A DNA stretch of 43,161 nucleotides from the UHGV virus genome UHGV-0191544; one strand, 5' to 3'. The translations under genes and the position numbers were made by a program. This DNA is from a virus. The notes below the pieces were generated by a model. That model was given only the letters and a program-made list of their open reading frames with translations. It did no database searches and was not told where the DNA came from. How positions within the stretch are numbered: the first letter of the stretch is position 1; each line of letters opens with the position of its first letter. This document shows, piece by piece, positions 1 to 43,161 of the stretch.

Positions 1-352
1 GCGTATCCTTTCCTGCGCGCTGTTCGTTAACCCCTGGATTATTTCATTAGTGAAGTTGTTACATGCCATTGAGGTTCCACTTTGTGTCATATCCGTCTTC
101 AAATACAGCGTGGCAAACTTTGATAAGCGCCTGTCGTCGACGATCTTTCTGATTGGTTTTCAAATTGCCAGTTCGCTTGGGATTGTGCTGCTTTCAACGC
201 CGACTGGGATACTCTTTGACCACGCAGGCTACCAAACAGTTTTCTTCGCAATTTCGGGTATTGTCTGCCTGATGTTGCTATTTGGCATTTTCTTCTTGAG
301 TAAAAAACGCGAGCAAATAGTTATGGAAACGCCTGTACCTTCAGCAATATAG
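1..352 (+). CDS. C-terminal fragment of a host polytopic membrane (transporter-like) protein; reading frame is open to the window edge
   Basis: Frame of ORF 50..352 has no stop back to position 2; hydrophobic helices; lies outside the att repeat. Confidence 0.45.
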   Translation, partial: RILSCALFVNPWIISLVKLLHAIEVPLCVISVFKYSVANFDKRLSSTIFLIGFQIASSLGIVLLSTPTGILFDHAGYQTVFFAISGIVCLMLLFGIFFLSKKREQIVMETPVPSAI

Positions 353-793
353 ACGTAAACTTTTTCCGGTTGTTGTCGATAGCTCTATATCCCTCAACCG
401 GAAAATAATAATAGTAAAATGCTTAGCCCTGCTAATAATCGCCTAATCCAAACGCCTCATTCATGTTCTGGTACAGTCGCTCAAATGTACTTCAGATGCG
501 CGGTTCGCTGATTTCCAGGACATTGTCGTCATTCAGTGACCTGTCCCGTGTATCACGGTCCTGCGAATTCATCAAGGAATGCATTGCGGAGTGAAGTATC
601 GAGTCACGCCATATTTCGCTATCAGGATTCTGTGTGATGGTTACATCGCCCGGCTCAGGGCTGTTTAGTCATCAGCGCTTTCTGACAGTGCTGAGATTTC
701 AACCTGTTGCAGTAAAAATGAGTAGATATAAGGCAAGTGTGCTGCCAAACCCATCTTTTACGGGGTGAAGGTAGATTTCGTTTGAAGGGTATC

Positions 794-808
794 TGGTGTC
801 CCCTGCAG
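794..808. repeat. att core, left copy (TGGTGTCCCCTGCAG), identical to the tRNA 3' end
   Basis: Exact 15-bp match to 41025..41039; flanks diverge immediately. Confidence 0.65.
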
Positions 809-867
809 ACATCTACTTGACGCGGCAGGGGATTGATTAGAATGGTGTTTTTTAGATGTGAGAAATA

Positions 868-887
868 TTTTACCCGCTATTTTACCC
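868..887. promoter_or_regulatory. Two TTTTACCC motifs beside the att core; candidate recombinase/RDF arm sites
   Basis: Same 8-mer (as GGGTAAAA) recurs at the integrase start 40865..40909; approx coordinates. Confidence 0.35.
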
Positions 888-1082
888 ATTGGCGCGGCTT
901 AAGAGCTTATTTTTGAATTCACAATGATCACGATATAACCATCTTGCTCGCCCGTGGATAACTTTGGCTTTTGGCAGGTCGCCGGACTTAATCCGGTCAT
1001 AGATGAAGGTTTTACCGAAGCCAGTATCGGCCATGATGAATTTCAAATCAACCAGGGAATCAGGTTGTAGTTCGTGTTGCAT
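882..1082 (-). CDS. torI: Excisionase / recombination directionality factor, TorI (KplE1) type, 66 aa
   Basis: 66-aa translation matches TorI as recalled (MQHELQPDSLVDLKF...); AlpA-like small HTH protein at prophage end. Confidence 0.8.
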   Translation of the reverse strand: MQHELQPDSLVDLKFIMADTGFGKTFIYDRIKSGDLPKAKVIHGRARWLYRDHCEFKNKLLSRANG

Positions 1083-1101
1083 GAGTGCTATCTCCGAATA
1101 G

Positions 1102-1117
1102 GGAATCGAACCTGCAA
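1102..1117. repeat. 16-bp fragment identical to the T-arm segment of the tRNA (GGAATCGAACCTGCAA), displaced about 290 bp inside the prophage
   Basis: Exact match to 41039..41054; surrounding sequence cannot fold as a tRNA. Confidence 0.5.
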
Positions 1118-1318
1118 ATCAGGTAATAAAAAACCGCCATCAGGTGGCTTGGTGTTCTTTCAGTTCTTCAATTCGAATATTGGTTACGTCTGCATGCGCT
1201 ATCTGCGCCCATATCATCCAGTGGTCGTAGCAGTCGTTGATGTTCTCCGCTTCGATAACTCTGTTGAATGGTTCTCCATTCCATTCACCTGTTACTCGGA
1301 AGTGCATTTATCATCTCC

Positions 1319-1345
1319 ATAAAACAAAACTCGCCGTAGCGAGTT
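1319..1345 (-). terminator. Intrinsic terminator candidate downstream of the last early-left gene
   Basis: 7-bp stem AACTCGC/GCGAGTT with 4-nt loop, followed by T-rich tract on minus strand; approx coordinates. Confidence 0.45.
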
Positions 1346-1364
1346 CAGATAAAAGAAATCCGCA

Positions 1365-2165
1365 TTAAGCGGCGTCGGTGAATTCAAATAAAAAACCGGC
1401 TTGCGCCGGCTCTCTCATCTTTCTGTCTACCCATGCTGATATCGATGGCGGGTGCACCTTTTCAATAGCAGCGCGAAGTACAGCTGTACGTGCCAGTTTG
1501 TCAGTAATCTCAGGAAATCGCTTCTCTGTCTTCGGTACGTTAACAGCAACATTAGTAGAATCCGCACTGGCGAACGGATACATACCAAGAACTCTCACGT
1601 CGAGCATTCGAAGACCATGAATTTTCACTTTCAAATTACGATTGATATAAAGCTCAGTGAAAACTTCATCCATTCTCTGTTCCCACCATTTAGAGCGTAT
1701 GTGCCTGTGTGGGCCGCAGCATCCAATCGCCACCCATTCAAATTTGCCAGAAAGGCGTAAAAGACGTTCAATTGATTCGTCGGTATGCCAGACCGGAACC
1801 GCTTTTGATTTTAGCCAATCAGGAACCAACTCAATCTGCTCGTCGTTTTCTGCCTCTGTCCCTTCGATAACGTCAGGTATAAGAAACCATTCAATTCTGC
1901 TGAACCACTTCCCAACAAAGTCGTAGAATTTTGCTCGCCTCTTACTCCAGTCTACCGGAGTGCCTTTCTTTAATGCTTTCATCCAGTCGCTAAAAGCACC
2001 GTTATCAAGGCGTATATCACAAGGGAACATGGCAATCTTTTTCATCTGCTCTGGTCTGGCAAATGAAACAAAAGCCCCACCATCACGGTAAAGGGCTTTA
2101 ATCAGCATATCTGTAGGGGCATGCTCATCACCCCATATTGGGCTGCCGTGAAAGTGGATGGTCAT
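1365..2165 (-). CDS. Hypothetical 266-aa protein, last gene of early-left operon; possible TGT/DpdA-like transglycosylase fold (speculative)
   Basis: Long ORF; motifs in TGT-like order (RLDNGAF, IPDVIEG, VAIGCCG, IHGLRMLD); no zinc CxCxxC..H motif seen. Confidence 0.3.
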   Translation of the reverse strand: MTIHFHGSPIWGDEHAPTDMLIKALYRDGGAFVSFARPEQMKKIAMFPCDIRLDNGAFSDWMKALKKGTPVDWSKRRAKFYDFVGKWFSRIEWFLIPDVIEGTEAENDEQIELVPDWLKSKAVPVWHTDESIERLLRLSGKFEWVAIGCCGPHRHIRSKWWEQRMDEVFTELYINRNLKVKIHGLRMLDVRVLGMYPFASADSTNVAVNVPKTEKRFPEITDKLARTAVLRAAIEKVHPPSISAWVDRKMREPAQAGFLFEFTDAA

Positions 2166-2484
2166 ATTATCCCCATATAAAAGAAATCCCCGCGAGTGCG
2201 AGGATTGTTATTCATTGCCGATATTCACCTTTATCGCGAACACCTTTACCGGTTTATCACCGAAGTGCGGATGTGTGATTGTCTTGATTTCATATCCGTC
2301 ATACGGAACATCAATTCTGCGGCTGGAATCGTCGCGCTTCGGATATCCCTTTGTGATAATCAGTCGGTCATACTACCGGAACATAATTCGCTTATTCCAG
2401 TAGTCATTACACAGGCGATACTCTTCCGTTTTATCTCCGCGAATCATGGCATCGAAGTATTCACCTTTGACGGCAAGTTGCAGG

Positions 2485-2772
2485 TTAGCCACGACCTTCC
2501 TCCTTGGGCTTGTGAATTTGTATCGTCATGCCGCTTTGAGTGGTGACTACAATGACAGAACCAGGCTGAAGGCTGTTAAGATTGAATGCTTCGTAAAACG
2601 AATCCAATGCCAGTGCTTTTTTATTCTTTCGGTTCCACCAACGCCATCCATTGCTACAGGCTACACTGACAATCCACTGTCCACTCCTGTAAGCCATATA
2701 AAACCAGATGAGCAAAACCTGAATGAATGCTATCCAGTCAATAATCGTATATTTCGCGAAGGAGTCCATCAC
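2485..2772 (-). CDS. Hypothetical protein, 95 aa, hydrophobic N-terminus
   Basis: ORF in operon orientation, stop overlaps next gene. Confidence 0.4.
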   Translation of the reverse strand: MMDSFAKYTIIDWIAFIQVLLIWFYMAYRSGQWIVSVACSNGWRWWNRKNKKALALDSFYEAFNLNSLQPGSVIVVTTQSGMTIQIHKPKEEGRG

Positions 2773-3674
2773 TTCACCTCCTGCGGCGGTTCCGGTAGCG
2801 GCATCCAGTGGGTTACACCGTCAATTGGCTCATCGTCGTCGTACTCCAATGCGGCTATATAGAACCCGTCACGACGAGAATAAGAAATCCCTGACATTAC
2901 AATGCCATCCGAAACAACAATAATGTCACCCGTTTCTTCCGGCATTCGCTCACTACAGCTTATCCAACCATCCGGAGTTACCGGAACTTGCGGAATGGCT
3001 GTCTGCTCTCGAACGTCATTAGGCGCTATAGGTTCTGCTGCCAACTGACTGGCATATTTGTTAATGGTAACGAAAAGCTCTTGCTCAGCCTCATCCAGAC
3101 AATCACCGATACCTCGCCTGTCACCGTCAAAATCATCGAAATCGGCACGAATCTTGGCAACCTTCAAGATTGCGGACAACACCTCACTAGGAATTACCGG
3201 ATAGTTGGTTGACGTTTCCGCGATTTCCCGAAAATTATTGGTTGACGAATTCTTGCTTTCCCGAAAGTTTCCGGACTGAAGCATGGCGGTGCGGCAGGCG
3301 TTCCATATTTCGGCAGCAATATCGCGCTCGCTATCGGTTAATTTGTACGTGGAAACATAGCCAGAGAGCATTTCTACGTTTTCCGGAGTTGCTTCTTCCG
3401 GCACTACCGGCGCTGGCGGGGAGATGCGTCCAAGCAACTTATTTACCTCTTTCGCCATCGCGTCATATTTATCTAAATGGCGATTAGCTTCTAAGCAGAC
3501 TCGGCGCATCTGATCTGAGTTAACTCGTTTAACTGGATCTGCTTCCAGCGATGCCAGCGCAATTCGTGCCAGTTCTTCCGCTTCTTCTGCTGGCAGTACA
3601 ACGTTGCTACCAGGTCCGTATGTTTCGCGCCACTGCTTGATTGTCAGCAGTTGCTCTTTGGTTATAGTGGTCAT
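2769..3674 (-). CDS. DUF551-type prophage protein, 301 aa
   Basis: C-terminal region shares motif (THWMPLP) with ORF 21679..21897; typical ea-region protein. Confidence 0.55.
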   Translation of the reverse strand: MTTITKEQLLTIKQWRETYGPGSNVVLPAEEAEELARIALASLEADPVKRVNSDQMRRVCLEANRHLDKYDAMAKEVNKLLGRISPPAPVVPEEATPENVEMLSGYVSTYKLTDSERDIAAEIWNACRTAMLQSGNFRESKNSSTNNFREIAETSTNYPVIPSEVLSAILKVAKIRADFDDFDGDRRGIGDCLDEAEQELFVTINKYASQLAAEPIAPNDVREQTAIPQVPVTPDGWISCSERMPEETGDIIVVSDGIVMSGISYSRRDGFYIAALEYDDDEPIDGVTHWMPLPEPPQEVK

Positions 3675-3675
3675 A

Positions 3676-4170
3676 TCACTCTCCTTTGATGCGAATGCCA
3701 GTGGTACTCATTCTCCTGATTTCCCAGAGCACACGAGGAATACCACCGTTTCCGACCGGATCGCGTTTACTCCGCAGGGCGACGCTTGATTCCGCCCAGC
3801 TTTTTCTTGGAGGAAGCTCTTTCACACGAACAAAACCAGCTGCGCGAAGAGATGCTCCTGATTCATCTGCCTGGGTGTACGTAATACAACGTTGATAACC
3901 CATAGCTTTTGCTGCCCGCCAGACAGCACCATAAAGCGCGCTGTTAGCGTTGCGTTCTCCTGTGGTACATGTGCGATTTACTTCAAGCGTTAATCCATCG
4001 TCCAAATGTCGTGCAACAGGTCGACCAGCTGTCGCCACACCTATCAATTCTCCGGCATTATTTCTCAGACCAATGCTGAATTTATGCCCCACTGGTGGTT
4101 TATTGTGTCGGTGGTGCTGTGCGATAAATTCCTGCGCCGCTTTCAGCGTTATAGGTGAAATGACCATCAC
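3676..4170 (-). CDS. Hypothetical protein, 164 aa
   Basis: ORF start overlaps upstream gene stop (ATGA); no family recognised. Confidence 0.55.
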   Translation of the reverse strand: MMVISPITLKAAQEFIAQHHRHNKPPVGHKFSIGLRNNAGELIGVATAGRPVARHLDDGLTLEVNRTCTTGERNANSALYGAVWRAAKAMGYQRCITYTQADESGASLRAAGFVRVKELPPRKSWAESSVALRSKRDPVGNGGIPRVLWEIRRMSTTGIRIKGE

Positions 4171-4706
4171 TCAGACTCCTCCTTGATGCCAGCGTCGCTT
4201 GCTGATTCTTCATATGCGCGTTTAGCAGCGTTAAGGATTGCTGCCAGTGGCGTATAGCCGCCATCCATTCGGATTGTGTTGTGGATGCCAGCCATTGTGT
4301 CGCGCAATTTGCTGTGGCTAGCAGACAGTTCTGCAATGCGCTTCTCTGCGGCTTCCAGCTCAACGCGCAGCCTCCCAACCGTAAGCGCAATATCCTCGCT
4401 CTCCTGGTCGCGGCGTTTTATGTATTGCTGGTTTCTTTCCCGTTCATCCAGCAGTGCAAGCACGGTAGCCGGATTGGCTGCAGCGATGAATTCAGCATTG
4501 GCCTGCTGTTCCATTTGGAAATCTTCATCGAAACCGCTTTCAGGATGTGCTCCTTCAATTCTGCAAATGGGAAGATATCCAGCAGCCTCGCGATGAATTA
4601 GTGCATCATCACCATCAAATCGTCCCTCTCCATATTCGAGCGACCACTCACCACACGTTGCTTTTTCTGCCTTGGCACGCAGTGCCTGATAGTCAATCTT
4701 GCTCAT
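4167..4706 (-). CDS. Ead/Ea22-like protein, 179 aa
   Basis: Conserved N-terminal block (CGEWSLEYGEGRFDGDD) plus coiled-coil tail, typical of Ea22-like proteins. Confidence 0.5.
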   Translation of the reverse strand: MSKIDYQALRAKAEKATCGEWSLEYGEGRFDGDDALIHREAAGYLPICRIEGAHPESGFDEDFQMEQQANAEFIAAANPATVLALLDERERNQQYIKRRDQESEDIALTVGRLRVELEAAEKRIAELSASHSKLRDTMAGIHNTIRMDGGYTPLAAILNAAKRAYEESASDAGIKEESE

Positions 4707-4826
4707 GTCACATCACCCTGAATCCGTTGCATTTACGTAAAAAATCGCAGATATAGCCCTTCATTTTTTCGTGCCAATCTCGATCATTCCCATTGCACCA
4801 ACCATCAGGTGGAGTCCAGTTTTCTA

Positions 4827-5006
4827 TCAAGCAGCCATTTTCTTTGCTTTCGCCGGAGTAGCTGTTGCGGTATCGCAGTAATGACGAGTGTCAACCAACG
4901 CATCCATACCATCGATATCAAGTACGCAAAACCATGTGTGATTCGGAATTCCTACAGGTGGTATTTGTTGCCCACGTCGACGTTTATCAATAAGATATAC
5001 ACTCAC
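4827..5006 (-). CDS. Small hypothetical protein, about 59 aa, GTG start after AGGAGG
   Basis: Strong SD AGGAGG 6 nt upstream of in-frame GTG inside track ORF 4827..5027. Confidence 0.3.
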
Positions 5007-5166
5007 TGCTTGCCTCCTTTGCGCCACATCGCATTCAGATATTTGTTTTGATTCACTGATGGAAAAGAATTTCTCTTAAGCAATTCCTCTCTCGATGGCA
5101 TTGGCTTTACGCGTTGGCGAATAATCATTTCTGCCGGAAGAATGCCGGGATTGTATGCAAGTCCTC

Positions 5167-5448
5167 TCATGATTTACTCTCCACGAACTGGTCAATAGCC
5201 ATGCTAAGTGACATACCTAAAGTTTCGATATGCTGCTGAATATCCTGTAGCGTCTGCGCCTGAGATAACAGGATTTCACGGTTACATAACTCTTTAACCA
5301 GATGCTCAAACTTGCTGTAATAACCGATACGGCTTAGTGTTTCTTTCCCTGCATTCTCACCTTCTTTGATAATTCCTCTTTCACTAAGAATCAGGTCGTG
5401 TTTGGTTCCTGTAATAACATATTTGCCTAGGTCTATGTTTAGCTTCAT
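5167..5448 (-). CDS. Hypothetical protein, 93 aa
   Basis: ORF in operon orientation. Confidence 0.45.
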
Positions 5449-5464
5449 TGTTAATTACTCCATG

Positions 5465-5779
5465 TTAATTTATTCGTATGCCTGCTCTTTCTTCATCGAG
5501 TTTTTTTAGCTTGTATCTCATAGCTCTTACTGAATAAATTGAGCGGCAGGTTGCAATTGCTATTTCTTCTGCGGAGAACTTACCGAAAAGTGATACTTCG
5601 GCTCTTGTCCAGCGTCTTCCACGAAGTCGGCTAACAATGTCAGCTCCAATCCTTGTTGCTTTCGCCATTACTGCTTTTTCAGTCCTTTCCAGTTTTTCAG
5701 CGATAACTTCAACTGGCATTGTCGCCGCCACTTCGCGCAAGAAATCGACTTCCCATTTCTCCCATGGAGTCTTTTTCAT
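5465..5779 (-). CDS. Hypothetical protein, 104 aa, possible DNA-binding
   Basis: ORF in operon orientation; basic helical segments. Confidence 0.45.
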   Translation of the reverse strand: MKKTPWEKWEVDFLREVAATMPVEVIAEKLERTEKAVMAKATRIGADIVSRLRGRRWTRAEVSLFGKFSAEEIAIATCRSIYSVRAMRYKLKKLDEERAGIRIN

Positions 5780-5790
5780 AGGCGATACCG

Positions 5791-6279
5791 TTATTTGATA
5801 AGAAGTGAAGGTTTCCCAACTTTGAGTTGAGCGCCGGGGATATTTATTCCTGCTTTTAGTTGGTGTTTGATTGCCAGTTTGTCGGCTTTAATTGTCGTTT
5901 CAAATTCAACGTATTCAGGAGGAAGGGCGCTTGAGTCGATGATTTCTACAGTTTCTGACGGTTTGCGGATTGTTACCTGGTGAATACCTGCTCGAATCTT
6001 TTTCTTGCCAACCATTTCAAGCGATGACGCTATATACGCCATAATGCTGTCAATCTTATTTTGAATTACTGCGGCTCTCTCATTTAGTGACTTTGCCTCT
6101 TCCTTGAGGCGTTCAGCATAACCAGATTCATTTTTAATAATGGCGAGAAGTTGCTCTATTTTATCGGTAAATTCTCCTTCCATGCCTTCTATTGTGTCAG
6201 CAATCATCTCTGGCTCTAAATCTGAATCCATCAGCTTTGCGTATTCATTGGCTATTTCATACAGTTTGCTCACTGGCAA
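5791..6279 (-). CDS. Gp157-family protein, 162 aa, RecT-associated
   Basis: Size, coiled-coil character and position immediately downstream of recT. Confidence 0.45.
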   Translation of the reverse strand: MPVSKLYEIANEYAKLMDSDLEPEMIADTIEGMEGEFTDKIEQLLAIIKNESGYAERLKEEAKSLNERAAVIQNKIDSIMAYIASSLEMVGKKKIRAGIHQVTIRKPSETVEIIDSSALPPEYVEFETTIKADKLAIKHQLKAGINIPGAQLKVGKPSLLIK

Positions 6280-7159
6280 CCTCCAGTTTCGCTTTGCATT
6301 CTATGTAAATGGCTTGTACGTTCTGCTGCAATTTCATTCCAGATGTCAGGCGATATGCTTCTGCAAAATATCGCTTCAAATCATCCATGTTTTCTGCCTG
6401 AGCCATTTCATCGCAAAGAAGTTGTGCTTTATCCATTATTTCCTGCTGGCGTTTCCGTTCATCTTCGCGGATATCTTCCTCTGATTTGTGCGGCATAACT
6501 GGTTCCTGATGCACACCTTCATCTTCGTTAAGCAGGTGAATGGCATTATCCAGTCGCTGGGCTTTAGGCCAGTATTTGCTGGCGCGTTTAACTATTGTTT
6601 TACGCGCCATCTCTTCCCAGAATGTTTTCCACGGTCCATTCTTTGCCTTGCTCGTTGCTTCCACAGCTTTAATTTCTGCCAGACTCATTTCTTCAGTCAG
6701 GTAGTCACCATCTGCTGTTTTAACCGTGCAATAACCTCCAACAATAGAGCCTCGCTCACCAAATGCGTTGTATTTGTGGGTTGGTGCTGAATCAAGGCCA
6801 TTTGATTCATAGGTGTCGTTTGAGTACACCAGTTTGCATTGCCCCCACTTAATTGATCCTGTCGATTGCGCAAGATGAAGTAATCCCATGTAACTGATAT
6901 CAAGGCACACCATGCCGTCGCGAGGAACCAGATAAGCCAGTTTGCTGGCCGGGTTTAAGGTGATGCCGATCGCCGCAACATTGATGATGGCGTTCTGTGC
7001 GCTGGTTGGATTTGCCAGTGCTGTTTTAGCCAGGTAATCGTTTTTCTGGAAATACTGAATTGCAAACTGGCTTTCCTTAGCCCATGTCACCGTCTGTTCA
7101 GTCAATGCTCCGCAGAATAACTGCTCTTGCTGTTTAACGAATTCAACGATATTGCTCAT
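6257..7159 (-). CDS. recT: RecT-family single-strand annealing recombinase
   Basis: Motif GPWKTFWEEMARKT matches RecT signature GPWxTHWEEMAKKT; size about 300 aa. Confidence 0.8.
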   Translation of the reverse strand: MSNIVEFVKQQEQLFCGALTEQTVTWAKESQFAIQYFQKNDYLAKTALANPTSAQNAIINVAAIGITLNPASKLAYLVPRDGMVCLDISYMGLLHLAQSTGSIKWGQCKLVYSNDTYESNGLDSAPTHKYNAFGERGSIVGGYCTVKTADGDYLTEEMSLAEIKAVEATSKAKNGPWKTFWEEMARKTIVKRASKYWPKAQRLDNAIHLLNEDEGVHQEPVMPHKSEEDIREDERKRQQEIMDKAQLLCDEMAQAENMDDLKRYFAEAYRLTSGMKLQQNVQAIYIECKAKLEVASEQTV

Positions 7160-7467
7160 GCAGCTTCTCCATAAATATGTCTGCGTTTGAATATTGCGAA
7201 GGCATATTCAGCCTTAACTCTTTCGGTTATTGCATCCCAGAACCATTCAGCGGCTTTTTCCTGATAGTTACAGTCATCATCTTCCAGCCAGTCGATAGCG
7301 TCCTTAGTGTGTTCATCTGGTTTATATGATCGAAGCATTTCGCTTATTGGGTCGCAACGTTTGCAGAGGCGATCAACTTCACTGTTGATTCGTTCGTAAT
7401 CATCATCGGTAAAACTTGCGATGATTTGCGATATTTCACGCTTATCATTCAGAGTCAGAATCATCAT
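7156..7467 (-). CDS. Hypothetical acidic protein, 103 aa, immediately upstream of recT
   Basis: ORF overlaps recT start. Confidence 0.45.
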   Translation of the reverse strand: MMILTLNDKREISQIIASFTDDDYERINSEVDRLCKRCDPISEMLRSYKPDEHTKDAIDWLEDDDCNYQEKAAEWFWDAITERVKAEYAFAIFKRRHIYGEAA

Positions 7468-7548
7468 CTTTCTCCTGTTCTTTGTGCTGATTGAGCATTT
7501 CTTTCATCTGACGAATGAATTCTTCGTCTGACCAGTTATCTGTAAAAC

Positions 7549-7701
7549 TCATTTCCTGCGATACCACGGAAGGTTGATAGCTGATTTCATCGCTTTATTT
7601 GCTTCAAGCCACATTTTGGAATCACCAATAAATCTGGCTATTACTGCTTTGTTCTGTGCAGCACGAAGCATCTGGTGATTAATGGCTATTTCATTGCGCA
7701 T
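7549..7701 (-). CDS. kil: Kil-like host-killing protein, 50 aa
   Basis: Hand-translated MRNEIAINHQMLRAAQNKAVIARFIGDSKMW...; IATFIGDEKM-like motif recalled for lambda Kil; overlaps cIII stop. Confidence 0.45.
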   Translation of the reverse strand: MRNEIAINHQMLRAAQNKAVIARFIGDSKMWLEANKAMKSAINLPWYRRK

Positions 7702-7820
7702 AACGCCTCCAGTTGTTTCTTTGCTGCTCTGATTAATTGTTTAACTCGGCGCGATAATTCAGATTCGTGCGGGTAGAAAGCGGACATGACGCCGCTACCC
7801 GCGAGCTGAAAGTGCATCAT
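7686..7820 (-). CDS. cIII: CIII-like protein, 44 aa
   Basis: Hand-translated MMHFQLAGSGVMSAFYPHESELSRRVKQLIRAAKKQLEAL; resembles lambda CIII helix; GGAG SD. Confidence 0.55.
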   Translation of the reverse strand: MMHFQLAGSGVMSAFYPHESELSRRVKQLIRAAKKQLEALCAMK

Positions 7821-7903
7821 GGGTAACTCCTTATATTTGATTGCATAACGAAAACGCCTCAAGTGAAGCGTTATTGGTATGCGGTAAAGCCGCGCTCAGG
7901 CGG

Positions 7904-8152
7904 CTACTCTATTTCTTCTTCGAATGATTTTATTAGTCGGTCAATAACATCATCTGTTTCAATATCATTTCCGTCTGATTGCTTTAATACGTCTATTGAT
8001 TCTGCGGCGGTAAATTCCATCGCTGTGAGAAACTCGACAATTGCACACTCAACGACATATCGTTCTTCATCTGTACGGCATGATATAAAAGAGCATTTAA
8101 TTGCTGTTATTACTTTTTGTTTAAGTTCTGCAGGATAATCAGTTTTTATCAT
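7904..8152 (-). CDS. Small acidic protein, 82 aa
   Basis: ORF immediately downstream of intrinsic terminator; rich in Asp/Glu. Confidence 0.5.
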   Translation of the reverse strand: MIKTDYPAELKQKVITAIKCSFISCRTDEERYVVECAIVEFLTAMEFTAAESIDVLKQSDGNDIETDDVIDRLIKSFEEEIE

Positions 8153-8165
8153 CGTTCACTCTGTC

Positions 8166-8191
8166 AAAAAAACGCCCTCACATCGGAGGGC
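8166..8191 (-). terminator. Intrinsic terminator inside the early-left operon (tL1-like)
   Basis: Minus strand GCCCTC-CGATGT-GAGGGC followed by seven T; approx coordinates. Confidence 0.6.
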
Positions 8192-8325
8192 AAAGAAGAT
8201 TTCCAACAATCAGAACAAGTCGGCTCCTGTTTAGTTACGAGCGACATTGCTCCGTGTATTCACTCGTTGGAATGAATACACAGTGCAGTGTTTATTCTGT
8301 TGTTTATGCCAAAAATAAAGGCCGA

Positions 8326-8964
8326 CTATGCGGCCTCGGAAGGAAGTCCAATCATCTTATTCAAATCCTCTACCCGTAAAGCAGGAAGTGCTGTACTTGC
8401 TTTATCTGCTTCTTTTGGTAGCAATTCTTTGCTTTCAGGCCAAACTTCAATGAGTCGCTTAACTGTTGTGACTGAGTTTAAAGCAGCCCATACATTTGAT
8501 TCGATATCCTTTTTCTTGGCTTCAAGTTTTTGTTGTAATGCGCAGATTTCATCAAACCTTTTTGTTATTTCGTGCTCTGCGTCAAACATGCATTTATCTT
8601 TTATCGGAGTAGGGAGAAATATATCTTCGCCGTTGCCGTCTTTCCCATATGAATGCCATCCAACCCTTCTGCCAGATACAGTCAGATAAATTGAAGTAGA
8701 ACGAAAATCGTATGAGTAAAATGAACATCCCATCTTTCCAAGTTCTTCACTTATAGCTACCAACTTGGATGATAACTGTTCCACTTCCTCAGTTTTCTTT
8801 TTACCGCCAAACGCAATAACTCTGGCGTCAAGTGCAAGCTGGTTCTTTAACTTTGTTACTTCTTCAAGCTCAGTGAAAACCCCAGACTTAATTAAAGCGT
8901 TACGAGCGATTTCCTCTTTCATTCTCGTAGTTAAGCGGATTGATGACATATTAATTCCTCTCAA
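8326..8964 (-). CDS. Hypothetical protein, 212 aa (possibly starting at internal Met, about 207 aa)
   Basis: ORF between N and first terminator; no family recognised. Confidence 0.5.
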   Translation of the reverse strand: MRGINMSSIRLTTRMKEEIARNALIKSGVFTELEEVTKLKNQLALDARVIAFGGKKKTEEVEQLSSKLVAISEELGKMGCSFYSYDFRSTSIYLTVSGRRVGWHSYGKDGNGEDIFLPTPIKDKCMFDAEHEITKRFDEICALQQKLEAKKKDIESNVWAALNSVTTVKRLIEVWPESKELLPKEADKASTALPALRVEDLNKMIGLPSEAA

Positions 8965-8985
8965 ATAAGAAAATAAAGGCCACCA

Positions 8986-9186
8986 TCAGGCAGCCTTGTT
9001 ATTCTGTTTACCAAGTTCTCTGGCAGTCATTGCCGTCGTTCGTATTGCCCATTTATCGACATATTTCCCATCTTCCATTACAGGAAACATTTCTTCAGGC
9101 TTAACCATGCATTCCGATTGCAGCTTGCATCCATTGCATCGCTTGAATTGTCCACACCATTGATTTGTATCAATAGTCGTAGTCAT
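8986..9186 (-). CDS. Small Cys-rich protein, 66 aa, possible zinc ribbon
   Basis: Cysteines at positions 11, 17, 20, 26; ORF directly downstream of N. Confidence 0.4.
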   Translation of the reverse strand: MTTTIDTNQWCGQFKRCNGCKLQSECMVKPEEMFPVMEDGKYVDKWAIRTTAMTARELGKQNNKAA

Positions 9187-9264
9187 ACGGATAGTCCTGG
9201 TATTGTTCCATCACATCCTGAGGATGCTCTTCGAACTCTTCAGATTCTTCTTCCATATCTCACC

Positions 9265-9564
9265 TCAAATAAGTGGTTTGCTGCCTAATTTAATTTTCTG
9301 GCGACCAACACAAGTCACCCCCATTTCACTGCGTGGCTTGCGGTAGTAAATACGGTTCTGTTTACGCTCGACTTCATCTGCCTTCTTGCAGAGAAGGCTT
9401 CCGAGTGATGCTACTTTGTCTGCTCTGACGCAACCAGAGAGCTTTAGCGCAATTTTTCGCGCCAGTCGCTGCTCTTGCATCGCCTGTTCACGTTGAGCCT
9501 GTCTGCGTGCTCTGCGGCGATTTCTGGCGTTATCGTCAGCCAGATATGTAATGACTACTGTCAT
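9265..9564 (-). CDS. N: N-type transcription antiterminator
   Basis: N-terminal arginine-rich motif NARNRRRARRQAQREQA; first gene after PL/nutL. Confidence 0.7.
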   Translation of the reverse strand: MTVVITYLADDNARNRRRARRQAQREQAMQEQRLARKIALKLSGCVRADKVASLGSLLCKKADEVERKQNRIYYRKPRSEMGVTCVGRQKIKLGSKPLI

Positions 9565-9964
9565 GTTGACCTCCGATGAAACAACTTTGGAATTTTTTTT
9601 ATTACAAAGTGGTTTCCTTCCCCGCCAATTAGACGGGGATGGAAGAGCATTTATGAGCCTTCATGGACTCTGCTCGATCAGTTCTATTTAATTAATCTCT
9701 CAACTGAATGTAAGTATTCACATAAATCCTCCTACCTCTTGTGCAGCTTTCTTGAATATGGTGGCGGCTGCATAACGCCTATGGAATTGACTTTGGCGAT
9801 TGGATGGCCGGTGCTGAACTCCGGCTTACTGGTTAGAGCGCCCGCACTACCAGTGACGCTGTCTTGAGGCGCAGATTGGTTACTGCTTGCCATGAGCGCT
9901 GTTTATACATTGGTCGAGCATCAGCCTGCTCATTCATCCAATCCCAAAGCCAACTACTCTTTGG

Positions 9965-10007
9965 TTCCCGCATTTCGGCGGGACAATCCCATCAATGTTA
10001 AAGAGCC
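9965..10007 (-). promoter_or_regulatory. nutL: boxA-like GGCTCTTTAA plus boxB hairpin GTCCCGCCGAAATGCGGGA
   Basis: boxB is near-identical to the nutR hairpin; lies just downstream of OL on the leftward transcript; approx coordinates. Confidence 0.55.
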
Positions 10008-10054
10008 TGCCAATCTGTTCCGTTTGGCTTCCAGCGTCCTGCTGATGGCTAAAG

Positions 10055-10139
10055 AATACTGTAGGTATTTTATTGTGTAAATACCCAAGGTATTTATTTT
10101 TGATGAAATAACGATAAGCAAATGAATACAAAGGATATT
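10055..10139. promoter_or_regulatory. OL/PL region with three AATAC-N5-GTATT operator sites
   Basis: Sites at about 10055-10069, 10080-10094, 10125-10139 (third has one mismatch); same motif as OR. Confidence 0.55.
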
Positions 10140-10225
10140 TATTTTTTCGGTGTCTGCTTGTTCAGTGCTTTTTATGCGGGATATGTGAAGTGGATCCCGA
10201 TAGCTATTGCTGCCGGGATTATAGG

Positions 10226-10594
10226 TTAGTCAGCGAAGGTTAAGACGAGAATTACCTTAATGATGTCTGCTACAACAGACACGGCCATAGATAAACCAAA
10301 GACGATCCAAGCCACAGTGATGTCTTCACTACCATCGTATATAGTTCCGTAATCACTGGTGTAAGGCGTAAATGTCGCGCCTTGATACAATAGGTATAAG
10401 CTTGATCCATAGAGGATAAATGCAGATATCCCTTGTATTGCTATGATCACCAGAATCATGAAACGAGCTGATCTATGCGCCCAAGCCTGGCTTATTTTTT
10501 CTGATAGAGATTTCGCAATAAAAGCATGCGCTAAGCCGTAAATTGTCGAGATTGCCAACATCCCAAAAAAGCTTGCTATAGCGGTTCCAACCAT
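10226..10594 (-). CDS. Polytopic membrane protein, about 122 aa, co-transcribed with cI (rex/sieB position)
   Basis: Track ORF 10226..10615 overlaps cI stop; likely ATG at 10594 with AAGGGG SD; 3-4 hydrophobic helices. Confidence 0.6.
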   Translation of the reverse strand: MVGTAIASFFGMLAISTIYGLAHAFIAKSLSEKISQAWAHRSARFMILVIIAIQGISAFILYGSSLYLLYQGATFTPYTSDYGTIYDGSEDITVAWIVFGLSMAVSVVADIIKVILVLTFAD

Positions 10595-10611
10595 AATCGC
10601 CCCTTGCGTGA

Positions 10612-11328
10612 TCAAACCAGCCTTAGTTTTGTCTCAATTGCAACGCCTATAATCTTGCAGTTTCCATTGATTGGCACGAGAGGCCATGCAGGATTAAGTC
10701 CCTTGAGGTATTTATTTCCGCCGTCGATTATCAGCTTCTTGAATGTTGCTTCGTTAGAGTCAGAAAGTTTTGCTATGACCAAGCTGCCGTTGATCGCCTC
10801 CCTTCCGGTATCGAAAAGAACGAATGTTCCCTCTGGAATGCTTAACCCAACCGGTGCCGTCATTGAATCACCTTCCACTTTAAGCCAGAACGCATTACCT
10901 TGAATATGCGCGTCAGACTCAAGCCAAACATCTATGTCTTTAATGGTGTATGGTTCGCATGCTTCACACCACGAGCCAGCCTGGATACTGCTTAACACCG
11001 GATACCTCTTTCCTGCTCTGTATTCCCCTGCATACCTTACGTTGGCATCGCTCTTAAGGCTTTCTGCCTGTTCTGCAACCTTGGCAGCAATTGACTGGCT
11101 AAAATCAGCAATTGAGACTTGCAACAGCCGTGCAAAACCAGATGCAACCTCAACGTTTAGCGCGTTTCTGCCATTAAGATAATGCCCTACCGCTCCTTGG
11201 GTGATACCCAGTTCATCAGCGATTGAGTATTGGGTTATTCCCAATTCTTTCTTTTTTGACTCATACAAAGCCTTAAGCCGCTTAGCGTCTTCGAGCTGTT
11301 CTGTCGTCAGTGATTTTTTATTTTCCAT
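10612..11328 (-). CDS. cI: CI-type prophage repressor (HTH plus LexA-like S24 peptidase domain)
   Basis: Closely resembles lambda CI (LTQEQLEDARRLKAIY..., FWLEVEGNSMTAP...) as recalled. Confidence 0.9.
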   Translation of the reverse strand: MENKKSLTTEQLEDAKRLKALYESKKKELGITQYSIADELGITQGAVGHYLNGRNALNVEVASGFARLLQVSIADFSQSIAAKVAEQAESLKSDANVRYAGEYRAGKRYPVLSSIQAGSWCEACEPYTIKDIDVWLESDAHIQGNAFWLKVEGDSMTAPVGLSIPEGTFVLFDTGREAINGSLVIAKLSDSNEATFKKLIIDGGNKYLKGLNPAWPLVPINGNCKIIGVAIETKLRLV

Positions 11329-11339
11329 AGCTTAATTCT

Positions 11340-11403
11340 AATAGCTAAGGTACTTAAACTAAAAATACCCTGAGTATTGATTGCTTTGAATACCTGTAGT
11401 ATT
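11340..11403. promoter_or_regulatory. OR region with three operator sites between cI and cro (PRM/PR)
   Basis: AATAG-N5-GTACT (11340-54), AATAC-N5-GTATT (11364-78), AATAC-N5-GTATT (11389-403); spacing 24-25 bp. Confidence 0.6.
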
Positions 11404-11428
11404 CTTTGTTCATGGTTAATAACGGAGA

Positions 11429-11629
11429 GTGCATATGATTCGAATGACACTTGCCGATTACGCCAAAATCCATGGACAGGCTAAAGCAGCCAGTGACTTT
11501 GGTGTAATCCAGTGCGCTATCAGCAAGGCCATTCTGGCAGGCCGTAACATTATGGTTACGGTAAAGCCTGATGGCAGTGTGATTGGAGAGGAAGTTCGTC
11601 CTTTCCCAAGCAACAAGAAAAACAAATAG
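11429..11629 (+). CDS. cro: Cro repressor
   Basis: Resembles lambda Cro ([38 protein letters not shown]...) as recalled. Confidence 0.85.
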
Positions 11630-11635
11630 TAACAC

Positions 11636-11680
11636 CGCTCTTTAACAGTCATGGTCCTCATTCCCGCCGAAATGCGGGAA
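11636..11680 (+). promoter_or_regulatory. nutR: boxA CGCTCTTTAA plus boxB hairpin TTCCCGC-CGAAAT-GCGGGAA
   Basis: Consensus boxA followed 15 nt later by a 7-bp stem hairpin, between cro and cII; approx coordinates. Confidence 0.55.
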
Positions 11681-11737
11681 TACAACGCGCATAAGTTGAT
11701 GCGCATAACTTCTTATTTGTTAAGGAAATACTTACAT

Positions 11738-12016
11738 ATGGAACTTACAAGTACTCGCAAGAAAGCGAATGCAATTACAAGCAACATCCTGAATCGAATT
11801 GCTGTACGTGGTCAGCGAAAGGTTGCTGACGCGTTAGGAATTAATGAATCGCAAATTTCGCGATGGAAAGACAGCTTCATCCCCAAAATGGGAATGCTTC
11901 TTGCTGTTCTTGAATGGGGTGTTGAAGACGAGGAGTTGGCGGAACTGGCTAAGAAAGTAGCCAGAATGCTGACAAAAGAAAAAGCCCCGAAGAACGGCGA
12001 ATTCTTCGAGGCCTGA
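11738..12016 (+). CDS. cII: CII transcriptional activator
   Basis: Matches lambda CII core (SQISRWK...IPKxxMLLAVLEWGV); ATG at 11738 with AAGGAAA SD. Confidence 0.85.
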   Translation: MELTSTRKKANAITSNILNRIAVRGQRKVADALGINESQISRWKDSFIPKMGMLLAVLEWGVEDEELAELAKKVARMLTKEKAPKNGEFFEA

Positions 12017-12050
12017 TGTAGAAAGACTGGATCAATCCACAGGAGTAATT

Positions 12051-12212
12051 ATGACAAAACGTCGTAAGAAATACCAGGAAAAAGAAGAGATTCGACACCC
12101 TGATTCACCTGAGGGATTAGTGGTAGCCGCAGCAAATAACAGGGCGTTCGCAGAGCGCCTTGTTGGTGTTTACAGACTAGCCAAAGCAGGAGTGAAACAT
12201 GGGCGTCGTTAA
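12051..12212 (+). CDS. Small basic protein, 53 aa, between cII and the replication gene
   Basis: ATG 5 nt after AGGAG; overlaps O-like start by 14 nt. Confidence 0.3.
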   Translation: MTKRRKKYQEKEEIRHPDSPEGLVVAAANNRAFAERLVGVYRLAKAGVKHGRR

Positions 12213-13089
12213 GTTAGCTGATTACAGGCATAACCCTGTACAACATCAGGAGGCATCCAGTATGGGGTATGTCTCTATACACCGCCAGTTTATGGACAGC
12301 AGACTCTATAAGGACTCTCAGGCAGTACATCTTTGGCTTCACTTAATCCTCAAGGCTAATCACGAATCTACTGTCGTCAATACGGATATCGGTCCGATAA
12401 CTGTTGATCGCGGTCAGATGATAACTGGACGCCCGTCGCTGGTCAGAGAAACATTCATTCCAGACAACAAAGTTCGGAGCTTATTACGGACTTTTGAGTC
12501 GAAAGGGATGCTTAATATTTGCTCGATGGGGAAGAAATTTAGCCTGTTTACAATCGTTAAATATGACGATTTTCAGGCAAAAAATTGTCCAACGGTTGTC
12601 CAACAGTTGTCCAACGCAAACACCAGTAATGGCGCGGCTCTCAGCGGAGATTGTCCAACGGTTGTCCAACGGTTGTCCATAAACAATAATATAAATAATA
12701 TCTCTAATACTGACGTATTAGAGAGTGCCACAGCAGACAAAAAGTCTGACAAGAAAAAACCTTCCGTCAGCTGTCAGGATGTTGTCGATGCTTACCACGA
12801 AATCCTTCCTGAAGCGCCAAGAATCCGCGCACTGAATGACAAGCGTAAAAACCAGATCCGAACGTTCTGGCGCAAAGCCGGAGTGATAACCCGACAGCTT
12901 GAAGGGCATGGTTTCACGATGCAGGACTGGAGAAATTATTTGAGCTACGTAGGCGAAAATTGCCGATGGATGTTCGAAGAGCGTCCAAACCATCAACGCG
13001 GAACTGTCTGGCACAAAAAGGGATTTGATTTCCTGCTTAACGATAATACCTACCTGAAAGTTCGTGAGGGTGAACACGATGACCGATAA
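12199..13089 (+). CDS. Replication initiator (lambda O / P22 gp18-like), contains origin iterons
   Basis: Position upstream of helicase; iterons embedded in coding sequence; start may be internal Met at 12262. Confidence 0.65.
   Translation: MGVVKLADYRHNPVQHQEASSMGYVSIHRQFMDSRLYKDSQAVHLWLHLILKANHESTVVNTDIGPITVDRGQMITGRPSLVRETFIPDNKVRSLLRTFESKGMLNICSMGKKFSLFTIVKYDDFQAKNCPTVVQQLSNANTSNGAALSGDCPTVVQRLSINNNINNISNTDVLESATADKKSDKKKPSVSCQDVVDAYHEILPEAPRIRALNDKRKNQIRTFWRKAGVITRQLEGHGFTMQDWRNYLSYVGENCRWMFEERPNHQRGTVWHKKGFDFLLNDNTYLKVREGEHDDR
12585..12680. repeat. Origin iterons: six 11-bp TTGTCCAACGG-type repeats in two clusters, followed by AT-rich tract
   Basis: Clusters at about 12585-12617 and 12651-12680; AT-rich 12681-12720. 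Confidence 0.7.
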
Positions 13090-14515
13090 TTTTTATGCGC
13101 CGCCCCATAGCATCGAGGCAGAGCAGGCGGTGATTGGTGGATTGCTTCTGGATGATGACAGCAGTGAGCGCGTCCAGAAAGTTCTGTCGATGCTGAAGCC
13201 TGATTCATTTTACAGCCGACCACACAAAATCCTTTTCGAAGAAATAACCAGAATGCACCGGGAGCAAAAGCCAGTAGATGGCCTGACGCTTTTCGATGAA
13301 CTGGAGCGTAAATCGTTAACGGCGTCTGTTGGCGGTTTTGCTTATATCGCTGAGATCGCAAAGAACACGCCAAGCGCCGCAAACATCGTTGCCTATGCAA
13401 TGCAGGTTCGTGAAACCGCAATGGAACGCTACGCCATCAACCGCATGACTGAAGCGACGGAATTGCTCTATTCCCGCAACGGAATGACTGCAACACAGAA
13501 GTACGAAGCTATTCAGTCGATTTTCACGCAACTGACAGACCATGCAAAAACCGGATCGCGTCGCGGCCTTCGTTCATTTGGTGAGGTCATGGAAGACTGG
13601 GTTAGCGACCTTGAGAAGCGATTTGACCCGTCAGGCGAACAACGAGGAATGAGCACAGGGATCCCATCGCTGGACAGGATGCTGTCACCGAAAGGTCTGG
13701 TGAAAGGCTCTCTGTTTGTCATTGGCGCTCGCCCTAAGATGGGGAAAACGACGCTATACAGCCAGATGGCAATCAATTGCGCAGTGCATGAGAAAAAGCC
13801 CGCTCTGATGTTCAGCCTTGAAATGCCAGGTGATCAGATACTGGAAAAACTGGTAGGGCAGAAGTCAGGTGTTAACCCGAATATTTTTTACCTTCCGGCG
13901 ACAAATGACTCTGATGACGGCTATCAGGGTGATTACGATGGTGACTTCAACAGGGCGATCGAAACAGCCAATCGCTTGAGTGAAATCGACATGCTTTACA
14001 TCGACGACACGCCGGGATTATCTCTGGCTCAAATCGTCAGCGAAAGCCGTCGAATCAAGCGAGAAAAAGGATGTGTTGGCATGATTCTGGTCGATTACCT
14101 GACACTAATGACCGCTGAGAAGGCCGATCGCAACGACCTTGCTTACGGCATGATCACCAAAGGACTGAAGAACCTTGCCAAAGAGCTTGATTGCGTTGTT
14201 GTGCTTCTGACACAGCTTAACCGCGCACTGGAAAGCCGAACCAATAAACGCCCATTACCAAGTGACTCACGAGATACAGGGCAGATTGAACAGGATTGCG
14301 ATTATTGGGTGGGGATCCATCGTGAAGGTGCTTTTGATGACAGTGTTCCACCTGGTGAAACCGAACTAATTCTTCGTCTCAATCGTCATGGCAATACCGG
14401 CACGGTGTATTGCATTCAGGCAAATGGCGCTATTTATGACACAGACCAACAGTCTGCTGAAATGCGCCGCCGTGAACGCGAGGAACCGCAATCCAAGAAG
14501 AAAGGAGGATTCTGA
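13064..14515 (+). CDS. DnaB-family replicative helicase (P22 gene 12-like)
   Basis: Walker A GARPKMGKTTL; DnaB-like N-terminal domain; about 483 aa. Confidence 0.85.
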   Translation: MRVNTMTDNFYAPPHSIEAEQAVIGGLLLDDDSSERVQKVLSMLKPDSFYSRPHKILFEEITRMHREQKPVDGLTLFDELERKSLTASVGGFAYIAEIAKNTPSAANIVAYAMQVRETAMERYAINRMTEATELLYSRNGMTATQKYEAIQSIFTQLTDHAKTGSRRGLRSFGEVMEDWVSDLEKRFDPSGEQRGMSTGIPSLDRMLSPKGLVKGSLFVIGARPKMGKTTLYSQMAINCAVHEKKPALMFSLEMPGDQILEKLVGQKSGVNPNIFYLPATNDSDDGYQGDYDGDFNRAIETANRLSEIDMLYIDDTPGLSLAQIVSESRRIKREKGCVGMILVDYLTLMTAEKADRNDLAYGMITKGLKNLAKELDCVVVLLTQLNRALESRTNKRPLPSDSRDTGQIEQDCDYWVGIHREGAFDDSVPPGETELILRLNRHGNTGTVYCIQANGAIYDTDQQSAEMRRREREEPQSKKKGGF

Positions 14516-14598
14516 TGACCATCTACATCACTGAGCTAATAACAGGCCTGCTGGTAATCGCAGGCCTTTTTATTTGGGGGAGAGGGAAGTGTGGCTGA
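14515..14598 (+). CDS. Small hydrophobic peptide, 27 aa
   Basis: ATG overlaps helicase stop; SD AAAGGAGGA; sequence MTIYITELITGLLVIAGLFIWGRGKCG. Confidence 0.3.
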   Translation: MTIYITELITGLLVIAGLFIWGRGKCG

Positions 14599-14917
14599 CT
14601 GGCAAATTCCAATCATCATTCTTGCCGGAGCTTCGCTGGTTGCTGGATTTATCCTGCTGAAAAAGCATAAAGACCGCGATCAAAAAGTCGAAGTTCTCTA
14701 TGGGTATCCAGCGAACAGCACAACATGGCTGACCATTTACCACTACCGAAAATCAGGCCGCTGGGTATTCGAATGGGATGATCTGTTCGCTGAAAAGCGA
14801 CCAAAGTCATGGGGAGACATCAGCGAATGCATGATGTTTGAAGAAAGAAAATCCGGCGCAACCCGAGAAGAGTTTAACGAAGCGTGGGCGCGATTAAGTG
14901 AGAGAGGGTATTTGTGA
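14591..14917 (+). CDS. Hypothetical protein, 108 aa, N-terminal membrane anchor
   Basis: GTG start after AGAGGGAAG; hydrophobic N-terminus. Confidence 0.45.
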   Translation: MADWQIPIIILAGASLVAGFILLKKHKDRDQKVEVLYGYPANSTTWLTIYHYRKSGRWVFEWDDLFAEKRPKSWGDISECMMFEERKSGATREEFNEAWARLSERGYL

Positions 14918-15114
14918 GCAAGTACGAAAAATTAGATCAAAACATTCTTTCAATGCTGAGTGAAAGACCAACACCTATTTTTGATATCTGGCTTAAATGG
15001 CGGAGCAATGGAATGTATATCGAAACCATCGATCGCCGTATGCAATACCTGAGAAAGAAAGGGCTTGTTGCAAATGTGCGTGGGAAGGGTTGGGTGAAAA
15101 TTAACCTGTCATAA
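14914..15114 (+). CDS. Hypothetical small protein, 66 aa
   Basis: ORF start overlaps upstream stop. Confidence 0.45.
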   Translation: MSKYEKLDQNILSMLSERPTPIFDIWLKWRSNGMYIETIDRRMQYLRKKGLVANVRGKGWVKINLS

Positions 15115-15125
15115 CGGGGATTGAT

Positions 15126-15434
15126 ATGGACGAATCAAGAAAGCAGTTTGAGGAATACGTTGCCAAAAAATTGAGATTACCATTCGAGATGATAACCGAG
15201 GCAAGAAATGGTGATAGGTACTTCGCATTTTCAAGCATGGATATTCGTCACTCCTTAAATGAGTGGTGGACTTTATGGCAGGCATCGCGAGCAGTTATCG
15301 AGATTGAGCTGCAAAAGCCAAAGAAAGGCCCACTTCCCGGTGATTATCACATTGGCTATGACTCAGGTGCAGAATCGCAATACGAAAGCGATGTAGATGC
15401 TATCCGCGCCGCTGGAATCAAAGTGAAGGAGTGA
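15126..15434 (+). CDS. Hypothetical protein, 102 aa
   Basis: ORF in nin-region operon orientation. Confidence 0.45.
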   Translation: MDESRKQFEEYVAKKLRLPFEMITEARNGDRYFAFSSMDIRHSLNEWWTLWQASRAVIEIELQKPKKGPLPGDYHIGYDSGAESQYESDVDAIRAAGIKVKE

Positions 15435-15622
15435 GCATGAGTCGACGAAGTAGCTTTTTGGGGTTTGTAATATTCCTGTCCTGCACTGGTTACATCGTGA
15501 TCTGGTCAATTTCGAACATTGACCGTGGCGGGGAATATCTCATTGTAATGTTCTTTCCTTTGTTTCTTGGGTGGTACGCCGCAAGGTTGCTGGAAGAATG
15601 GGGTTACAGGCATAAAAAATAA
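15431..15622 (+). CDS. Small membrane protein, 63 aa
   Basis: Two hydrophobic segments; start overlaps upstream stop. Confidence 0.4.
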   Translation: MSMSRRSSFLGFVIFLSCTGYIVIWSISNIDRGGEYLIVMFFPLFLGWYAARLLEEWGYRHKK

Positions 15623-15633
15623 AGGAGTGTTCA

Positions 15634-16044
15634 GTGAAGCAAACAATATTCCTCCGAACTAAGCAACAACAGCAAGCCGCAATCAACGCCATCCTCGCAA
15701 CACCACTCGATAAAGACAAGCCAGTCACCATCCGCATTATTGACTACAAGCGCAACCTTGATCAGAACGCAAAATTTCACGCGATGCTGGCGGATATCGC
15801 ACGTCAGGTTCAATGGTGCGGCAAATGGTTAAAACCGGAACAATGGAAGGTTTTGTTGATCAGCGGTCATGCAGTGGCAACAAAACAGGAAGCTGATGTT
15901 TTGCCCGGCCTTGAAGGCGAATACGTCAACATTCGCGAAAGCAGCGCGCAGATGAGCGTGAAGCGTATGGCAAGTCTGATTGAGTACACGACAGCATGGG
16001 CTATTGGTCAGGGTGTCAGATTTACCGACAGGAGGTACGAATGA
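15634..16044 (+). CDS. ninB: NinB (Orf-family recombination mediator)
   Basis: Similar to lambda NinB as recalled (LDQNxKxxAxLxDxxRQVxWxGxWL). Confidence 0.75.
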
Positions 16045-16217
16045 GGCGACAGCGACGAAGTATCACCGACATCATCTGCGAAAACTGCAAATACCTTCCA
16101 ACGAAACGCTCCAGAAATAAACGCAAGCCAATCCCAAAAGAATCTGACGTAAAAACCTTCAATTACACGGCTCACCTGTGGGATATCCGGTGGCTAAGAC
16201 ATCGTGCGAGGAAATGA
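16041..16217 (+). CDS. ninE: NinE-like protein
   Basis: Internal Met of track ORF 15996..16217 gives [22 protein letters not shown]..., resembling lambda NinE as recalled. Confidence 0.55.
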
Positions 16218-16219
16218 CA

Positions 16220-16579
16220 ATGGATTATTCACAGTTAAGTGATTTTGAAATTAACGTGGCGGTATTCGAAGCCATTCATAACGGATCACCGGATTACAAA
16301 GAAGGTGAGAATGGCGATATGGTGTTTATCTCATTTGAGGGAGACATTGTAAACGGAGACGCAGTTGAAGTAGAAGTTGAGCGCGGATCATTTAACCCAT
16401 GCGTAAACCCAGCAGACGCATGGCCGATTATTGAAAAATACAGGATTAGCATTATCAATCTCGATGAAGACGAGTGGGGTGCACGCGGTGTGGCCTACTG
16501 TAAATCTAAGCGAGCTATACATGAAAATCCCCTCCGCGCCGCCATGATTGTCTTTCTCATGATGCAGAGAATCCAATAA
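16220..16579 (+). CDS. Hypothetical nin-region protein, about 119 aa
   Basis: Internal ATG with GAGGAAA SD within track ORF 16178..16579. Confidence 0.45.
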   Translation: MDYSQLSDFEINVAVFEAIHNGSPDYKEGENGDMVFISFEGDIVNGDAVEVEVERGSFNPCVNPADAWPIIEKYRISIINLDEDEWGARGVAYCKSKRAIHENPLRAAMIVFLMMQRIQ

Positions 16580-16755
16580 TGCTTAGCCCATCCCAATCCA
16601 TTCAATACCAGAAAGAAAGCGTCGAGCGGGCTTTAACGTGCGCTAACTGCGGTCAGAAGCTGCATGTGCTGGAAGTTCACGTGTGCTCCGATTGCTGCGC
16701 AGAACTGATGAGCGATCCGAATAGCTCAATGTACGAGGAAGAAGACGATGAATGA
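16579..16755 (+). CDS. ninF: NinF-like zinc-finger protein, 58 aa
   Basis: Hand-translated MLSPSQSIQYQKESVERALTCANCGQKLHVLEVHVC..., matching lambda NinF as recalled. Confidence 0.55.
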   Translation: MLSPSQSIQYQKESVERALTCANCGQKLHVLEVHVCSDCCAELMSDPNSSMYEEEDDE

Positions 16756-17470
16756 GTTAATAAATGGCAATGCCATCAAAATGACAAGCATTGAAATCGC
16801 TGAGTTGGTGAGTAAGCGTCATGACAATGTGAAACGTACCATCGAAACGCTGGCTAAAAATGGTGTTATCCGGCTTCCTCAGATTGAGGTTTCCGAAAGA
16901 ATCAATAACTTAGGGTTCAATGTTCAGTACGAGCATTACGTCTTCGAAGGCGAACAAGGTAAGCGAGACAGTATTGTCGTTGTTGCCCAGTTGTCGCCGG
17001 AATTCACCGCTCGTCTTGTTGACCGTTGGCGAGAGCTTGAAGAAACTGCGGTTAATATCCCCAAAACGCTACCAGAAGCGTTGCGCCTTGCTGCTGATCT
17101 TGCTGAGCAGAAAATGCAACTGGAAAACCAGCTCGCAATTGCCGCACCTAAAGTTGAGTTTGCCGATCGCGTTGGCGAGGCCAGCGGAATTTTGATTGGA
17201 AACTTTGCAAAGGTTGTCGGTATTGGCCCAAACAAACTGTTTGCATGGATGCGCGATCACAAAATCCTTATTGCTTCAGGTTCCCGGCGCAATGTGCCAA
17301 TGCAGGAATATATGGATCGCGGCTATTTCACAGTGAAAGAAACAGCGGTCAACACAAATCACGGAATACAGATATCGTTCACCACAAAAATCACCGGGCG
17401 TGGTCAACAGTGGCTGACCAGAAAGCTGCTCGATAACGGAATGCTGAAAGTAACAGGGGAGGCTGCTTAA
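16748..17470 (+). CDS. Phage antirepressor-like protein (N-terminal Rha/ORF6N-like, C-terminal KilA-C-like)
   Basis: Domain-like sequence pattern, size 240 aa; family call from memory only. Confidence 0.5.
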   Translation: MNELINGNAIKMTSIEIAELVSKRHDNVKRTIETLAKNGVIRLPQIEVSERINNLGFNVQYEHYVFEGEQGKRDSIVVVAQLSPEFTARLVDRWRELEETAVNIPKTLPEALRLAADLAEQKMQLENQLAIAAPKVEFADRVGEASGILIGNFAKVVGIGPNKLFAWMRDHKILIASGSRRNVPMQEYMDRGYFTVKETAVNTNHGIQISFTTKITGRGQQWLTRKLLDNGMLKVTGEAA

Positions 17471-17760
17471 TGGCTAACCTACGCAAAGAAGCGCGCGGCA
17501 GAGAATGCCAGGTACGTATTTACGGCGTATGCAATGGCAATCCTGAAACTACAGTTCTGGCACATTACCGGATGGCTGGAATTTGCGGAACTGGAATGAA
17601 GCCTGACGACCTGATCGGTGCATGGGCTTGTAGCGCGTGTCATGATGAAATCGACCGACGCACCCATAATCTCGACAACAAAGACGCCAGACTTTACCAC
17701 CTCGAAGGCGTGATCAGGACGCAGGCGATGCTGCTGAAGGAGGGGAAGATTAAGCCATGA
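17470..17760 (+). CDS. ybcO: YbcO-like protein (DUF1364), putative nuclease
   Basis: RGRECQVRIxGVCNGNPET...CSACHDEIDRRTH closely matches DLP12 YbcO as recalled. Confidence 0.7.
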   Translation: MANLRKEARGRECQVRIYGVCNGNPETTVLAHYRMAGICGTGMKPDDLIGAWACSACHDEIDRRTHNLDNKDARLYHLEGVIRTQAMLLKEGKIKP

Positions 17761-18119
17761 ACGAATATCAGTTTGTGCTTCCTTACCCGCCGTCGGTGAA
17801 CACCTACTGGCGAAGACGGGGAAGCCAATACTACATCAGCGATAAAGGCCAGAAATACCGAAAAGACGTTCAGCAAATCATCCGCCAACTTAAGTTAGAC
17901 ATTTTCACCAAATCACGACTCCGCATCAAAGTCATCGCAGACGTTCCAGACTCCCGCCGCCGCGACCTCGATAACATCCTGAAGGGTTTACTCGACTCCC
18001 TTATCCACGCCGGATTTGCGGAAGACGACGAGCAATTCGATGACATTCGCGTAATTCGTGGTGTGAAAGTACCAGGCGGACGGCTTGGAATAAAAATCAC
18101 CGAACTGGAGAACGTATGA
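17757..18119 (+). CDS. rusA: RusA Holliday-junction resolvase
   Basis: RRRDLDNxxK motif and size about 120 aa. Confidence 0.85.
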   Translation: MNEYQFVLPYPPSVNTYWRRRGSQYYISDKGQKYRKDVQQIIRQLKLDIFTKSRLRIKVIADVPDSRRRDLDNILKGLLDSLIHAGFAEDDEQFDDIRVIRGVKVPGGRLGIKITELENV

Positions 18120-18304
18120 ACTCCACAATTCAAACGATACCAGAGCTTCTTATCCAGACACGAGGAAATCAGACCGAAGTGGCGAGGATGCTTTCCTGTG
18201 CAAGAGGAACAGTGCTCAAGTACAACCGAGACAGCAAAGGCGAGCGTCACGTAATAGTTAACGGCGTCCTGATGGTCAAACAGGGCAAGAGGGGAAGACG
18301 ATGA
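18116..18304 (+). CDS. ninH: NinH-like small HTH protein
   Basis: GNQTEVARMLSCARGTV matches lambda NinH GNQTEVARRLKCSRGTV. Confidence 0.6.
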   Translation: MNSTIQTIPELLIQTRGNQTEVARMLSCARGTVLKYNRDSKGERHVIVNGVLMVKQGKRGRR

Positions 18305-18789
18305 GCATAAGAGAACTAAACCTCACCAAAGAGCAGCACGATTGGCTGAATGGATGGCTTGAACTGTGGGGCGCATGGGTTTATTCAGGTCGTCTGGAAA
18401 AGCGCATGAGCAGCGTAATAGCGAAGTTCATGGAGAGCGTAGAGCCGGGAAGAGTTATGACAAGGCCAATGTGTAATGATGATGATGGAATGTTGATTTC
18501 TCAGGTCGTCGATTCCGTCATGTACATTGACAAGAAAGCCTTTGGCATCCTCCTCAGTTACTACGCCCACGGCTCTTCCAAGCACGCCATTGCATCTTAC
18601 TATCATCGCGTCGCAAGACCTCGCAAGATGTTATGCCGGGGCGGCGGGCGCATTCAAAAACCATCGCTCGCAACCTGTCGCCGGGAAGTTGACGAAATCC
18701 TCAATTCCTCGTTGTTTATGATTTACCCTGTTCTGGATGGTGCGTTTAAAAACCGGAAACGTGTAGAGAAAATTAAACATGTAGCATAG
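18301..18789 (+). CDS. Q: Late-gene antiterminator Q (non-lambda Q family)
   Basis: Position between nin region and lysis cassette; 162 aa; family assignment by position and size. Confidence 0.55.
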   Translation: MSIRELNLTKEQHDWLNGWLELWGAWVYSGRLEKRMSSVIAKFMESVEPGRVMTRPMCNDDDGMLISQVVDSVMYIDKKAFGILLSYYAHGSSKHAIASYYHRVARPRKMLCRGGGRIQKPSLATCRREVDEILNSSLFMIYPVLDGAFKNRKRVEKIKHVA

Positions 18790-19316
18790 AACGTGTTGAC
18801 ATCATTGAGCAAATGAGCAACACTATTCGCATAAGCTGCCGTTAGTGACTCTTAAGTTGCAACGGTGGCTTTTTTTGTTTGCACAACAGGTAAGAGCATT
18901 GAACCCGCAGACCTCGCGGAATTGGTGAAAGGTGCCGCGCAGTGCTCTTATCGTTGTGGTGAATGCACAGGCTGATGTGTAAGGGCAAGAATCTTTCGCT
19001 GGATTCGGTATGGCCACGTAGCCAGCTGTAGGCAGTTGCAGCAAACCGGAGATCAGCACCGGTCGCCACAATCCAAACTGAGCCGTAGCCACTGGATGTC
19101 CTGAATTCATCAGTGATAGTTATGCTGCGGCCTTCTACACATGATCTTCGTGAAAGCGGGCGGCATGAGGTTGCGCTAACAACCTCCTGCCGTTTTGCCC
19201 GTGCATATCGGTCACGAACAAATCTGATTACTAAACACAGTAGCCTGGATTTGTTCTATCAGTAATCGACCTTATTCCTAATTAAATAGAGCAAATCCCC
19301 TTATTGGGGGTAAGAC

Positions 19317-19640
19317 ATGAAGATGCCAGAAAAACATGACCTGTTAGCCGCCATTCTCGCGGCAAAGGAACAAGGCATCGGGGCAATCCTTGCGTTTGCA
19401 ATGGCGTACCTTCGCGGCAGATATAATGGCGGTGCGTTTACAAAAACAGTAATCGACGCAACGATGTGCGCCATTATCGCCTGGTTCATTCGTGACCTTC
19501 TCGACTTCGCCGGACTAAGTAGCAATCTCGCTTATATAACGAGCGTGTTCATCGGCTACATCGGTACTGACTCGATTGGTTCGCTTATCAAACGCTTCGC
19601 TGCTAAAAAAGCCGGAGTAGAAGATGGTGGAAATCAATAA
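19317..19640 (+). CDS. S: Holin, lambda S type, with dual start MKM
   Basis: Near-identical to lambda S as recalled. Confidence 0.95.
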
Positions 19641-20100
19641 TCAACGTAAGGCGTTCCTCGATATGCTGGCGTGGTCAGAGGGAACTGATAACGGACGTCA
19701 GAAAACCAGAAATCATGGTTATGACGTCATTGTAGGCGGAGAGCTATTCACTGATTACTCCGATCACCCTCGCAAACTTGTCACGCTAAACCCAAAACTC
19801 AAATCAACAGCCGCCGGACGTTACCAGCTTCTTTCCCGTTGGTGGGATGCCTATCGCAAGCAGCTCGGACTGAAAGACTTCTCTCCGAAAAGCCAGGACG
19901 CTGTGGCACTGCAACAGATTAAAGAGCGTGGCGCTTTACCGATGATTGATCGCGGTGATATCCGTCAGGCAATCGACCGTTGCAGTAATATCTGGGCTTC
20001 ATTGCCGGGCGCTGGTTATGGTCAGTTCGAGCATAAGGCTGACAGTCTGATTTCAAAATTCAAAGAAGCAGGCGGAACGGTCAGAGAGATTGAGGCATGA
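19624..20100 (+). CDS. R: Endolysin, lambda R type (lytic transglycosylase)
   Basis: Near-identical to lambda R as recalled. Confidence 0.95.
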
Positions 20101-20534
20101 GCAGAGTCACCGCGATTATCTCCGCTCTGGTTATCTGCATCATCGTCTGCCTGTTATGGGCTGTTAATCATTACCGTGATAACGCCATCGCCTACAAAGA
20201 GCAGCGCGATAAAGCCACATCCACAATCGCTGACATGCAGAAGCGTCAACGTGATGTAGCAGAACTCGACGCCAGATACACAAAGGAGCTTGCTGATGCT
20301 AATGCGACTATCGAAAGTCTCCGTGCTGATGTTTCTGCTGGTCGTAAGCGCCTGCAAGTCGCCGCCACCTGTGCAAAGTCAACGACCGGAGCCAGCAGCA
20401 TGGGCGATGGAGAAAGCCCAAGACTTACAGCAGATGCTGAACTCAATTATTACCGTCTCCGAAGTGGAATCGACAGGATAACCGCGCAGGTTAACTACCT
20501 GCAGGAATACATCAGGACGCAATGCCTTCGATGA
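20097..20534 (+). CDS. Rz: Spanin inner-membrane subunit Rz
   Basis: N-terminal TM plus coiled coil; N-terminal half matches lambda Rz. Confidence 0.85.
20290..20481 (+). CDS. Rz1: Spanin outer-membrane lipoprotein Rz1, embedded in Rz in the +1 frame
   Basis: Lipobox LLVVSAC followed by proline-rich segment; fully nested in Rz. Confidence 0.7.
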
Positions 20535-20709
20535 TAGCGATAATTTTACTCATCATCCTTCACATCTGGCTCTGTAGACAGGGTGATGATCACTTCTGGA
20601 GTGAATCCAGATTAAACATCTCATTGCTGATGCTTGATATTGAGCATCTGGCGCGCGGTAAGGGGCTGCGTTGAGATAAGAGCCAGTCATTACAAACACC
20701 AGGATTTAG

Positions 20710-20732
20710 CCTCGCATTCGCGGGGCTTTTTT
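20710..20732 (+). terminator. Intrinsic terminator candidate between the lysis cassette and rha
   Basis: CCTCGC-ATTC-GCGGGG stem-loop followed by CTTTTTT; approx coordinates. Confidence 0.45.
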
Positions 20733-20876
20733 ATATCTGAATTTCACAGCGCATCTCACGCGCATATTAACGAGAGCCTTTCAGTAAGCGAGCCTGAGAA
20801 ATGCCGTTATAGGTGGCGACCTCTCTCGGGCGGCTTTTCTGTGAGACAGGCTCACTTTCTAAAAGGTAAAGACGCT

Positions 20877-21395
20877 ATGAATCATCAATTGGCTAATCTC
20901 GATTTCCGGGACATGGTGGTTGTTTCTGGTGATCGCGTGATCACAACCTCCCGCAAGGTAGCAGCTTACTTCGACAAGCAGCATCACCACATCATTCAGA
21001 AAATCGAAAAGCTAGACTGTTCGGATGAATTTCTAACCAGCAACTTTTCGCGGGTTACCTATGAACACAAGGGTAATCAGTATGTTGAATATGAAATTTC
21101 CAAAGACGGCGAGATGTACATCATCATGTCGTTTACCGGCAAAAAAGCTGCCGCCATCAAAGAGGCGTTTATCAAAGCATTTAATTGGATGCGTGACAGG
21201 CTGATGGAGATGGCTCACTCATACCAAAGAGAGCACAACGAGTTAATGCTGGAGTTCATGAAGGAAAAGGATGTTGCCAGTATGTCAGGACGCTTGCTGA
21301 ACCGCTGGGGCAGGATCAAAAAACCGCAACTCATAGCAAGAATCGAAAGGCTTGAGCAGCAGGCGCAAATATCGATCCCCGGACTGCCAAAGTGA
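20877..21395 (+). CDS. rha: Rha-family phage regulatory protein
   Basis: Internal ATG at 20877 (AAAAGG SD) of track ORF 20634..21395; Rha-like N-terminus. Confidence 0.65.
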   Translation: MNHQLANLDFRDMVVVSGDRVITTSRKVAAYFDKQHHHIIQKIEKLDCSDEFLTSNFSRVTYEHKGNQYVEYEISKDGEMYIIMSFTGKKAAAIKEAFIKAFNWMRDRLMEMAHSYQREHNELMLEFMKEKDVASMSGRLLNRWGRIKKPQLIARIERLEQQAQISIPGLPK

Positions 21396-21678
21396 CCATT
21401 CCAAAGCCCATCTACGGGTGGGCTTGATAATGAAACCGGAATTTATTCTGGGCAACCAGTTACGGCAGCACCACGAAACAACCCAAGCCAGTAAGTGGGA
21501 AAATAACACTGGCAGCCACTGAAAGATGAACCTCCAGCCTTATGGCAAAAAAGATTCTTTGTGGTGGCGGACTGATGGAAAGACATCGGATAGAATAAAA
21601 CAGTGGCTAGGGTAGCTCCCGAAAAGCGGACTCGTCACCGCCTGCCACTGAATCTATGGCGAACAACTAGACGAGGTT

Positions 21679-21897
21679 GTGATGGATGATAACGGAAACC
21701 AATGGGTCAATGTTGAACACCGGCTACCAGAAAGCAAAGAAGGGATGTGGTCTAAAGAGGTTATAGCTCTTACTGATACTGGTGACGTGTTCAAACTATC
21801 ATGTATGGGCTCTTACTGGCAGAGAACCAAGGCATTCATCGATTCAGGAGCAAGCAAGGTTACACACTGGATGCCGCTTAATTACCCAGATGATTAA
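21679..21897 (+). CDS. DUF551-type small protein, 72 aa
   Basis: Shares THWMPL C-terminal motif with ORF 2769..3674. Confidence 0.5.
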   Translation: MMDDNGNQWVNVEHRLPESKEGMWSKEVIALTDTGDVFKLSCMGSYWQRTKAFIDSGASKVTHWMPLNYPDD

Positions 21898-21911
21898 AAC
21901 GGATGAAAAAT

Positions 21912-21940
21912 AAAAGGTCGCTCAGGCGGCCTTTTTTATT
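21912..21940 (+). terminator. Intrinsic terminator
   Basis: AAAAGGTCGC-TCAG-GCGGCCTTTT stem-loop followed by TTTTTTATT; approx coordinates. Confidence 0.6.
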
Positions 21941-22044
21941 GCCATCACAAAAGCCATTCCTTACTGAGTGGCTTTGATAATGGCTTATACCCTACACGGG
22001 ATAACTTAACTGATATCCCTTTTAACGGATAAACGGAGCCAACA

Positions 22045-22287
22045 ATGGCAGAGATTATTCCCATGACTGAAGAACAGAAATTCCAGTTAGAGATTTACAA
22101 ACTGGTCATGAACCAGAACGCAGCCGCAGAAGAAGCATTTCAGTTCATTGGCACTGACGAACTGAAGCTTGAGCTATTCAAAATTCACTTCCAGTCAGGC
22201 GGCGCTAATTCGGATATCACGATCCGCACATTTGAAGCGGTGCGTAAATCGAAGGAAGCGTTAGACCTGTTCACTACCGGAGCATGA
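22045..22287 (+). CDS. Hypothetical protein, 80 aa, upstream of terminase
   Basis: ORF with operon orientation; P22-like phages carry small unknown ORFs here. Confidence 0.5.
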   Translation: MAEIIPMTEEQKFQLEIYKLVMNQNAAAEEAFQFIGTDELKLELFKIHFQSGGANSDITIRTFEAVRKSKEALDLFTTGA

Positions 22288-22288
22288 T

Positions 22289-22468
22289 GTGAGCCGCGTA
22301 ATCAATTTGGGTAAGGAGAAGAAATTCCCAATTACTCAAGAGCTATACGAGAGGCTGGAAAGCGTCATCCATGATTACGATGGTGAAATCAGTTTATGCG
22401 AGGCGATTGGCACACTTGAATTGCTGAAGCAGTCATTGATTGAAGGCGCGAAAGAGTCCTCAGCCTGA
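22289..22468 (+). CDS. Hypothetical protein, about 59 aa, GTG start
   Basis: GGAG 8 nt upstream of GTG; fills gap before terminase small subunit. Confidence 0.3.
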   Translation: MSRVINLGKEKKFPITQELYERLESVIHDYDGEISLCEAIGTLELLKQSLIEGAKESSA

Positions 22469-22491
22469 AATAACAGCTAAGTGAGATGAAT

Positions 22492-22980
22492 ATGGCAGCA
22501 CCAAAGGGCAACCGATTTTGGGAGGCCCGCAGTAGTCATGGGCGAAATCCTAAATTCGAATCGCCTGAGGCGCTGTGGGCTGCTTGTTGTGAATACTTCG
22601 AGTGGGTAGAAGCTAACCCGCTATGGGAGATGAAGGCGTTCTCGTATCAGGGTGAAGTGATACAAGAGCCTATCGCCAAGATGCGAGCGATGACTATTAC
22701 AGGCCTCACTCTGTTCATTGATGTGACGCTTGAAACATGGCGCACATATCGCCTGCGAGAAGATTTATCTGAAGTCGTTACGCGAGCAGAGCAGGTCATC
22801 TACGACCAGAAATTCTCTGGCGCAGCCGCTGACCTTCTCAACGCTAACATCATCGCCCGTGATTTGGGCCTCAAAGAGCAGTCGCAAGTTGAAGACGTGA
22901 CACCTGATAAGGGAGATCGCGATAAGCGGCGCTCTCGTATCAAGGAGCTATTCAACCGTGGAACTGGACGCGATTCTTGA
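22492..22980 (+). CDS. Terminase small subunit (P22 gp3)
   Basis: [29 protein letters not shown]... matches P22 gp3 as recalled; contains pac sequence. Confidence 0.9.
22759..22780 (+). promoter_or_regulatory. pac site (P22-type packaging initiation sequence) inside the gp3 gene
   Basis: GAAGATTTATCTGAAGTCGTTA, matching the P22 pac site as recalled; approx coordinates. Confidence 0.65.
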
Positions 22981-24457
22981 TAACCTGAGCGACGAAGAGC
23001 AAATCGAGTTGCTCGAGCTACTCGAAGAAGAAGAGAACTACCGGAACACACACCTGCTATATGAATTTACGCCATACAGCAAACAGCGTGAGTTCATCGA
23101 CGCCGGGCATGACTATCCAGAGCGCTGTTTTATGGCTGGTAACCAGCTTGGTAAGTCATTTACCGGTGCTGCCGAAGTCGCGTTTCACCTTACAGGGCGT
23201 TATCCGGGCACAAAAGGCTATCCTGCTGATGGTAAATATGGCGGTGAGTGGAAAGGTAAGCGTTTCTATGAGCCTGTTGTCTTCTGGATTGGTGGCGAGA
23301 CAAACGAGACGGTAACCAAAACGACTCAACGCATCCTGTGCGGTCGTATCGAAGAGAATGACGAGCCAGGCTACGGTTCCATACCGAAAGAAGACATCAT
23401 TAGCTGGAAGAAGTCTCCTTTCTTTCCGAACCTTGTTGATCATCTTCTGGTTAAGCATCACACGGCTGATGGCGTTGAAGATGGCATTTCAATCTGCTAC
23501 TTCAAACCATACTCGCAAGGCCGCGCTCGCTGGCAGGGTGACACAATCCACGGCGTGTGGTTTGACGAAGAGCCACCATACAGCATTTATGGCGAAGGTC
23601 TTACCCGTACCAACAAATACGGGCAATTCTCAATTCTGACGTTTACCCCGCTGATGGGGATGTCTGACGTTGTTACCAAATTCCTGAAGAATCCAAGCAA
23701 GTCGCAGAAAGTGGTCAACATGACCATCTACGACGCTGAGCACTACACAGACGAACAGAAAGAGCAAATCATCGCATCTTATCCTGAGCATGAGAGAGAG
23801 GCGCGTGCTCGCGGTATTCCTACGATGGGTAGCGGTCGAATCTTCCAGATACCGGAAGAGACGATTAAGTGTCAGCCGTTCGAGTGTCCTGATCACTTCT
23901 ACGTAATTGGCGGGATGGATTTTGGATGGGATCACCCACAGGCGCAGGTTCAGCTTTGGTGGGATAAGGACGCAGACACAATCTACGTTTCACGCGTGTG
24001 GAAGGCGAAAGAAAAAACAGCCGTTCAGGCGTGGGGAGCCGTTAAATCATGGGCGCATAAAGTGCCAACCGCATGGCCTCATGACGGAAACCAGCACGAG
24101 AAGGGCGGCGGTGAGCAGCTCAAAGGGCAGTATGCCGACGCTGGTTTTATGATGTTGCAGGAGCATGCGACATGGCCTGATGGCGGTAATGCTGTGGAGC
24201 CTGGCATCACTGAATTGCGCGACATGATGCTCGATGGTCGCTTCAAAGTATTCAACACCTGTGAGCCATTCTTTGAGGAGTTCCGCCTCTATCACCGTGA
24301 TGAAAACGGGAAGATCGTCAAGCTTAACGACGATGTTCTCTCAGCCGTTCGCTATGCATACATGATGCGCCGCTTCGCCAAAATGATGCGCGACATCAAA
24401 AAACCAAAAGAGAAAAAGATACCAGCCCCAATCAGGCCCATCGCACGGAGAACTTAA
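22958..24457 (+). CDS. Terminase large subunit (P22 gp2)
   Basis: 499 aa; P22 gp2-like sequence. Confidence 0.95.
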
Positions 24458-26623
24458 ATGGCCGACGAAAACAGACTCAATTCCATTCTGTGTAAGTTTG
24501 ACGCAGACTGGATGGCGAGCGATGAAGCCAGAACCGAGGCGACAAATGACCTGTATTTTAGCCGAGTGTCGCAATGGGATGACTGGCTATCAAACTACAC
24601 GACTCTGCAATATCGCGGACAATTCGATGTTGTTCGCCCGGTGGTCAGGAAACTGGTCGCAGAGATGCGCCGGAACCCTATCGACGTTCTCTTCCGACCC
24701 AAAGACGGTGCTAATCCTGATGCAGCCGATGTGTTGATGGGGATGTATCGTACTGATATGCGCCATAACACGGCAAAGATTGCCGTTAACGTTGGCGTTC
24801 GTGAGCAGATAGAGTCCGGCGTTGGTGCATGGCGTCTGGTCACCCAGTACGAAGACAACGACCCAACAAGCAACAATCAGGTAATCCGACGCCTGCCAAT
24901 CCATGAAGCCTGCTCACACGTCATATGGGACGCCAACAGCAAGCAGATGGATAAGAGCGACGCTAAGCACTGCACGGTGATTAACGCTTTGTCACGCAAT
25001 GGCTGGAAAGAGTTCGCAGAGGATTACGGTATTGATCCTGACACCCTGCCATCTTTCCAGAATCCTAACGATACATGGCTATTCCCGTGGGTATCGAATG
25101 ATGTCGTCTACGTCGCTGAGTATTACGAGGTAGAAGAGAAGAAGGAGAAAGTCTTCATCTACCGCGACCCGCTGACAGGTGAGCCGGTCAGCTATTACCA
25201 GCAGGATATCAAAGACGTCATCGACGACCTGGCTAATCGTGGATTCATTAAGGTAGCAGAGCGTAAGGTCAAGCGTCGTCGTGTGTATAAGTCGATCATC
25301 ACCTGCACGCAGATACTGAAAGACCGCGAGAAGATAGCAGGAGAGCATATTCCAATCGTTCCAGTGTATGGTGAATGGTCATTCGCTGGTGACAAGGAGT
25401 GCTACGAAGGAGTGGTAAGACTGACGAAAGACGGTCAACGCCTTCGTAACATGATCATGTCATTCAACGCCGATATCGTTGGTCGTTCACCGAAGAAGAA
25501 ACCGACCTTCTTCCCTGAGCAAATCGAAGGCTACGAATACATGTACGGAGGAAATGATGACTATCCGTACTATCTGCAGAACAAGACCGATGAAAACGGT
25601 AACGACCTGCCGATTGGTCCAATCTCCTACATGGAAAACCCTGAAGTGCCGCAAGCCAACGCTTACATGCTTGAGGCAGCCACCAACGCAGTGAAAGAGG
25701 TGGCTAGTCTTGGCGTGGATGCGCAGGCGGCAAATGGTCAGGTCGCTTTCGATACCGTCAATCAACTGAACATGCGGGCAGACCTTGAGACATACGTGTT
25801 TCAGGATAACCTGGCTACCGCAATGCGACGTGATGGCGAGATTTATGCCTCAATGGTCAACGATATTTATGACGTTCCTCGCCATGTAACGCTGACTCTT
25901 GAAGACGGAAGCGAGAAAGACGTTCAACTCTACGCGCAAGTTGTAGATTACCAGTCCGGCAATGTGGTCACACTCAACGACATTCGCGGTCGCTATGAGT
26001 GCTATACAGACGTTGGACCATCCTTCCAGAGTATGAAGGAACAGAACCGCGCAGAGATTCAGGAGTTGCTCACCAAGGTTCCGCAAGGTACTCCAGAGTT
26101 CCAGATGCTGATGCTGCAATACTTTACGCTGCTTGACGGTAAAGGCGTCGAGATGATGCGAGAGTACGCGAACAAGCAACTGGTGATGATGGGGCTGAAG
26201 AAACCAGAAACACCTGAAGAGATGGAGATGGTGCAGCAGGCACAACAACAGCCGCAGCAGCCATCAGCAGAGCAAATTCAGGCGCATGGTATCCTTCTGC
26301 AAGGTCAGGCTGAATTGCTCAAGGCAGAGAACCAACAGGCGCAGATTCAGGTTGAAGCCGCCAAGGTTGAAGCCCAAAACCAACTCAACGCCGCGAAGAT
26401 TGCAGAAATCTTCAACAATATGGACCTCGACAAGCAGGCAGAACTGCGTGAGTACCTCAAGCTCGTAGGTCAATTCCAGCAACAGCGCAGCAAAGATGCT
26501 CGTGCTAACGCTGAGCTGCTTCTTAAAGATGCAGACCAGACTCATTCACAACGCATGGATTTCGCGAATCTTATGCGTCAAGTTCAAATCCCCTCCGGCG
26601 GAGTAGCCGAGACACCTCAATAA
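24458..26623 (+). CDS. Portal protein (P22 gp1)
   Basis: 721 aa; long stretches match P22 portal as recalled. Confidence 0.95.
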
Positions 26624-26636
26624 GAGAGAGTTAACC

Positions 26637-27548
26637 ATGGACCAAACCACCGACATTCAGGCTTCTGAAGAATTAACCCTGCCCGGCAATCATGCAGCGG
26701 CATCTGCTGATGGCTTAGTTGTCGATAATGCCAACGACAACGCAGGTCAGGAAGAAGGCTTCGAGATTGTCCTGAAAGACGATGAGAAACCAAAACAAGA
26801 CCCGGCAACTAATGCTGAATTTGCCCGTCGCCGCATCGAACGCAAACGCCAGCGTGAGCTTGAGCAGCAGATGGAAGCGGTTAAGCGTGGAGAGTTGCCG
26901 GAGCACCTGCGGGTGAACCCTGAGTTACCAAAACAACCAGACCCTAACGATTATCTTTCCGAAGATGCACTGGCTAAGTACGACTATGACCAGAGCCGCG
27001 CACTGGCTGCCTTCCAGCAGGCAAACAGTGAATGGCAGATCAAGGCTATGGACGCACGAAGCCAGGCTGTCGCCGAGCAGGGTCGCAAAACTCAGGAGTT
27101 CACCCAGCAATCAGCGCAATACGTCGAGGCAGCCCGTAAGCACTACGACGCAGCGGAAAAGCTCAATATCCCTGACTATCAGGAGAAAGAGGATGCATTC
27201 ATGCAACTGGTGCCGCCAGCAGTCGGTGCCGACATCATGCGCCTCTTCCCGGAGAAATCCGCTGCTCTCATGTATCACCTTGGTGCTAATCCTGAGAAAA
27301 CACGCCAGTTGCTGGCGATGGACGGGCAATCCGCGCTGATTGAACTCACTCGACTGTCAGAACGTTTAACTCTCAAGCCTCGAGCCAAGCCTGTTTCAGA
27401 AGCCCCGTTACCTGATGAACCCATTCAGGGGCATGCTGTTGCTGCAAATATCTCTGCGATTGAAAAGCAGATGGAGGCGGCAGCAAACAAAGGGGATGTA
27501 GAGACGTACCGCAAGCTCAAGGCGCAACTGAATAAAGGAATTCGATAA
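26637..27548 (+). CDS. Scaffolding protein (P22 gp8)
   Basis: 303 aa, same length as P22 gp8; position between portal and coat. Confidence 0.85.
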
Positions 27549-28843
27549 TGGCATTAAATGAAGGTCAACTGGTCACGTATGCTCTGGATGAAATCATCGA
27601 AACCGTCCAGAACCTGACGCCAATGGCGTCAAAAGTGACAAAATACACCCCTCCGGCAGAATCCATGCAGCGTTCAAGCAACACCGTGTGGATGCCTGTT
27701 GAGCAGGAAGCGCCAACCCAGACTGGCTGGGATTTAACTGGCAACGCAACCGGGATTCTGGAACTCTCCGTGAAATGCAACATGGGCGATCCGGATAACG
27801 ATTTCTTCGAGCTTCGTGCAGATGACCTGCGTGATGAGCGTTCTTACCGTCGCCGCATCCAGGCATCCGCCAAAAAACTGGCGAATAACATTGAGTCAGC
27901 AATTGCCAAACAGGCAACCGAAATGGGCTCACTTGTTGTTCACGATACCCGCGCAATTGGTCCATCTACTGGCCTGTCTGGCTGGGATTTTGTGTCTGAT
28001 GCAGAGCGCCTGATGTTCTCCCGTGAGCTAAACCGCGATATGGGCATCAGTTACTTCCTGAACCCTGACGATTACCGCAAAGCAGGCCGCAACCTGGTAG
28101 ATGGTGACATCTTTGGGCGCGTTCCTGAAGACGCGTATCGCAACGGTACTATTCAGCGTCAGATTGCTGGCTTTGATGAAATTCTTCGCTCACCGAAACT
28201 TCCGGCAGTTACCAAGTCAACCGCTACTGGTGTAACTGTTTCTGGTGCGCAGAAGTTTAAGCCGCAGGCATACACCCTTGATACCGATGGTAACAAAGAG
28301 AACGTCGACAACCGTGTTGCAACGGTGACCGTATCCTCCACTACCGGATTTAAGCGCGGCGACAAAATCAGCTTCACTGGTGTGAAATTCCTGTCTCAGA
28401 TGGCGAAGAACGTGCTAACTGATGATGCGACTTTCTCAATCACCCGTGTGATCGATGGTACTCACATCGAAATCACGCCGAAACCGATTGCACTGGATGA
28501 CGCGTCACTGACAAAAGAAGAGAAGGCTTACGCTAACGTAAACACCTCTCTTGCTGATACCACTCCGGTAAACGTTCTGAACGTGGCAACAACCACCGCT
28601 AACGTGTTCTGGGCTGATGACTCAATCCGCCTGCTGTCTCAGCCGATCCCGGTAACCCATGAACTGTTTGCTGGTATGAAAACTTCTTCCTTCAGCATTC
28701 CAGGCATTGGTGTTAACGGCATCTTCGCAACGCAGGGTGATATCAACACTCTGTCTGGTAAGTGCCGTATTGCTGTGTGGTATTCAGCATGTGCTGTACG
28801 ACCAGAGGCAATTGGTGTTGGTCTGCCTAACCAGACTGCGTGA
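27548..28843 (+). CDS. Major capsid (coat) protein (P22 gp5)
   Basis: 431 aa; order and size. Confidence 0.9.
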
Positions 28844-28851
28844 TAACCAGA

Positions 28852-28875
28852 GGGAGCTTCGGCTCCCTTTTTTAT
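28852..28875 (+). terminator. Intrinsic terminator immediately after the coat gene
   Basis: GGGAGC-TTCG-GCTCCC stem-loop followed by TTTTTT; approx coordinates. Confidence 0.7.
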
Positions 28876-28887
28876 CTGGAGACAAGC

Positions 28888-29136
28888 ATGACACACATGA
28901 TCTTTCGTCATGGCGACATGAAGAAATGGAAAGGCGTTGGATACGACTTTGAAATCGTGAAAGCCGAAGAGCTTCAGGAATATCTGGATGCTGGCTGGTT
29001 TGCACATCCTGATGACCTTCTGAAGGATGTTGCAGAGCCAGAGCCAGAGCCAGAGCCAGAGCCAGAAGAAAAGCAGCGTAAAAAGCCTGGTCGAAAACCT
29101 AAGGCGGCATCAGATGAACCTGACAACGAAGGGTGA
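28888..29136 (+). CDS. Small protein, 82 aa, with (EP)5 repeat and basic tail; moron-like insertion between coat and gp4
   Basis: ATG 7 nt after GGAG, right after the coat terminator; overlaps gp4 start by about 23 nt. Confidence 0.45.
29035..29064 (+). repeat. Hexanucleotide tandem repeat (GAGCCA)x5
   Basis: Five perfect tandem copies; encodes [10 protein letters not shown] in the 28888 frame. Confidence 0.8.
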
Positions 29137-29614
29137 TTTAGTTCTTGCGGCATTACGTAAGCTCGGTGTGGCATCAAATGCCACGTTAACCGATGTCGAA
29201 CCGCAGTCTATGGAAGACGGCGTCAACGACCTTGAAATGATGATGGCTGAATGGCTTGGCGGTGATGTGTCACCAGGTATCAACGTTGGCTACATTTTCG
29301 CTGATGCAGATGTCGCTCCAGATCCGGGAGATGAGCACGGTTTATCAAATAACGCTATCAATGCCGTCATTTTCAACCTTGCCTGCCGCATTGCTCCGGA
29401 TTATGCGCTGGAAGCGTCAGCAAAACTTATAACCACTGCCAGATACGGGAAAGAGCGACTCGTCAAACTGCCTGCAATGGACAGAGCAAAAGCCGCTAAA
29501 TGTAAGTCCGGTTATCCAAACCGTATGCCTGTTGGTAGCGGTAACCAGTTGGCGAAGTGGAACGGTTGGAATTACTTCCACCGAAAGGAACCTTGCGATA
29601 ACGGGAGCGAATAA
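29114..29614 (+). CDS. Head completion / tail adaptor protein (P22 gp4)
   Basis: Internal Met of track ORF 29027..29614; 166 aa; [16 protein letters not shown] matches gp4 as recalled. Confidence 0.8.
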
Positions 29615-31032
29615 TGCCGATTCAGCAACTTCCGCTCATGAAAGGTGTCGGCAAAGACTTCCGAAATGCCGACTATATCGACTATCTGCCAGTGAATATG
29701 CTGGCTACACCCAAAGAAATCCTGAACAGCAGCGGATATCTTCGCTCATTCCCGGGCATTGCCAAACGTTCTGATGTGAACGGAGTATCGCGAGGCGTCG
29801 AGTACAACATGGCGCAGAATGCTGTTTATCGCGTGTGTGGCGGCAAGTTGTATAAGGGTGAAAGCGAAGTCGGTGACGTCGCCGGAAGTGGTCGTGTATC
29901 AATGGCGCATGGTCGGACATCACAGGCGGTAGGCGTTAATGGTCAACTGGTCGAATACCGCTATGATGGCACGGTTAAAACCGTCTCAAACTGGCCTACA
30001 GATAGCGGATTCACTCAGTATGAGTTAGGCTCAGTCCGCGACATTACACGCTTACGTGGGCGTTATGCGTGGTCAAAAGACGGCACTGATTCATGGTTCA
30101 TCACTGACCTTGAAGACGAATCGCATCCTGACCGTTACAGTGCACAATATCGTGCCGAGTCTCAGCCTGATGGCATCATCGGCATAGGAACATGGCGAGA
30201 CTTCATCGTCTGCTTTGGTTCATCGACGATTGAATATTTCTCCCTGACAGGTGCAACCACCGTTGGTGCCGCTTTGTATGTCGCACAGCCATCACTGATG
30301 GTGCAGAAAGGCATTGCCGGGACTTACTGCAAAACGCCATTCGCTGATTCTTATGCGTTCATCAGCAATCCGGCAACTGGTGCGCCGTCTGTGTATATCA
30401 TCGGCTCCGGTCAGGTTTCACCAATCGCCAGCGCGAGCATTGAGAAAATCCTCCGCTCCTACACTGCTGATGAACTGGCTGATGGTGTGATGGAATCGCT
30501 GAGATTTGATGCTCATGAGTTGCTGATTATCCACCTTCCGCGCCATGTTCTCGTGTACGACGCATCTTCAAGCGCCAATGGTCCGCAATGGTGTGTACTG
30601 AAAACAGGCCTGTATGACGATGTGTACCGCGCTATCGACTTCATTTACGAAGGCAATCAGATAACGTGCGGCGATAAGCTTGAATCGATGACAGGGAAAT
30701 TGCAGTTCGATATCAGCAGCCAGTACGACAAGCAACAGGAACACCTGCTGTTTACTCCGTTGTTCAAAGCGGATAACGCCAGAGTGTTCGATCTTGAGGT
30801 TGAATCGTCAACTGGCGTTGCGCAGTACGCCGACCGCCTGTTCCTCTCTGCAACCACTGACGGCATAAATTACGGACGTGAGCAGATGATTGAACAGAAT
30901 GAACCGTTCGTTTACGACAAACGTGTTTTGTGGAAGCGTGTCGGGCGCATCAGGAAAAATGTCGGCTTCAAATTGCGAGTTATCACGAAGTCACCTGTCA
31001 CTCTGTCAGGCTGCCAGATAAGGATTGAGTAA
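29614..31032 (+). CDS. Tail hub protein (P22 gp10)
   Basis: 472 aa, same as P22 gp10; position. Confidence 0.85.
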
Positions 31033-31985
31033 TGGCTGATTCGAATCTCAATGTGCCGGTAATCATTCAGGCTACACGGCTCGACACATCAGTCCTTCCA
31101 CGCAATATCTTCTCGCAGTCGTATCTGCTTTACGTTATCGCACAGGGCACTGATGTTGGTAACGTGGCTAACAAAGCCAACGAGGCCGGACAGGGCGCTT
31201 ATGATGCACAGGTCAGGAACGATGAGCAGGATGTCACCCTTGCAGACCATGAATCCAGAATTGAAGCTGCTGAAGCAACTCTCACCAATCATGAACATAG
31301 AATTGCAGCAGCGGAAAGCACTCTTGCAGATCATGAAACAAGGATTACGGCTGCTGAAACAGAGCTGGCTGATCACGAGACGCGAATTGCTGCCAATGAA
31401 TCTGATTTAGCAAACCATGATGCGCGCATAACTCAGAATACAACCGATATCGACGCACTTGATACCAGGCTCACAGCGGCAGAGGGAAGTATTTCGACGC
31501 TACAAAGCACAGTTGGTGATCACTCAACAAGAATATCTGCGCTTGAGTATGCCATCACGCGCAAGAAATCAGAGGTTGTTTACTCAGGAGTATCTGTAAC
31601 CATCCCGACAGCGCCGACCAGCCTTGTTAGCCTACTAAAAACGCTCACGCCGTCATCCGGCACGTTAGCACCATTCTTCGACACCGTTAACAACAAGATG
31701 GTTGTGTTCAACGAGAACAAAACCCTGTTCTTCAAGCTGTCGATTGTCGGGACGTGGCCCAGCGGAACCGCCAACAGATCAATGCAACTAACCTTTTCCG
31801 GCTCTGTTCCTGACACACTTGTGAGCAGTCGTAATGCGGCGACAACAACCGATAACATCTTGTTAGCTACGTTCTTCAGCGTGGATAAAGACGGATTTCT
31901 TGCCACAAATGGCAGTACGTTAACCATCCAGTCAAATGGTGCGGCGTTTACTGCCACAACCATCAAGATAATCGCGGAGCAGTGA
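31032..31985 (+). CDS. Tail needle (P22 gp26-like) with extended C-terminal domain
   Basis: N-terminus matches gp26 ([14 protein letters not shown]...); heptad repeats; 317 aa versus 233 aa in P22. Confidence 0.8.
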
Positions 31986-32440
31986 TGATTCAGTTCAAAC
32001 CAACGCGAAACATCGACCTGATCGAAGCAGTCGGAAATCACCCTGACATTATTGCCGGAAGCAACAACGGTGATGGATACGACTACAAGCCTGAATGCCG
32101 TTACTTTGAGGTGAACGTGCACGGTCAGTTTGGCGGCATTGTTTACTATCAGGAGATTCAGCCGCTGACATTCGATTGCCACGCCATGTACCTGCCAGAG
32201 GTTCGTGGATTCAGCAAGGAAATCGGGCTGGCGTTCTGGCGATACATTCTGACTAACACCACCGTTCAGTGCGTCACATCGTTCGCTGCGCGCAAATTCC
32301 GCCACGGGCAGATGTACTGCGCAATGATTGGCCTTAAGCGTGTCGGAACCATCAAGAAATACTTTAAAGGCGTGGATGACGTGACTTTTTACAGCGCCAC
32401 ACGCGAAGAACTAATCGACTTCCTGAATCACGGGAGATAG
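31982..32440 (+). CDS. P22 gp14-like protein
   Basis: Position between tail needle and ejection proteins; 152 aa. Confidence 0.65.
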
Positions 32441-32442
32441 CC

Positions 32443-33138
32443 ATGTTATATGCATTTAAGCTGGGCAGAAAACTGCGCGGCGAGGAACCTTATTGCCCTG
32501 AAAAAGGCGGGAAAGGTGGCAGTTCTGATAAAAGCGCAAAGTATGCCGCAGAAGCTCAGAAGTATGCCGCAGACCTGCAAAATAAACAGTGGCAGACGAT
32601 CATGAAAAACCTTGCTCGGTTCACGCCGCTTGCGGAGCAGTATGTTAACCAGCTTCAGAATCTTTCCAGTTTAGAAGGACAGGGGCAGGCACTTAATCAG
32701 TATTACAACTCTCAGCAGTATAAAGACCTTGCAGGTCAGGCGCGTTACCAGAGTCTTGCTGCTGCGGAGGCGACGGGAGGACTTGGCTCGACAGCCACAA
32801 GCAATCAACTGGCCACGATTGCCCCGACTCTCGGTCAGTCGTGGTTGTCGAACCAGATGAGCAACTACAACAATCTGGCAAACATTGGCCTTGGTGCGCT
32901 GCAAGGTCAGGCGAACGCCGGGCAGACATACGCCAACAACATGAGCAGCATTGCGCAGCAAAGCGCAGCTCTTGCCGCTGCTAATGCCAATAAACCATCA
33001 GGCCTTCAGACAGCAATTAGCGGCGGAGCTTCAGGGGCTATGACTGGCGCTGCTCTTGGCTCTATTGTTCCCGGGCTTGGCACTGGATTAGGTGCGGCAA
33101 TTGGCGGCGGACTTGGCCTGCTTGGCTCGTTGTTTTAA
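32443..33138 (+). CDS. Ejection protein (P22 gp7-like)
   Basis: 231 aa; Gly/Ala-rich C-terminus; position. Confidence 0.7.
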   Translation: MLYAFKLGRKLRGEEPYCPEKGGKGGSSDKSAKYAAEAQKYAADLQNKQWQTIMKNLARFTPLAEQYVNQLQNLSSLEGQGQALNQYYNSQQYKDLAGQARYQSLAAAEATGGLGSTATSNQLATIAPTLGQSWLSNQMSNYNNLANIGLGALQGQANAGQTYANNMSSIAQQSAALAAANANKPSGLQTAISGGASGAMTGAALGSIVPGLGTGLGAAIGGGLGLLGSLF

Positions 33139-33147
33139 GGGGTAATC

Positions 33148-34536
33148 ATGGCTACTTGGCAAGGATCAAATGGCGGATTGTTGGCTGGTATCGGCGGTGT
33201 CAACTCAAACGCTCCGAGCGTAAATGACATCGGCAATACGCTTCAGCTTATCAGGCAGAACAATGATATTGAGCGTTCAGGCGCTAACAATGTTGGGCTG
33301 ACTGCTTTGCAAGGCCTTTCAGGTATTGCGGGGGTGTTTCAGCAGGAAAAGCAGGCTCAGCGGCAGAAAGAATTTCAGCAGGCATACGCTAATGCTTATG
33401 CGTCTGGTGATCGCGGTGCTTTGCGTCAGTTGGCTACTCAATATCCAGACCAGATTGAATCCGTTCGTAAAGGCATGGGATTCATTGATGAAGACCAGCG
33501 CAATTCTATCGGCACCTTAGCGGCTGGCGCTCGTCTTGCGGCATCGTCTCCAGAAGCAATGCAATCATGGCTGCAAAACAACGCCAAGGAACTGACTCGC
33601 GTCGGTGTTGACCCTAACAACGTTGCTCAGATGTATCAGCAGAATCCTTCAGGATTTGGTGAGTTTGTTGATCACCTTGGGATGGCTGCGCTTGGTCCGA
33701 TTGATTACTTCAATGTTCAGGACAAGATGGCTGGTCGTGAGATTGATCGCGGAAAACTTGCAGAGACAATCCGCAGCAATCAGGCTGGCGAGGCGCTAAC
33801 AGCACGAGGCCAGAACATCACGATGCGCGGTCAGGACTTATCTGCTTCTACTGCGCGACGCGGGCAGGATTTGGCAATGCAGCGAGCGTCAACAAGAGGA
33901 ACCGCTGGGAATGATGAGCGTACAGTTCAGTTATCAGATGGCAGAACTGTAACGGTAGGCGGGAAACTTCACGGCGCTGGGGCTAATGCGTTCTACGAAG
34001 GCATCGACAACGAGGGGAATATGGTTCGCGTTCCTGCCAGTTCAATCGCAGCGCCTGCAACATCGTCTGCATCAGCACAAAACTATGCCATGAAGAAGGA
34101 TATCGACGCGATCGCAAATGCAGACGCTTCTGCTCTCGATTTCATGACAGGAATGACAGGCGGTGCAGGTAATCCAGCAATTGGTGCTGATGTTCGCAGC
34201 CGATTAACAGGAAAAGAGCAGCGCCAGTTATATAACTCAGCACAACGTATTCAGGGCAGAATGCAGAATCAGGGTGTGGCGGCAGCAAGGGACATGGGTG
34301 CCAGTGGTATTAACACCGTTGCAGAAGCGAAGATGTATTTTCAGGGGATGCCGCAGGTTGACTATTCAAGCCCGGAGGCTATGCAGCAGTCGATTCGTGA
34401 GATTCAGGAATACACCAACAATTACAACCAACAATATAACGTTAATGTTGGTAAATCTCAGCGGCAGCAATCTCAACCTGCACAGGTATCACAGCCAGCA
34501 GCCAGCAGTAACTTTTCTTCACTATGGGGTGATTAA
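33148..34536 (+). CDS. Ejection protein (P22 gp20-like)
   Basis: 462 aa; position. Confidence 0.7.
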
Positions 34537-36533
34537 TGGCTAAAGCATGGAAAGATGTTATCGCCTCTCCACAGTATCAGGCGTTAGCACCAGAACAAAA
34601 AGCGCAGGCTCAGGAGCAATACTTCAATGAAGTCGTGGCCCCGCAAGCCGGAGAAAATGCAGAGCAGGCTAAGCAAGCTTTCTATGCTGCCTATCCATTG
34701 CCATCTGTGCAGCAAGTGGAGACACAGCAACCAGTAGCACAGCAACAACCACAGCAAAGTGGATTTATGTCTGATCTTGGCGAAGCAGTAAAAGAGACTG
34801 GTCGCGGACTGGTGCAGGCTGGCGTGAACGTGGCAAACATACCTGCATCAGTTGCCGATGCTGTAACAAGCGCGGCGGCTTGGGCTGGCGGTAAACTCGG
34901 TATTGGCGATGGTACATATCAACCAGCACCACGAGTAACAACGCAGGGATTAGAGCAGGACTTTGGCCTTCAGCAAGGTGCGCTGACTCCACAAACGACA
35001 GAGGGAAGGGTATTTGCTGAAGCATTGCCTTACCTCACTCCTGTTGGCATTGAGAGAGCGGCGGTACAGGCACCAACACTTGCTGGTCGAATTGCTCAGG
35101 GGGCAACTCGCCTTCTCGCAGAAAACGCAGTTGGATCACTTGCTGCAAACAGTATGAAAGATGATGCGGAAGCACTCGCTACCGATTTAGGTGTTGGCGT
35201 TCTGGCAGGCGGCGCTATTAACGCTGCTGGACGTGGATTAGGTGCTGCTTATCGTGGCGTTCGCGGTGCTATTGCGCCAGAAGCGCAGCAAGCTATCAGA
35301 TTTGCAGAGCGTGAAGGAGTTCCTCTGCACACCACAGACCTGTTACAACCCACTTCCCGCGTCGGAAAAATGGCGCAGACTACAGCAGAAAATATCCCCC
35401 TGGCTGGCACAAGCGGAATGAGAGCAACACAACAGGAAGCGAGAAGCCAGTTGGTACAGAGATTTGCCGATAAATTCGGTGAGTATGATCCAGCGGTTGT
35501 TATTGACAGCCTTAAAGCGAAAACATCAGGAATTCGTCGTGCTGCCGGTAATCGACTGGAGCAGGTTCAGAATGCTATGGCTGGAGTAAACATTCAGCCT
35601 GTGCGAGCAATTCAGCAGATTGATACTGAGATATCTAACCTGCAGAAGCTTGGTAAGGTCGCTGATAACGAGACGATTTCAAAACTTCAATCCTATCGTG
35701 ATGAGCTTATTCGCAATGCTGGTCCTGATGGTCCGGTAAATCTGGATTTGAAGCAATTAAGCGATCTGCGTAGCCAGTTCAGAATGGACGTAAAGGGGGA
35801 ACGACCAGTGTTACCAAACCGTTCCGATGCTGCCATTCAGCGCGTTTACAAGGCGATGACAGACGATATCAATGGTGCCATTGGTCAGAATCTTGGCAAT
35901 GATACTCTCCGTAAATATCAGCAGGCCAATGCCGTCTACGCTGACGAAGCGGCGAAACTAAAGAATACCAGGCTGAAGAATGTTCTCATGAAAGGCGACC
36001 TGACACCGGAAGTTGTCAACAACATGCTATTCAGCAAGAACAAATCGGAAATTAAGACGCTGTATAACTCAGTTGGTCGTGTTGGCAGGGCGCAAATGCG
36101 CAATGGCATCATTGGAAAGGCGATGGAGAAATCTGGCGGATCCCCTGACCAGTTCCTTCGACAGCTTAACATCCTGCAAAACCAGACTGGCATCACATTT
36201 AAGGGGCAGGACGCTGCATATCTGAAAGGATTGAAAAACTACCTGCAATCCACGCAGCAGGCTGCAAAAGCGGCAGTAACAACACCAACAGGGCAGCAAA
36301 CCATCCCGTTCATTATCGGATATGGGACAGCAATGAACCCTGCGACAACTGGCGCAGCGGTAAGCTACGGACTTCTTACTCGCGCCTATGAGAGCGAGCC
36401 ATTCAGAAATGCAATGCTCCGAATGGCAAACACCCCACGCGGATCAACAGCCTTTGAGAAAGCAATGCAGCAGGCACAAAAGGCAATTAACGCTATGACG
36501 CAGGGGGCTAAGTCTGATGCGTTGTCAGAATAG
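34536..36533 (+). CDS. Ejection protein (P22 gp16-like)
   Basis: 665 aa; position. Confidence 0.7.
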   Translation: MAKAWKDVIASPQYQALAPEQKAQAQEQYFNEVVAPQAGENAEQAKQAFYAAYPLPSVQQVETQQPVAQQQPQQSGFMSDLGEAVKETGRGLVQAGVNVANIPASVADAVTSAAAWAGGKLGIGDGTYQPAPRVTTQGLEQDFGLQQGALTPQTTEGRVFAEALPYLTPVGIERAAVQAPTLAGRIAQGATRLLAENAVGSLAANSMKDDAEALATDLGVGVLAGGAINAAGRGLGAAYRGVRGAIAPEAQQAIRFAEREGVPLHTTDLLQPTSRVGKMAQTTAENIPLAGTSGMRATQQEARSQLVQRFADKFGEYDPAVVIDSLKAKTSGIRRAAGNRLEQVQNAMAGVNIQPVRAIQQIDTEISNLQKLGKVADNETISKLQSYRDELIRNAGPDGPVNLDLKQLSDLRSQFRMDVKGERPVLPNRSDAAIQRVYKAMTDDINGAIGQNLGNDTLRKYQQANAVYADEAAKLKNTRLKNVLMKGDLTPEVVNNMLFSKNKSEIKTLYNSVGRVGRAQMRNGIIGKAMEKSGGSPDQFLRQLNILQNQTGITFKGQDAAYLKGLKNYLQSTQQAAKAAVTTPTGQQTIPFIIGYGTAMNPATTGAAVSYGLLTRAYESEPFRNAMLRMANTPRGSTAFEKAMQQAQKAINAMTQGAKSDALSE

Positions 36534-36623
36534 CTTTTCAAACACCAGGAACGTGCAAAAACCAAATATGTAGAACGCGAGGTTTATCGTATCCCTCTGC
36601 ATAGGCGATACCTTTGCTGATTG

Positions 36624-37109
36624 TTATCTGATGTTACTGCTACTGTTGCATGTGACTGTATTTCCAAACCCTGAATTGCAGTTTGTGTAAGTGTCAACTC
36701 GTGTTGGATAGGGTTGAGTTATAACAGGCTGTCTCGCTTTTTGCTCGATCGCTTGCATTGTGTTTACAGCCTGATAATTCAATAAAGCCTGCTGGAATGC
36801 TTGGCTTTGTGCTATTTGTTGGGCTTGTTCTTGGCTTTGTAATTGAACATAAAGATTCTGAAGCTCAAGTCTTGCCTGTGCGTCACTTATCTTGCCTTCA
36901 TCGACACCTTGCCCGAGCATCTTTGCAGCAAGGACATACAGCTTAGGTGTTGGTGCTGATGCCATGCGTGAGTCGTTCTTCACACTGGCATCAAGGCAAT
37001 TAGCCATATCGCTAAGCTTTTGATAGCGTTGTTCGCAACTTGCTTGATAGTCACTTACTTTTGCGCATCCAACCAGCAGAAGCGGGATAATTAACAGTGA
37101 TTTTTTCAT
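36624..37109 (-). CDS. Lipoprotein with Gln-rich coiled-coil region, in the immI/sieA position
   Basis: Internal Met gives MKKSLLIIPLLLVGC signal peptide with lipobox; SD GGAGAG; opposite strand to late operon. Confidence 0.6.
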   Translation of the reverse strand: MKKSLLIIPLLLVGCAKVSDYQASCEQRYQKLSDMANCLDASVKNDSRMASAPTPKLYVLAAKMLGQGVDEGKISDAQARLELQNLYVQLQSQEQAQQIAQSQAFQQALLNYQAVNTMQAIEQKARQPVITQPYPTRVDTYTNCNSGFGNTVTCNSSSNIR

Positions 37110-37179
37110 ATGGTTAACTCTCCTTAGTTTTTCACAGGATAGCATGAAGGCAATGCCATTTTAGCCGGAAACTAGATTT

Positions 37180-37446
37180 CTATGTTTCCTTTTTATTATT
37201 GCTATACATGGTCTTAAGCGTTTCAAATACCATTTTCTTAACCATATCAGATTGTTGTTCTGCCATACGCTCTGCATCATCAATGTAAACGGATGCAGAG
37301 CTTTGTTTAGCCAACGATTCTTCAATCGCTGCAATTATCTCTGAGTTCAGCGATCTGTTATTCATCTTCGCACGCTGCTTAATTTTCGCGTGGAGTTCAT
37401 GCGGAAGTCTCAAGTGAAACTGCGCCTCATCGTATTTGCTGTACAT
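37180..37446 (-). CDS. mnt: Mnt-like ribbon-helix-helix repressor
   Basis: Matches P22 Mnt as recalled (NGRSMNSEL..., NDAERLADEQSELVKKMVFDTLK). Confidence 0.8.
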   Translation of the reverse strand: MYSKYDEAQFHLRLPHELHAKIKQRAKMNNRSLNSEIIAAIEESLAKQSSASVYIDDAERMAEQQSDMVKKMVFETLKTMYSNNKKET

Positions 37447-37567
37447 CCTTGATGCCTCACCAGTTGGGTGGAATTGCATCGTAACCTACTGGATAAATAC
37501 TCAATAGTACCATTTCGGTATGCAATCACATCATGGTTGCATCATATCATTCGTCTGGAGCAATGAA

Positions 37568-39640
37568 ATGTCAGATATCACCGCAAATGTTGTGGTAAGC
37601 ATGCCTTCGCAACTCTTCACTATGGCTCGTTCTTTTAAAGCGGTTGCCAATGGAAAAATTTATATCGGTAAAATTGACACTGACCCGGTAAATCCTGAAA
37701 ACCAGATTCAGGTTTATGTGGAGAACGAAGACGGTTCTCACGTTCCTGTTTCGCAACCAATAATCATTAACGCTGCTGGTTACCCTGTATATAACGGACA
37801 GATTGCCAAATTCGTAACTGTGAAAGCCCATTCTATGGCTGTTTATGATGCGTATGGTGCACGGCAGTTTTATTTTGGAAATATCATCCAATATGATGCA
37901 AAGCAAATCCTTGCTATTTTGTCTGGAGATATCGGTGCAACTTTTGTCGGGTGGAGAAAAAGAAAGTTAAACGACATACTTGATTCAATCTCTATAAGAT
38001 CTGATGACTTTCTTACTCTTCATGATTGGGCGGCTTATCCTGCTAAGCATAAAATTCTTGCTGGAGGAAATTACAATTTATCTTCAAGGCTGGAGATTGA
38101 TTGTGAGACATTATCTGTTGAAGGCGTAGCAAATATAAATGTAGGTGATTCATTTGTTGCTATGTATTTTGGTACAAATCAGCGAGATTTACTAACCACT
38201 ATTAGCTCTAATATTTCAAAAGGAATAACCAGTCTCACTGTTGATAATGTTCAGGAAGGAGATACTTTATGCTTTTATAATCCTTCAGATTTTTCATGGT
38301 CTGGACACAGGAATTATTATCGTGGCGGAGAGTTTGTTAAGGTGGTTAGGTATTCGAATGGGATTGCGTACTTCAATGGAGGGACAAAAGCCGCATACCC
38401 ATCCGGAACTCAAGTTTATAAGCTAAAAACAAAAAAAGTTTCTGTAAATGGGACTTTTGTATTTAATTTTCCTTCATACCACAAAAACGCCATGGCCATG
38501 CAATTCGAGCAGGTAGCTGATGGTAACTTTGACAATCTCGTCGTCACATCTCACACTGCGCCTTATGCCGTTCAGTTTAAACGTTGTTTCAATCTTGCTG
38601 GCAAGGGAATGCGTATCACACAGGAGTCTCCTTCTGTAAGTTTTGGCTTAGAATATGCCTGCTATATCTGCAATAGCCAGAATATTGATTTTGAAGGTAT
38701 ATTTTGTGCGGAGCGCCACTCAGTCACTGTGACTGGTAATGATGAAATTTGCGGTATTGTTAACCGATTTATTAGTGTTAACGCCAGCGGCGGCGCAATC
38801 ATGACTACTGGACAGGGTGGGGTGGCGGCAGCAGACTGGCACGGAAACACCGAAAAGTGTAGGTATGGTGGATATATTCAGGGGCTTGCTTGTGGAGGCT
38901 CTAAAAATAGCGCATATGGCGCTCATATCGACCACATACCGAACACTCCGGCATGGCCGAACATACTTGCTACGGAACTTAAATCAATAGAGTTTGATTT
39001 AAGCAATATCCATGTTACCGGGATAGGCGATCCGTCTTCAGTAAGCAGAGGCTGTATTGATTTTGGGGGTAACTCTACTGCATTCGGAACTAATACCGTT
39101 GATCCTGGAACGCTGAACCTTTCAGGGGCCGTTATTGATTCTCCTGCAAGCGTGTTGATTGAGATAAGAAACAGGGGGTCAGTAGCTGCGCACACCATAA
39201 ATCTTAATGGAGTTACCGCCAATGCAGAGAGCGGTAAGCACACAGTCAGGATTGCGCCGGTTGGGGAAGTTGGTATTTCTCCTTCAGATGTTTACATGGC
39301 AGGGTTTAAGATGCCTGCCGGTAGTATCTCACAGATAAACAACATGTCATCAGTAAACGTACATGGAGTTGATTTAACAGGAACCGCAACGGCTACTATA
39401 CCTGCAGGTAGCTTTTCTGTTGAGGTAACTATACCTTTCCCATCGAGTATATTAGGGGTGCCAAAGCATATCGGCTTCGGGTTAACAGGATTAATACCCC
39501 CAACGCAGAGACGGGTTGTTCTCTCAAAAAGAAATGCAACAGCAAATCAATTCCGTGTAATTGTCGCGTTGGCAACTACTGATGCAGAGCTAACGTCTGA
39601 TCTGAGTGTGGACTTCACATATCATGTATCATGGCGCTAA
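37568..39640 (+). CDS. Tailspike (P22 gp9-like head-binding domain, divergent receptor-binding domain)
   Basis: N-terminal about 115 aa matches P22 gp9 ([34 protein letters not shown]...); rest unrelated. Confidence 0.9.
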
Positions 39641-39709
39641 CATTATTTGAAAAAATATCGAAAAGCACCTCAACGCCTGTGAAGCCGATGAGAGGTTTTT
39701 CACGACCCA

Positions 39710-40864
39710 TCATATCTTTTCATCAAGCCAATCCGCCCACCACTGCATCATTTCTCTGCGCTTATCGAGATACTGAGCATGGTTGTAAATTCCACGCACA
39801 GAACCGCCGTTGGCATGTGCTAGTTGCACTTCAATAGCATCGGCGGGCCATTCGTGCTCGTTCATAATCGTGCTGAATTCATGCCTGAATCCGTGACCGC
39901 TTTCCAGACCCTCATAGCCAATTTGTTTGATCACAAGCAATACCGCGTTCTCGCAGATTGGCTTCTTCTTATCGTTGCGTCCGGCAAAAACAAACTCTGA
40001 TACTGGTTTAGTGATTGAGCTTAGCGTAGTGAGAAGTTCAACCACCTGGTCTGACATCGGGACCACATGAATTTTGCGTCCCTTCATCACACTGGCGTCG
40101 ATGGTGATAATCCTGTTTTCAAAATCGACGTTCTTCCATTGCATGGAGCGAAGCTCTTTCGTTCTGAGGGCTGTGTAGCGTAAAACTTTGGTCGCAATGA
40201 GCGATACGATGCTTCCTGAAAATGTTGCCAGTGCTTTGTTAAATGCCGGGATCTGGTCTGCAGGAAGAAACGGGAAGTTCTTCTTGCGGTATCCCTTCAT
40301 GGCGTCAGCAAGGTCAGGTGCCGGGTTATATTTAGCCCTGCCGGTGACAATAGCGTAACGGAAAACCTCGCCGCATCTTCTGCGTGCTTTGTTGGCTCGC
40401 TCCATTGCACCGCGATCTTCGAATCTGCGGATTACTTCCAGCAGTTGCATCGGCTCAATATCCTGAATCTCAAGACCGCCGATGATGGGTAAAATGTCGT
40501 CATCAAACATTTTGGCAAGTTCAGTCGCATATCCTACTGACCAGACTTGCTTCTTGTGCTCGTACCATTCCTTGTAAATGGCGCTAAAGGAATTGTTGTT
40601 AGACGAAGCCTTTTTCGCTTTTACCGGATCGATGCCAACCGAGATGTCTTTCCTCGCGGTCCATGCTTTATCTCTTGCCTCCTGCAAAGTCATTAGCGGA
40701 TATTTTCCTACGGTCAGGATTTTCTCCTTACCGTCAATCTTGTAGCGAAGCTGCCATACCTTTTTCCCGGATACAGGGACATAAAGGTACAGGCCATTAC
40801 CATCGAGAAGGCGGTATGGTTTTTCTTTCGGCTTTGCTGCTTCAATCTGCTTAACGGTGAGCAT
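39710..40864 (-). CDS. intS: Tyrosine integrase, P4/IntS type
   Basis: N-terminus LTVKQIEAAKPKEKPYRLLDGNGLYLYV typical of P4-family integrases; adjacent to tRNA; likely ATG at 40864. Confidence 0.9.
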   Translation of the reverse strand: MLTVKQIEAAKPKEKPYRLLDGNGLYLYVPVSGKKVWQLRYKIDGKEKILTVGKYPLMTLQEARDKAWTARKDISVGIDPVKAKKASSNNNSFSAIYKEWYEHKKQVWSVGYATELAKMFDDDILPIIGGLEIQDIEPMQLLEVIRRFEDRGAMERANKARRRCGEVFRYAIVTGRAKYNPAPDLADAMKGYRKKNFPFLPADQIPAFNKALATFSGSIVSLIATKVLRYTALRTKELRSMQWKNVDFENRIITIDASVMKGRKIHVVPMSDQVVELLTTLSSITKPVSEFVFAGRNDKKKPICENAVLLVIKQIGYEGLESGHGFRHEFSTIMNEHEWPADAIEVQLAHANGGSVRGIYNHAQYLDKRREMMQWWADWLDEKI

Positions 40865-40909
40865 GGGTAAAAATCCGGTGGGTAAAATTATTTTATCCAC
40901 TTTTTACCC
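40865..40909. promoter_or_regulatory. GGGTAAAA motif cluster (two direct, one inverted) at the integrase start; candidate arm sites
   Basis: Same 8-mer as at 868..887; approx coordinates. Confidence 0.35.
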
Positions 40910-41024
40910 GTCACGGAGTGCGGCTGTCAACGATCTGACGCGAACCATTACGAACTGTGAATCTGCGGAAGGCTTGATATTCAGGGAATTTTGCGGACTG
41001 GTACGGATGGGAGCGAACTGATAA

Positions 41025-41039
41025 ATGGTGTCCCCTGCA
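41025..41039. repeat. att core, right copy, forming the 3' end of the tRNA
   Basis: Exact 15-bp match to 794..808. Confidence 0.65.
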
Positions 41040-41099
41040 GGAATCGAACCTGCAATTAGCCCTTAGGAGGGGCTCGTTATATCCATTTAACTAAGAGGA
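41025..41099 (-). tRNA. argW: tRNA-Arg (anticodon CCU)
   Basis: Reverse complement reads GTCCTCTTAGTTAAATGGATATAACGAGCCCCTCCTAAGGGCTAATTGCAGGTTCGATTCCTGCAGGGGACACCA. Confidence 0.9.
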
Positions 41100-41175
41100 C
41101 AATGCGGCATGAGTATACCCGCTAATGGACTGCGGGGTAAGTACGCTGCCGCTCGATTGCTTAAACCCTCGCCAT

Positions 41176-42108
41176 TTATGCTGGGTTTTTATCATTTTTC
41201 TTAATGTTTTCCGCACGTTCTGCTTTTTGGCGTGCTTCTGCTTTACGCTTGTTGCTCATGTCGTTACGAATCTGTGCATGACTCATTAACGCGAAGATAA
41301 AGGTGCCGCCGCAGATGTTCCCCGCTAAAGTAGGTAGTGCGAAGGGCCAGATGAAATCGCTCCAGTGCAGCGTGCCGTTAAACACCAGATAGAGGATTTC
41401 AACAGAACCGACAACGATGTGGGTGGTGTCACCCAGTGCAATAAGCCAGGTCATCAATATAATCACCACAATCTTTGCCGCACCCGCAGCAGGAAACATC
41501 CAAACCATAGTGGCGATCAGCCAGCCGGAAATGATCGCGTTGGCAAACATCTCGCTGGGGGTGTTCTTCATCACATCCATGCCGATTTTGACAAATGCAT
41601 CGCGAGTTTCTTCATTGAAGATAGGCATATATTCAAATGCCCATGCAGCAATACCTGTCCCGAGAATATTACCCAGCAGCACGACGCCCCATAATCGCAT
41701 AAGTAAGCCGACGTTGCTCATTGTCGGTTTTTGCATGACGGGTAGTACCGCAGTCACGGTGTTTTCGGTAAATAATTGCTGGCGGGCCATAATGACGATA
41801 ATAAAACCAAAGGTATAACCGAGATTCTCCAGTAAGAAGCTGCCTGGCACTCCTTCCAGTTCGACATGAAATATCCCTTTTGCCAGTAGCGAAGCGCCCA
41901 TCGACAGACCCGCCGCAATGGCTGACCACAGTAGCGCCATTGCGTCGCGTTCCAGCTCTTTTTCACCATCCTGGCGGATATGCTCATGAATTGCCATCGC
42001 CCGGGAGGGGAGTCGGTCTTCATCTATTTCTATTTTTTTGCCGCGCTCTTTTTCTTCGCTCTCAACTTCAATTTCGTCGCTGTGTTGATCAATTTTGTCG
42101 TTGTCCAT
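41176..42108 (-). CDS. yfdC: Formate/nitrite transporter-family inner membrane protein YfdC
   Basis: 310 aa; host gene next to argW in E. coli. Confidence 0.8.
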   Translation of the reverse strand: MDNDKIDQHSDEIEVESEEKERGKKIEIDEDRLPSRAMAIHEHIRQDGEKELERDAMALLWSAIAAGLSMGASLLAKGIFHVELEGVPGSFLLENLGYTFGFIIVIMARQQLFTENTVTAVLPVMQKPTMSNVGLLMRLWGVVLLGNILGTGIAAWAFEYMPIFNEETRDAFVKIGMDVMKNTPSEMFANAIISGWLIATMVWMFPAAGAAKIVVIILMTWLIALGDTTHIVVGSVEILYLVFNGTLHWSDFIWPFALPTLAGNICGGTFIFALMSHAQIRNDMSNKRKAEARQKAERAENIKKNDKNPA

Positions 42109-42401
42109 GGTCTCTTCTCTTGAATTAGCACGTATAGCTAAAGCGTAGCGGCTTTTTTGCTCGCAACTGGCGGGAGTTACTCTGAAAATGTAGAAAAGGC
42201 TGCGTTTGCCTTTTTCTGTTTCTATAGAATCAAGTAGCCTACAGGGCGGCGATTACCAGGCTATGATCAAATCAGCAAATCAGGGCGTCTGGACATCAGT
42301 TGACGTGCTGTTACAATCGCCCACACCTAAACAGGCGGATACGGTATCGTTCCGTCATGGATGGCAAACTGCATAAGCCATAAAAAAACAGGGAGACATT
42401 T

Positions 42402-43157
42402 ATGAAGCTTCGCCTGTCGGCGCTTGCTCTGGGAACTACGCTTCTGGTGGGGTGTGCGAGTTCCGGTACAGATCAGCAAGGGCGTTCTGACCCGTTAGAA
42501 GGGTTCAACCGCACCATGTACAACTTCAACTTCAATGTATTAGACCCGTATATTGTTCGACCGGTCGCTGTCGCCTGGCGTGATTATGTTCCGCAACCGG
42601 CGCGTAACGGTTTGAGCAACTTTACTGGCAACCTTGAAGAACCTGCGGTGATGGTTAACTACTTCTTGCAGGGCGACCCTTATCAGGGGATGGTCCACTT
42701 TACCCGCTTTTTCCTGAACACCATTTTGGGGATGGGCGGTTTTATTGATGTTGCAGGGATGGCGAACCCGAAACTGCAACGGACTGAACCTCACCGCTTC
42801 GGTAGTACGCTTGGTCATTATGGCGTGGGTTATGGGCCTTACGTCCAGTTACCGTTCTACGGTAGCTTCACGCTGCGTGATGACGGTGGTGATATGGCGG
42901 ATGGTCTTTACCCGGTTCTTTCCTGGCTGACCTGGCCGATGTCTGTGGGTAAATGGACGCTTGAAGGGATAGAAACTCGTGCGCAGTTGTTGGATTCCGA
43001 TGGTCTGCTGCGTCAGTCGTCCGATCCTTATATTATGGTGCGCGAAGCGTACTTCCAGCGTCATGATTTCATCGCTAATGGCGGCGAACTCAAACCGCAG
43101 GAAAATCCGAACGCGCAAGCGATTCAGGATGATTTAAAAGATATCGATTCTGAATAA
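42402..43157 (+). CDS. mlaA: Outer-membrane lipoprotein MlaA (VacJ)
   Basis: 251 aa; signal peptide with lipobox LLVGC; matches MlaA as recalled. Confidence 0.85.
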   Translation: MKLRLSALALGTTLLVGCASSGTDQQGRSDPLEGFNRTMYNFNFNVLDPYIVRPVAVAWRDYVPQPARNGLSNFTGNLEEPAVMVNYFLQGDPYQGMVHFTRFFLNTILGMGGFIDVAGMANPKLQRTEPHRFGSTLGHYGVGYGPYVQLPFYGSFTLRDDGGDMADGLYPVLSWLTWPMSVGKWTLEGIETRAQLLDSDGLLRQSSDPYIMVREAYFQRHDFIANGGELKPQENPNAQAIQDDLKDIDSE

Positions 43158-43161
43158 GAAA

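Follow-up and report, generated by a model that had tools for sequence, protein, structure and literature searches.

In the window (the whole 43,161-nucleotide stretch of virus genome UHGV-0191544) the 15-bp core TGGTGTCCCCTGCAG is present exactly twice, where 0.06 matches would be expected even allowing two mismatches. One copy forms the 3' end of argW, into which the element is integrated via a CTGCAGGGGACACCA(T) core, and the other adjoins the bacterial flank on the cscB side (1-793); between them lies the phage-specific DNA (809-41025). Identity between the two ends is limited to 15 bp, as had been described earlier, because base 793 is C and base 41025 is A. The repeat is 16 bp long in K-12 and has been reported as 17 bp in Kapi1, lengths that differ because the bacterial flank differs: it is of the cscB type here and of the dsdC type in K-12.

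Table 1 Features of the integration module (positions in the window)
Feature	Position	Strand	Remarks
Core copy, 15 bp, torI-side junction	794-808		attR (Panis nomenclature)
IHF-like AATCAATCCCCTG, candidate site	826-838	-	One mismatch from WATCAANNNNTTR
P-arm repeat GGGTAAAA, putative IntS arm-type site	868-875	-	Inside attR substrate active in vitro
Second P-arm repeat GGGTAAAA, putative IntS arm-type site	880-887	-	Overlaps torI stop codon 882-884
torI, recombination directionality factor (RDF), 66 aa	882-1082	-	66/66 identical to K-12 TorI, HK620 HkaC, Sf6 gp18
T-loop-like box TTGCAGGTTCGATTCC, 16 nt	1102-1117	-	Identical to argW 41040-41055; 'att core' in CUS-3 record
Intrinsic-terminator-like hairpin and T-run upstream of torI	1128-1150	-	Weakened by A.C mismatch
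intS, tyrosine integrase, 384 aa	39710-40864	-	382/384 identical to K-12 IntS
IntS arm-type sites, four	40865-40909		P'4 40865-40872(+), P'3 40880-40887(+), P'2 40891-40898(-), P'1 40902-40909(-)
PintS promoter	40901-40930	-	-35 TTGACA 40925-40930; -10 TAAAAA 40901-40906, overlapping P'1
TorI sites I1-I5, five	40930-41020	-	I5 40930-40937, I4 40940-40947, I3 40950-40957, I2 40993-41000, I1 41013-41020
Core copy, 15 bp, int-side junction	41026-41040		attL; doubles as argW 3' end
argW tRNA-Arg(CCT)	41026-41100	-	75/75 identical to K-12

A preliminary description of this DNA had proposed a KplE1-type integration module on a P22-type phage, with an IntS-like integrase beside the tRNA and TorI as the excisionase at the far end, and the protein comparisons bear out each of these assignments. 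The integrase starts at the ATG at 40864, the GTG at 40900 that opens the longest reading frame not being the true start. It is a tyrosine integrase of the IntS type with an N-terminal arm-binding domain (Pfam Arm-DNA-bind_3, together with Phage_int_M and Phage_integrase), and its C terminus is slightly different (...DEKI here versus ...DEKVE). TorI, a winged-helix RDF, matches PDB 1Z4H (E=6.6e-43) and the PHROGs excisionase family phrog_66; Pfam and NCBIfam returned no family match for it, and it is identified through PHROGs and the PDB only.

The body of the phage carries the hallmarks of Lederbergvirus, with a P22-type portal (P22_portal), coat (P22_CoatProtein), tailspike head-binding domain (Head_binding), ejection proteins (phrog_770 DNA transfer protein) and an immI region with mnt (Repressor_Mnt). 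cI, N-like, Cro-like and CII-like proteins are also encoded, and at the nucleotide level the body matches IME10, HK620, Sf6 and P22-like phages. From the sequence we are highly confident that the 3' end of argW hosts a P22-like prophage of 40.2 kb, complete to all appearance, with an IntS/TorI module as in KplE1/CPS-53, HK620 and Sf6. Could it instead be a defective remnant, whose module no longer moves a viable phage? The K-12 copy of the module sits on such a 10-kb remnant, and the terminator hairpin upstream of torI is mutated here. We nevertheless consider this unlikely, since 40.2 kb is the usual length of a P22-like phage, the terminase, portal, coat, ejection proteins, tailspike, cI, N, Cro and CII are all intact, and the structural and early regions are matched at 95-97% by isolated phages.

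Joining the two ends in silico yields an attP (...GAGCGAACTGATAAATGGTGTCCCCTGCAGACATCTACTTGA...) that is colinear, at about 97% over its full length, with the complete phage genomes of HK620, Sf6, HF4s, Louie, Dewey, N7, IME10 and HK633; apart from HK620 and Sf6, a dozen genomes of other phages carry this attP. In the GenBank records of HK620 and Sf6 the attP core is annotated at the same spot, within the order int, attP, torI homologue. Deleting the prophage yields an attB (...GGGTATCTGGTGTCCCCTGCAGGAATCGAACC...) with 100% single-piece matches that correspond to empty argW sites in many E. coli genomes, 1414 genomes being covered at 80% or more. The proposal that attP lies between torI and int thus agrees with the reconstruction, and so does the contrast that had been drawn with P22, in which attP lies between the gtr genes and int (order gtrA, attP core, int, xis). 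In the lambda/P22-type cassette int and xis are adjacent on one side of attP with the 3' end of int toward it, whereas here torI and int flank the core, the 5' end of int faces it and PintS lies inside the arm.

The 16-bp TTGCAGGTTCGATTCC is also an exact direct repeat (1102-1117 and 41040-41055), and in the GenBank record of CUS-3, which stops short of torI, its copies bear the names 'attL core' and 'attR core'. Were this the real core, torI and the two TTTTACCC repeats would fall outside the mobile element. We give this reading almost no credence, because in complete phage genomes the box is separated from the 15-bp core by torI and the P arm, and empty argW sites are without torI. Moreover, the attR substrate that recombines in vitro stops at window position 905 and leaves the box out, and the box is present in diverged relatives with non-tRNA flanks.

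Published experiments on the KplE1 module comprise mutagenesis of its sites, primer extension, and excision in vitro from an attL of 220 bp and an attR of 135 bp. In the comparison with K-12 KplE1 that had been suggested, all mapped sites (P'1-4, -35, -10, I1-5, core and the two P repeats) are base-for-base identical, while the arms overall are 96% identical; the order of sites is the same in relatives at 69-78% identity. Among related loci, the scan with the RDF alignment gave only loci with 100%-identical TorI, and scans seeded with the RDFs of Emek and Midgardsormr38 supplied the diversity. PintS was assigned through its identity with the K-12 promoter, which was mapped by primer extension. 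A generic sigma-70 scan did not recover it, because its -10 box, TAAAAA, is without the terminal T that the scan demands.

The 8-mer GGGTAAAA occurs six times in the window against 0.93 expected (0/100 shuffles reached six). Five copies lie where the preliminary description had placed them, two direct and one inverted at the int start and two beside torI, and the sixth lies within int (40487-40494). Its suggestion that these are arm-type binding sites is supported. The int-side copies are P'1, P'3 and P'4 of Panis et al., who defined P'1-P'4 as IntS arm-type sites with a common TAAA motif and mutated them in K-12, and the torI-side pair has the same motif. Yet the degenerate P'2 (GGATAAAA) had been missed, so that there are four P' sites and not three, and TorI is not their binder. 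The TorI target is instead the set of five GTTCG-type sites, which without exception occupy the stretch of the int-side arm that runs from the core to the -35 box and are arranged as 2+3 alongside the four P' sites. These CAGTTCGC-type sites fit the published description in the spacings between blocks (12 nt, 2 nt) and in their GTTCG, GATCG and GTCCG motifs, and their positions are kept in diverged relatives.

One copy of GGGTAAAA overlaps the -10 box and an extra copy lies in the int coding sequence, which would suit TorI sites, promoter elements or chance A/T-rich repeats. That the repeats are any of these, and not integrase arm sites, is nonetheless very improbable. Panis et al. distinguish the TAAA-bearing IntS sites from the GTTCG-type TorI motifs, the 8-mer is enriched, and Int has an Arm-DNA-bind_3 domain. 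In the Emek lineage, furthermore, GGGCATAA-type repeats stand on both arms at the places occupied here by GGGTAAAA, the repeats of the two arms changing together. On the grounds of motif identity, this covariation and their place in an active attR substrate, we infer that the torI-side pair are also IntS arm-type sites. The exact IHF consensus WATCAANNNNTTR was not found in a scan of either arm. The candidate IHF-like site lies in a block that is conserved in diverged relatives and overlaps GCAGGGG (825-831), an inverted copy of CCCCTGC (800-806) in the core.

We propose the following working of the module. The circular phage would carry, transcribed in one direction throughout, the pL operon, torI, two P arm sites, the 15-16-bp core, five TorI sites, PintS with its -35/-10 elements overlapping the four P' sites, and int. 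Integration at the core splits this unit, so that torI and int come to lie at opposite ends of the prophage. By analogy with the KplE1 literature and given the sequence identity, PintS would supply a low level of IntS in the lysogen, and IntS would repress its own synthesis by way of P'1, given the overlap of this site with the -10 box. Gene order suggests that on induction N-antiterminated leftward transcription would reach torI, the last gene of the operon. TorI would then bind cooperatively to I1-I5 on the int-side arm, repressing PintS as well, and excision would be carried out by TorI, IntS on its arm and core sites, and IHF. Both TorI-dependent excision and the repression of PintS by TorI and IntS are thus attributed to this element from its identity with a characterised system. 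The hairpin upstream of torI, with its A.C mismatch, has a predicted energy of -7.6 kcal/mol, compared with -13.0 for the HK620-type sequence, and through this mismatch basal read-through into torI could differ.

Between the hairpin and torI lies the T-loop-like box. Of 26 non-redundant relatives, 20 have its conserved part, GTTCGATT(C/T)CC, at a distance of 29 nt from the start codon of the RDF; in Erwinia lineages the distance is 26 nt, and most of these carry a tandem duplicate. In E. coli phages the box is longer and agrees with the argW T arm over 16 nt, which would explain why it was taken as an att core in CUS-3. It is unlikely that the 16-mer is left over from a longer stretch of identity with the tRNA that the insertion of torI broke in two. 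Diverged relatives keep only GTTCGATTYCC, whose distance from the start codon is fixed and whose 5' flanks are unrelated, a pattern that points to a functional box. The box contains the TorI pentamer GTTCG, and we tentatively raise the possibility, which we hold to be less than even, that it is an unrecognised operator by which TorI governs the expression of torI or the assembly of the intasome. Since the box resembles ATTCC|TGCAGGG, the core half-site on the attB side, it may instead be bound by IntS. Folding energies of the torI leader RNA were not clearly better than those of shuffles (z = -0.85, -1.86). The cII site that the HK620 annotation puts at this location has the spacing TTAC-N5-TTGC, is not conserved in relatives and was set aside.

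The arrangement itself is already known, having been described between 2001 and 2022, in GenBank records and papers, for HK620, Sf6, KplE1, CUS-3 and Kapi1. The placement of int and the RDF on either side of attP appears in the GenBank annotation of HK620 and Sf6, in Panis et al. 2010/2012 and in Pick et al. 2022, and the Kapi1 paper places attP between int and xis, so that these genes lie at opposite prophage ends. KplE1/CPS-53 of K-12 shares the argW target, both proteins, the mapped sites with PintS and the position of int and torI at opposite ends, but it amounts to a remnant of 10.2 kb that has gtr-like genes and lacks a repressor, whereas a full P22-like prophage is present here. HK620 and Sf6 share the layout of int, attP and hkaC/gp18 (TorI) at about 97% nucleotide identity, as well as mosaics of the early region, and their records already annotate the repeats along with the attP core. 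They have another tailspike, and their early region is different in parts; the structural genes here are nearer IME10 and P22-type Salmonella phages (about 80%). Sf6 also has oac between tailspike and int, where only about 70 bp separate the two genes here. The argW-integrating, P22-like Kapi1 and CUS-3 have the same att site and module, although in the CUS-3 record torI is left out and the T-loop-like 16-mer is marked as the att cores. P22 is alike in virion type (portal, coat, tailspike head-binding domain, mnt) and in its lambdoid regulation, but its int and xis are adjacent, in the order gtrA, attP, int, xis, and its core is unrelated. The modules of P4, P2 and 186, as discussed in the literature, are alike in that their int promoter overlaps an att arm, that int represses its own expression and that transcription of int is uncoupled from that of the RDF; the proteins and sites are other ones.

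For the annotation of the window, the gain is that the prophage borders are set to the base and that torI is shown to be a prophage gene. The regulatory logic of a well-studied module can be assigned to this element, and the importance of this beyond annotation is small; only the conserved T-loop-like box ahead of torI might repay a small experiment. The placement of int and RDF at opposite prophage ends, although already published, means that boundary callers lose the RDF if they end the element with the last gene or pick the wrong repeat.

The single tRNA gene that ARAGORN finds in the window is identical to K-12 argW at 75 of 75 positions, and the 15 bases at its 3' end (TGGTGTCCCCTGCAG in plus-strand orientation, 41026-41040) form the core, with one further copy at 794-808 and no third in the window even with two mismatches allowed (0.06 expected). 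Phage-specific DNA runs from 809 to 41025 (40,217 bp); the preliminary description had given 794-41099, which brackets the prophage together with the tRNA. Dozens of IMG/VR prophage contigs (loci L016, L017, L020 and many others) terminate exactly at the torI stop codon, and these automated boundary calls lose the P arm, on the torI side, together with the core.

It had been predicted that attP of the circular phage lies between torI and int. Joining 40780-41040 to 809-1200 gave an attP whose alignment to the corresponding regions of HK620 and Sf6 is gap-free, and a second version of 543 nt is colinear along 100% of its length, at 96.7-97.6%, with ten complete phage genomes (HK620, Sf6, HF4s, Louie, Dewey, CurroJimenez, N7, IME10, HK633 and HZ41). 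The HK620 record annotates int, three ‘attP’ repeat regions, an ‘attP core’ and hkaC, and that of Sf6 has gene 16 (int) and gene 18 on either side of the attP core. Many E. coli chromosomes contain the reciprocal attB (300-808 joined to 41041-41550, 1019 bp) uninterrupted and at 100% identity, and in 1414 of 5426 genomes 80% or more of it is covered at one place; these are empty sites in which no torI remains. Comparison with phage attP and empty sites thus stands in for the junction PCRs that had been proposed, and in silico both predicted junctions are borne out. The contrast drawn with P22 also holds; there the order is gtrA, attP core (21300-21322), int and xis.

Both recombination proteins are as first described. 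The integrase beside the tRNA carries the Pfam domains Arm-DNA-bind_3, Phage_int_M and Phage_integrase and matches K-12 IntS at 382 positions, Sf6 gp16 at 381 and HK620 Int at 379. The excisionase at the far end is identical at 66/66 residues to K-12 TorI, HK620 HkaC and Sf6 gp18, and matches the solved TorI structure 1Z4H (E=6.6e-43); Pfam and NCBIfam hold no TorI model, while PHROGs assigns it to phrog_66, excisionase and transcriptional regulator. At its C terminus the window IntS reads ...DEKI (384 aa), compared with ...DEKVE in K-12 and HK620 and ...DEKVR in Sf6 (385 aa), and from this terminus of int (39710-39715) onward the downstream sequence diverges, pointing to a mosaic joint right where int ends.

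Panis et al. (PMC2951348) mapped four IntS arm-type sites, P'1-P'4, upstream of intS, all with TAAA, of which P'1 overlaps the -10 box of the mapped PintS promoter. The int-side copies of GGGTAAAA noticed at the outset coincide with P'1, P'3 and P'4; all five reported copies lie where stated, but the degenerate P'2 had been overlooked. In total the window holds six exact copies against 0.93 expected, a number attained by no shuffle. The sixth, at 40487-40494 (+), falls within the int coding sequence (I-L-P codons); its equivalent is already marked as an ‘attP’ repeat in the HK620 record, and it may be due to chance or be an additional Int site. On the torI side, a 135-bp attR fragment, whose inner primer corresponds to 886-905, suffices for excision in vitro. 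Five TorI sites have been placed between the core and the -35 box, with I1 and I2 12 nt apart, I3 to I5 2 nt apart, and the core motifs GTTCG, GTCCG and GATCG (PMC2951348). The window has exactly this arrangement, followed by TTGACA and TAAAAA, and the P' sites, TorI sites, promoter boxes and two torI-side repeats are base-for-base identical to K-12. This identity, taken with the published sites, argues that the 8-mers would not be bound by TorI.

Coordinates of the attachment-site elements and of the genes discussed
Feature	Position	Strand	Remark
cscB-type oligosaccharide MFS transporter gene end	left of 794		
torI-side repeats	868-875 and 880-887		within 135-bp attR fragment
torI	882-1082	-	66-aa ORF
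266-aa protein	1365-2165	-	phrog_887 ‘queuine tRNA-ribosyltransferase’, E=1.4e-102; two genes upstream of torI
N-like antiterminator	9265-9564	-	PHROGs
int (intS)	ATG at 40864		ORF adjoining tRNA, 384 aa
P'4	40865-40872	+	abuts ATG
P'3	40880-40887	+	
P'2	40891-40898	-	GGATAAAA
PintS -10 box	40901-40906		TAAAAA
P'1	40902-40909	-	overlaps -10 box
PintS -35 box	40925-40930		TTGACA
I5	40930-40937		predicted TorI site, identical to K-12
I4	40940-40947		predicted TorI site, identical to K-12
I3	40950-40957		predicted TorI site, identical to K-12
I2	40993-41000		predicted TorI site, identical to K-12
I1	41013-41020		predicted TorI site, identical to K-12
tRNA-Arg(CCT)	41026-41100	-	single tRNA
yfdC	41176-42108	-	right of tRNA, K-12 order
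mlaA	42402-43157	+	right of tRNA, K-12 order

The order of elements is kept in relatives at 69-78% nucleotide identity (Klebsiella phages Chronis and RCIP0114, Erwinia phages Midgardsormr38 and EhrS_49, and Salmonella phage Emek), in which the CGAAC pentamers hold their positions at 10-bp periodicity, and TTGACA at -35 does not vary. The Emek lineage carries GGGCATAA/GGGCATAT in place of GGGTAAAA on both arms, a concerted change that would be expected if the arm-binding domain of Int reads both. Within the P arm, CCCCTGC of the core (800-806) recurs inverted 18 bp in, as GCAGGGG (825-831), overlapping a candidate IHF-like site, AATCAATCCCCTG (826-838); this block is kept in nearly all of the diverged relatives.

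A second exact direct repeat, the T-loop-like box GGAATCGAACCTGCAA, occurs at 1102-1117 (19 nt before the torI ATG) and again at argW 41040-41055, a T-arm segment that abuts the core in the tRNA. The CUS-3 record (CP000711.1; retrieved loci L007, 893-908, and L008, 1-16) annotates this 16-mer as both ‘attL core’ and ‘attR core’ and ends short of torI, an assignment contradicted alike by the complete phage genomes, the empty sites and the substrates used in vitro. These indicate that the true core is the adjacent CTGCAGGGGACACCA, so that about 300 bp, the RDF gene among them, are probably missing from the record. Could the box be a decaying relic of the tRNA? Among RDF loci from IMG/VR (L013-L245), reduced to 31 representatives below 85% identity, the box core GTTCGATT(C/T)CC precedes the RDF start codon in 26, and in 20 of these 26 it lies exactly 29 nt from the ATG; the four Erwinia representatives have it at 26 nt, three with a tandem duplicate. 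No conservation was found 5' of the box among the representatives, and the six extra bases of the 16-mer match are confined to the E. coli lineage. A conserved core at fixed distance beside a variable flank argues against a relic and for a conserved cis element, as judged from these alignments. The box contains the TorI pentamer GTTCG and resembles the attB-side sequence beside the putative overlap region (ATTCC|TGCAGGG|GACAC), while RNA folding of the region gave no convincing structure; the cis element is a candidate TorI or IntS operator.

The module sits in a P22-type phage, with Pfam matches to P22_portal, P22_CoatProtein, a tailspike with P22 head-binding domain, Mnt and an S24/HTH cI repressor, and PHROGs matches to Cro-like, CII-like, RecT and P22-type DNA transfer proteins. 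Its early half is a mosaic of pieces at 95-97% to HK620, Sf6, Kapi1 and HK140; the structural half agrees with IME10 at 95% and with Salmonella P22-like phages at about 80%. Unlike P22, Sf6 and KplE1, the window carries no O-antigen-modification genes (gtr or oac). The tailspike gene (37520-39640), separated from the int end by about 70 bp (39641-39709), has only the head-binding domain in common with known families. The 266-aa protein is possibly DpdA-like; such enzymes are linked to 7-deazaguanine DNA modification in phages.

The int/RDF module is in itself nothing new: it has been published as ‘highly conserved’ in HK620, Sf6, CUS-3 and other argW (pro)phages, and so has the finding that TorI is 100% identical to HkaC and P18. 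By identity with the systems in which this was shown, IntS would recombine at the core with the assistance of IHF and keep its own level low by repressing PintS at P'1, while TorI, bound cooperatively at I1-I5, would be required for excision and would also repress PintS via I4 and I5. Since the minus strand carries every gene from the N-like gene to torI, we infer that torI closes the leftward early operon. The intrinsic-terminator-like hairpin just upstream of torI (1128-1150, -) carries an A.C mismatch (-7.6 kcal/mol), whereas its counterpart, shared by HK620 and Sf6 with most IMG/VR relatives, has -13.0 kcal/mol; such weakening might raise basal read-through into torI. From gene order, antiterminated transcription on induction would reach torI through the hairpins at 1390-1415, 1327-1346 and 1128-1150, and excision would then make torI, attP and int colinear again.

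Follow-up and report, generated by a model that had tools for sequence, protein, structure and literature searches.

Introduction

KplE1, HK620 and Sf6 serve as the reference systems for recombination modules whose attP is placed between the genes for excisionase and integrase. How expression of the excisionase is restrained in these modules is, to our knowledge, only partly understood; Menouni et al., in PNAS in 2013, are said to have described control of torI by Rho-dependent termination. Duplications of tRNA 3' fragments at prophage ends, the identity blocks of tRNA-integrating elements, were reportedly described by Reiter in 1989 and by Williams in 2002.

Several elements of the module are known from published work. 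The sites of TorI are 8-bp elements centred on GTTCG, and from two of them, I4 and I5, TorI represses the integrase promoter PintS (PMC2951348). The same att core has been published for KplE1, HK620 and Sf6 (PMC2951348) and for Kapi1 (PMC8787464), and a 135-bp attR was active in an in-vitro excision assay (PMC3509656).

Here, we analysed a stretch of 43,161 nucleotides, UHGV virus genome UHGV-0191544 (in the following, the window), which holds a P22-like prophage integrated in argW. An earlier note on this DNA had drawn attention to a 16-bp copy of the T-arm segment of the tRNA inside the prophage, and had suggested either a remnant of an older, longer attP homology split by acquisition of torI or a secondary recombination site.

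Integration module of the argW prophage

The argW gene for tRNA-Arg(CCT), found by ARAGORN, occupies positions 41026-41100 on the minus strand and contains both the att core (41026-41040) and the tRNA copy of the 16-mer (41040-41055). The 15-bp core TGGTGTCCCCTGCAG recurs at 794-808, the prophage/host junction on the torI side, where it reads CTGCAGGGGACACCA on the minus strand. The integrase gene intS (39710-40864, minus strand) encodes the domains Arm-DNA-bind_3, Phage_int_M and Phage_integrase (arm-binding, central and catalytic, respectively), and torI (882-1082, minus strand) is a 66-aa open reading frame for the recombination directionality factor (RDF, the excisionase), with all 66 residues aligning to TorI of PDB entry 1z4h (E = 6.6e-43).

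Around the 7-bp TGCAGGG, probably the overlap region, an inverted repeat GATGTC / GGTGTC places a putative phage core-type site C, AGTAGATGTC, at 808-817 on the minus strand; we infer this C / TGCAGGG / C' anatomy from the sequence and not from published footprints. Left of the core, the phage sequence resembles a T-loop in many lineages (TTCGATGTA directly followed by TGCAGGG; window 801-817 and 41026-41040; our loci L006-L032), and together with GACACC it forms an imperfect inverted repeat around the same 7 bp. Another inverted repeat, CCCCTGC (800-806) and GCAGGGG (825-831), joins the inner edge of the core to the P arm and is conserved, as CCCCTGC-N18-GCAGGGG, in related attP sites.

Two GGGTAAAA repeats in the P arm (868-875 and 880-887, minus strand), overlapping the 3' end of torI, represent the arm-type sites of IntS, for which a TAAA motif has been published (PMC2951348). 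The five TorI sites I1 to I5 follow one another on the minus strand at 41013-41020, 40993-41000, 40950-40957, 40940-40947 and 40930-40937, each 8 bp long and centred on GTTCG, GTCCG or GATCG, and their spacing and sequences agree with PMC2951348.

Upstream of torI, again on the minus strand, lie the Shine-Dalgarno (SD) region CGGAGATA at 1089-1096, the conserved element AGGTTCGATTCCC at 1101-1113, which we call the U box and which is conserved along with the SD region, and, at 1114-1126, TTACCTGATTTGC, the equivalent of the cII box that was annotated in HK620 as part of a 'phage integration' promoter. A terminator-like hairpin with a T-run, common to lambda and many lambdoid phages, follows at 1128-1148. 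Compared with lambda and HK620, a G-to-A exchange (GCCACC vs GCCGCC; window 1114-1148) weakens this hairpin, and the annotated cII box reads TTAC in the window, as it does in K-12 KplE1, vs TTGC in lambda and HK620. Homology with lambda and many lambdoids is limited to positions from about 1120/1125 to 1361, comprising an orf55 homologue, the hairpin and the T-run. As this homology ends at about 1120-1125, the conserved part of the torI-attP-intS module begins, on the upstream side, with the box.

Some further features of the neighbourhood were recorded. The right flank of the prophage is yfdC/mlaA-like, and the left flank (50-352) encodes the C-terminus of a LacY-family sugar permease, whereas K-12 and UTI89 have dsdC next to the prophage, so the argW-distal neighbourhood differs in the present strain. 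A 43-aa open reading frame (758-889, minus strand), equivalent to HK620 hkaB and Sf6 gene 17, spans the att core, and its C-terminal part is therefore host-encoded in the prophage state. The 266-aa open reading frame at 1365-2165 (minus strand) has no Pfam match; a gene of phage HK106 overlapping the homologous stretch (window ~1125-1400) is annotated as queuine tRNA-ribosyltransferase, from which the 266-aa product may be a DpdA/Tgt-like DNA-modification enzyme.

A 16-bp match to the tRNA T arm

The 16-mer GGAATCGAACCTGCAA has exactly two copies in the window, one at 1102-1117 (plus strand) and one at 41040-41055. In its minus-strand form, TTGCAGGTTCGATTCC, the copy upstream of torI is identical to the argW segment, so that the identity claimed in the earlier note stands, while the tRNA coordinates given there (41039 to 41054) were one base off. 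In the tRNA, this segment spans two bases of the variable loop, the 5' T-stem, the T-loop and the first two bases of the 3' T-stem, and it is contiguous with the core, with one G in common, so that the two together form a 30-mer at 41026-41055. On the left, the distance between them is 293 bp (809-1101) and includes torI, in line with the distance of about 290 bp noted before.

The match covers exactly 16 bp, the bases on both sides being different from the tRNA. By chance, about 1.2e-3 16-mers would be expected to be common to the tRNA of 75 nt and the remainder of the window, and shuffled sequences gave 0.04 matches even with two mismatches allowed; the resemblance is thus real and not due to chance. 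It was also correctly stated that the left-end copy cannot fold as a tRNA: ARAGORN finds only argW, and Rfam finds nothing tRNA-like, with no tRNA match in the window region 600-1500 even at E <= 10. A tRNA gene or pseudogene at 1102-1117 was accordingly discarded, with neither a cloverleaf nor a covariance-model match and with similarity that stops at the T-arm segment.

Conservation of the box

The 16-mer stands upstream of torI (hkaC) in HK620, Sf6, Kapi1 and K-12 KplE1, and in all modules of the HK620/Sf6/KplE1/CUS-3 type. One copy of the box each is present in the diverged modules of Salmonella phages Emek and g341c, whose RDFs are about 50% identical, and of Erwinia phage phiEt88 (RDF 39% identical), and in Erwinia phage Midgardsormr38 (our locus L006) the excisionase gene ORF37 is preceded by AGGTTCGATTCCC twice in tandem, at a distance of 16 nt. 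Scans of genomes and of IMG/VR added modules from Enterobacter, Citrobacter, Serratia, Pantoea and Edwardsiella as well as many uncultured ones. The earlier note would have given up its reading had the 16-mer turned out to occur at chance frequency in unrelated phages with no fixed position near att; the opposite was found, its position being strongly conserved in related argW phages.

Among the 89 different leaders, 59 carry GTTCGATT in intact form, four in degenerate form and 26 not at all; many of the 59 are related, and a part of the leader may have passed between clades by recombination, which would make the conservation look higher than it is. The set spans elements of E. coli, Salmonella, Erwinia, Serratia, Pantoea, Citrobacter, Enterobacter and Edwardsiella; in the three large RDF clades, 14/22, 16/19 and 28/35 leaders have the box, and eight small clades lack it. 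The order box, torI, core is common to all major RDF clades. Every module has the argW core TGCAGGGGAC, and with a core common to all elements, a search for co-variation of the 5' bases of the box with the respective att core had nothing to compare.

The invariant part of the box is GTTCGATTCC (1102-1111 in the window), and the U box as a whole extends one C past the identity with the tRNA and excludes TTGC. It is located 3-13 nt upstream of the SD sequence of the RDF gene, across a spacer that exists in at least nine forms, and is preceded by at least seven unrelated 5' contexts, and modules sharing the invariant GTTCGATTCC have RDFs with an identity as low as 39% (39-50%). The four bases TTGC, which bring the tRNA match to 16 nt instead of 12, are confined to the E. 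coli lineage, and related terminator-type lineages read TT(C/A/T)CAGG, equivalent to a 15/16 match to the tRNA 16-mer. Most copies of the box end in ...TTCCC, as opposed to ...TTCCT in the tRNA, which indicates a common ancestry of the copies and no repeated re-copying from the tRNA. A CCTG...CAGG dyad ending at the box was considered as part of a universal element and rejected, being found in terminator-type contexts only (24/54).

The box was cleanly lost from several apparently intact elements (in Dryocola, and our loci L182-L192) and is hence dispensable. A recurrent clean microhomology deletion of about 27 nt, between CCTGG and CCGG, removes the box and rebuilds the SD sequence by joining ..ttgcctgg to agata.. 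(L020, L182, L185, L187, L190 and L192). SNPs in the E. coli population showed no significant depletion in the box, with 2 of 13 sites variable vs 19 of 66 synonymous sites, few sites and few loci being available for this comparison.

The best reading of this pattern is that the box would be an old, selectively maintained element, (A)GGTTCGATTCC(C), of which the 16-mer would be the form found in the E. coli lineage. Its nearly unchanged presence upstream of the excisionase gene in many argW phages probably points to a regulatory role.

Possible functions of the box

In the tRNA, and thus in attB, the sequence directly 5' of the presumed 7-bp overlap, the 'B' side consisting of the T-loop and the first 3' T-stem bases, agrees with the box at 12 of 12 positions. 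The box has six variants among the modules with both sites. In each of the 33 modules where a U box is present and the att core could be mapped, 10 or more of the 12 positions are those of the tRNA, 8 of the 12 being fixed by the search pattern used; the phage core-type site C has 36 variants with a mean of 5.5/12. The variable positions of the U box (TCC to TTC) are those at which B and C differ, and its invariant TTCGAT is common to B and to many C sites. Moreover, the U box is constant in modules whose RDF repeats in the P' arm switched from GTTCG to (A/G)TTACC. All the modules target argW, and their integrases must recognise the tRNA sequence whatever the specificity of the RDF and the arm-type sites, which suggests an orphan B-like half-site. 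We therefore favour, tentatively and at somewhat less than an even chance, a cis-element kept by selection at the upstream end of the torI-attP-intS module, most likely an orphan core-type (B-like) IntS half-site that would lower the expression of torI.

The box would then be read as DNA within the leader of torI, the candidate reader being IntS bound to the orphan half-site. Box-bound IntS might be bridged to the arm-type sites at 868-887, about 215-250 bp away at the 3' end of torI, and its occupancy could hinder read-through transcription or translation of torI. The excisionase would thereby be kept low as long as integrase is present, favouring integration and maintenance of the prophage. 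That core-type half-sites are usually weak integrase binders on their own counts against this proposal. As for modules in other tRNA genes, which might show whether the box tracks the tRNA, F116-type Pseudomonas phages have convergent int and RDF genes, and five loci of distant IntS-family integrases showed other layouts or a gene abutting the RDF gene. The further idea that the box is an attB mimic controlling directionality, where integrase occupancy of a tRNA half-site copy in the leader, possibly looped to the arm-type sites, would gate excisionase synthesis, is a speculative one that we consider possible but doubtful.

The box contains GTTCG, which makes a TorI operator a fair candidate: as a sixth TorI-type site, it would let the excisionase repress its own gene. 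The site in the window, AGGTTCGA, indeed has the form of an 8-bp GTTCG-type element, in some lineages CAGTTCGA matches I1/I3 at 7/8 positions, and the two tandem copies of Midgardsormr38 would suit an operator. However, the same U box is present in at least four modules (L173, L179, L180 and phiEt88) whose P'-arm repeats are (A/G)TTACC, with no GTTCG, and whose RDF recognition region is different, although the phiEt88 leader is possibly recombinant and hence makes a weak case. The invariant block also runs 4-5 nt past the 8-bp TorI site, where real sites vary. Finally, TorI binding is highly cooperative on arrays (PMC3509656), whereas the U box is normally single; the 2-nt or 12-nt spacing of arrayed TorI sites is not found for the box, the only multiple case being the 16 nt of Midgardsormr38. 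Taken together, we regard an operator as unlikely. As a separate observation, the int-side arm repeats (40930-41020 in the window; also L009, L011, L173, L179 and L180) co-vary with the putative recognition region of the RDF, those of the GKTFIY type being paired with GTTCG/GTTCT repeats and those of the FT(A/S)KYFYSQI type with (A/G)TTACC repeats.

Alternatively, the box might have no function and be left over from an older, longer homology between attP and the tRNA, or from a captured piece of tRNA, being kept only by linkage to the ribosome-binding region of torI or as a passive boundary for module exchange. The contiguity of the 16-mer and the core in the tRNA would fit this, as would the 15/16 match of the terminator-type lineages, which includes argW-specific bases of the T-stem and the variable loop, and the loss of the box without obvious harm. 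It also lies exactly at a mosaic boundary, a short conserved block behind unrelated 5' contexts, where the 'boundary sequence' of the Sf6 annotation, bsq2, ends. Against a relic, a neutral sequence would have decayed, yet the box is perfectly kept between a randomised spacer and a randomised 5' flank and beside RDFs that are only 39-50% identical; it varies far less than the functional C site, and its usual ...TTCCC is not that of the tRNA. The proposed split by acquisition of torI could not be demonstrated either: no unsplit arrangement of T-arm and core was found in a phage attP, all full-length matches being argW-containing prophage-derived records or phage-borne tRNA genes, the box-torI-core order is that of all major RDF clades, and the supposed insert would also need to carry the P-arm integrase sites. 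The remnant proposed earlier may be right on origin but wrong on present status; an origin from the tRNA/attB is plausible, and the box was probably derived from it and then put to use, with convergence on a site preferred by the integrase as another possible origin. A relic without function is rather unlikely in our view.

In HK620, a PI-like promoter with a cII box is annotated over the box, and the 'boundary sequence' of Sf6 ends there. Following the HK620 and Sf6 annotations, TTGC would be the second cII half-site of a lambda-type PI promoter and the rest of the box its spacer. The position is homologous to that in lambda, where the same hairpin and T-run are followed by the TTGC-N6-TTGC of PI. 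The spacing is nevertheless N5 and not N6 (TTAC-N5-TTGC in the window, TTGC-N5-TTGC in HK620 and Sf6), and TTGC, unlike GTTCGATTCC, is not conserved beyond the E. coli lineage, so that a promoter leaves the invariance of the GTTCGATTCC block unexplained. No sigma-70-like promoter was found either (0 sites in 750-1450), which is weak evidence given a crude scan and the poor matches that cII-dependent promoters show by nature. This explanation appears improbable.

More improbable still is an element acting in the RNA of the torI leader, either as a T-loop mimic or as an anti-SD sequence, UUCC pairing with GGAG, that would tune translation. The box does lie in the sense strand of the leader near the SD sequence, and UUCC can pair with GGAG in all variants, the C-to-T variant keeping a G-U pair. 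No stable or unusual fold (z = 0.06) and no Rfam match was obtained, T-stem pairing is not maintained, and the distance to the SD sequence varies between 3 and 13 nt, with a helix of 4 bp being marginal.

As for a secondary att site, the two 16-mers, perfect direct repeats that bracket almost the whole prophage, would recombine site-specifically or by short homology in an alternative excision that leaves torI behind, and the GenBank record of phage CUS-3 (CP000711) is in fact delimited by them, labelled 'attL core' and 'attR core'. Two products would be expected of an exchange between the 16-mers: a deletion junction that joins the 5' part of the tRNA through the 16-mer to the torI leader, and a circle junction in which the leader and the 16-mer are followed by the core and the P' arm. 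Among 5,426 complete E. coli genomes, none shows the deletion junction, with no match extending across the 16-mer, and IMG/VR contained neither junction (0 contigs). The core used experimentally is CTGCAGGGGACACCAT (PMC2951348, PMC3509656), and the att site of Kapi1 has the same core (PMC8787464). The inner primer of the active 135-bp attR maps to positions 886-905 of the window, about 200 bp short of the 16-mer, which is therefore not needed for excision in vitro. In the window, the box is followed by neither a TGCAGGG overlap region nor a GACACC inverted partner half-site, and the 16-mer lies 293 bp inside the prophage/host junction (794-808) and not at it, likewise in UTI89/CUS-3. Lying outside the active attR, with no overlap region, no partner half-site and no hybrid junctions found, a secondary recombination site is effectively refuted.

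The CUS-3 label itself can probably be explained. CUS-3 has an integrase and a P' arm of the HK620 type, and the last 900 nt of CUS-3 are matched at 100% identity in UTI89, which has torI and an HK620-type core directly past the point where the CUS-3 record ends. The torI-side core of UTI89 carries a 1-bp deletion (TGGTGTCCCTGCAG; L202:470-830), which makes the 16-mer the longest perfect repeat in this strain and so probably accounts for the annotation. The 'att core' label on the 16-mer is apparently in error, and the CUS-3 record (L001/L005), being delimited by the 16-mer, lacks torI and the true att core.

Comparison with known systems

The box is mentioned neither in the papers on the KplE1 module consulted here, including PMC2951348 and PMC3509656, nor, by its sequence and in connection with phages, in the searchable literature. 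It has been seen and mislabelled three times in GenBank, and its conservation, as far as can be told, went unrecognised. It can mislead the calling of prophage boundaries, and tools relying on the longest direct repeat that matches a tRNA risk an error of the CUS-3 type. As a short and deeply conserved attB-like sequence at the ribosome-binding region of torI, it offers a concrete and easily mutated candidate for a missing control element, and one that can be tested directly in KplE1, HK620 or Kapi1.

The closest described system is the module of KplE1, HK620 and Sf6, torI-attR ... attL-intS, studied by Panis, Ansaldi and co-workers. The window has this module, with identical TorI and IntS, the core CTGCAGGGGACACCA, the five GTTCG-type sites in their published spacing and the GGGTAAAA arm-type sites. 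The box, upstream of torI, falls beyond the attR and attL regions that had been mapped and employed in vitro. The CUS-3 'attL core/attR core' (CP000711) is the same pair of 16-mers, with the difference that the 16-mer is situated 293 bp inside the true junction.

Compared with the duplications of tRNA 3' fragments at prophage ends, the box likewise has the same sequence as a part of the target tRNA, again directly oriented and near the end of the prophage. In contrast to them, it is off the junction and apart from the core, it is conserved rather than decaying, and it covers the 5' T-stem and the T-loop, which are not duplicated by the crossover.

With the PI promoter and cII box of lambda and the lambdoid 'boundary sequences', the box shares its position relative to xis/torI and the upstream hairpin as well as the mosaic junction. 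The spacing of the tetrads and the hexamers of PI are not found here, and the conserved part is a T-loop-like block and not the TTGC repeats.

Lambda-type core half-sites (B, B', C and C') resemble the box in sequence, with 12/12 positions identical to the B side and TTCGAT as in many C sites. Unlike those, it is an orphan with no overlap region or inverted partner, placed in the leader of a gene about 290 bp from the core. If the attB mimic considered above were true, it would represent a previously undescribed coupling between integrase level and RDF expression in a tRNA-integrating phage, and would replace the PI/sib logic of lambda where attP sits between xis and int.

Follow-up and report, generated by a model that had tools for sequence, protein, structure and literature searches.

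The analysed window, 43,161 nt of the virus genome UHGV-0191544, contained an HK620/P22-like prophage of ~ 40.2 kb, delimited by a 20-nt direct repeat and composed as a mosaic of DNA from HK620/P22-like phages. The attL core repeat marked the left prophage end (positions 794–813), and the attR core repeat the right end (41026–41045), where it equals the 3′ end of tRNA-Arg(CCT). Both flanks are E. coli DNA: argW-yfdC-mlaA adjoins the right end of the prophage, and a gene for an oligosaccharide MFS transporter the left end. The integrase gene was located at the right prophage end (39710–40900), beside tRNA-Arg(CCT) (argW) at 41026–41100, and an excisionase-like gene, named torI in a related E. 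coli genome, at the left end (882–1082). In the circularised phage, attP is consequently flanked by xis and int, which is the arrangement of the KplE1/HK620-type recombination module. The left flank (1–793) is the 3′ end of the MFS transporter gene, present in 2,649 of 5,426 complete E. coli genomes, and another DpdA-carrying prophage at the same site adjoins dsdC, not the transporter gene; the argW-proximal locus is therefore variable.

The gene under study occupies positions 1365–2165 of the minus strand (stop codon included), starts with ATG and encodes 266 aa. The open reading frame had been proposed from the letters alone and is real. In the leftward early operon it occupies the distal end, sharing its strand with the RecT, Gam-like and Ea22-like early-left genes. 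The sequence-only reading called it the terminal early-left gene, which is nearly exact, except that a 55-aa ORF and the torI/xis gene still lie beyond it. On its other side we observed an ASCH-domain gene (2207–2492, minus strand), a homolog of ST104 orf6 with 97.6% nucleotide identity, broken by an in-frame TAG after 39 codons (MANLQ...IMFR-stop-YDRLIITKGYP...). The interrupted gene is probably a pseudogene or a sequencing variant, and it is this interruption that makes the gap upstream of the DpdA gene look non-coding. At 3676–4170 (minus strand), a 164-aa protein matched PHROG_1384, “Mom-like DNA modification protein” (E = 1.4e-43), as well as NCBIfam NF045478, “XF1762 family protein” (207 bits, cutoff 50). 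To judge by these matches, it is a second putative DNA-modification gene of the same operon, 1.5 kb upstream of the DpdA gene. No specific linkage between the two genes was evident, and other DpdA-carrying prophages hold different genes at that position. Elsewhere in the prophage, 11-nt units resembling TTGTCCAACGG are repeated in tandem, in two clusters, at 12573–12690 inside the ORF 12199–13089; they are probably origin iterons within a putative replication-initiator (O-like) gene.

The region 800–2900 contained no sigma70-like promoter, against 4.1 expected, and nine terminator-like hairpins, against 1.9 expected. A hairpin on the minus strand at 2185–2206 precedes the DpdA start codon by ~ 20 nt. 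A strong one, GCCGGCGCAAGCCGG followed by a T-run, lies at 1390–1415 of the same strand, within the final 50 nt of the reading frame, and a second is found at 1327–1346 (minus strand), just downstream of the stop codon. The hairpin at 1390–1415 also encodes the disordered C-terminal tail of the protein (residues 255–266, pLDDT < 50). A moron transcribed from its own promoter was considered, and 0 sigma70-like sites were present in 800–2900. From the missing promoters and the enriched hairpins we infer that the gene is probably read from the antiterminated leftward early transcript, a proposal backed by the annotated PL and N in HK106.

The scan of the 266-aa protein against PHROGs returned one match, phrog_887 “queuine tRNA-ribosyltransferase” (E = 1.4e-102, residues 1–265), the family to which CAjan DpdA also belongs (E = 8e-96). 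Sequence scans against Pfam, NCBIfam, PADLOC and PDB gave nothing. The TGT family PF01702, which had been suggested as a check, did not match even at E ≤ 10, nor did it match any of 71 diverse family members scanned singly. The same 71 members yielded no TGT match in Pfam and NCBIfam together, and one non-significant DpdA match (E = 0.11). We fetched CAjan DpdA and E. coli TGT as controls: the latter scored 560 bits on PF01702, whereas the former had no Pfam match. Since CAjan DpdA is a validated enzyme, the absence of a Pfam match is typical of phage DpdAs and is no counter-evidence.

Direct comparison with CAjan DpdA by BLASTP gave E = 2e-5 with ~ 24% identity over 87 aa, pairing VWH with CFH, IGCCG with IGGMVG, KIHGL with KLHAF, and SADST with SCDSS. 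The family alignment (A2) comprised 71 diverse sequences, with identities to the query down to 24%, drawn from a word-indexed search and from an exhaustive profile search that found 1,835 cluster representatives at E ≤ 1e-3. A separate alignment of the CAjan family was built for profile–profile comparison. Aligned with hhalign, the two families matched over 183 columns with 99.0% probability and E = 3.2e-18. Residue D54 was paired with CAjan D63 (LDNGAFS with LDSGAFS), H127 with H132, G148 with G153, H183 with H187, and D202-S203 with D206-S207. A discrepancy was seen at the second Asp, which is offset by three positions: D98 stood opposite CAjan S102, and E101 opposite the invariant CAjan D105.

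Links to TGT itself were faint. The family profiles A1, A2 and A3 found only spurious coiled-coil or metalloproteinase matches among PDB sequences, and hhalign of A2 and A3 was not significant against E. coli TGT alone or against 79 gamma/beta-proteobacterial TGTs, an alignment of low diversity (68–98% identity) that probably limited the sensitivity. The lone hint was the alignment of CAjan FLDSGAFSA with TGT LTDSGGFQV (E = 0.017). CAjan residues 147–212 also matched, weakly, positions 199–261 of the NCBIfam DpdA profile NF041059 (E = 0.002). As for the bacterial Dpd system, the 1365–2165 protein had no match to NF041059 or to the PADLOC Dpd models, and no dpdB/dpdC partner cluster was found.

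The AlphaFold2 model, calculated with 50 homologs, had a pLDDT of 91.9 and a pTM of 0.88. It contains eight β strands alternating with helices, as the TIM-barrel proposal anticipated, with the disorder confined to residues 255–266, and the predicted fold is a (β/α)8 barrel of the TGT type. Twenty-six matches at E ≤ 1e-3 were obtained in a viral structure library, and every named one was a phage “queuine tRNA-ribosyltransferase”. A Foldseek search of the PDB could not tell TGT-type barrels from other TIM barrels, its top matches being generic barrels at E ~ 1e-3. The structural Zn2+ site (CxCxxC...H) of the β8/α8 insertion is absent. As the sequence-only reading had noted, the zinc motif is missing: the protein has just three cysteines (49, 149 and 150), no CxCxxC, and only ~ 60 residues after β8.

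Across the 71 members only six columns were invariant (D54, D98, H127, H183, D202 and S203), and F58, G148 and L185 were near-invariant. In the model, each of these conserved residues is found at the C-terminal end of a strand (3, 4, 5, 6, 7 or 8) or immediately beyond it. The segment RLDNGAF (residues 52–58; positions 1992–2012, this and all following segments on the minus strand) ends β3 and carries D54, a putative general acid/base, and F58, a putative base-stacking gate. In IPDVIEG (residues 96–102; 1860–1880), the invariant D98 just after β4 is a putative base-recognition Asp, its exact equivalence being uncertain. The invariant H127 of VWHTDES (residues 125–131; 1773–1793) is at the end of β5. 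The Gly-rich loop after β6 is VAIGCCG (residues 145–151; 1713–1733), with G148, and β7 carries H183 and L185 in IHGLRMLD (residues 182–189; 1599–1622). Finally, ASADSTN (residues 199–205; 1551–1571) at the end of β8 contains D202-S203, with D202 as the putative covalent nucleophile.

In the structure of bacterial DpdA (bDpdA), Asp95 is the general acid/base and Phe99, four residues on, is the base-stacking gate; the base is read by Asp130 and His181 and stacked upon by Leu236, a Gly-rich loop comes after strand 6, and the nucleophile is Asp256 (PMC10164549). The Asp95Ala and Asp256Ala substitutions each abolish guanine exchange (PMC10164549). Residues D54/F58, D98, H127, G148–G151, L185 and D202 fit this set in order and strand position as presumed equivalents, D54 with F58 after β3 being the candidate counterpart of D95/F99 and D202 after β8 that of D256. 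The assignment of D202 is supported by the profile match described above, because the positions to which CAjan 147–212 maps contain Asp256. The conserved histidine that DpdA and DpdA1 possess and DpdA2 lacks (9g His196) would correspond to H127 or H183, both of them invariant and aligned with a CAjan histidine. Taken as aligned columns, the six invariant residues fit a TGT-type active site. The four motifs singled out from the sequence, RLDNGAF, IPDVIEG, VAIGCCG and IHGLRMLD, are all present, and the invariant columns of the 71-member alignment indicate that the match is more than chance. As an active-site set the four were incomplete: they include D54, D98, H183 and the near-invariant G148, and they missed H127 and the probable nucleophile D202 (SADST).

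An unrelated TIM-barrel enzyme, or an inactive relic with a superficial TGT resemblance, would be compatible with the empty Pfam, NCBIfam, PADLOC and PDB sequence scans and with the generic barrels that head the Foldseek list. Nevertheless, such a protein would hardly give E = 3e-18 in hhalign against a validated DpdA that itself lacks a Pfam match. Moreover, the presumed catalytic residues do not vary in a family that numbers 1,835 cluster representatives, and 82 E. coli genomes carry the gene at ≥ 95% identity. We regard this explanation as scarcely credible and already largely refuted. The TGT/DpdA-like assignment, by comparison, is supported by PHROG 887, by the hhalign match to the CAjan family and by the invariant residues. 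The 1365–2165 protein is very probably a member of the phage DpdA family, and most likely belongs to the “DpdA-only” clade of gamma-proteobacterial phages, i.e. it is a minimal phage DpdA of the TGT superfamily.

Several relatives are linked to 7-deazaguanine supply or to DNA modification. A gene for the preQ0 transporter YhhQ/VUT overlaps the homolog in Pectobacterium phage PEAT2, where it is upstream, and in Vibrio phage PS25B.1, where it is downstream. A 460-aa relative (P0006; 76% identical to the 1365–2165 protein) is fused at its C-terminus to a Dam DNA adenine methyltransferase (region 3540–5383 of L088). This fusion is a single ORF in three independent samples (L088, L089 and L090) and occupies the same early-left slot, at the operon end, of a P22-like prophage, with a Vut_1/YhhQ gene directly before it and overlapping. 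A 421-aa relative (P0125) has an N-terminal D12-class DNA methyltransferase, but the initial ~ 40 positions of the DpdA profile are missing from it, which calls for caution. In a 335-aa relative (P0199; L091, 2840–3847), an N-terminal PTPS/QueD domain is fused and all motifs are kept. The YhhQ neighbours in PEAT2, PS25B.1 and L088, together with the QueD and DNA methyltransferase fusions, thus tie the family to a DNA substrate and to the preQ0 pathway. In the prophage under study, no 7-deazaguanine supply gene was found among the annotated neighbours of the DpdA gene, which are ordinary lambdoid early-left genes. No conserved partner gene for the conversion of preQ0 to ADG was found either, the neighbours differing among this prophage, HK106, another E. 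coli prophage and phage 7-11.

These fusions also bear on whether the enzyme might work on host or phage tRNA, as a tRNA-guanine transglycosylase. Both RefSeq, for the HK106 copy, and PHROGs use the name queuine tRNA-ribosyltransferase, and the fold matches tRNA TGTs too. The database name is, however, inherited from remote homology. E. coli TGT, an enzyme that the host already possesses, is ~ 110 aa longer than the 1365–2165 protein, in which the C-terminal zinc subdomain is missing. Its closest characterised relatives act on DNA, and members of its family are fused to DNA methyltransferases. A tRNA substrate therefore appears very improbable.

We consider it likely, with a probability of roughly 70%, that the enzyme replaces a small fraction of phage-DNA guanines with a 7-deazaguanine supplied by the host. 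Once the prophage is induced, or after infection, antitermination would carry leftward early transcription into the gene, which would form a distal part of that transcript. The enzyme would flip a guanine out of duplex phage DNA, and a 7-deazaguanine base made in the queuosine pathway of E. coli, either preQ0 or the corresponding amide ADG, would resolve the intermediate. The E. coli host encodes the Q pathway, and the prophage would depend on this pool, since it carries no preQ0 synthesis genes. Expression of 9g dpdA alone in E. coli gave dPreQ0 in plasmid DNA, so the host 7-deazaguanine pool can be sufficient. Replacement would affect only a small fraction of G and may end in dADG, the nucleoside measured in phages 7-11 and MED16. 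The phage would presumably escape some host nucleases, which is the least supported step; for the DpdA-only clade, protection from restriction is plausible but unsupported.

The measurements on relatives also suggest that the enzyme may be an active DNA transglycosylase with a substrate or purpose that departs from the anti-restriction model based on preQ0. Possible roles are the direct insertion of ADG, a QueC intermediate, the marking of a few specific sites, or a glycosylase-type anti-defence activity. Phages 7-11 and MED16 carry dADG rather than dPreQ0: the DNA of 7-11 contains 50 dADG per 10^6 nt (~ 0.02% of G), and that of MED16 contains dADG at ~ 0.13% of G with a trace of dPreQ0, both values being correlative. 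No DpdC-like amidase is known in either phage, and MED16 showed no protection, its modification leaving restriction digestion without noticeable change. An altered base specificity has been proposed for other DpdA subfamilies (Hutinet 2023). On the other hand, the trace of dPreQ0 in MED16, the links of relatives to the preQ0 transporter YhhQ and to QueD, and the insertion of preQ0 by the validated DpdA1 enzymes all speak against a departure from preQ0, which we deem unlikely overall. One specific form, in which the DpdA-only clade of temperate enterobacterial phages would be a site-specific installer of ADG at rare positions and not a bulk anti-restriction preQ0 insertase, is offered as a speculative and rather doubtful proposal. 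Were it true, ADG would come straight from the host QueC reaction or from a putative amidase, the rare modified positions would serve as an epigenetic or anti-defence mark of low density, and induction might lead to the marking of host DNA too.

At ≥ 95% nucleotide identity, the DpdA gene was present in 82 of 5,426 complete E. coli genomes (~ 1.5%), always on the chromosome, and was annotated by RefSeq as “hypothetical protein” in all records among the matches listed. Thus, ~ 1.5% of complete E. coli genomes hold, under that name, a gene for a DNA-modifying enzyme of the DpdA family inside lambdoid/P22-like prophages. Host defences specific to 7-deazaguanine DNA, GrwAB and Dag1/Dag2, have been described, and given these defences it matters which base the DpdA-only clade installs, at which sites and to what benefit. 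An inducible E. coli prophage offers a convenient genetic system for DpdA-only biochemistry.

The classification as DpdA is already known, and nothing is added here beyond Hutinet et al. 2019. Their Supplementary Data 1 lists the protein of HK106 as DpdA, together with those of 7-11, PEAT2, SEN1, SPN3UB and BTP1, all five of which were tblastn matches of the 1365–2165 protein. The authors described a gamma-proteobacterial “singleton DpdA” cluster of uncertain function, and the literature yielded no functional work on a singleton DpdA from a lambdoid or temperate phage. HK106 gp029 (AFH20717 / YP_007151699) is 98.9% identical to the 1365–2165 protein over all 266 aa and has the corresponding position at the PL operon end, followed by a 55-aa lambdap35-like ORF and xis. 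The phages differ, however: HK106 is an HK97-like siphovirus with lambda-type int/xis, whereas UHGV-0191544 is an HK620/P22-like prophage with a torI/intS (KplE1-type) module at argW. The DpdAs of Salmonella phage 7-11 (YP_004782407; 58% identity) and Pantoea phage MED16 (42.8% identity) belong to the same family. Both phages are DpdA-only, lack preQ0 synthesis genes and are of different types from the present prophage. HHpred has linked MED16 DpdA to the TGT 2ASH with 99.18% probability.

The DpdA1 enzymes of the Queuovirinae phages CAjan and 9g are validated DNA preQ0 transglycosylases. CAjan modifies about 30% of its G, and its dpdA-deletion phage loses dPreQ0. CAjan DpdA resembles the 1365–2165 protein in its membership of PHROG 887, in the shared D, H, Gly-loop, H and DS motifs, and in having neither a zinc motif nor a Pfam match. 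In contrast, it is longer (306 aa), extends further at the C-terminus and sits in a full folE-queDEC cluster. Bacterial DpdA (S. Montevideo, PDB 7UI4) has 413 aa, including a 128-residue Ins8 zinc subdomain that the 1365–2165 protein lacks; it also depends on the ATPase DpdB and is encoded within a dpd cluster, neither of which accompanies the prophage gene. Compared with TGT (PF01702), the 1365–2165 protein has no significant profile match, no N-terminal lid and no zinc domain, and its expected substrate is DNA and not tRNA.

Follow-up and report, generated by a model that had tools for sequence, protein, structure and literature searches.

The interval between the repressor gene cI and the left operators is a familiar position for accessory genes of lambdoid phages. 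In lambda it holds rexAB; RexB has four transmembrane helices and as its hallmark the exclusion of T4 rII through membrane depolarisation, and RexA and RexB are also reported to tune repressor cleavage or the switch. Accessory genes on the PRM transcript, often concerned with exclusion, occur in many lambdoid phages, among them rexAB, 933W stk and 434 hex (PMC3564112), and genes 44 and 45 of epsilon34 are further examples (PMC2629481). The Hex product, itself encoded on the PRM transcript, was first described as acting in heterologous exclusion and was later reported to prevent RecA-stimulated cleavage of the repressor (Shkilnyj et al. 2013, PMC3564112). At a different locus, between genes 16 and 9, P22 encodes SieA, an inner-membrane injection blocker that blocks DNA delivery (PMC10883804). 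The closest described gene is hkaS of coliphage HK620 (AAK28867; Clark et al. 2001), which likewise lies between cI and OL, likewise encodes 122 aa from an ATG start, and from which the gene described here differs in nothing substantive.

The window, by which we mean the whole 43,161-nt stretch of viral DNA analysed, is a P22-like (Lederbergvirus) mosaic whose nearest relatives are IME10, 611R6 and HZ41. A megablast search with positions 9900-11700 identified its immunity module as that of HK620, at 98.7-99.9% identity across relatives, and the module is common to mEpX2, HK630, HK140, HZ41, HF4s, 611R6, phi296, phi367 and two Stx2c phages; phi296 and phi367 are Stx-type podoviruses. HK620 features were mapped onto the window (window coordinate = L001 coordinate + 7442), and related loci used for comparison carry designations of the same form, L003 to L005 being Salmonella relatives and L092 coming from Buttiauxella. 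The features are as follows.

10055-10069, no strand: OL1 operator palindrome, within pL (HK620 annotation and pattern search)
10080-10094, no strand: OL2 operator palindrome (HK620 annotation and pattern search)
10114-10144, minus strand: tIMM of the HK620 annotation (coordinates mapped from the HK620 record)
10125-10139, no strand: third OL operator palindrome, AATACAAAGGATATT (pattern search; conserved in L003-L006)
10194-10219, minus strand: RNA hairpin that may form the 3' end of the immunity transcript or stabilise it (MFE -15.3 kcal/mol, z -2.15)
10226-10594, minus strand: hkaS coding sequence, 122 aa plus TAA stop (ORF listing, identity to HK620 hkaS, PHROG 6534, AlphaFold2, hydropathy)
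10600-10605, minus strand: AAGGGG, the Shine-Dalgarno sequence of hkaS, separated from the ATG by 5 nt (read from sequence)
10613-10615, minus strand: TTG that overlaps the stop codon of cI, not accepted as hkaS start
10612-11328, minus strand: cI repressor, 238 aa, with HTH_3 and Peptidase_S24 domains (Pfam E 8e-10 and 5e-24; HK620 annotation)
11339-11404, no strand: OR3-OR2-OR1 region with pR and, by inference, PRM (mapped HK620 annotation; palindromes at 11364 and 11389)
11435-11629, plus strand: cro (HK620 annotation; translation)
11722-11761, minus strand: pRE as annotated in HK620 (coordinate transfer from the HK620 record)

The sequence-only reading had described an ORF of about 122 aa on the cI strand, filling the cI-OL interval that is the rexAB slot of lambda and ending about 85 bp before OL; its coordinates and the anatomy hold, the measured distance from the hkaS stop to the nearest operator (ending at 10139) being 86 bp. 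A search of the 43 kb window for the palindrome AATACN5GTATT gave five sites, three at OL (10055, 10080 and 10125) and two at OR (11364 and 11389), against 1.06 occurrences expected, and none of 100 shuffles reached five; in L009 a weaker operator-like site stands at the place of the third OL palindrome. The GC content of hkaS is 0.42 compared with 0.476 for the window. In the HK620 record (AF335538) the ORF is named hkaS, is labelled "unknown" and lies between cI and tIMM, with OL3-OL1, pL and nutL following. HkaS is 98% identical to the product of HK620 hkaS and 98-99% identical across the HK620, mEpX2 and HK630 homologues, and the gene is not new, having been catalogued in HK620 since 2001, an annotation that the sequence-only reading had missed. 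A hydrophobic 35-aa ORF on the plus strand (10122-10229), convergent with hkaS, was considered as a small toxin and rejected, since stop codons interrupt the frame in relatives, leaving 10 codons in L003 and 3 in L006. An Rfam search of the region gave no match.

Two starts had been proposed for the gene, a TTG lying in the cI stop and, as the likelier, the ATG at 10594 behind AAGGGG. Counted from the TTG (10615-10613), which does overlap the cI TGA (10614-10612), the ORF spans 10226-10615 on the minus strand; counted from the ATG (10594-10592), which lies 17 nt beyond the cI stop, it spans 10226-10594. Every homologue starts with MVG or MIG at the ATG. In L003-L005 an in-frame TAA immediately 5' of the ATG blocks a TTG start, and the TTG of L009 lies in a different frame from hkaS. 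The cI-hkaS spacer of 79 close copies has three lengths, 17 nt (64 copies), 18 nt (12) and 19 nt (3); the TTG is in frame only with the first of these and out of frame in the other 15 copies. On these three grounds, the MVG/MIG starts, the in-frame TAA in relatives and the frame shift of the longer spacers, the TTG was rejected. At the equivalent Shine-Dalgarno place L003, L006 and L009 carry AAGGA, and since the ATG is conserved across homologues and the TTG is blocked or out of frame in relatives, hkaS has a Shine-Dalgarno sequence and ATG of its own. The real start, as judged from these comparisons, is thus the ATG behind AAGGGG, in agreement with the preference already expressed. The proposed translational coupling to cI by overlap is not supported: comparison of the homologues indicates that a start/stop overlap is not a conserved feature, and unlike 434 hex, which overlaps the cI stop, hkaS does not do so. 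Re-initiation across the 17-20 nt from the cI stop is possible, though not required.

The transcriptional setting is that of a repressor operon. A consensus scan between cI and hkaS found no promoter-like and no terminator-like site, and near OL the scan gave a single leftward promoter-like site, that of pL, which lies downstream of hkaS and is directed away from it. There is no sign at hkaS of a pLIT-like internal promoter, unlike in the lambda rex region. PRM and pRE would then be the only evident promoters for hkaS. The sequence TAGAAT ends 6 nt 5' of the cI ATG, a position that suggests, by analogy with lambda, a leaderless cI mRNA made from PRM; if the transcript is indeed leaderless, translation of hkaS, which has a Shine-Dalgarno sequence, could be no less efficient than that of cI. 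At the distal end, HK620's own annotation places tIMM, the terminator of the immunity transcript, after hkaS, and the hairpin at 10194-10219 begins 6 nt past the hkaS stop. L003 (z -3.8), L006 and L009 (z -4.3) have hairpins of unrelated sequence in the corresponding position, and in all lineages examined these post-hkaS hairpins, that of the window included, have no U-tract; such a hairpin is a candidate terminator, processing site or 3' stabiliser. With its orientation, its place in the cI-OL interval and the lack of a promoter or terminator after cI, hkaS falls by position among the accessory genes of repressor operons, and into no characterised protein family. It is also dispensable and variable among related immunity regions, as seen in Cronobacter phage ENT39118 and in heteroimmune relatives that do not have it. 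The architecture thus favours an accessory membrane protein that the lysogen would make from the repressor (PRM) operon, its expression being argued from position and from the HK620 tIMM.

Homology searches did not extend this positional assignment. HkaS matches PHROG 6534, a family of unknown function, at E 7.6e-79 over profile positions 1-122 of 122, and is annotated as hypothetical in all database records examined. Pfam returned nothing at E <= 1 except two sub-threshold, unrelated families, the match to Cation_ATPase_C scoring 17.7 bits against a threshold of 27.3; the NCBIfam models gave no meaningful match, and no family in the PADLOC-DB 2.0 defence models was matched at E <= 10. Structure searches with the HkaS model returned generic helical bundles only and no meaningful match. 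The sequence-only reading had been unable to match the protein to RexB or SieB by eye, and formal comparison bears this out, with an hhalign probability of 0.6% for lambda RexB and no match in Pfam, NCBIfam or PADLOC. The hhalign probability for 434 Hex is 0.06%. Pfam and PHROG reveal no family common to HkaS and SieA, and the conserved cytoplasmic motif of SieA, FxRYPxEAxxFNK, is absent from the 122 residues. The literature on hkaS, HK620, mEpX2, HK630 and HK140 yielded no functional, expression, transcript or phenotype data for hkaS. HkaS represents a new protein family, though its place in the genome is a familiar one.

Kyte-Doolittle windows reveal three hydrophobic segments (residues ~1-27, 45-70 and 92-121), and the AlphaFold2 model, built from an alignment of eight sequences (pLDDT 89, pTM 0.75), has long helices at 2-29, 41-74 and 89-121, a short helix at 31-38 and a small β-hairpin in loop 2. 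From hydropathy, charge distribution and this model HkaS is predicted to be a three-helix inner-membrane protein; of the earlier estimate of three to four membrane helices the polytopic character stands and the count becomes three. Loop 1 (28-44) carries K28, K33, R41 and R44, and loop 2 (72-92) D81, D87, E90 and D91, from which we infer by the positive-inside rule an N-out topology with loop 1 cytoplasmic, loop 2 periplasmic and the C-terminus in. The cytoplasmic loop would thus be basic and 17 residues long, and the periplasmic loop acidic, variable and 21 residues long; the latter is the least conserved part of the protein, with a mean identity of 0.44 and 2 of its 21 positions invariant. 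Among the residues that never vary in five lineages, with identities as low as 52%, are Q36, W38, H40 and A43-R44-F45 on the cytoplasmic face, together with Q54, Y67-L-L-Y70, W96, S106, the D110/K113 pair of helix 3 and the C-terminal VLTFAD; the alleles of E. coli and Salmonella are 61% identical. The first helix was considered as a cleavable signal peptide and rejected, because the AHA motif is not conserved and basic residues follow the helix, which argues that TM1 is a membrane anchor.

The family is small. It comprises 12 clusters among 5.8 billion proteins, and when 1.84 billion representative proteins were searched exhaustively with a profile, one full-length cluster and one 44-aa fragment came back, leaving no distant relatives from which a function could be borrowed. 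Representative genomes of 185,579 species gave a single match, in Buttiauxella, and IMG/VR gave 115; in these searches hkaS is known only from enterobacterial lambdoid prophages. It is nevertheless present in 146 of 5,426 complete E. coli genomes (~2.7%), always on the chromosome. The gene stands directly downstream of an HK620-type cI in 79 of 80 IMG/VR loci, the 80th being cut by a contig end, and directly after cI also in L003-L010 and L092, with the flanking pL and pR operons mosaic. In the phage collection cI and hkaS occur 1:1, the same 16 records carrying both, and these span P22-like (HK620, HZ41, 611R6), lambda-like (mEpX2, HK630) and Stx phages (phi296, Stx2c), so that hkaS tracks immunity type and not particle type; close mosaic relatives of other immunity types have only the flanks in common and carry no hkaS. 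In Buttiauxella L092 the N-terminal DNA-binding domain of cI and cro are different, and the same S24 C-terminal domain is followed by an hkaS whose product is 56% identical. Phage ENT39118 has a cI 65% identical followed by an unrelated 120-aa ORF, which indicates that the slot is variable and that hkaS is not obligatory for this repressor family. Physical trapping between co-adapted cI and OL can alone explain the tight linkage of hkaS to cI.

The best explanation of these data is that hkaS is an accessory ('moron'-type) gene of the HK620-type immunity module. As we picture it, the gene would be transcribed together with cI, with PRM serving in the lysogen and pRE in the establishment phase, and with pL and pR playing no part; the protein would be translated from its own Shine-Dalgarno sequence and ATG; and at the cytoplasmic membrane it would protect the lysogen from superinfecting phages, interference with genome delivery across the inner membrane being a likelier mode than the sensing of cytoplasmic events. 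HK97 gp15, T4 Imm and Sie2009, like SieA, block genome entry, as do most characterised small prophage inner-membrane proteins. These precedents, together with the near absence of a soluble part, the lack of a partner gene and the independence from virion type, lead us to favour a block to superinfection at the level of the membrane. SieA offers a further parallel as a prophage-expressed polytopic inner-membrane protein of P22-like phages, if hkaS is expressed as its position implies, although hkaS shares neither its locus nor its motif. By analogy with such systems we put the probability that HkaS acts in exclusion of superinfecting phage in general at about 0.4, and consider a block to entry specifically to be less likely than that. 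Several observations weigh against exclusion: neither the Pfam, NCBIfam and PADLOC models nor RexB, Hex and the SieA motif provide a match to an exclusion or defence family already described, the structure searches found generic bundles only, the linkage to cI is explicable by trapping without any appeal to exclusion, and for 434 Hex, in the same slot, the main described role is not exclusion. Since Hex has another role, position alone does not fix the function of hkaS. The comparison with Hex is also limited structurally, for while hkaS resembles hex as a single accessory gene immediately after cI, Hex as annotated has a hydrophobic N-terminal stretch and a polar domain of ~115 aa and is no three-helix membrane protein. 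More doubtful is the fuller proposal that HkaS founds a new family of single-gene, sensor-less inner-membrane defence proteins, with a buried Asp/Lys pair and made from the repressor transcript, that block entry or abort infection by heterologous phages of any virion type; if it is true, 'immunity' in this phage group would consist of two layers, repression and a membrane barrier.

Among the alternatives, HkaS might be a factor of lysogenic conversion that serves host fitness and has nothing to do with phages, acting in envelope stress, in ion or small-molecule tolerance or in the modulation of a host membrane protein. Its placement for probable expression in the lysogen and its presence in the 146 complete E. 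coli genomes are compatible with such a role, as is strain CT02, in which hkaS and cI are retained at 100% identity in a degraded P22-like prophage with truncated helicase and portal genes, and the intramembrane Asp/Lys pair could serve proton or ion handling. We think this unlikely, however, because HkaS has no homology to transporters or stress proteins, the Cation_ATPase_C match being sub-threshold, and because the family is restricted to one prophage immunity module.

An abortive-infection effector would accumulate in the membrane of the lysogen without harm until superinfection and would then form an oligomeric pore or channel; the membrane potential would collapse, and the cell would be sacrificed to halt the incoming phage. 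A single gene would here act in the manner of RexB or of a class I holin triggered prematurely. Like rexB, hkaS lies downstream of cI, on its strand and before OL, and encodes a small polytopic inner-membrane protein, of 122 aa and three helices compared with 144 aa for RexB. Class I holins such as lambda S105 are proteins of ~105-120 aa with three transmembrane helices and an N-out/C-in topology, which is the topology predicted for HkaS at ~120 aa, and the polar or charged residues within the helices (Gln54, Ser106, Asp110 and Lys113) are invariant. The likeness to holins is one of topology only: HkaS matches no Pfam holin family, it ends in TFAD without the charged cytoplasmic tail typical of holins, and its gene lies outside the lysis cassette in a position for expression in the lysogen. 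Nor is there any similarity to RexB or a RexA-like sensor gene, since the 17-nt gap to cI and the 86-bp gap to OL hold no conserved ORF, the sole ORF of the latter gap being the 35-aa plus-strand frame, and the short soluble loops leave no room for an obvious cytoplasmic trigger. Abortive infection is accordingly an improbable mode of action.

HkaS might instead tune repressor cleavage or the switch and so the stability of the lysogen, perhaps coupling the state of the envelope to induction. The precedent is 434 hex, at the identical position and reported to protect the repressor from RecA-stimulated cleavage (PMC3564112), and the 1:1 occurrence of cI and hkaS in the 16 phage records points the same way, as does L092, in which hkaS has stayed with the C-terminal (autocleavage) domain of cI despite a swapped N-terminal domain and cro. 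Adjacency alone, however, predicts linkage to the C-terminal domain; HkaS is unrelated to Hex, it would expose only ~17 residues to the cytoplasm, and ENT39118 has a similar cI without hkaS. We therefore hold a role in induction to be quite improbable.

The pattern of substitution indicates that HkaS is a real protein whatever its role. Compared with diverged modules hkaS has a pN of 0.27-0.33 at a pS of ~0.8, where synonymous sites are saturated, the non-synonymous divergence of cI across the same modules being 0.07-0.08, and the length is exactly 122 aa in all members down to 52% identity. Between L003 and L005 hkaS has a pS of 0.118 and no non-synonymous change. In 81 close copies the gene is intact throughout, with neither stop nor frameshift, and its variable sites are 19 synonymous and 20 non-synonymous (scaled ratio 0.32), compared with 35 and 6 (ratio 0.05) for cI. 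Because the frame is kept and pN is far below pS, hkaS is a real gene under purifying selection, even though its protein sequence changes ~4-6 times faster than that of cI. The replacements are mostly conservative hydrophobic swaps within helices, a pattern that fits relaxed constraint on membrane helices as well as it fits an arms race. That hkaS is a non-functional or barely functional ORF hitch-hiking in its trap between cI and the OL operators, as this faster evolution, the tiny taxonomic range and the HF4s phage record, where the loss of 1 nt from an A6 run disrupts the frame, might suggest, is very hard to reconcile with the retention of frame and 122 codons at saturated synonymous sites, the 81 intact copies of 81, the silent divergence of L003 from L005, the persistence of the invariant motifs ARF, YLLY and D..K.I.VLTFAD and the conserved Shine-Dalgarno sequence.

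The gene sits beside a prophage repressor in ~2.7% of complete E. coli genomes, and among its carriers are Shiga-toxin phages as well as HK620, a model phage. If HkaS acts on its own as an exclusion protein in the membrane, it would add a new and very small family to the prophage defence repertoire and would affect predictions of host range and of phage therapy for strains of this immunity type; it would also be a tractable model, since mEpX2 and HK630 grow on K-12. Were HkaS instead to tune induction, it would bear on the induction of Stx phages. For the present hkaS is an annotated gene, without an assigned role in the HK620 record, in a well-known kind of slot, for which exclusion is plausible by analogy only, and its surprise to a specialist should be moderate to low. 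In the Stx2c phages ~250 bp of extra DNA lies at window position 9963/9964, to the left of OL, and leaves hkaS untouched.

Between OL2 and hkaS, the membrane-protein gene behind cI, the window holds a further palindrome of operator type, and it is accompanied there by a small open reading frame and an RNA hairpin:

10125-10139: third operator-like palindrome at OL, AATACAAAGGATATT
10122-10229, + strand: 35-aa open reading frame, very hydrophobic, MNTKDIYFFGVCLFSAFYAGYVKWIPIAIAAGIIG
10194-10219, - strand: stable RNA hairpin 3' of the hkaS stop codon, without a U-tract

The palindrome is set apart by its spacing: the start-to-start distance to OL2 is 45 bp, against 24-25 bp between the remaining operators. 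Relatives L003-L006, from Salmonella and metagenomes, have kept it, and in the further relative L009 this position is taken by a weaker site of operator type. The GenBank record of coliphage HK620 puts OL3 elsewhere, not at the palindrome but at the equivalent of window 10101-10117, a poor match to the operator consensus, and the immunity-transcript terminator annotated in that record, tIMM, overlaps the palindrome. The ATG of the 35-aa frame adjoins the palindrome, and the frame runs convergent with hkaS, which it overlaps at the hkaS stop codon. Its equivalent is annotated as a gene in the record of phage HF4s; stop codons interrupt the equivalents in L003 and L006, and it is therefore probably not a gene.

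Hairpins 3' of hkaS were located in the relatives as follows:

L003, about 4381-4421
L006, about 4383-4412
L009, 1832-1859

All lineages examined (the window and these three relatives) thus have one, none with a U-tract and all of unrelated sequence. The post-hkaS hairpin is conserved by position, and as a candidate 3' end mark of the immunity transcript it may show where that transcript stops.

Four further loci come from other genomes:

L092 (uncultured Buttiauxella, CBCPKK010000004.1), 2333-3369: hybrid repressor locus
L095 (Stx2c phage Stx2_EH1904), 265-514: extra DNA, window junction 9963/9964
L011 (E. coli CT02, NZ_CP081698), 20087-21189: degraded P22-like prophage locus
L094 (lambda imm434), 2409-2813: hex, re-annotated in OM418626

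In the Buttiauxella locus the N-terminal HTH domain of the repressor and cro are both unrelated to those of the window; from about codon 105 the S24 C-terminal domain resembles window cI (77% nucleotide identity), the recombination joint being at the hinge, and hkaS (56% identity) follows directly. The extra DNA of Stx2c phages with the HK620-type module, about 250 bp placed in the nutL region immediately to the left of OL, falls outside hkaS.

The sole broken hkaS among about 97 copies examined is that of HF4s (L096, from MT833387; positions 395-399 of L096), where the A6 run of codons 32-33 has lost 1 nt (GAAAAAA to GAAAAA) and the frame is broken; this could be a sequencing error or true inactivation at a slippery homopolymer. 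In the CT02 prophage a truncated DnaB-like helicase gene abuts a truncated portal gene, and the exonuclease and ral genes are pseudogenised. Despite this decay hkaS and cI are both annotated intact, and hkaS with the adjoining cI 3' end is 100% identical to the window (561 bp compared).

The hex open reading frame of OM418626, whose record remarks that a wrong start codon was inferred in the paper, has a hydrophobic, signal-peptide-like N-terminus, MIRIAALLSILLTTSANSEC..., which suggests that Hex would be an exported protein or lipoprotein. Such a location fits poorly with the report that Hex acts in the cytoplasm, on RecA-mediated cleavage of the repressor (PMC3564112).

Elsewhere in the window Rfam gives two matches:

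41029-41100, - strand: tRNA gene close to the right end, which may be where the prophage attaches
21600-21662, + strand: int-alpA sRNA family match (45.3 bits, gathering score 35.8)

Follow-up and report, generated by a model that had tools for sequence, protein, structure and literature searches.

NinA, the tR2 terminator and four shuffled small genes between the helicase gene and ninB of an Sf6-like prophage

The DNA analysed here (the window) is a 43,161-nucleotide viral sequence, UHGV virus genome UHGV-0191544, and is a complete Sf6-like (P22-family) prophage. Five small open reading frames, A to E, lie on the plus strand between the gene for a DnaB-type helicase and ninB (Table 1), and the ORF list and the sequence agree with the initial annotation on the presence and position of all five. 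The same annotation described them as all tightly overlapping. Tight packing is indeed found, as are overlaps of 8 nt between A and B and of 4 nt (GTGA) between B and C, but C and D are separated by 11 nt and the stop codon of D lies 2 nt from the ATG of E; a further 11 nt separate E from ninB. At the left-hand end, the helicase gene, with a probable start at ATG 13079, finishes in a TGA (14513–14515) that has one base in common with the ATG of A. Each of the five frames is provided with a Shine–Dalgarno (SD)-like sequence. For the three products described as membrane-associated, Kyte–Doolittle analysis in 19-residue windows confirmed hydrophobic spans in A (residues 2–20), B (5–23) and E (7–25 and 34–52), with none in C or D. 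Base composition is unremarkable, and an Rfam search of the whole window gave no match within it.

Table 1. Features of the segment from the helicase gene to ninB (window coordinates)
Feature	Position	Strand	Evidence or remarks
DnaB-type replicative helicase, Sf6 gene 44 homologue	13064..14515	+	Pfam DnaB_C E=3e-60, DnaB E=4e-31
AAGGAGG Shine–Dalgarno sequence of NinA	14502..14508	+	Sequence; 6 nt 5' of the ATG, within the 3' end of the helicase gene
ORF A, the NinA reading frame, 27 aa, ATG start; Sf6 gene 45	14515..14598	+	phrog_5907 E=2e-19; Sf6 annotation
tR2 intrinsic terminator, inside ORF A	14544..14575	+	8-bp stem (6 G–C pairs), 8-nt loop, then TTTTTATTT
GGGGGAGAGGGAAG ribosome-binding site (G-rich SD)	14576..14589	+	Alignments; serves ninB in lambda and P22, ORF B here
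ORF B, 108 aa, GTG start; Sf6 gene 46	14591..14917	+	phrog_5903 E=1e-75
ORF C, 66 aa, GTG start; Sf6 gene 47	14914..15114	+	phrog_7185 E=3e-34
ORF D, 102 aa, ATG start; Sf6 gene 48	15126..15434	+	phrog_343 E=5e-27
ORF E, 61 aa from ATG, two hydrophobic helices	15437..15622	+	SD, ATG, diverged homologue
NinB (Orf-family recombination mediator), right-hand end of the slot	15634..16044	+	Pfam NinB E=6e-55

The initial description of the cluster as five small unknown genes does not stand, as A is the long-annotated NinA reading frame and B, C and D are genes 46–48 of Sf6, annotated since 2004. NinA frames enclosing tR2 are annotated in the records of Sf6, HK620, P22, Nil3 and Lahn3, the terminator itself being so named in Sf6 and HK620, and the sequence is also the mosaic boundary sequence bsq6. 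As in Sf6, HK620 and P22, the frame follows the last replication gene and precedes the first nin gene, and its 27 codons, which begin MTIYITEL and span the hairpin, fall within the length typical of NinA (approximately 24–31 codons). The stem of tR2 (14544–14567) begins 28 nt past the helicase stop codon, and the terminator is the sole terminator-like site in 14000–16500. Its hairpin and U-tract are identical to those of lambda and do not vary across the alignments made with lambda, Sf6, P22 and HK620. Since codons 11–21 of NinA are the hairpin and U-tract themselves, these account for the hydrophobic middle of the peptide. The presence of tR2 inside ORF A had been overlooked in the initial annotation.

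The resemblance to the NinA–tR2 segments of lambda, P22 and HK620 extends to the ATG/stop overlap, the peptide MTIYITELITGLLVIAGLFIWGRGK and the G-rich SD of the next gene, and the same 76 nt of ORF A make up the spacer between ren and ninB in lambda. Because B rather than ninB comes next here, the final two codons (CG) and the stop are not those of these phages, and the gene upstream encodes a DnaB-type helicase in place of Ren. In lambda (ren) and P22 (gene 12), SD-like motifs are found at the same distance within these unrelated upstream genes. Overall, 421 phage records contain the ORF A sequence at ≥90% identity, and of 120 IMG/VR phage contigs that carry the same tR2 terminator, 115 retain the NinA ATG and frame. 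In lambda, tR2 terminates transcription from pR unless N is present; identity of sequence, together with a gene for an N-like antiterminator, suggests that the terminator would likewise stop pR transcription here when N is lacking. In published reporter work tR2 was placed 30 nt after the NinA AUG, mutation of the NinA ribosome-binding site or AUG restored expression of an upstream reporter, indicating that the start site is active, and the reduction in termination caused by translation of NinA was only about 10% (Li et al., 2016; PMC4824070).

Downstream of the terminator, ORFs B, C and D are established as genes by their PHROG matches (Table 1) and by diverged homologues. Sf6 genes 46, 47 and 48 have the same order and the same overlaps (98.9% nucleotide identity over the aligned stretch), and their products match B, C and D over the full length with 99%, 97% and 97% amino acid identity. 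More widely, positions 11721–15438 of the window, from cII through gene 48, are 98.7% identical to Sf6 27522–31239. Homology ends precisely where D does; beyond that point Sf6 has gene 49 (HK022 gp60-like) and another ninB allele, whereas the window has ORF E instead. Sf6 deletion mutants that lack genes 46–56 have been published as viable and growing well. Genes 46–48 are absent from isolates 3-7 (deletion 30436–34441) and 7-3, both of which form viable plaques, and complete sequencing of isolate 3-7 revealed no other mutation. According to the same paper, a predicted nin-region terminator was kept in all of the deletion mutants, and phage without genes 46–48 were faster to lyse. Loss of the close Sf6 orthologues of B, C and D thus leaves plaque formation intact, a result that applies to Sf6 in laboratory culture and to genes with an Sf6 counterpart, which E does not have.

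Comparison of the same slot across the 120 tR2 contigs upheld the claim of a variable cargo slot where the nin region begins. In 55 of them ninB follows directly after the terminator, while the occupied slots hold 0.25–1.3 kb of DNA with differing gene combinations, including B alone, B-C-D, D alone, h68-D and h68-D-E; the combination B-C-D-E was found only in the window. B, C, D and E are therefore four small genes, each separate from the others, that occupy a recombination slot left empty in roughly half of related phages. An adjacent accessory slot, between P and tR2, is filled in lambda by ren, a non-essential accessory gene beside the same terminator in the same operon and a precedent here for cargo related to exclusion. 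Ren, however, has no sequence similarity to the genes considered here and is encoded upstream of tR2, whereas B to E lie downstream and would additionally need readthrough of the terminator.

Profile searches with A to E returned nothing significant from Pfam, NCBIfam or PADLOC, the PHROG matches are to families of "unknown function" only, and neither sequence nor fold allowed a function to be assigned to B, D or E. Literature searches gave nothing on "phiTE_015" (the family name given to D, see below), nor any functional work on these genes. The product of B consists of an N-terminal membrane helix (residues 5–27 in an AlphaFold model), the segment KKHKDRDQK and a small alpha/beta domain that is conserved and carries the motifs YGYP, TWLTIYH and FEWDDLF. 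This core remains conserved at identities as low as 41%, and the membrane helix is absent in some members, which places the conserved function in the soluble domain. The positive-inside rule predicts an N-out/C-in topology, and B may therefore be an alpha/beta domain that sits in the cytoplasm, anchored to the inner membrane. Sequence and profile searches of the PDB gave no match to B. A scan of genome contigs for its relatives found only two loci, both in Pantoea, with small membrane ORFs near an integrase gene.

ORF C encodes a basic protein (net +7) that is probably a small winged helix-turn-helix protein. When its family profile was compared with the PDB, the best match, below significance but nearly full length, was the winged-helix protein 1sfx (E=0.021). 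Weak matches to Rrf2, IscR and Crp helix-turn-helix domains recur over the same residues (Pfam Rrf2 and HTH_Crp_2, E=0.07–0.3). Profile positions 11–71 align to 1sfx (AF2008), including the helix-wing motif RLxxLxKxG...GKGW. Compared with small winged-helix regulators of the AF2008, Rrf2/IscR and MarR-like kinds, C has just 66 residues and is without a dimerisation or sensor domain. A role as a small DNA-binding protein is putative. Homologues of C occur in virulent siphophages and on large conjugative plasmids. The product of D is acidic, mostly helical and mosaic within the gene, and its swapped internal segments may point to a changing binding partner. It is a probable member of family PF26207 (PGAP name "phiTE_015 family"); a precomputed PF26207 match is attached to every listed homologue, including P0063 (96% identity), and a relative with 70% identity carries the phiTE_015 name. 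The Pfam and NCBIfam copies that were searched do not contain the PF26207 model, and there neither D nor a PGAP-named homologue gave a match. Against the PDB, sequence and profile searches with D produced chance matches only.

ORF E was listed as a 63-aa frame from an in-frame GTG at 15431 (15431–15622), but translation more likely starts at the ATG at 15437, because all homologues begin there. Its termini are both basic, and it would be a two-helix inner-membrane protein with both ends in the cytoplasm (N-in/C-in). By sequence, E is a narrow orphan family, with just 4 clusters among 5.8 billion proteins. An exhaustive profile search of 1.8 billion representatives yielded two chance-level matches and no relatives, PHROG, Pfam, NCBIfam and PADLOC gave no match, and the sole hit was sub-threshold (Acyl_transf_3, E=0.01). 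Class II holins, pinholins and T4 Imm are small two-helix phage proteins of the inner membrane, and E is similar to them in size, in its two hydrophobic helices, short loop and charged C-terminus, although it has no sequence match to them and is encoded in an early operon and not by an endolysin gene. A holin assignment for E was rejected on its position in the early-right operon away from endolysin and on the lack of a holin-family match in Pfam, PHROGs and NCBIfam. The prophage has a lysis cassette of its own at approximately 19076–20696, with a lambda-S-type holin, endolysin and Rz.

Taken together, the segment from tR2 to ninB is likely to be a stretch of the early-right (pR) operon of an Sf6-like prophage in which the NinA/tR2 element is followed by four shuffled, dispensable delayed-early lytic genes. 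A scan of 14000–16500 on either strand found no promoter-like site, against 3.8 expected from shuffled sequences, the scan being based on a crude sigma-70 consensus that could miss weak promoters or those of other sigma factors. The prophage encodes an N-like antiterminator (9265–9564; phrog_271, E=4e-35), and a Q-type antiterminator closes the operon. The lack of a promoter-like site and the presence of the N-like gene make lytic, N-dependent expression most likely, rather than expression in the prophage state. Transcription would start only at pR and stop at tR2 unless the N-like antiterminator had modified RNA polymerase, so that B to E would be delayed-early genes, silent in the repressed prophage. 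Ribosomes would then pass from helicase to NinA and on through B, C, D and E to NinB, by way of stop/start overlaps (TGATG, the 8 nt between A and B, GTGA) or short SD-bearing spacers. During lytic growth, each product might act on its own to modulate the host or competitors, without being essential. A moron with its own promoter and terminator was rejected, given that the crude scan found no promoter-like site and that the sole terminator lies upstream of the cargo.

The finding is an ordinary one, because A is the known NinA frame around tR2 and the other four are dispensable genes, shuffled independently of each other, in a slot already known to vary. Both the NinA/tR2 element and shuffled cargo of this kind are already known; B to E are typical lambdoid cargo, with the counterparts of B to D non-essential in Sf6, and the locus has little importance beyond annotation. 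There, a 27-aa hydrophobic "peptide gene" at this position is to be read as NinA/tR2, the landmark where N-independent transcription stops. The structural models of B and D are confident or moderately confident and have no known fold relatives, and both proteins would be cheap to screen for new host-takeover or anti-defence functions.

It could be argued that A, E or both are not genes at all, A being an accidental frame over a terminator and E an unannotated stretch separating D from ninB. In 5 of the 120 contigs the terminator is retained but the 5' part lacks a NinA ATG, and the C-terminal tail of NinA varies with the downstream sequence (WGRGKS, WGRVNRG, WGRGKCG) and is hit by frameshifts. 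Against this, and besides the active start site noted above, three upstream genes that are unrelated to one another have SD-like motifs at the appropriate distance, and of the five substitutions that separate P22 from the window ahead of the hairpin, four are synonymous. In the L008-type phage, a diverged start of 12 codons retains 7 of 11 residues although there are 17 differences over 33 nt (random expectation P=2e-5); exact-pattern scans of viral and metagenome contigs did not find the completion of this NinA-like frame. For E, the doubt comes from the failure to find relatives, from two inspected E. coli genomes in which PGAP left 99% identical DNA uncalled, and from polymorphism among close copies that looks neutral (14 amino-acid-changing sites and 4 that are not, spread evenly across codon positions). 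On the other hand, E has an SD and an ATG, 61 of 62 IMG/VR copies are intact, and the diverged copy in L008 has 61 codons without indels at 75% nucleotide and 72% amino acid identity, with a dN/dS of 0.19 that supports a real gene. A non-coding origin is thus unlikely for these frames, and E is probably a genuine 61-aa membrane protein gene.

A different possibility, to which we also give little weight, is either that NinA is a selected membrane micropeptide or that E and/or B are lytic-phase effectors at the inner membrane, acting in exclusion of superinfecting phage or in counter-defence. Were the former true, the terminator would be deliberately embedded in a translated frame coupled to the upstream replication gene, where ribosome traffic could tune tR2 and pass ribosomes to the first nin gene. 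Were the latter true, the swapped internal segments of D would reflect an arms race. In T4, superinfecting phage are excluded by Imm and Sp, two small membrane proteins made early, a precedent for exclusion in the lytic phase, and by analogy with Imm these genes may act in the same way.

The proposal that the membrane proteins A, B and E are toxins or superinfection-exclusion cargo, which protect the lysogen or kill infected cells, draws on the membrane-length hydrophobic spans of all three products, on the hypervariability of the slot and on the neighbouring lambda gene ren, recorded as a "Ren-like exclusion protein". This idea has been somewhat weakened and is decidedly improbable. Among A to E, PADLOC gave only a chance-level CARF-HTH match for C (E=0.041), and Pfam, PHROG and NCBIfam gave no match to holin, toxin or Sie families, so that none of the five has a defence, toxin or holin assignment. 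Expression in the prophage state is unlikely for genes downstream of tR2 with no promoter-like site, the hydrophobic core of A is translated terminator, and B has homologues without the membrane helix. The viability and faster lysis of Sf6 without genes 46–48 and the independent assortment of B to E count against it as well. Moreover, a better-placed candidate for exclusion in the lysogen is the 129-aa multi-span protein encoded just 3' of cI (10226–10615).

Finally, the shared strand, tight packing and overlaps of the five frames, and the mixture of membrane proteins with a putative DNA binder, might suggest one functional unit (a membrane complex with its regulator, or a toxin–antitoxin-like module), but this is very improbable, and a single A–E system was rejected on independent assortment: B alone, B-C-D, h68-D-E and D alone all occur, ten loci have E only 285–286 nt after tR2 with no room for D, the diverged E lies directly 3' of a helicase gene, homologues of C occur in virulent phages and on plasmids that have neither B nor D, and those of B lie near an integrase gene in Pantoea.

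The initial annotation counted five unknown genes between the helicase and NinB at the start of the nin region; the five ORFs stand but their novelty does not, because ORF A is, by sequence, the known NinA frame around the lambda-type intrinsic terminator tR2 and ORFs B, C and D are annotated Sf6 genes. The earlier description of the locus is otherwise accurate, since ORF coordinates, spacing, Shine-Dalgarno (SD) sequences and hydropathy all match it. Neighbouring ORFs overlap or sit at most 11 nt apart, each is preceded by an SD-like sequence, and hydropathy agrees that A is hydrophobic (one membrane-length span), that B has an N-terminal anchor (one span) and that E has two helices, with no such span in the soluble C and D.

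Features of the prophage and of the nin-region cluster (window positions)
Feature	Position	Strand	Remarks
N-like antiterminator	9265-9564		arginine-rich motif; phrog_271, E=4e-35
129-aa protein, several hydrophobic spans	10226-10615	-	phrog_6534, unknown function
Lambda-Cro-like gene	11429-11629
DnaB-type helicase	13064-14515	+	Pfam DnaB_C E=3e-60
NinA SD AAGGAGG	14502-14508		inside helicase gene 3' end
ORF A	14515-14598	+	27 aa
SD GGGGGAGAGGGAAG	14576-14589		G-rich; before ORF B here
ORF B	14591-14917	+	108 aa
ORF C	14914-15114	+	66 aa
ORF D	15126-15434	+	102 aa
ORF E	15431-15622	+	63 aa
NinB	15634-16044	+	Pfam NinB E=6e-55
Q-type antiterminator	18301-18789
tRNA gene	41029-41100	-	abuts integrase end of prophage

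Judged by homology, the window holds a complete Sf6-like (Lederbergvirus) prophage. The Sf6 int/attP region is matched at both prophage ends (~794-1191 and 39716-41040), beside a tRNA gene, which sets the prophage ends at ~794 and 41040 and puts the whole prophage plus host flanks in the window. From cII to gene 48, positions 11721-15438 are 98.7% identical to Sf6 27522-31239, and this homology ends exactly where ORF D ends. The operon also carries the usual nin genes NinX, NinF, YbcO, RusA and NinH.

No terminator-like site occurs in 14000-16500 other than the tR2 stem (14544-14567; 8 bp with 6 G-C pairs, then TTTTTATTT), which occupies the central part of ORF A. The 76 nt from the ORF A ATG to the ORF B start are the lambda ren-ninB spacer sequence, and alignments show the hairpin and U-tract to be invariant across lambda, Sf6, P22 and HK620. 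The Sf6 record labels the stretch gene 45 ("similar to phage 21 NinA"), terminator tR2 and boundary sequence bsq6; ninA and/or tR2 are also annotated in the HK620, P22, Nil3 and Lahn3 records, and the element is found at 90% identity or more in 421 phage records. The G-rich SD at its end is the ribosome-binding site of ninB in lambda and P22, but precedes ORF B in the window. The arrangement has been studied directly: tR2 lies 30 nt past the NinA AUG, mutation of the RBS or AUG restored expression of an upstream reporter, so the start site is active, and termination fell by just ~10% when NinA was translated (Li et al., 2016; PMC4824070).

NinA is probably translated, and several observations favour its being more than a frame over the terminator. 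An SD-like motif stands 6-10 nt before its ATG in three unrelated upstream genes (the Sf6-type helicase, lambda ren and P22 gene 12), four of the five substitutions between P22 and the window before the hairpin are synonymous, and ATG and frame are retained in 115 of 120 IMG/VR copies. In L008 (2552-2587) and at the same place in L009, two contigs with a diverged E-like gene, an SD downstream of that gene is followed by the start of a NinA-like ORF (MTAYLTECIVGL); in L008, 17 of 33 nt differ in this 12-codon start, yet 7 of 11 NinA residues are unchanged (random substitution, P=2e-5, for an example picked post hoc at a contig end). Pattern scans of viral and metagenome contigs found no longer copy. 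Against that reading stand the five of 120 contigs that retain the hairpin with an unrelated 5' part and no NinA start, a C-terminal tail that differs according to the downstream module, and one-base indels in the G-run that fuse NinA to ORF B in some genomes. The hydrophobic core GLLVIAGLFI is itself the hairpin stem and U-tract translated. On balance, what is primarily conserved here is the terminator. In the database, some twelve proteins (P0007-P0018, 133-137 aa, e.g., MTIYITELITGLLVIAGLFILGGGGVADWQ) are in-frame NinA-ORF B fusions arising from such indels in the shared-SD G-run (14567-14593); their clusters have just 1-2 members each, and either sequencing error or genuine slippage, the latter yielding a two-helix protein, could account for them.

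By protein identity, ORFs B, C and D are Sf6 genes 46, 47 and 48 (99%, 97% and 97%, respectively). ORF B has 58 homologue clusters and a conserved core (motifs YGYP, TWLTIYH, FEWDDLF and RPKSWG) with 18 invariant columns in 31 sequences down to 41% identity. Its N-terminal helix is variable in sequence and absent from some members, and the core without the helix also occurs in virulent phages, for example Goslar and seszw/IME207. The AlphaFold model (pLDDT 85.7) places four strands and a C-terminal helix after a helix at 5-27, and a basic stretch past the N-terminal helix suggests, by the positive-inside rule, an N-out/C-in topology with a cytoplasmic domain. A Pantoea genome contig (L010, 2359-3243) carries a homologue of 69% identity, preceded by two small hydrophobic ORFs of 55 and 61 aa and with an integrase ~1 kb downstream, so the B domain also travels with other small membrane ORFs beyond the nin region. 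ORF C is basic and probably a winged-helix protein: its family profile aligns nearly full length with the winged-helix protein 1sfx (E=0.021), and the residues concerned also give repeated weak matches to Rrf2, IscR and Crp-HTH. Virulent siphophages carry diverged homologues, beside genes for ParB-like and other DNA-binding proteins, as do large conjugative plasmids. The ORF D family has 244 homologues, of which the 120 listed all have a precomputed PF26207 match; PGAP names a relative at 70% identity "phiTE_015 family protein". Family members are intragenic mosaics (window 15126-15434, P0063-P0182): between the conserved blocks MDESRKQFEE (start), WQASRAAIEIE (core) and IRAAGIKVKE (end), two segments each exist in at least five unrelated, interchangeable versions, which suggests recombination at those blocks.

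The proposal that this is a variable cargo slot is borne out by 120 IMG/VR contigs with the exact tR2 hairpin. In 55 of them ninB follows about 30 nt downstream of tR2, the empty state of lambda and P22; the others hold 0.25-1.3 kb of differing gene combinations drawn from a 68-aa gene (phrog_1165), B, C, D, E, Sf6 gp49 and others. B and D each occur alone, and B-C-D is found both with the 68-aa gene and without it. Most E-containing loci have E after D; in ten, E lies only 285-286 nt past tR2, leaving no room for D. The set B-C-D-E was seen only in the window, and the five of 5,426 complete E. coli genomes covering at least 80% of the query each have an extra gene. Such variety indicates that the slot genes are independent modules rather than one system. 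A Rha / KilAC (ANT) antirepressor-like gene in the mid nin region, between NinF and YbcO (16748-17470, plus strand), is a further cargo insertion in the operon of ORFs B-E.

In Sf6, another gene (gp49) occupies the position of ORF E. ORF E has no match in PHROG, Pfam, NCBIfam or PADLOC, forms only four clusters among 5.8 billion proteins, and gained no further relatives from an exhaustive profile search. It is a hypothetical protein in two phage records and is not annotated by PGAP in two E. coli genomes inspected, where the DNA is 99% identical. Its start is more likely the ATG at 15437, which gives 61 aa and is the start of every homologue, than 15431. The diverged copy in L008, directly after a DnaB helicase gene, likewise has 61 codons without indels (75% nucleotide and 72% amino acid identity, dN/dS 0.19) and supports ORF E as a real gene. 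The frame is intact in 61 of 62 near-identical IMG/VR copies, with the reservation that polymorphism among the 62 looks neutral (14 non-synonymous sites against four synonymous), a pattern common at very low divergence.

For both strands of 14000-16500, no promoter-like sites were found (3.8 expected from shuffles), nor was a terminator after the cargo genes. Given the upstream tR2 and the N-like gene, ORFs B-E would most simply be expressed from pR during the lytic cycle, in an N-dependent manner. Sf6 mutants deleted for 30436-34441 (genes 46-56) or 30641-34635 (genes 46-54) are viable and plaque-forming (Dover et al., 2016; PMC5630979), so ORFs B, C and D are non-essential in this closest relative. 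The deletion isolates assayed lysed earlier with smaller bursts, and all deletion mutants kept a predicted nin-region terminator (PMC5630979). No link of any of ORFs A-E to toxicity or exclusion was found, and such a role for B and E during lytic growth has a low probability. A more plausible candidate for a lysogen-expressed membrane exclusion factor is the better-placed 129-aa protein, whose position corresponds to that of lysogen-expressed exclusion genes in lambda, such as rexAB. Its gene is directly downstream of the cI-type repressor gene (10612-11328), with a 4-nt overlap. Elsewhere in the window, between the lysis and terminase genes, an Rfam int-alpA sRNA match lies at 21600-21662 on the plus strand (45.3 bits against a gathering score of 35.8).

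Follow-up and report, generated by a model that had tools for sequence, protein, structure and literature searches.

In phage P22, the interval between gene 16 and the tailspike gene (gene 9) holds sieA, orf59a, mnt, arc, sar and ant. In P22 (sieA) and BTP1 this region is expressed from the prophage and confers exclusion, and for prophage BTP1 a long antisense RNA mechanism, that of STnc6030, has been proposed. Morons that carry mnt without the other regulatory genes have been published for ST64T, ST104, Para1 and L (Villafane 2008; phage L genome paper 2020), and the corresponding region of Escherichia coli B7A was drawn, and named in the legend to Figure 3, by Villafane (2008). The phage L genome paper (2020) asked whether the mnt-like gene of P22-like phages that lack ant is a remnant or has some other function.

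The window analysed here, 43,161 nt at its full length, is a P22-like prophage of E. coli sited at tRNA-Arg(CCT). Between its gene-16 homologue and its tailspike gene lie, both on the minus strand, the genes for a 161-aa lipoprotein and an 88-aa Mnt homologue (Table 1); nothing similar to arc or ant was found in the 36624-37567 interval, and of the complete immI set (mnt, arc, sar, ant) mnt alone is present. This is the gene content given by the first-pass annotation, with mnt directly beside the tailspike gene. The same annotation had called the region remodelled, as if it were peculiar, which was not borne out, because the module is frequent and had been described before. The interval is a reduced, common and already described form of the P22 second-immunity region, or 'ant moron', and belongs to its mnt-only type (Villafane 2008), a variable, non-morphogenetic insert with mnt plus a gene that has no known function. 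To its left, the part of the gene-16/lipoprotein spacer up to ~36590 is common to Sf6, which has no moron; to its right, homology to Sf6, HK620 and CUS-3 picks up again at ~37552, within the 121-bp mnt-tailspike spacer (37447-37567) and shortly before the tailspike gene (start at 37568; Pfam Head_binding, E = 4.6e-63). No convincing terminator candidate was found after mnt or after the lipoprotein gene.

Table 1 Features of the interval between the gene-16 homologue and the tailspike gene (positions in the window)
Feature	Position	Strand	Details
Gene-16/lipoprotein spacer	36534..36623	.	between stop of gene-16 homologue and lipoprotein stop
Predicted outer-membrane lipoprotein, 161 aa	36624..37109	-	lipobox LVGC, Cys15, Ala at +2; phrog_6067
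Extended -10-like motif TGCTATCCT	37136..37144	-	~25 nt upstream of lipoprotein start
Orphan mnt, 88-aa ribbon-helix-helix repressor	37180..37446	-	Mnt C-terminal tetramerisation helix
mnt leader	37455..37470	-	SD GGTGAGG 37455-37461, partly inside hairpin CACC-N5-GGTG 37458-37470
Pant vestige	37473..37501	+	ATTGCA-17-AATACT, 7/12 matches
Pmnt-like sigma-70 promoter	37478..37504	-	-10 TACGAT 37483 to 37478; -35 TTGAGT 37504 to 37499; 15-bp spacer
Class-3 Mnt operator (predicted)	37506..37522	.	imperfect palindrome AGTACCATTTCGGTATG, 17 bp
Inverted repeat ATGCAATCA-CATCA-TGGTTGCAT	37520..37542	+	ends 16 nt before GGAG
Tailspike RBS and start codon	GGAG within 37554-37561; start 37568-37570	+	

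Both domains of Mnt were readily recognised. The N-terminal domain matched Pfam PF03869 Arc (E = 8.4e-15, residues 7-49) and PDB 1MNT (E = 5.7e-19), and the C-terminal coiled coil matched Pfam PF11423 Repressor_Mnt (E = 4e-12, residues 57-81) and PDB 1QEY (E = 1.2e-6); the recognition strand reads EAQFHLRLP, which we name class 3 here. Reading frames are intact, with both domains present, in E. coli, Serratia, Yersinia and Buttiauxella, and orphan mnt alleles have a dN/dS of 0.02-0.10 with synonymous sites near saturation. The orphan mnt is thus under strong purifying selection, intact and selectively maintained. Repression of the Pant promoter of an arc-ant operon, a hallmark of the Mnt family, finds no counterpart here, arc and ant being absent and the apparent Pant degenerate, and two Rha/KilAC-type genes elsewhere in the prophage are not homologues of P22 ant. 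An earlier claim that Mnt has lost its usual target therefore stands for ant, but not for DNA, since a Pmnt-like promoter and a 17-bp operator appear to be kept at the P22 positions. In L008-type prophages, class-3 mnt adjoins the tailspike gene with a complete immI of another specificity alongside, which argues that mnt, operator and tailspike leader form a unit of their own, not simply what a local deletion left behind.

The predicted operator, a palindrome that the first-pass annotation had missed, lies 1 bp upstream of the -35 element of Pmnt, in the register of the annotated P22 Omnt (AGGTCCACGGTGGACCT); on sequence grounds, mnt thus has the symmetric 17-bp operator by its own divergent promoter that marks the family. 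The palindrome is perfect in Serratia relatives (AGTACCA-N3-TGGTACT) and imperfect in E. coli (right arm cGGTAtg). Some lineages carry mutations of the right arm: six IMG/VR loci have CTGTA, and in Yersinia and Symbiopectobacterium this arm has decayed. Across three specificity classes, and across genera, the predicted operator co-varies with the DNA-contact residues of Mnt: class HFNFRM pairs with the P22 operator, QFNLRL with AAGACCAC-N-GTGGTCTT, and QFHLRL with the palindrome of the Serratia relatives. Conservation of the promoter, RBS and operator is well in excess of that seen at synonymous sites, and the most conserved block shared by E. coli, Serratia and Buttiauxella consists of the left operator half and the -35 element. 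Across the prophage, 9 sites agreed with the operator at ≥10/14 positions, compared to 15.6 expected by chance; an exact TACC-N5-GGTA at 28558-28570 was set aside as it falls inside the coat gene, and no operator was found near the two Rha/KilAC antirepressor-like genes. The palindrome at 37506-37522 is the only credible copy of the predicted operator in the window.

Pmnt itself was recognised by alignment to the annotated P22 Pmnt, a consensus promoter scan having returned no call; its homologues read TTGTTG-17-TACGAT in the 135-bp type of spacer, TTGTTG-17-TATCAT in Serratia and TTGAGA-17-TATCAT in P22. Nor did the scan call any rightward promoter in the spacer. The Pant vestige reaches 8/12 matches in its common variant (ATGGCA), which remains below the threshold of the scan, and in the L, ST160, Gally, Serratia and 135-bp types the last T of its -10 element is missing; judging from these motifs, Pant is decayed. 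The CACC-N5-GGTG sequence of the mnt leader resembles TACC-N5-GGTA in format and was considered as a second operator, a candidate that we rejected because comparable SD-overlapping hairpins occur in P22-class and L-class mnt leaders and the sequence does not follow operator class. It is more likely a leader hairpin, with a folding energy that is not significant.

Two imperfect direct repeats, which had earlier been singled out in the spacer, were not borne out as meaningful. The 14-mers at 37521-37534 and 37537-37550 agree at 10/14 positions, and about half of composition-preserving shuffles of the spacer yield a pair at least this good; even the best 14-mer pair of the real spacer (11/14) was matched by 91 of 1000 shuffles. 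Given this chance-level identity, the repeats were rejected as evidence and dropped as candidate protein-binding repeats. A repeat-finding tool did not list this pair, but instead an inverted repeat (arms 37520-37528 and 37534-37542) that covers most of the first 14-mer and the start of the second. In the late (tailspike) transcript this inverted repeat may fold into an RNA hairpin, upstream of the tailspike RBS, and other P22-like phages have analogous hairpins, different in sequence, at an equal distance. A 12/13 identity links 37524-37536 to the palindromic operator that belongs to L008's second immI, but with a post hoc p of ~0.016 it was judged too weak a basis for any conclusion.

The module is widely distributed. 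Among 5,426 complete E. coli genomes, 106 contain the whole segment and 253 have mnt with its spacer; E. coli B7A carries the same module at 97.7% identity, and mnt lies next to the tailspike gene also in phages Sf101, IME10, Gally, VSe13, L and ST160. At the 80 class-3 mnt loci in IMG/VR, no arc or ant was found, and the tailspike gene lies divergently upstream in 79, the one exception ending at a contig edge. Where the operator has class-3 mnt to the left, at least 73 IMG/VR contexts have the tailspike gene to the right, at least 3 further contexts show no detectable tailspike N-terminus on that side, and no arc or ant was found to the right among the matches listed (76 IMG/VR contexts with class-3 mnt). 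A class-3 operator placed before arc/ant in other phages was also sought, and none was found in IMG/VR (among the matches listed) or in species-representative genomes. The mnt cassette is always joined to the tailspike leader, and homology always ends just after the operator.

Turning to the lipoprotein, its N-terminus (MKKSLLIIPLLLVGC followed by AKV) comprises a signal peptide and a lipobox that agrees with [LVI][ASTVI][GAS]C and has no Asp at +2. Cys15 does not vary among 30 homologues, and Gly14 and Ala16 hardly do. The remainder consists of a helical domain with conserved Cys25 and Cys38, a long Gln-rich helix and a C-terminal Cys-containing beta-hairpin, and, the signal peptide aside, no transmembrane helix is apparent. 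The Gln-rich region, already seen in the first pass, is indeed pronounced, with 16 of the 21 Gln falling among the 55 residues 76-130. The profile search proposed at that stage was carried out and matched no known family: there were no hits in Pfam or PADLOC, and the only NCBIfam hit, to GspK, was weak and fell far short of the family cutoff. A Foldseek comparison of the structural model (moderate, pLDDT 64) with PDB and BFVD gave nothing at E ≤ 0.001, and BLASTP produced no alignment with P22 SieA (P22 type compared). The only virion-protein hit, to a PHROG minor-tail family, had E = 0.009 and fell on the Gln-rich helix; by these comparisons the lipoprotein is not a known virion protein.

The family, whose function is listed as unknown, has 94 homologues in Enterobacterales, in prophages of E. 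coli, Serratia, Yersinia, Klebsiella aerogenes, Morganella and others, and is confined to the gene-16/tailspike interval in all placements. In Yersinia and Serratia the lipoprotein gene follows mnt by 15-17 bp. It is set apart from mnt in VSe13 and Gally, and at least 31 of the 80 class-3 mnt IMG/VR loci have no lipoprotein at all, which together suggest that Mnt is not kept simply to drive the lipoprotein. In VSe13 a convergent gene separates the two, and the extended -10-like motif is still conserved; this motif may thus be the lipoprotein's own promoter. As had been pointed out before, the lipoprotein sits where P22-like phages carry exclusion functions, a place that matches that of sieA in P22, and, no family or fold having been matched, it is this position that points to an exclusion role. 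The absence of homology or fold match to any exclusion protein speaks against such a role. Most plausibly the lipoprotein acts in lysogenic conversion or in the exclusion of superinfecting P22-like phages, and a family that is widespread and always found at the P22/BTP1 exclusion locus is a reasonable candidate for a new factor of exclusion or conversion.

Taken together, the comparative evidence argues for a function of the orphan mnt, given the purifying selection on the gene, the retention of promoter and operator, and the co-variation of operator and recognition residues. With moderate confidence, we read the locus as a reduced ant moron made up of a self-contained Mnt-operator cassette and an optional lipoprotein moron gene. 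In this account, mnt would be transcribed leftwards from its own Pmnt, and the cognate operator would overlie the region where the former rightward Pant had its start; in P22 the arc-sar-ant segment comes next, and here it is missing. In the lysogen, a Mnt tetramer would bind the operator and set the level of a leftward prophage transcript, which may continue into the lipoprotein gene, and bound Mnt would also keep the Pant vestige from starting any rightward transcription into the tailspike gene. The gene for the lipoprotein would be an optional moron gene, probably served by an extended -10 promoter of its own in E. coli and sharing an operon with mnt in Serratia and Yersinia, and its product an outer-membrane-anchored periplasmic protein encoded at a sieA-like place beside the ejection-protein genes. 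Some observations sit less easily with this account: repression does not follow plainly from an operator whose centre lies near -43 of Pmnt, the 15-bp spacer of Pmnt is non-optimal and was passed over by the promoter scan, and the E. coli palindrome is imperfect, with right-arm mutations in some lineages.

The constant junction with the tailspike leader, with homology breaking just past the operator, could also mean that orphan Mnt mainly controls transcription entering the tailspike gene, either by repressing a residual rightward promoter at the operator or by blocking or modulating the passage of transcripts that come from the left (the late operon or upstream moron promoters). Villafane (2008) suggested a possible effect of Mnt and Arc on late transcription into the tailspike gene, the L008-type arc-ant operon of other specificity reads towards mnt, operator and tailspike gene, and the sub-threshold ATGGCA-17-AATACT would start at the operator. 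As every orphan module has a degenerate rightward promoter and the spacer here has none that was called, we regard this as rather unlikely. Purifying selection on Mnt in the absence of an ant in cis would also fit with Mnt acting in trans, repressing Pant-ant of superinfecting relatives of the same operator class and so shielding the main repressor from foreign antirepressor, as P22 Mnt is established to do with superinfecting P22. This we consider distinctly unlikely, since no class-3 operator was found beside arc/ant at the 80 IMG/VR loci found through Mnt, in the 76 operator contexts (among the matches listed) or at the genome-collection loci, and since action in trans leaves the retention of an operator in cis, and its co-variation with Mnt, unaccounted for.

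An RNA-based explanation, in which the leftward Pmnt transcript and not the proteins acts, as a long antisense RNA, against incoming late transcripts, draws on the abundant leftward BTP1 transcript that arises from the same junction and excludes BTP1, and the stretch from the lipoprotein stop to gene 16 (36534..36623) showed no intrinsic terminator. However, both ORFs are conserved as proteins across genera despite divergent DNA, and BTP1 escape mutations alter the gene-16 protein, so that exclusion at the protein level fits equally well; we therefore think this explanation very improbable. More improbable still, and disfavoured, is that mnt is the functionless leftover of a degraded immI, a possibility raised in the phage L genome paper (2020), to which the loss of arc and ant and the right-arm mutations of some operators would lend themselves. 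The low dN/dS at high synonymous divergence, the intact two-domain frames in four genera and the conservation of promoter, RBS and operator above synonymous sites all speak against it. To return to the reduced ant moron with its self-contained cassette, a tentative and more far-reaching extension would be that orphan Mnt-operator cassettes are separate, selectively maintained regulatory units and no immI relics, with at least three specificities co-evolving in the absence of an antirepressor, that gate the tailspike leader and/or drive a prophage-expressed envelope operon with a new outer-membrane exclusion lipoprotein directed against P22-like DNA delivery. The question posed for phage L now has a concrete 17-bp candidate site, and neither the Mnt nor the lipoprotein findings alter the general picture of P22-like genome organisation.

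Among known systems, P22 SieA shares with the lipoprotein its place and strand, beside the ejection-protein genes, and presumed expression from the prophage, but is an integral inner-membrane protein, whereas the present protein is a predicted outer-membrane lipoprotein with no similarity to it. T5 Llp, phi80/N15 Cor, lambda Bor and TP-J34 Ltp are likewise small envelope-acting lipoproteins of phages or prophages; the resemblance is by category only, as there is no Pfam, PHROG function, PADLOC or fold match. Compared to P22 immI, the locus has the same position between gene 16 and gene 9, a homologous mnt with both domains (47% identity over 76 residues), and Pmnt with a 17-bp symmetric operator in the same register, 1 bp from the -35 element. 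It differs from P22 in the absence of arc, sar and ant, in the degenerate Pant, in the recognition residues (QFHLRL here, HFNFRM in P22) and in the operator arms (GTACC versus GGTCCAC). The mnt-only morons of phages L, ST64T and ST104 and of the B7A prophage are also close to it. Although L and ST64T have the QFNLRL class of Mnt with its AAGACCAC-GTGGTCTT operator, and orf62 in place of the lipoprotein gene, and although the window type has a distinct 27-bp segment (37525-37551) where the P22-type 'boundary sequence' would stand, these morons all share with the present locus mnt plus a single gene that has no known function, set between the gene-16 and tailspike genes, and an mnt that diverges from the tailspike gene over a spacer of ~121-135 bp.

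The window is a segment of E. coli chromosome bearing a P22-like (Lederbergvirus-type) prophage, whose relevant features are collected in the table. Between the gene-16 homologue and the tailspike gene we found only two ORFs that are credible as genes, and both run on the minus strand. One encodes a lipoprotein; the other encodes an Mnt that shares 47% identity with P22 Mnt and aligns with the two Mnt fragments of known structure, 1MNT and 1QEY. Whereas the equivalent interval of P22 carries sieA, orf59a, mnt, arc, sar and ant, this one holds only the lipoprotein gene and mnt, with neither arc nor ant between the gene-16 homologue and the tailspike gene. The gene content proposed by the first-pass annotation was thus borne out by the ORFs, the Pfam matches and the P22 comparison. 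The prophage adjoins tRNA-Arg(CCT) beside the integrase gene, an arrangement that fits integration at argW. Past the tRNA, host genes encode a formate/nitrite-transporter-family protein and MlaA. Its early-left region also contains a gene for a nucleotide-modification-associated domain 5 (Nmad5) protein.

Coordinates of genes and predicted elements in the window
Feature	Position	Strand	Details
Nmad5 protein gene	8326-8964	minus	early-left prophage region
Antirepressor-like gene	16748-17470		Rha/KilAC type
Antirepressor-like gene	20634-21395		Rha/KilAC type
Gene-16 homologue	34536-36533		phrog_770, DNA transfer protein; left of interval
Lipoprotein gene	36624-37109	minus	161 aa
Orphan mnt	37180-37446	minus	88 aa; Pfam Arc 8.4e-15, Repressor_Mnt 4e-12
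Predicted Pmnt -10	37483-37478	minus	TACGAT
Predicted Mnt operator	37506-37522		17-mer, TACC-N5-GGTA
Leader inverted repeat	37520-37542		ATGCAATCA-CATCA-TGGTTGCAT
Tailspike gene	37568-39640		Pfam Head_binding, 4.6e-63; right of interval
Integrase gene	39710-40900	minus	right of tailspike gene
tRNA-Arg(CCT)	41026-41100		beyond integrase gene

This layout is not unusual. A 1.17-kb segment spanning the lipoprotein gene, mnt, spacer and tailspike start recurred in 106 of 5,426 complete E. coli genomes (96-99% identity, coverage ≥80%), and mnt plus spacer alone in 253 genomes of the same set. Phages Sf101 and IME10 have a spacer identical to that of the window; in Gally, VSe13, ST160 and phage L, too, mnt lies immediately upstream of, and divergent from, the tailspike gene, without arc or ant. 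Villafane et al. (2008) gave the name "ant moron" to the stretch from gene 16 to the tailspike gene, emphasised how fast it changes, and reported only mnt and one gene of unknown function there in ST64T, ST104 and Para1. Figure 3 of that study takes in the E. coli B7A prophage, which carries the same module as the window at 97.7% identity (hit H48). The feature is real but ordinary, the moron being a known, hypervariable one and its mnt-only form common.

The first-pass annotation also held that Mnt had lost its target. This stands insofar as ant is gone and Pant, the rightward promoter of the arc-ant operon in P22, is degenerate, but it needs correcting because the predicted operator and Pmnt, the leftward mnt promoter, are retained, apparently under selection. 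When spacers were aligned in the window's orientation, the window proved to follow the layout of the P22 intergenic region between mnt and arc as far as the end of the Mnt operator (P22 ...TATATT CTCAAT AGGTCCACGGTGGACCT; window ...TAAATA CTCAAT AGTACCATTTCGGTATG). The window 17-mer is an imperfect palindrome beginning 1 bp from the hexamer that serves as the minus-strand Pmnt -35 (TTGAGA in P22, TTGAGT here), and the -10 aligns with P22 TATCAT. The palindrome varies together with residues in the DNA-contacting beta-strand of Mnt, forming three classes with CC-N5-GG in the same register. HFNFRM occurs in P22, epsilon34, CUS-3 mntB and a Pluralibacter prophage; its operator, AGGTCCACGGTGGACCT, was read in all of these but CUS-3, each time followed by arc and ant. 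The other two are orphan classes: QFNLRL (L, ST160 and Gally; operator AAGACCAC(C/A)GTGGTCT) and class 3, QFHLRL (window, Sf101, VSe13, Serratia and Buttiauxella; operator AGTACCA-N3-TGGTACT, perfect in three Serratia prophages that each have a different central triplet). Invariant in the class-3 spacers of E. coli, Serratia and Buttiauxella are the ribosome-binding-site complement, part of the -10, the -35, the left operator arm and GG-A of the right arm.

Some lineages have a mutated (CGGTA to CTGTA) or largely decayed right arm with the left arm and mnt intact (L018, L058, L069 and relatives from IMG/VR, and loci from Yersinia (L216), Symbiopectobacterium (L229) and Buttiauxella (L232)); either a single half-site is enough or constraint has relaxed there. 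At 37474-37479 the window reads TTGCAT where most relatives have TGGCAT, a variant shared by only 2 of 80 IMG/VR loci; the substitution, G to T, is located around the Pmnt transcription start and the remnant of the Pant -35.

We infer, with somewhat better than even confidence in the whole, a mechanism in which Pmnt would fire leftward from ~37471 in the lysogen to make Mnt, on a transcript that would also span the lipoprotein gene in at least some lineages. An Mnt tetramer would then sit on the operator, which directly precedes the -35 of Pmnt and covers the start site of the vestigial rightward promoter; from there the tetramer would tune its own transcript and keep rightward initiation into the tailspike gene shut. 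That the locus is simply decaying is highly improbable, given dN/dS values of 0.02-0.10 between orphan mnt genes: 0.04 for the N-terminal domain of the window Mnt against VSe13 (dN 0.086, dS ~2.2), 0.02 for full-length mnt of E. coli EN-1077 (L008) against VSe13 (dS ~1.0) and 0.10 for Gally against ST160. These ratios suggest that the orphan mnt genes are not decaying. Pant, by contrast, is a consensus promoter in P22 (TTGACA-17-TATATT) but has degenerated in all orphan modules. In L, ST160, Gally, the Serratia types and a 135-bp E. coli type, C replaces the final T of the -10, the best remnant in the window type is ATTGCA-17-AATACT, and a promoter scan of the spacer plus strand called nothing. 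Low dN/dS in mnt and conserved leftward elements, set against a degenerate Pant, indicate that the parts for leftward expression and Mnt binding were kept and the part serving ant was lost. Gating of the tailspike gene as the main function appears unlikely, and antisense-RNA action is scarcely more plausible than decay.

Immunity in trans against ant-bearing relatives is doubtful, since none with a class-3 operator was found among the loci and matches listed. Allele homology always stops just after the operator, at ~37525. Beyond it lies a tailspike leader in 79 of the 80 IMG/VR loci found via the Mnt protein (the exception ends at a contig edge); in an operator-pattern search, class-3 mnt on the left was accompanied by a tailspike leader on the right in at least 73 loci and by no detectable tailspike N-terminus in at least 3 more. 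Arc or ant was seen to the right of the operator neither in those 80 loci nor among the operator-pattern matches listed. In L008-type loci the order is a gene for a SieA-like membrane protein, a truncated mnt-like gene whose specificity is different again, arc, ant and another gene (242 aa); the operator of this second immI is a perfect palindrome, ATGACATCATGGTGATGTCAT (L008 1540-1650), and class-3 mnt and its operator follow, adjoining the tailspike gene. The class-3 cassette therefore travels as a module joined to the tailspike leader, whether or not a functional immI is its neighbour. Of the 13 positions of window ATCACATCATGGT (37524-37536), 12 agree with half of the L008 palindrome (post hoc p ~0.016).

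No further credible class-3 operator was found within the window, where 9 sites have at least 10 of 14 consensus positions (15.6 expected by chance). Exact TACC-N5-GGTA occurs twice (0.22 expected per window); the second copy, at 28558-28570 (TACCACTCCGGTA), lies inside the coat gene and is unlikely to be an operator. No class-3 operator lies near the two antirepressor-like genes in the early-right and post-lysis regions, one encoding Phage_pRha and ANT/KilAC domains and the other Phage_pRha and ORF11CD3. GTACCGTTTCGGTATG, identical to the operator variant of E. coli locus L006, occurs twice, 515 bp apart, in unrelated IMG/VR phage contigs (L099 7579-7594 and 8094-8109; also L103, L122, L130, L151 and L162). 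Both copies lie in an intergenic element that is itself repeated and precedes small genes, and the recurrence is probably coincidence.

Two direct repeats previously noted in the spacer are not evidence by themselves: the 14-mers agree at 10 of 14 positions, a level matched or bettered in about half of shuffles of the 121-bp spacer, and the best pair in the real spacer (11/14) is reached by 91 of 1000 shuffles. Overlapping them is an inverted repeat that, in the plus-strand late transcript, is predicted to form a hairpin, with 16 nt between its end and the tailspike GGAG. Nearly all P22-like loci, L221-L223 and L219 among them, have an inverted repeat able to form a hairpin 14-20 nt ahead of the tailspike Shine-Dalgarno, with sequences unrelated between families: CCGTAGC-CAT-GCTGCGG, the "boundary sequence", in P22 (L003 ~3663-3679), CCGGACA...TGTCCGG in Sf6 (L214 ~371-394), CCGCAAG...CTTGTGG in Serratia and CACCA...TGGTG in Morganella. 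Changes within families mostly allow G-U pairing on the plus strand, and a few are compensatory; covariation gives modest statistical support, its score being reached by 3/500 and 27/500 shuffles. The inverted repeat would account for the pattern better than direct repeats, and may act as an RNA element in the tailspike leader.

The lipoprotein begins with a signal peptide and lipobox (MKKSLLIIPLLLVGC|AKV), and Ala at +2 predicts an outer-membrane location under the Lol sorting rule. It belongs to phrog_6067 (function unannotated); profile searches gave no match in Pfam or PADLOC and none meaningful in NCBIfam. The search gave 94 homologues, from E. coli, Citrobacter, Serratia, Cronobacter, Klebsiella aerogenes, Yersinia, Pectobacterium, Morganella, Providencia and Tatumella. 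The lipobox Cys, two more Cys in the N-terminal helical domain and one C-terminal Cys are invariant. A moderate AlphaFold model (mean pLDDT 64; residues 20-100 ~80-88) predicts that a small helical domain is followed by a long Gln-rich helix and by a beta-hairpin, the last at low confidence, with no significant match in PDB or BFVD. In Yersinia and Serratia prophages the gene lies between the tailspike and gene-16 homologues, 15-17 bp past mnt in the same orientation, a spacing that indicates an mnt-lipoprotein operon; in Morganella it occupies the same place without mnt. The gap is 70 bp in the window, with no convincing terminator, and contains TGCTATCCT, an extended -10-like motif also kept in VSe13, in which the lipoprotein gene and mnt have a convergent gene between them. 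The lipoprotein, an optional passenger, is absent from at least 31 of the 80 class-3 loci.

From its position, the lipoprotein is a candidate exclusion or conversion factor, a role with precedents at this locus. It shows no similarity to P22 SieA, whose gene occupies the same place and which acts on the gene-16 and gene-20 ejection proteins (PMC10883804). In BTP1, a leftward lysogen-expressed transcript from the same junction (STnc6030) excludes BTP1, and escape arises from non-synonymous mutations affecting the C-terminal end of the gene-16 homologue (PMC7067206). SieA escape mutations map to the same region of the gene-16 protein (PMC7067206, PMC10883804), and the BTP1 "antisense RNA" locus may therefore work at the level of protein or DNA delivery.

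What the first reader, a model, noticed from the sequence alone, without database searches (positions are those of the whole stretch)
37568..39640. Tailspike with conserved head-binding domain and divergent receptor-binding domain; no gtr/oac genes
Only the first roughly 115 residues match P22 gp9; the remaining 575 residues do not resemble the P22 endorhamnosidase as I recall it. This implies a different surface polysaccharide target. The tailspike is followed directly by the integrase, without the O-antigen-modifying genes (gtrABC or oac) that P22-like phages usually carry there, so any lysogenic-conversion function must sit elsewhere.
Basis: partly seen in the sequence, partly recalled or inferred. 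Interest (0 to 1): 0.45.

Follow-up and report, generated by a model that had tools for sequence, protein, structure and literature searches.

The report
Mosaic P22-like tailspike, probably O30-specific
This is the tailspike gene of a P22/Sf6-like prophage at the argW tRNA gene of E. coli; it joins the usual particle-binding head to a sugar-cutting module shared almost unchanged with lytic coliphages, probably targets the O30 O-antigen, and is an ordinary example of phages swapping receptor-binding modules.

Summary
ORF 37568-39640 encodes a 690-aa tailspike. Only residues 1-114 match P22 gp9 and Sf6 gp14 (Pfam Head_binding). The gene ends 69 nt from a convergent IntS integrase next to tRNA-Arg(CCT). 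No gtr, oac or other glycan-modifying gene was found in the 40-kb prophage.

The rest of the protein is not an orphan. It belongs to the LKA1 gp49 / AP22 gp54 tailspike family: a beta-helix with an inserted beta-barrel and a C-terminal jellyroll. The AF2 model has pLDDT 88 and TM 0.72-0.78 to 4ru4 and 4y9v. Four of the five putative LKA1 active-site residues are conserved.

The protein is a three-part mosaic:
- The head is about 99% identical to other E. coli P22-like prophages.
- The core, aa ~210-600, is 90-99% identical (also at DNA level) to uncharacterised tailspikes of lytic myoviruses and a T7-like phage.
- The C-terminal domain is only about 40-50% identical to those phages.

Only 1 of 5426 complete E. 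coli genomes carries this tailspike, and it is one of the 17 with the O30 wzx/wzy cluster. A second, non-clonal host is named O9,30:H25.

Best reading: an O30 O-antigen depolymerase, possibly a lyase. It is a new member of a known kind and of modest interest.

The parts
37568..39640 (+). Tailspike gene, 690 aa plus stop codon.
   Evidence: ORF and translation. Pfam PF09008 + PF20745. PF22442 is precomputed for the identical protein.
37568..37909 (+). Head-binding (particle-binding) domain, aa 1-114.
   Evidence: PF09008 E 4.6e-63. Sf6 gp14 and P22 gp9 chains match 1-114. 93-99% identical over aa 1-90 to four other E. coli P22-like prophage tailspikes, dropping to about 60% in aa 91-120.
37910..38197 (+). 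Linker and N-terminal cap of the receptor-binding part, aa 115-210. This is a divergent segment of the mosaic.
   Evidence: Only 40-70% identical to the lytic-phage homologues. Helices followed by the first strands in the AF2 model.
38198..39367 (+). Beta-helix with inserted beta-barrel (PF20745, aa 209-285). This is the presumed catalytic core, aa 211-600, and includes R248, R383, D423 and H425.
   Evidence: 90-99% aa and 84-99% nt identity per 90-nt bin to the tailspikes of vB_EcoM_3A1_SA_NWU, ALITA and a T7-like contig. LKA1 gp49 4ru4 phmmer E 1.2e-20. Residue mapping to LKA1. Invariant columns in the family alignment.
39368..39637 (+). C-terminal beta-sandwich domain, aa 601-690. This is the second divergent segment.
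   Evidence: 37-53% identity to the same lytic-phage proteins. All-beta in the model. Corresponds to the jellyroll/discoidin-like domain of LKA1 gp49 (PMC5701251; full-length Foldseek alignment).
39641..39709 (.). Empty 69-nt slot between the tailspike stop and the integrase stop, where relatives carry oac, neuO, a wzy-like gene or an acyltransferase.
   Evidence: Sequence. Comparison with Sf6, CUS-3, Sf101, HK620 and E. coli prophages. The same empty slot is present in USMARC-50748 and in the O9,30:H25 isolate.
39710..40864 (-). IntS-type tyrosine integrase. 384 aa from the ATG used by PGAP in relatives; the ORF extends to a GTG at 40900.
   Evidence: PF00589, PF22022 and PF13356. Annotated intS in the homologous prophage.
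41026..41100 (-). tRNA-Arg(CCT) argW. Its 3' end (41026-41040) is the attR core.
   Evidence: ARAGORN. Direct repeat with 794-813.
794..813 (.). attL core repeat (TGGTGTCCCCTGCAG), the left end of the ~40.25-kb prophage.
   Evidence: Direct repeat D3. A host LacY-type symporter fragment lies to its left.
37180..37479 (-). Mnt/Arc-family repressor gene (immI region) upstream of the tailspike.
   Evidence: PF03869 and PF11423.
36624..37109 (-). 161-aa lipoprotein gene in immI (lipobox LLVGC) of unknown function. It is not tailspike-specific.
   Evidence: phrog_6067, unknown function, E 1.6e-110. A gene of the same size and position is present in prophages with different tailspikes.

Best explanation
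The gene encodes the tailspike of a P22/Sf6-like (Lederbergvirus-type) temperate podovirus integrated at argW of E. coli. Residues 1-114 dock the trimer onto the tail hub. Residues ~120-690 form a beta-helix depolymerase of the LKA1 gp49 / AP22 gp54 family, which binds and cleaves a surface polysaccharide so that the virion can reach the outer membrane. The protein was assembled by recombination: an E. coli P22-like head-binding domain, a central catalytic core exchanged recently with lytic coliphages, and a separately diverged C-terminal beta-sandwich. The most likely substrate is the E. coli O30 O-antigen. The most likely chemistry is beta-elimination (lyase) at a uronic-acid residue, as in both characterised relatives. 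The prophage carries no O-antigen-modifying conversion gene. Shown: domain architecture, fold family, mosaic boundaries, empty slot, and co-occurrence with the O30 gene cluster. Inferred: O30 as the substrate, the lyase mechanism, and trimer formation.
For: Architecture and fold:
- PF09008 plus PF20745 and PF22442.
- AF2 pLDDT 87.9.
- Foldseek E 1e-23 to 1e-26 and TM 0.72-0.78 over the full length to 4y9v, 4ru4 and 4ru5.

Active site: LKA1 R329, R459, D497 and H499 align to R248, R383, D423 and H425, which are invariant in the 9-sequence family alignment. LKA1 gp49 and AP22 gp54 are experimentally shown lyases (PMC5701251; PMC11126041).

Mosaic: per-segment identities at protein and DNA level. 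GC is 41-43% across the gene against 51% in the structural module.

O30 link:
- The tailspike is in 1 of 5426 complete genomes.
- That genome has O30 wzx/wzy, which only 17 of 5426 genomes have. The chance expectation for that one genome is 0.3%.
- Another carrier is named E. coli O9,30:H25.
- The two hosts differ by 4.6% in 6.6 kb of flanking chromosome, so they are not one clone.

No conversion gene.
Against: - The O30 link rests on two typed hosts. The serotype of the window's own host is unknown.
- The near-identical core occurs in phages isolated on O177 and K-12 hosts. Those phages carry several other receptor-binding proteins, so this is not a contradiction, but it gives no support either.
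- I could not retrieve the O30 repeat-unit structure, so I do not know whether it contains the uronic acid a lyase needs. The O30 cluster has no sugar-synthesis genes.
- LKA1 His494 is Ala420 here.
- The LKA1 active site is itself only putative.
Confidence: 0.55

Rival explanations
1. The target is the same (O30 O-antigen), but the enzyme is a hydrolytic endoglycosidase like all characterised P22-like tailspikes (P22, Sf6, HK620, CUS-3).
For: - The O30 gene cluster holds only three glycosyltransferases, wzx and wzy, with no dedicated uronic-acid pathway gene.
- One of the five putative LKA1 catalytic residues is not conserved.
- Beta-helix depolymerase families are known to switch chemistry (PMC5701251 notes that sites and mechanisms vary between beta-helices).
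Against: - Both biochemically characterised members of this fold family are lyases (PMC5701251, PMC11126041).
- The Asp/His/Arg constellation is invariant in the family alignment.
- UDP-GlcA (ugd) and UDP-ManNAcA (ECA pathway, established knowledge) are available in E. coli without cluster-encoded genes.
Confidence: 0.25
2. The tailspike targets a glycan other than the O30 antigen, for example a capsule, colanic acid, or enterobacterial common antigen (which contains 4-linked ManNAcA). The O30 co-occurrence would then be coincidental.
For: - The near-identical catalytic core is carried by phages propagated on O177 and on rough K-12.
- Both characterised relatives cut at ManNAcA-type residues (PMC5701251, PMC11126041).
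- The best PHROG for the whole protein is labelled colanic-acid degradation.
Against: - A universal target would not predict such a rare tailspike (1 of 5426 genomes), nor that both typed, non-clonal hosts carry a 0.3%-frequency O-antigen cluster.
- The lytic phages with this module already encode a separate colanic-acid-degrading protein.
- The PHROG match is driven largely by the head-binding domain (residues 1-409 of the query).
Confidence: 0.15
3. The gene is a decaying remnant with no current function: a defective prophage, or an inactive spike that binds only.
For: - One carrier (the O9,30:H25 isolate) holds only a ~9-kb remnant that still has the tailspike and int.
- The conversion slot is empty.
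Against: - In the window the prophage is full length (~40 kb), with intact P22-type portal, coat, gp4, gp10, needle, ejection proteins, lysis and replication genes and both att cores.
- The ORF is intact and identical in independent metagenome contigs.
- The putative catalytic residues are conserved.
Confidence: 0.05

Closest known systems
Sf6 gp14, P22 gp9, HK620 gp9 and CUS-3 endosialidase tailspikes (Lederbergvirus)
   Same: The N-terminal head-binding domain (85% identical to Sf6, about 70% to P22). The gene position after the ejection proteins and immI. The IntS/argW integration module of Sf6, HK620 and CUS-3.
   Different: The receptor-binding part is from another family: TM 0.2-0.35 to their beta-helices. 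Those four are hydrolases. Each of them has a glycan-modifying gene between tailspike and int, and this prophage has none.
Pseudomonas phage LKA1 gp49 (PDB 4RU4), an O5 O-antigen lyase, and its homologue phi297 gp61 (4RU5)
   Same: Beta-helix interrupted by a beta-barrel insertion domain, plus a C-terminal jellyroll. Conserved Arg, Arg, Asp and His of the putative active site. The substrate is an O-antigen. (PMC5701251.)
   Different: Only about 19% identity in structural alignment. It has a different N-terminal anchor (T7-like phage), host and substrate. His494 is not conserved here.
Acinetobacter phage AP22 gp54 (PDB 4Y9V), a K91(40) capsule lyase
   Same: Top Foldseek hit (E 1.9e-26, TM 0.72). 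Same domain order. The AD-x-HGN and RH motifs are shared. It is a lyase acting at ManNAcA (PMC11126041).
   Different: 17% identity. It belongs to a myovirus, and its target is a capsule rather than an O-antigen.
Uncharacterised tailspikes of lytic coliphages: vB_EcoM_3A1_SA_NWU, 10C3 and 118 (Phapecoctavirus), ALITA (Justusliebigvirus), and a T7-like metagenomic phage (P0002)
   Same: The core, aa ~210-600, is 90-99% identical at protein level and mostly 90-99% at DNA level, so they almost certainly have the same substrate.
   Different: They have other N-terminal anchors (PF18668 Tail_spike_N or none). The cap (40-70%) and the C-terminal domain (37-53%) are divergent. They sit in virulent phages with several receptor-binding proteins. 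No specificity has been published for them (PMC10698182).
Proteus phage vB_BPM-V3 tailspike
   Same: The same two-part design, a P22-type head-binding domain fused to a Gp49-type receptor-binding part, aligned over residues 1-632.
   Different: Only 38% identical. It has a different host genus and is uncharacterised.

Membership tests
P22-like (Lederbergvirus) tailspike | N-terminal head-binding domain (PF09008) homologous to P22 gp9 residues 1-~110. | tested here: met
   PF09008 residues 1-113, E 4.6e-63. PDB chains of P22 and Sf6 match 1-114.
P22-like (Lederbergvirus) tailspike | Encoded at the end of the late region of a P22-type virion module, after gp7/gp20/gp16 and immI. | tested here: met
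   P22 portal, scaffold, coat, gp4, gp10, Sf6-type needle, gp7, gp20 and gp16 lie upstream, with mnt directly upstream.
P22-like (Lederbergvirus) tailspike | Homotrimer that cleaves the host surface polysaccharide. | not testable with these tools
   Only a monomer model was made. Activity needs biochemistry.
P22 gp9 endorhamnosidase receptor-binding domain | Sequence or close structural similarity to P22 gp9 residues 125-666. | tested here: not met
   No sequence match beyond residue 114. Foldseek TM about 0.2 and E > 1e-3 to 2xc1, 1qrb and 2vfm.
LKA1 gp49 / AP22 gp54-type tailspike (PF22442 Gp49_Pectate_lyase_like + PF20745 TSP_Ig-like) | Beta-helix interrupted by a beta-barrel insertion domain, followed by a C-terminal jellyroll. 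| tested here: met
   PF20745 residues 209-285. PF22442 precomputed for the identical protein. Full-length Foldseek alignments with TM 0.72-0.78.
LKA1 gp49 / AP22 gp54-type tailspike (PF22442 Gp49_Pectate_lyase_like + PF20745 TSP_Ig-like) | Conserved putative active-site residues (LKA1 Arg329, Arg459, His494, Asp497, His499). | tested here: inconclusive
   Four of five are conserved (R248, R383, D423, H425). His494 is Ala420, as it is Gly/Ala in phi297 and AP22.
LKA1 gp49 / AP22 gp54-type tailspike (PF22442 Gp49_Pectate_lyase_like + PF20745 TSP_Ig-like) | Lyase (beta-elimination) activity on a uronic-acid-containing polysaccharide. | not testable with these tools
   Needs product analysis. The O30 repeat structure (Perepelov 2014, Carbohydr Res 389:196) is not held in the library.
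Serotype-converting P22-like prophage (gtrABC, oac, neuO or wzy-like gene beside the tailspike) | A glycan-modifying gene between the tailspike and int/att, or elsewhere in the prophage. | tested here: not met
   The gap is 69 nt. No GT or acyltransferase Pfam hit in 44 ORFs. No ORF has more than 3 predicted TM segments.
O30-specific tailspike (proposed) | Carriers of the tailspike have the O30 O-antigen gene cluster. | tested here: inconclusive
   Two of two typed, non-clonal carriers are O30, against a 17/5426 background. The other roughly 44 carrier sequences are untyped.

The most novel reading that the evidence does not exclude
This would be the first P22-like tailspike that works as an O-antigen lyase, where all characterised ones are hydrolases. 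It would be specific for E. coli O30 and sit in a temperate phage that has dispensed with serotype conversion. Its lysogens might instead escape re-adsorption through on/off slippage of an A7/A8 tract in the O30 wzy polymerase gene, which is seen frameshifted in the only complete lysogen genome and in 2 further O30 genomes, at least one of which (PSS-07) is a separate lineage by SNPs.
Probability: 0.12. Interest if true: 0.5.

Novelty: new member of a known kind. Interest (0 to 1): 0.3.

Why it matters
If confirmed, this would give a first candidate O30-specific depolymerase. No O30 tailspike appears in the searched literature. Such an enzyme could be used for typing, glycan preparation or host-range prediction.

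It is also a clean, datable example of a receptor-binding core moving between a temperate podovirus, large lytic myoviruses and a T7-like phage, with breakpoints inside the receptor-binding part itself.

It would also assign a probable target to uncharacterised tailspikes of phages proposed for biocontrol. None of this changes current understanding of tailspike modularity.

Tried and rejected
- I first took PDB 4y9v to be the phiAB6 tailspike and read that paper. The Foldseek description shows 4y9v is AP22 gp54, and phiAB6 never appeared as a hit, so its retaining-hydrolase mechanism was dropped as evidence.
- I searched for the O30 repeat-unit structure in three literature searches and one direct look-up. 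Only the citation was found, and the supplements are not held.
- A literature search for an O30-specific tailspike found none. The paper on the O177 phages does not characterise the homologous protein.
- A second homologue search with the family alignment returned no new sequences, so the AF2 alignment stayed at 9 rows.
- NCBIfam gave no family for the tailspike.
- The promoter/terminator scan found nothing above shuffle expectation in the empty slot.
- I considered the immI lipoprotein (36624-37109) and the 3-TM protein downstream of the repressor (10226-10615) as hidden conversion factors. Neither hits a glycan-modification family. A lipoprotein gene of the same size and position also sits in prophages with other tailspikes.
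- I tried to type more lysogens but could not, because the tools give only 10 kb around a gene and the O-antigen locus lies about 375 kb from argW.
- WP accession numbers of one tailspike variant (WP_059332929) and of the O30 Wzy (WP_059332957) are adjacent, which hints at a third O30 carrier. I treat this as a hint only, because it could not be verified.

Full report
**Observation**

The finding's coordinates hold an intact ORF (37568-39640, + strand, 690 aa) that begins [10 protein letters not shown] and has a GGAG 8 nt upstream of the ATG. A search against all PDB chain sequences matches Sf6 gp14 (7sg7, E 3.9e-59) and P22 gp9 (8tvr, 2xc1, 1lkt; E 1e-42 to 1e-45) only over residues 1-114. 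Pfam places Head_binding (PF09008) on residues 1-113. So the statement that only about the first 115 residues match P22 gp9 is correct. The head is in fact closer to Sf6 (85%) and to other E. coli P22-like prophages (93-99% over aa 1-90).

**Context**

The window is an E. coli chromosome segment:
- The right flank (yfdC, mlaA) is 99.9% identical to many E. coli genomes.
- A tRNA-Arg(CCT) gene sits at 41026-41100.
- Its 3' end is repeated at 794-813, which bounds a ~40.25-kb prophage.
- The prophage has P22-type terminase, portal, scaffold, coat, gp4, gp10, Sf6-type needle knob, gp7, gp20 and gp16, plus a lambdoid early region.
- The tailspike is preceded by an Mnt/Arc repressor gene and a lipoprotein gene (immI).
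- After 69 nt it is followed by a convergent IntS-type integrase.

**The empty slot**

In reference phages with this layout, the slot between tailspike and integrase holds a glycan-modifying gene:
- oac in Sf6
- neuO in CUS-3
- an O-acetyltransferase in Sf101
- a wzy-like polymerase gene, hkcF, in HK620

Of four E. coli prophages sampled from the head-binding-domain hits, three have an acyltransferase directly after the tailspike and one has none annotated. Here the slot is empty, as it is in the two other carriers of this tailspike that I could inspect.

I scanned 44 prophage ORFs against Pfam and found no glycosyltransferase or acyltransferase. A hydropathy screen of all six frames found no prophage ORF with more than three predicted membrane segments. 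This argues against an Oac-, GtrC- or Wzy-like protein anywhere.

**What the rest of the protein is**

Residues ~116-690 are not an orphan:
- Pfam finds TSP_Ig-like (PF20745, residues 209-285). The identical protein in the public collection also carries Gp49_Pectate_lyase_like (PF22442).
- phmmer against the PDB finds LKA1 gp49 (4ru4, E 1.2e-20), phi297 gp61 (4ru5) and 4y9v.
- An AlphaFold2 model of residues 116-690, built on a 9-row alignment, has mean pLDDT 87.9 and pTM 0.85.
- Foldseek against the PDB returns AP22 gp54 (4y9v, E 1.9e-26, TM 0.72), LKA1 gp49 (TM 0.77) and phi297 gp61 (TM 0.72) over the full length. P22, Sf6 and HK620 receptor-binding domains score TM 0.2-0.35.
- An exhaustive HMMER search of 1.84 billion cluster representatives finds 586 related clusters at E <= 1e-3, but only three at 50% identity or more. 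The family is broad and this branch is rare.

**Mechanistic lead**

LKA1 gp49 is an O5 O-antigen lyase. Its putative active site is Asp497 with His494 and His499, flanked by Arg329 from the insertion domain and Arg459 (PMC5701251). AP22 gp54 is a capsule lyase that acts by beta-elimination at a ManNAcA residue (PMC11126041).

I mapped the phmmer alignment onto LKA1 numbering; the mapping reproduces all the named LKA1 residues, which validates the offset. It gives R329, R459, D497 and H499 = R248, R383, D423 and H425 here, and H494 = A420. R248, R383, D423 and H425 are invariant in the family alignment, together with H384 and E429. This supports a shared catalytic site and hence a lyase, but the LKA1 site is itself only inferred.

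**Mosaic structure**

Segment-wise comparison shows three pieces:
- Residues 1-~100 are about 99% identical to the tailspikes of other E. coli P22-like prophages. Those tailspikes then diverge completely.
- Residues ~210-600 (beta-helix and insertion domain) are 90-99% identical, and 84-99% (mostly 90% or more) at the nucleotide level, to uncharacterised tailspikes of three groups: Phapecoctavirus phages isolated on E. coli O177, the Justusliebigvirus ALITA, and a T7-like phage contig.
- Residues 120-210 are 40-70% identical to those phages, and the C-terminal beta-sandwich (601-690) is 37-53% identical.

The whole gene has 41-45% GC, against 51% in the virion module. The sharp drops in nucleotide identity indicate recombination inside the receptor-binding part, not only at the classical head/receptor junction. 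Near-identity of the catalytic core implies that these phages share a substrate.

**Which substrate**

- Only one of 5426 complete E. coli genomes carries this tailspike (USMARC-50748, 98.4% nt). It has the same tailspike-intS-argW layout.
- Its O-antigen locus is annotated as the O30 family wzy and wzx.
- That cluster is present in only 17 of 5426 genomes, so the chance expectation is 0.3%.
- The representative of the 90% cluster comes from an isolate named E. coli O9,30:H25. There the tailspike and int survive in a ~9-kb prophage remnant.
- The chromosomal flanks of these two hosts differ by 4.6% over 6.6 kb, and both differ from the window's host (0.8% and 3.5%). The carriers are therefore not one clone.

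This is the basis for proposing the O30 O-antigen as the receptor. It rests on two typed hosts.

I could not retrieve the O30 repeat-unit structure. The locus has three glycosyltransferases, wzx and wzy, and no sugar-pathway genes. A uronic acid would therefore have to come from housekeeping ugd or the ECA pathway. This keeps the lyase/hydrolase question open.

**Rivals**

- A hydrolase acting on O30 (0.25).
- A different glycan such as ECA, colanic acid or a capsule (0.15). This is disfavoured by the rarity of the tailspike, by the O30 co-occurrence, and by the separate colanic-acid-degrading protein in the lytic phages.
- A non-functional remnant (0.05). This is disfavoured by the complete prophage and the identical copies in independent assemblies.

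**Comparison and novelty**

The design (P22-type head plus a swapped beta-helix) is the textbook pattern of tailspike modularity. The same fusion of a P22-type head with a Gp49-type module exists in a Proteus phage at 38% identity.

What is specific here:
- the probable O30 assignment;
- the possibility of a lyase in a P22-like phage;
- the intra-module breakpoints;
- the empty conversion slot.

I rate this a new member of a known kind, with interest 0.3.

Noticed in passing
window 1365-2165 (-), 8326-8964 (-), 3676-4170 (-): Next to attL lies a 266-aa protein that matches phrog_887 'queuine tRNA-ribosyltransferase' (DpdA-like, E 1.4e-102) but has no Pfam hit. Further in are an Nmad5 protein (PF18757, E 3.7e-71) and an XF1762-family / weakly Mom-like protein. 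Together they suggest a phage DNA-modification (possibly 7-deazaguanine) module in this P22-like prophage.
   Followed up: partly
L006 38791-40016 (USMARC-50748 wzy); L017 and L018: The O30 wzy of the only complete lysogen genome is frameshifted by A7 versus A8 in a poly-A tract. The same one-base-shorter stretch occurs in 3 of 17 O30 genomes, and for two of them (USMARC-50748 and PSS-07) other SNPs show separate lineages. This could be phase variation of O-antigen polymerisation or a homopolymer sequencing error.
   Followed up: partly
window 36624-37109 (-): A 161-aa lipoprotein (lipobox LLVGC, Gln-rich middle) lies between gp16 and mnt, at the position of P22 sieA. It matches phrog_6067 of unknown function. 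A gene of the same size and position lies in prophages with different tailspikes.
   Followed up: partly
window 10226-10615 (-): A 129-aa protein with three predicted membrane segments lies directly downstream of the CI/C2-type repressor gene (10612-11328). It has no Pfam family and matches phrog_6534 of unknown function. It is a candidate lysogen-expressed exclusion protein.
   Followed up: partly
L015 3291-13297 (GCA_050502315.1, E. coli O9,30:H25): This is a ~9-kb degraded prophage at argW. It keeps early genes, the repressor, gp3, mnt, the intact tailspike and int, but has lost the whole virion module.
   Followed up: no
window 12573-12690: Two clusters of 11-nt iterons (TTGTCCAACGG) lie inside the replication-initiator (O-like) gene 12199-13089. 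This is presumably the phage origin.
   Followed up: no
window 50-352 (+): The left host flank is the 3' end of a LacY-type sugar symporter. In a related genome it is part of a sucrose-utilisation-like cluster (GH32, PfkB, symporter) abutting argW.
   Followed up: no
window 16748-17470 (+) and 20634-21395 (+): There are two Rha/KilAC-type antirepressor-like genes outside immI: one in the nin region, and one between the lysis genes and the small terminase. There is no ant gene in immI itself.
   Followed up: no
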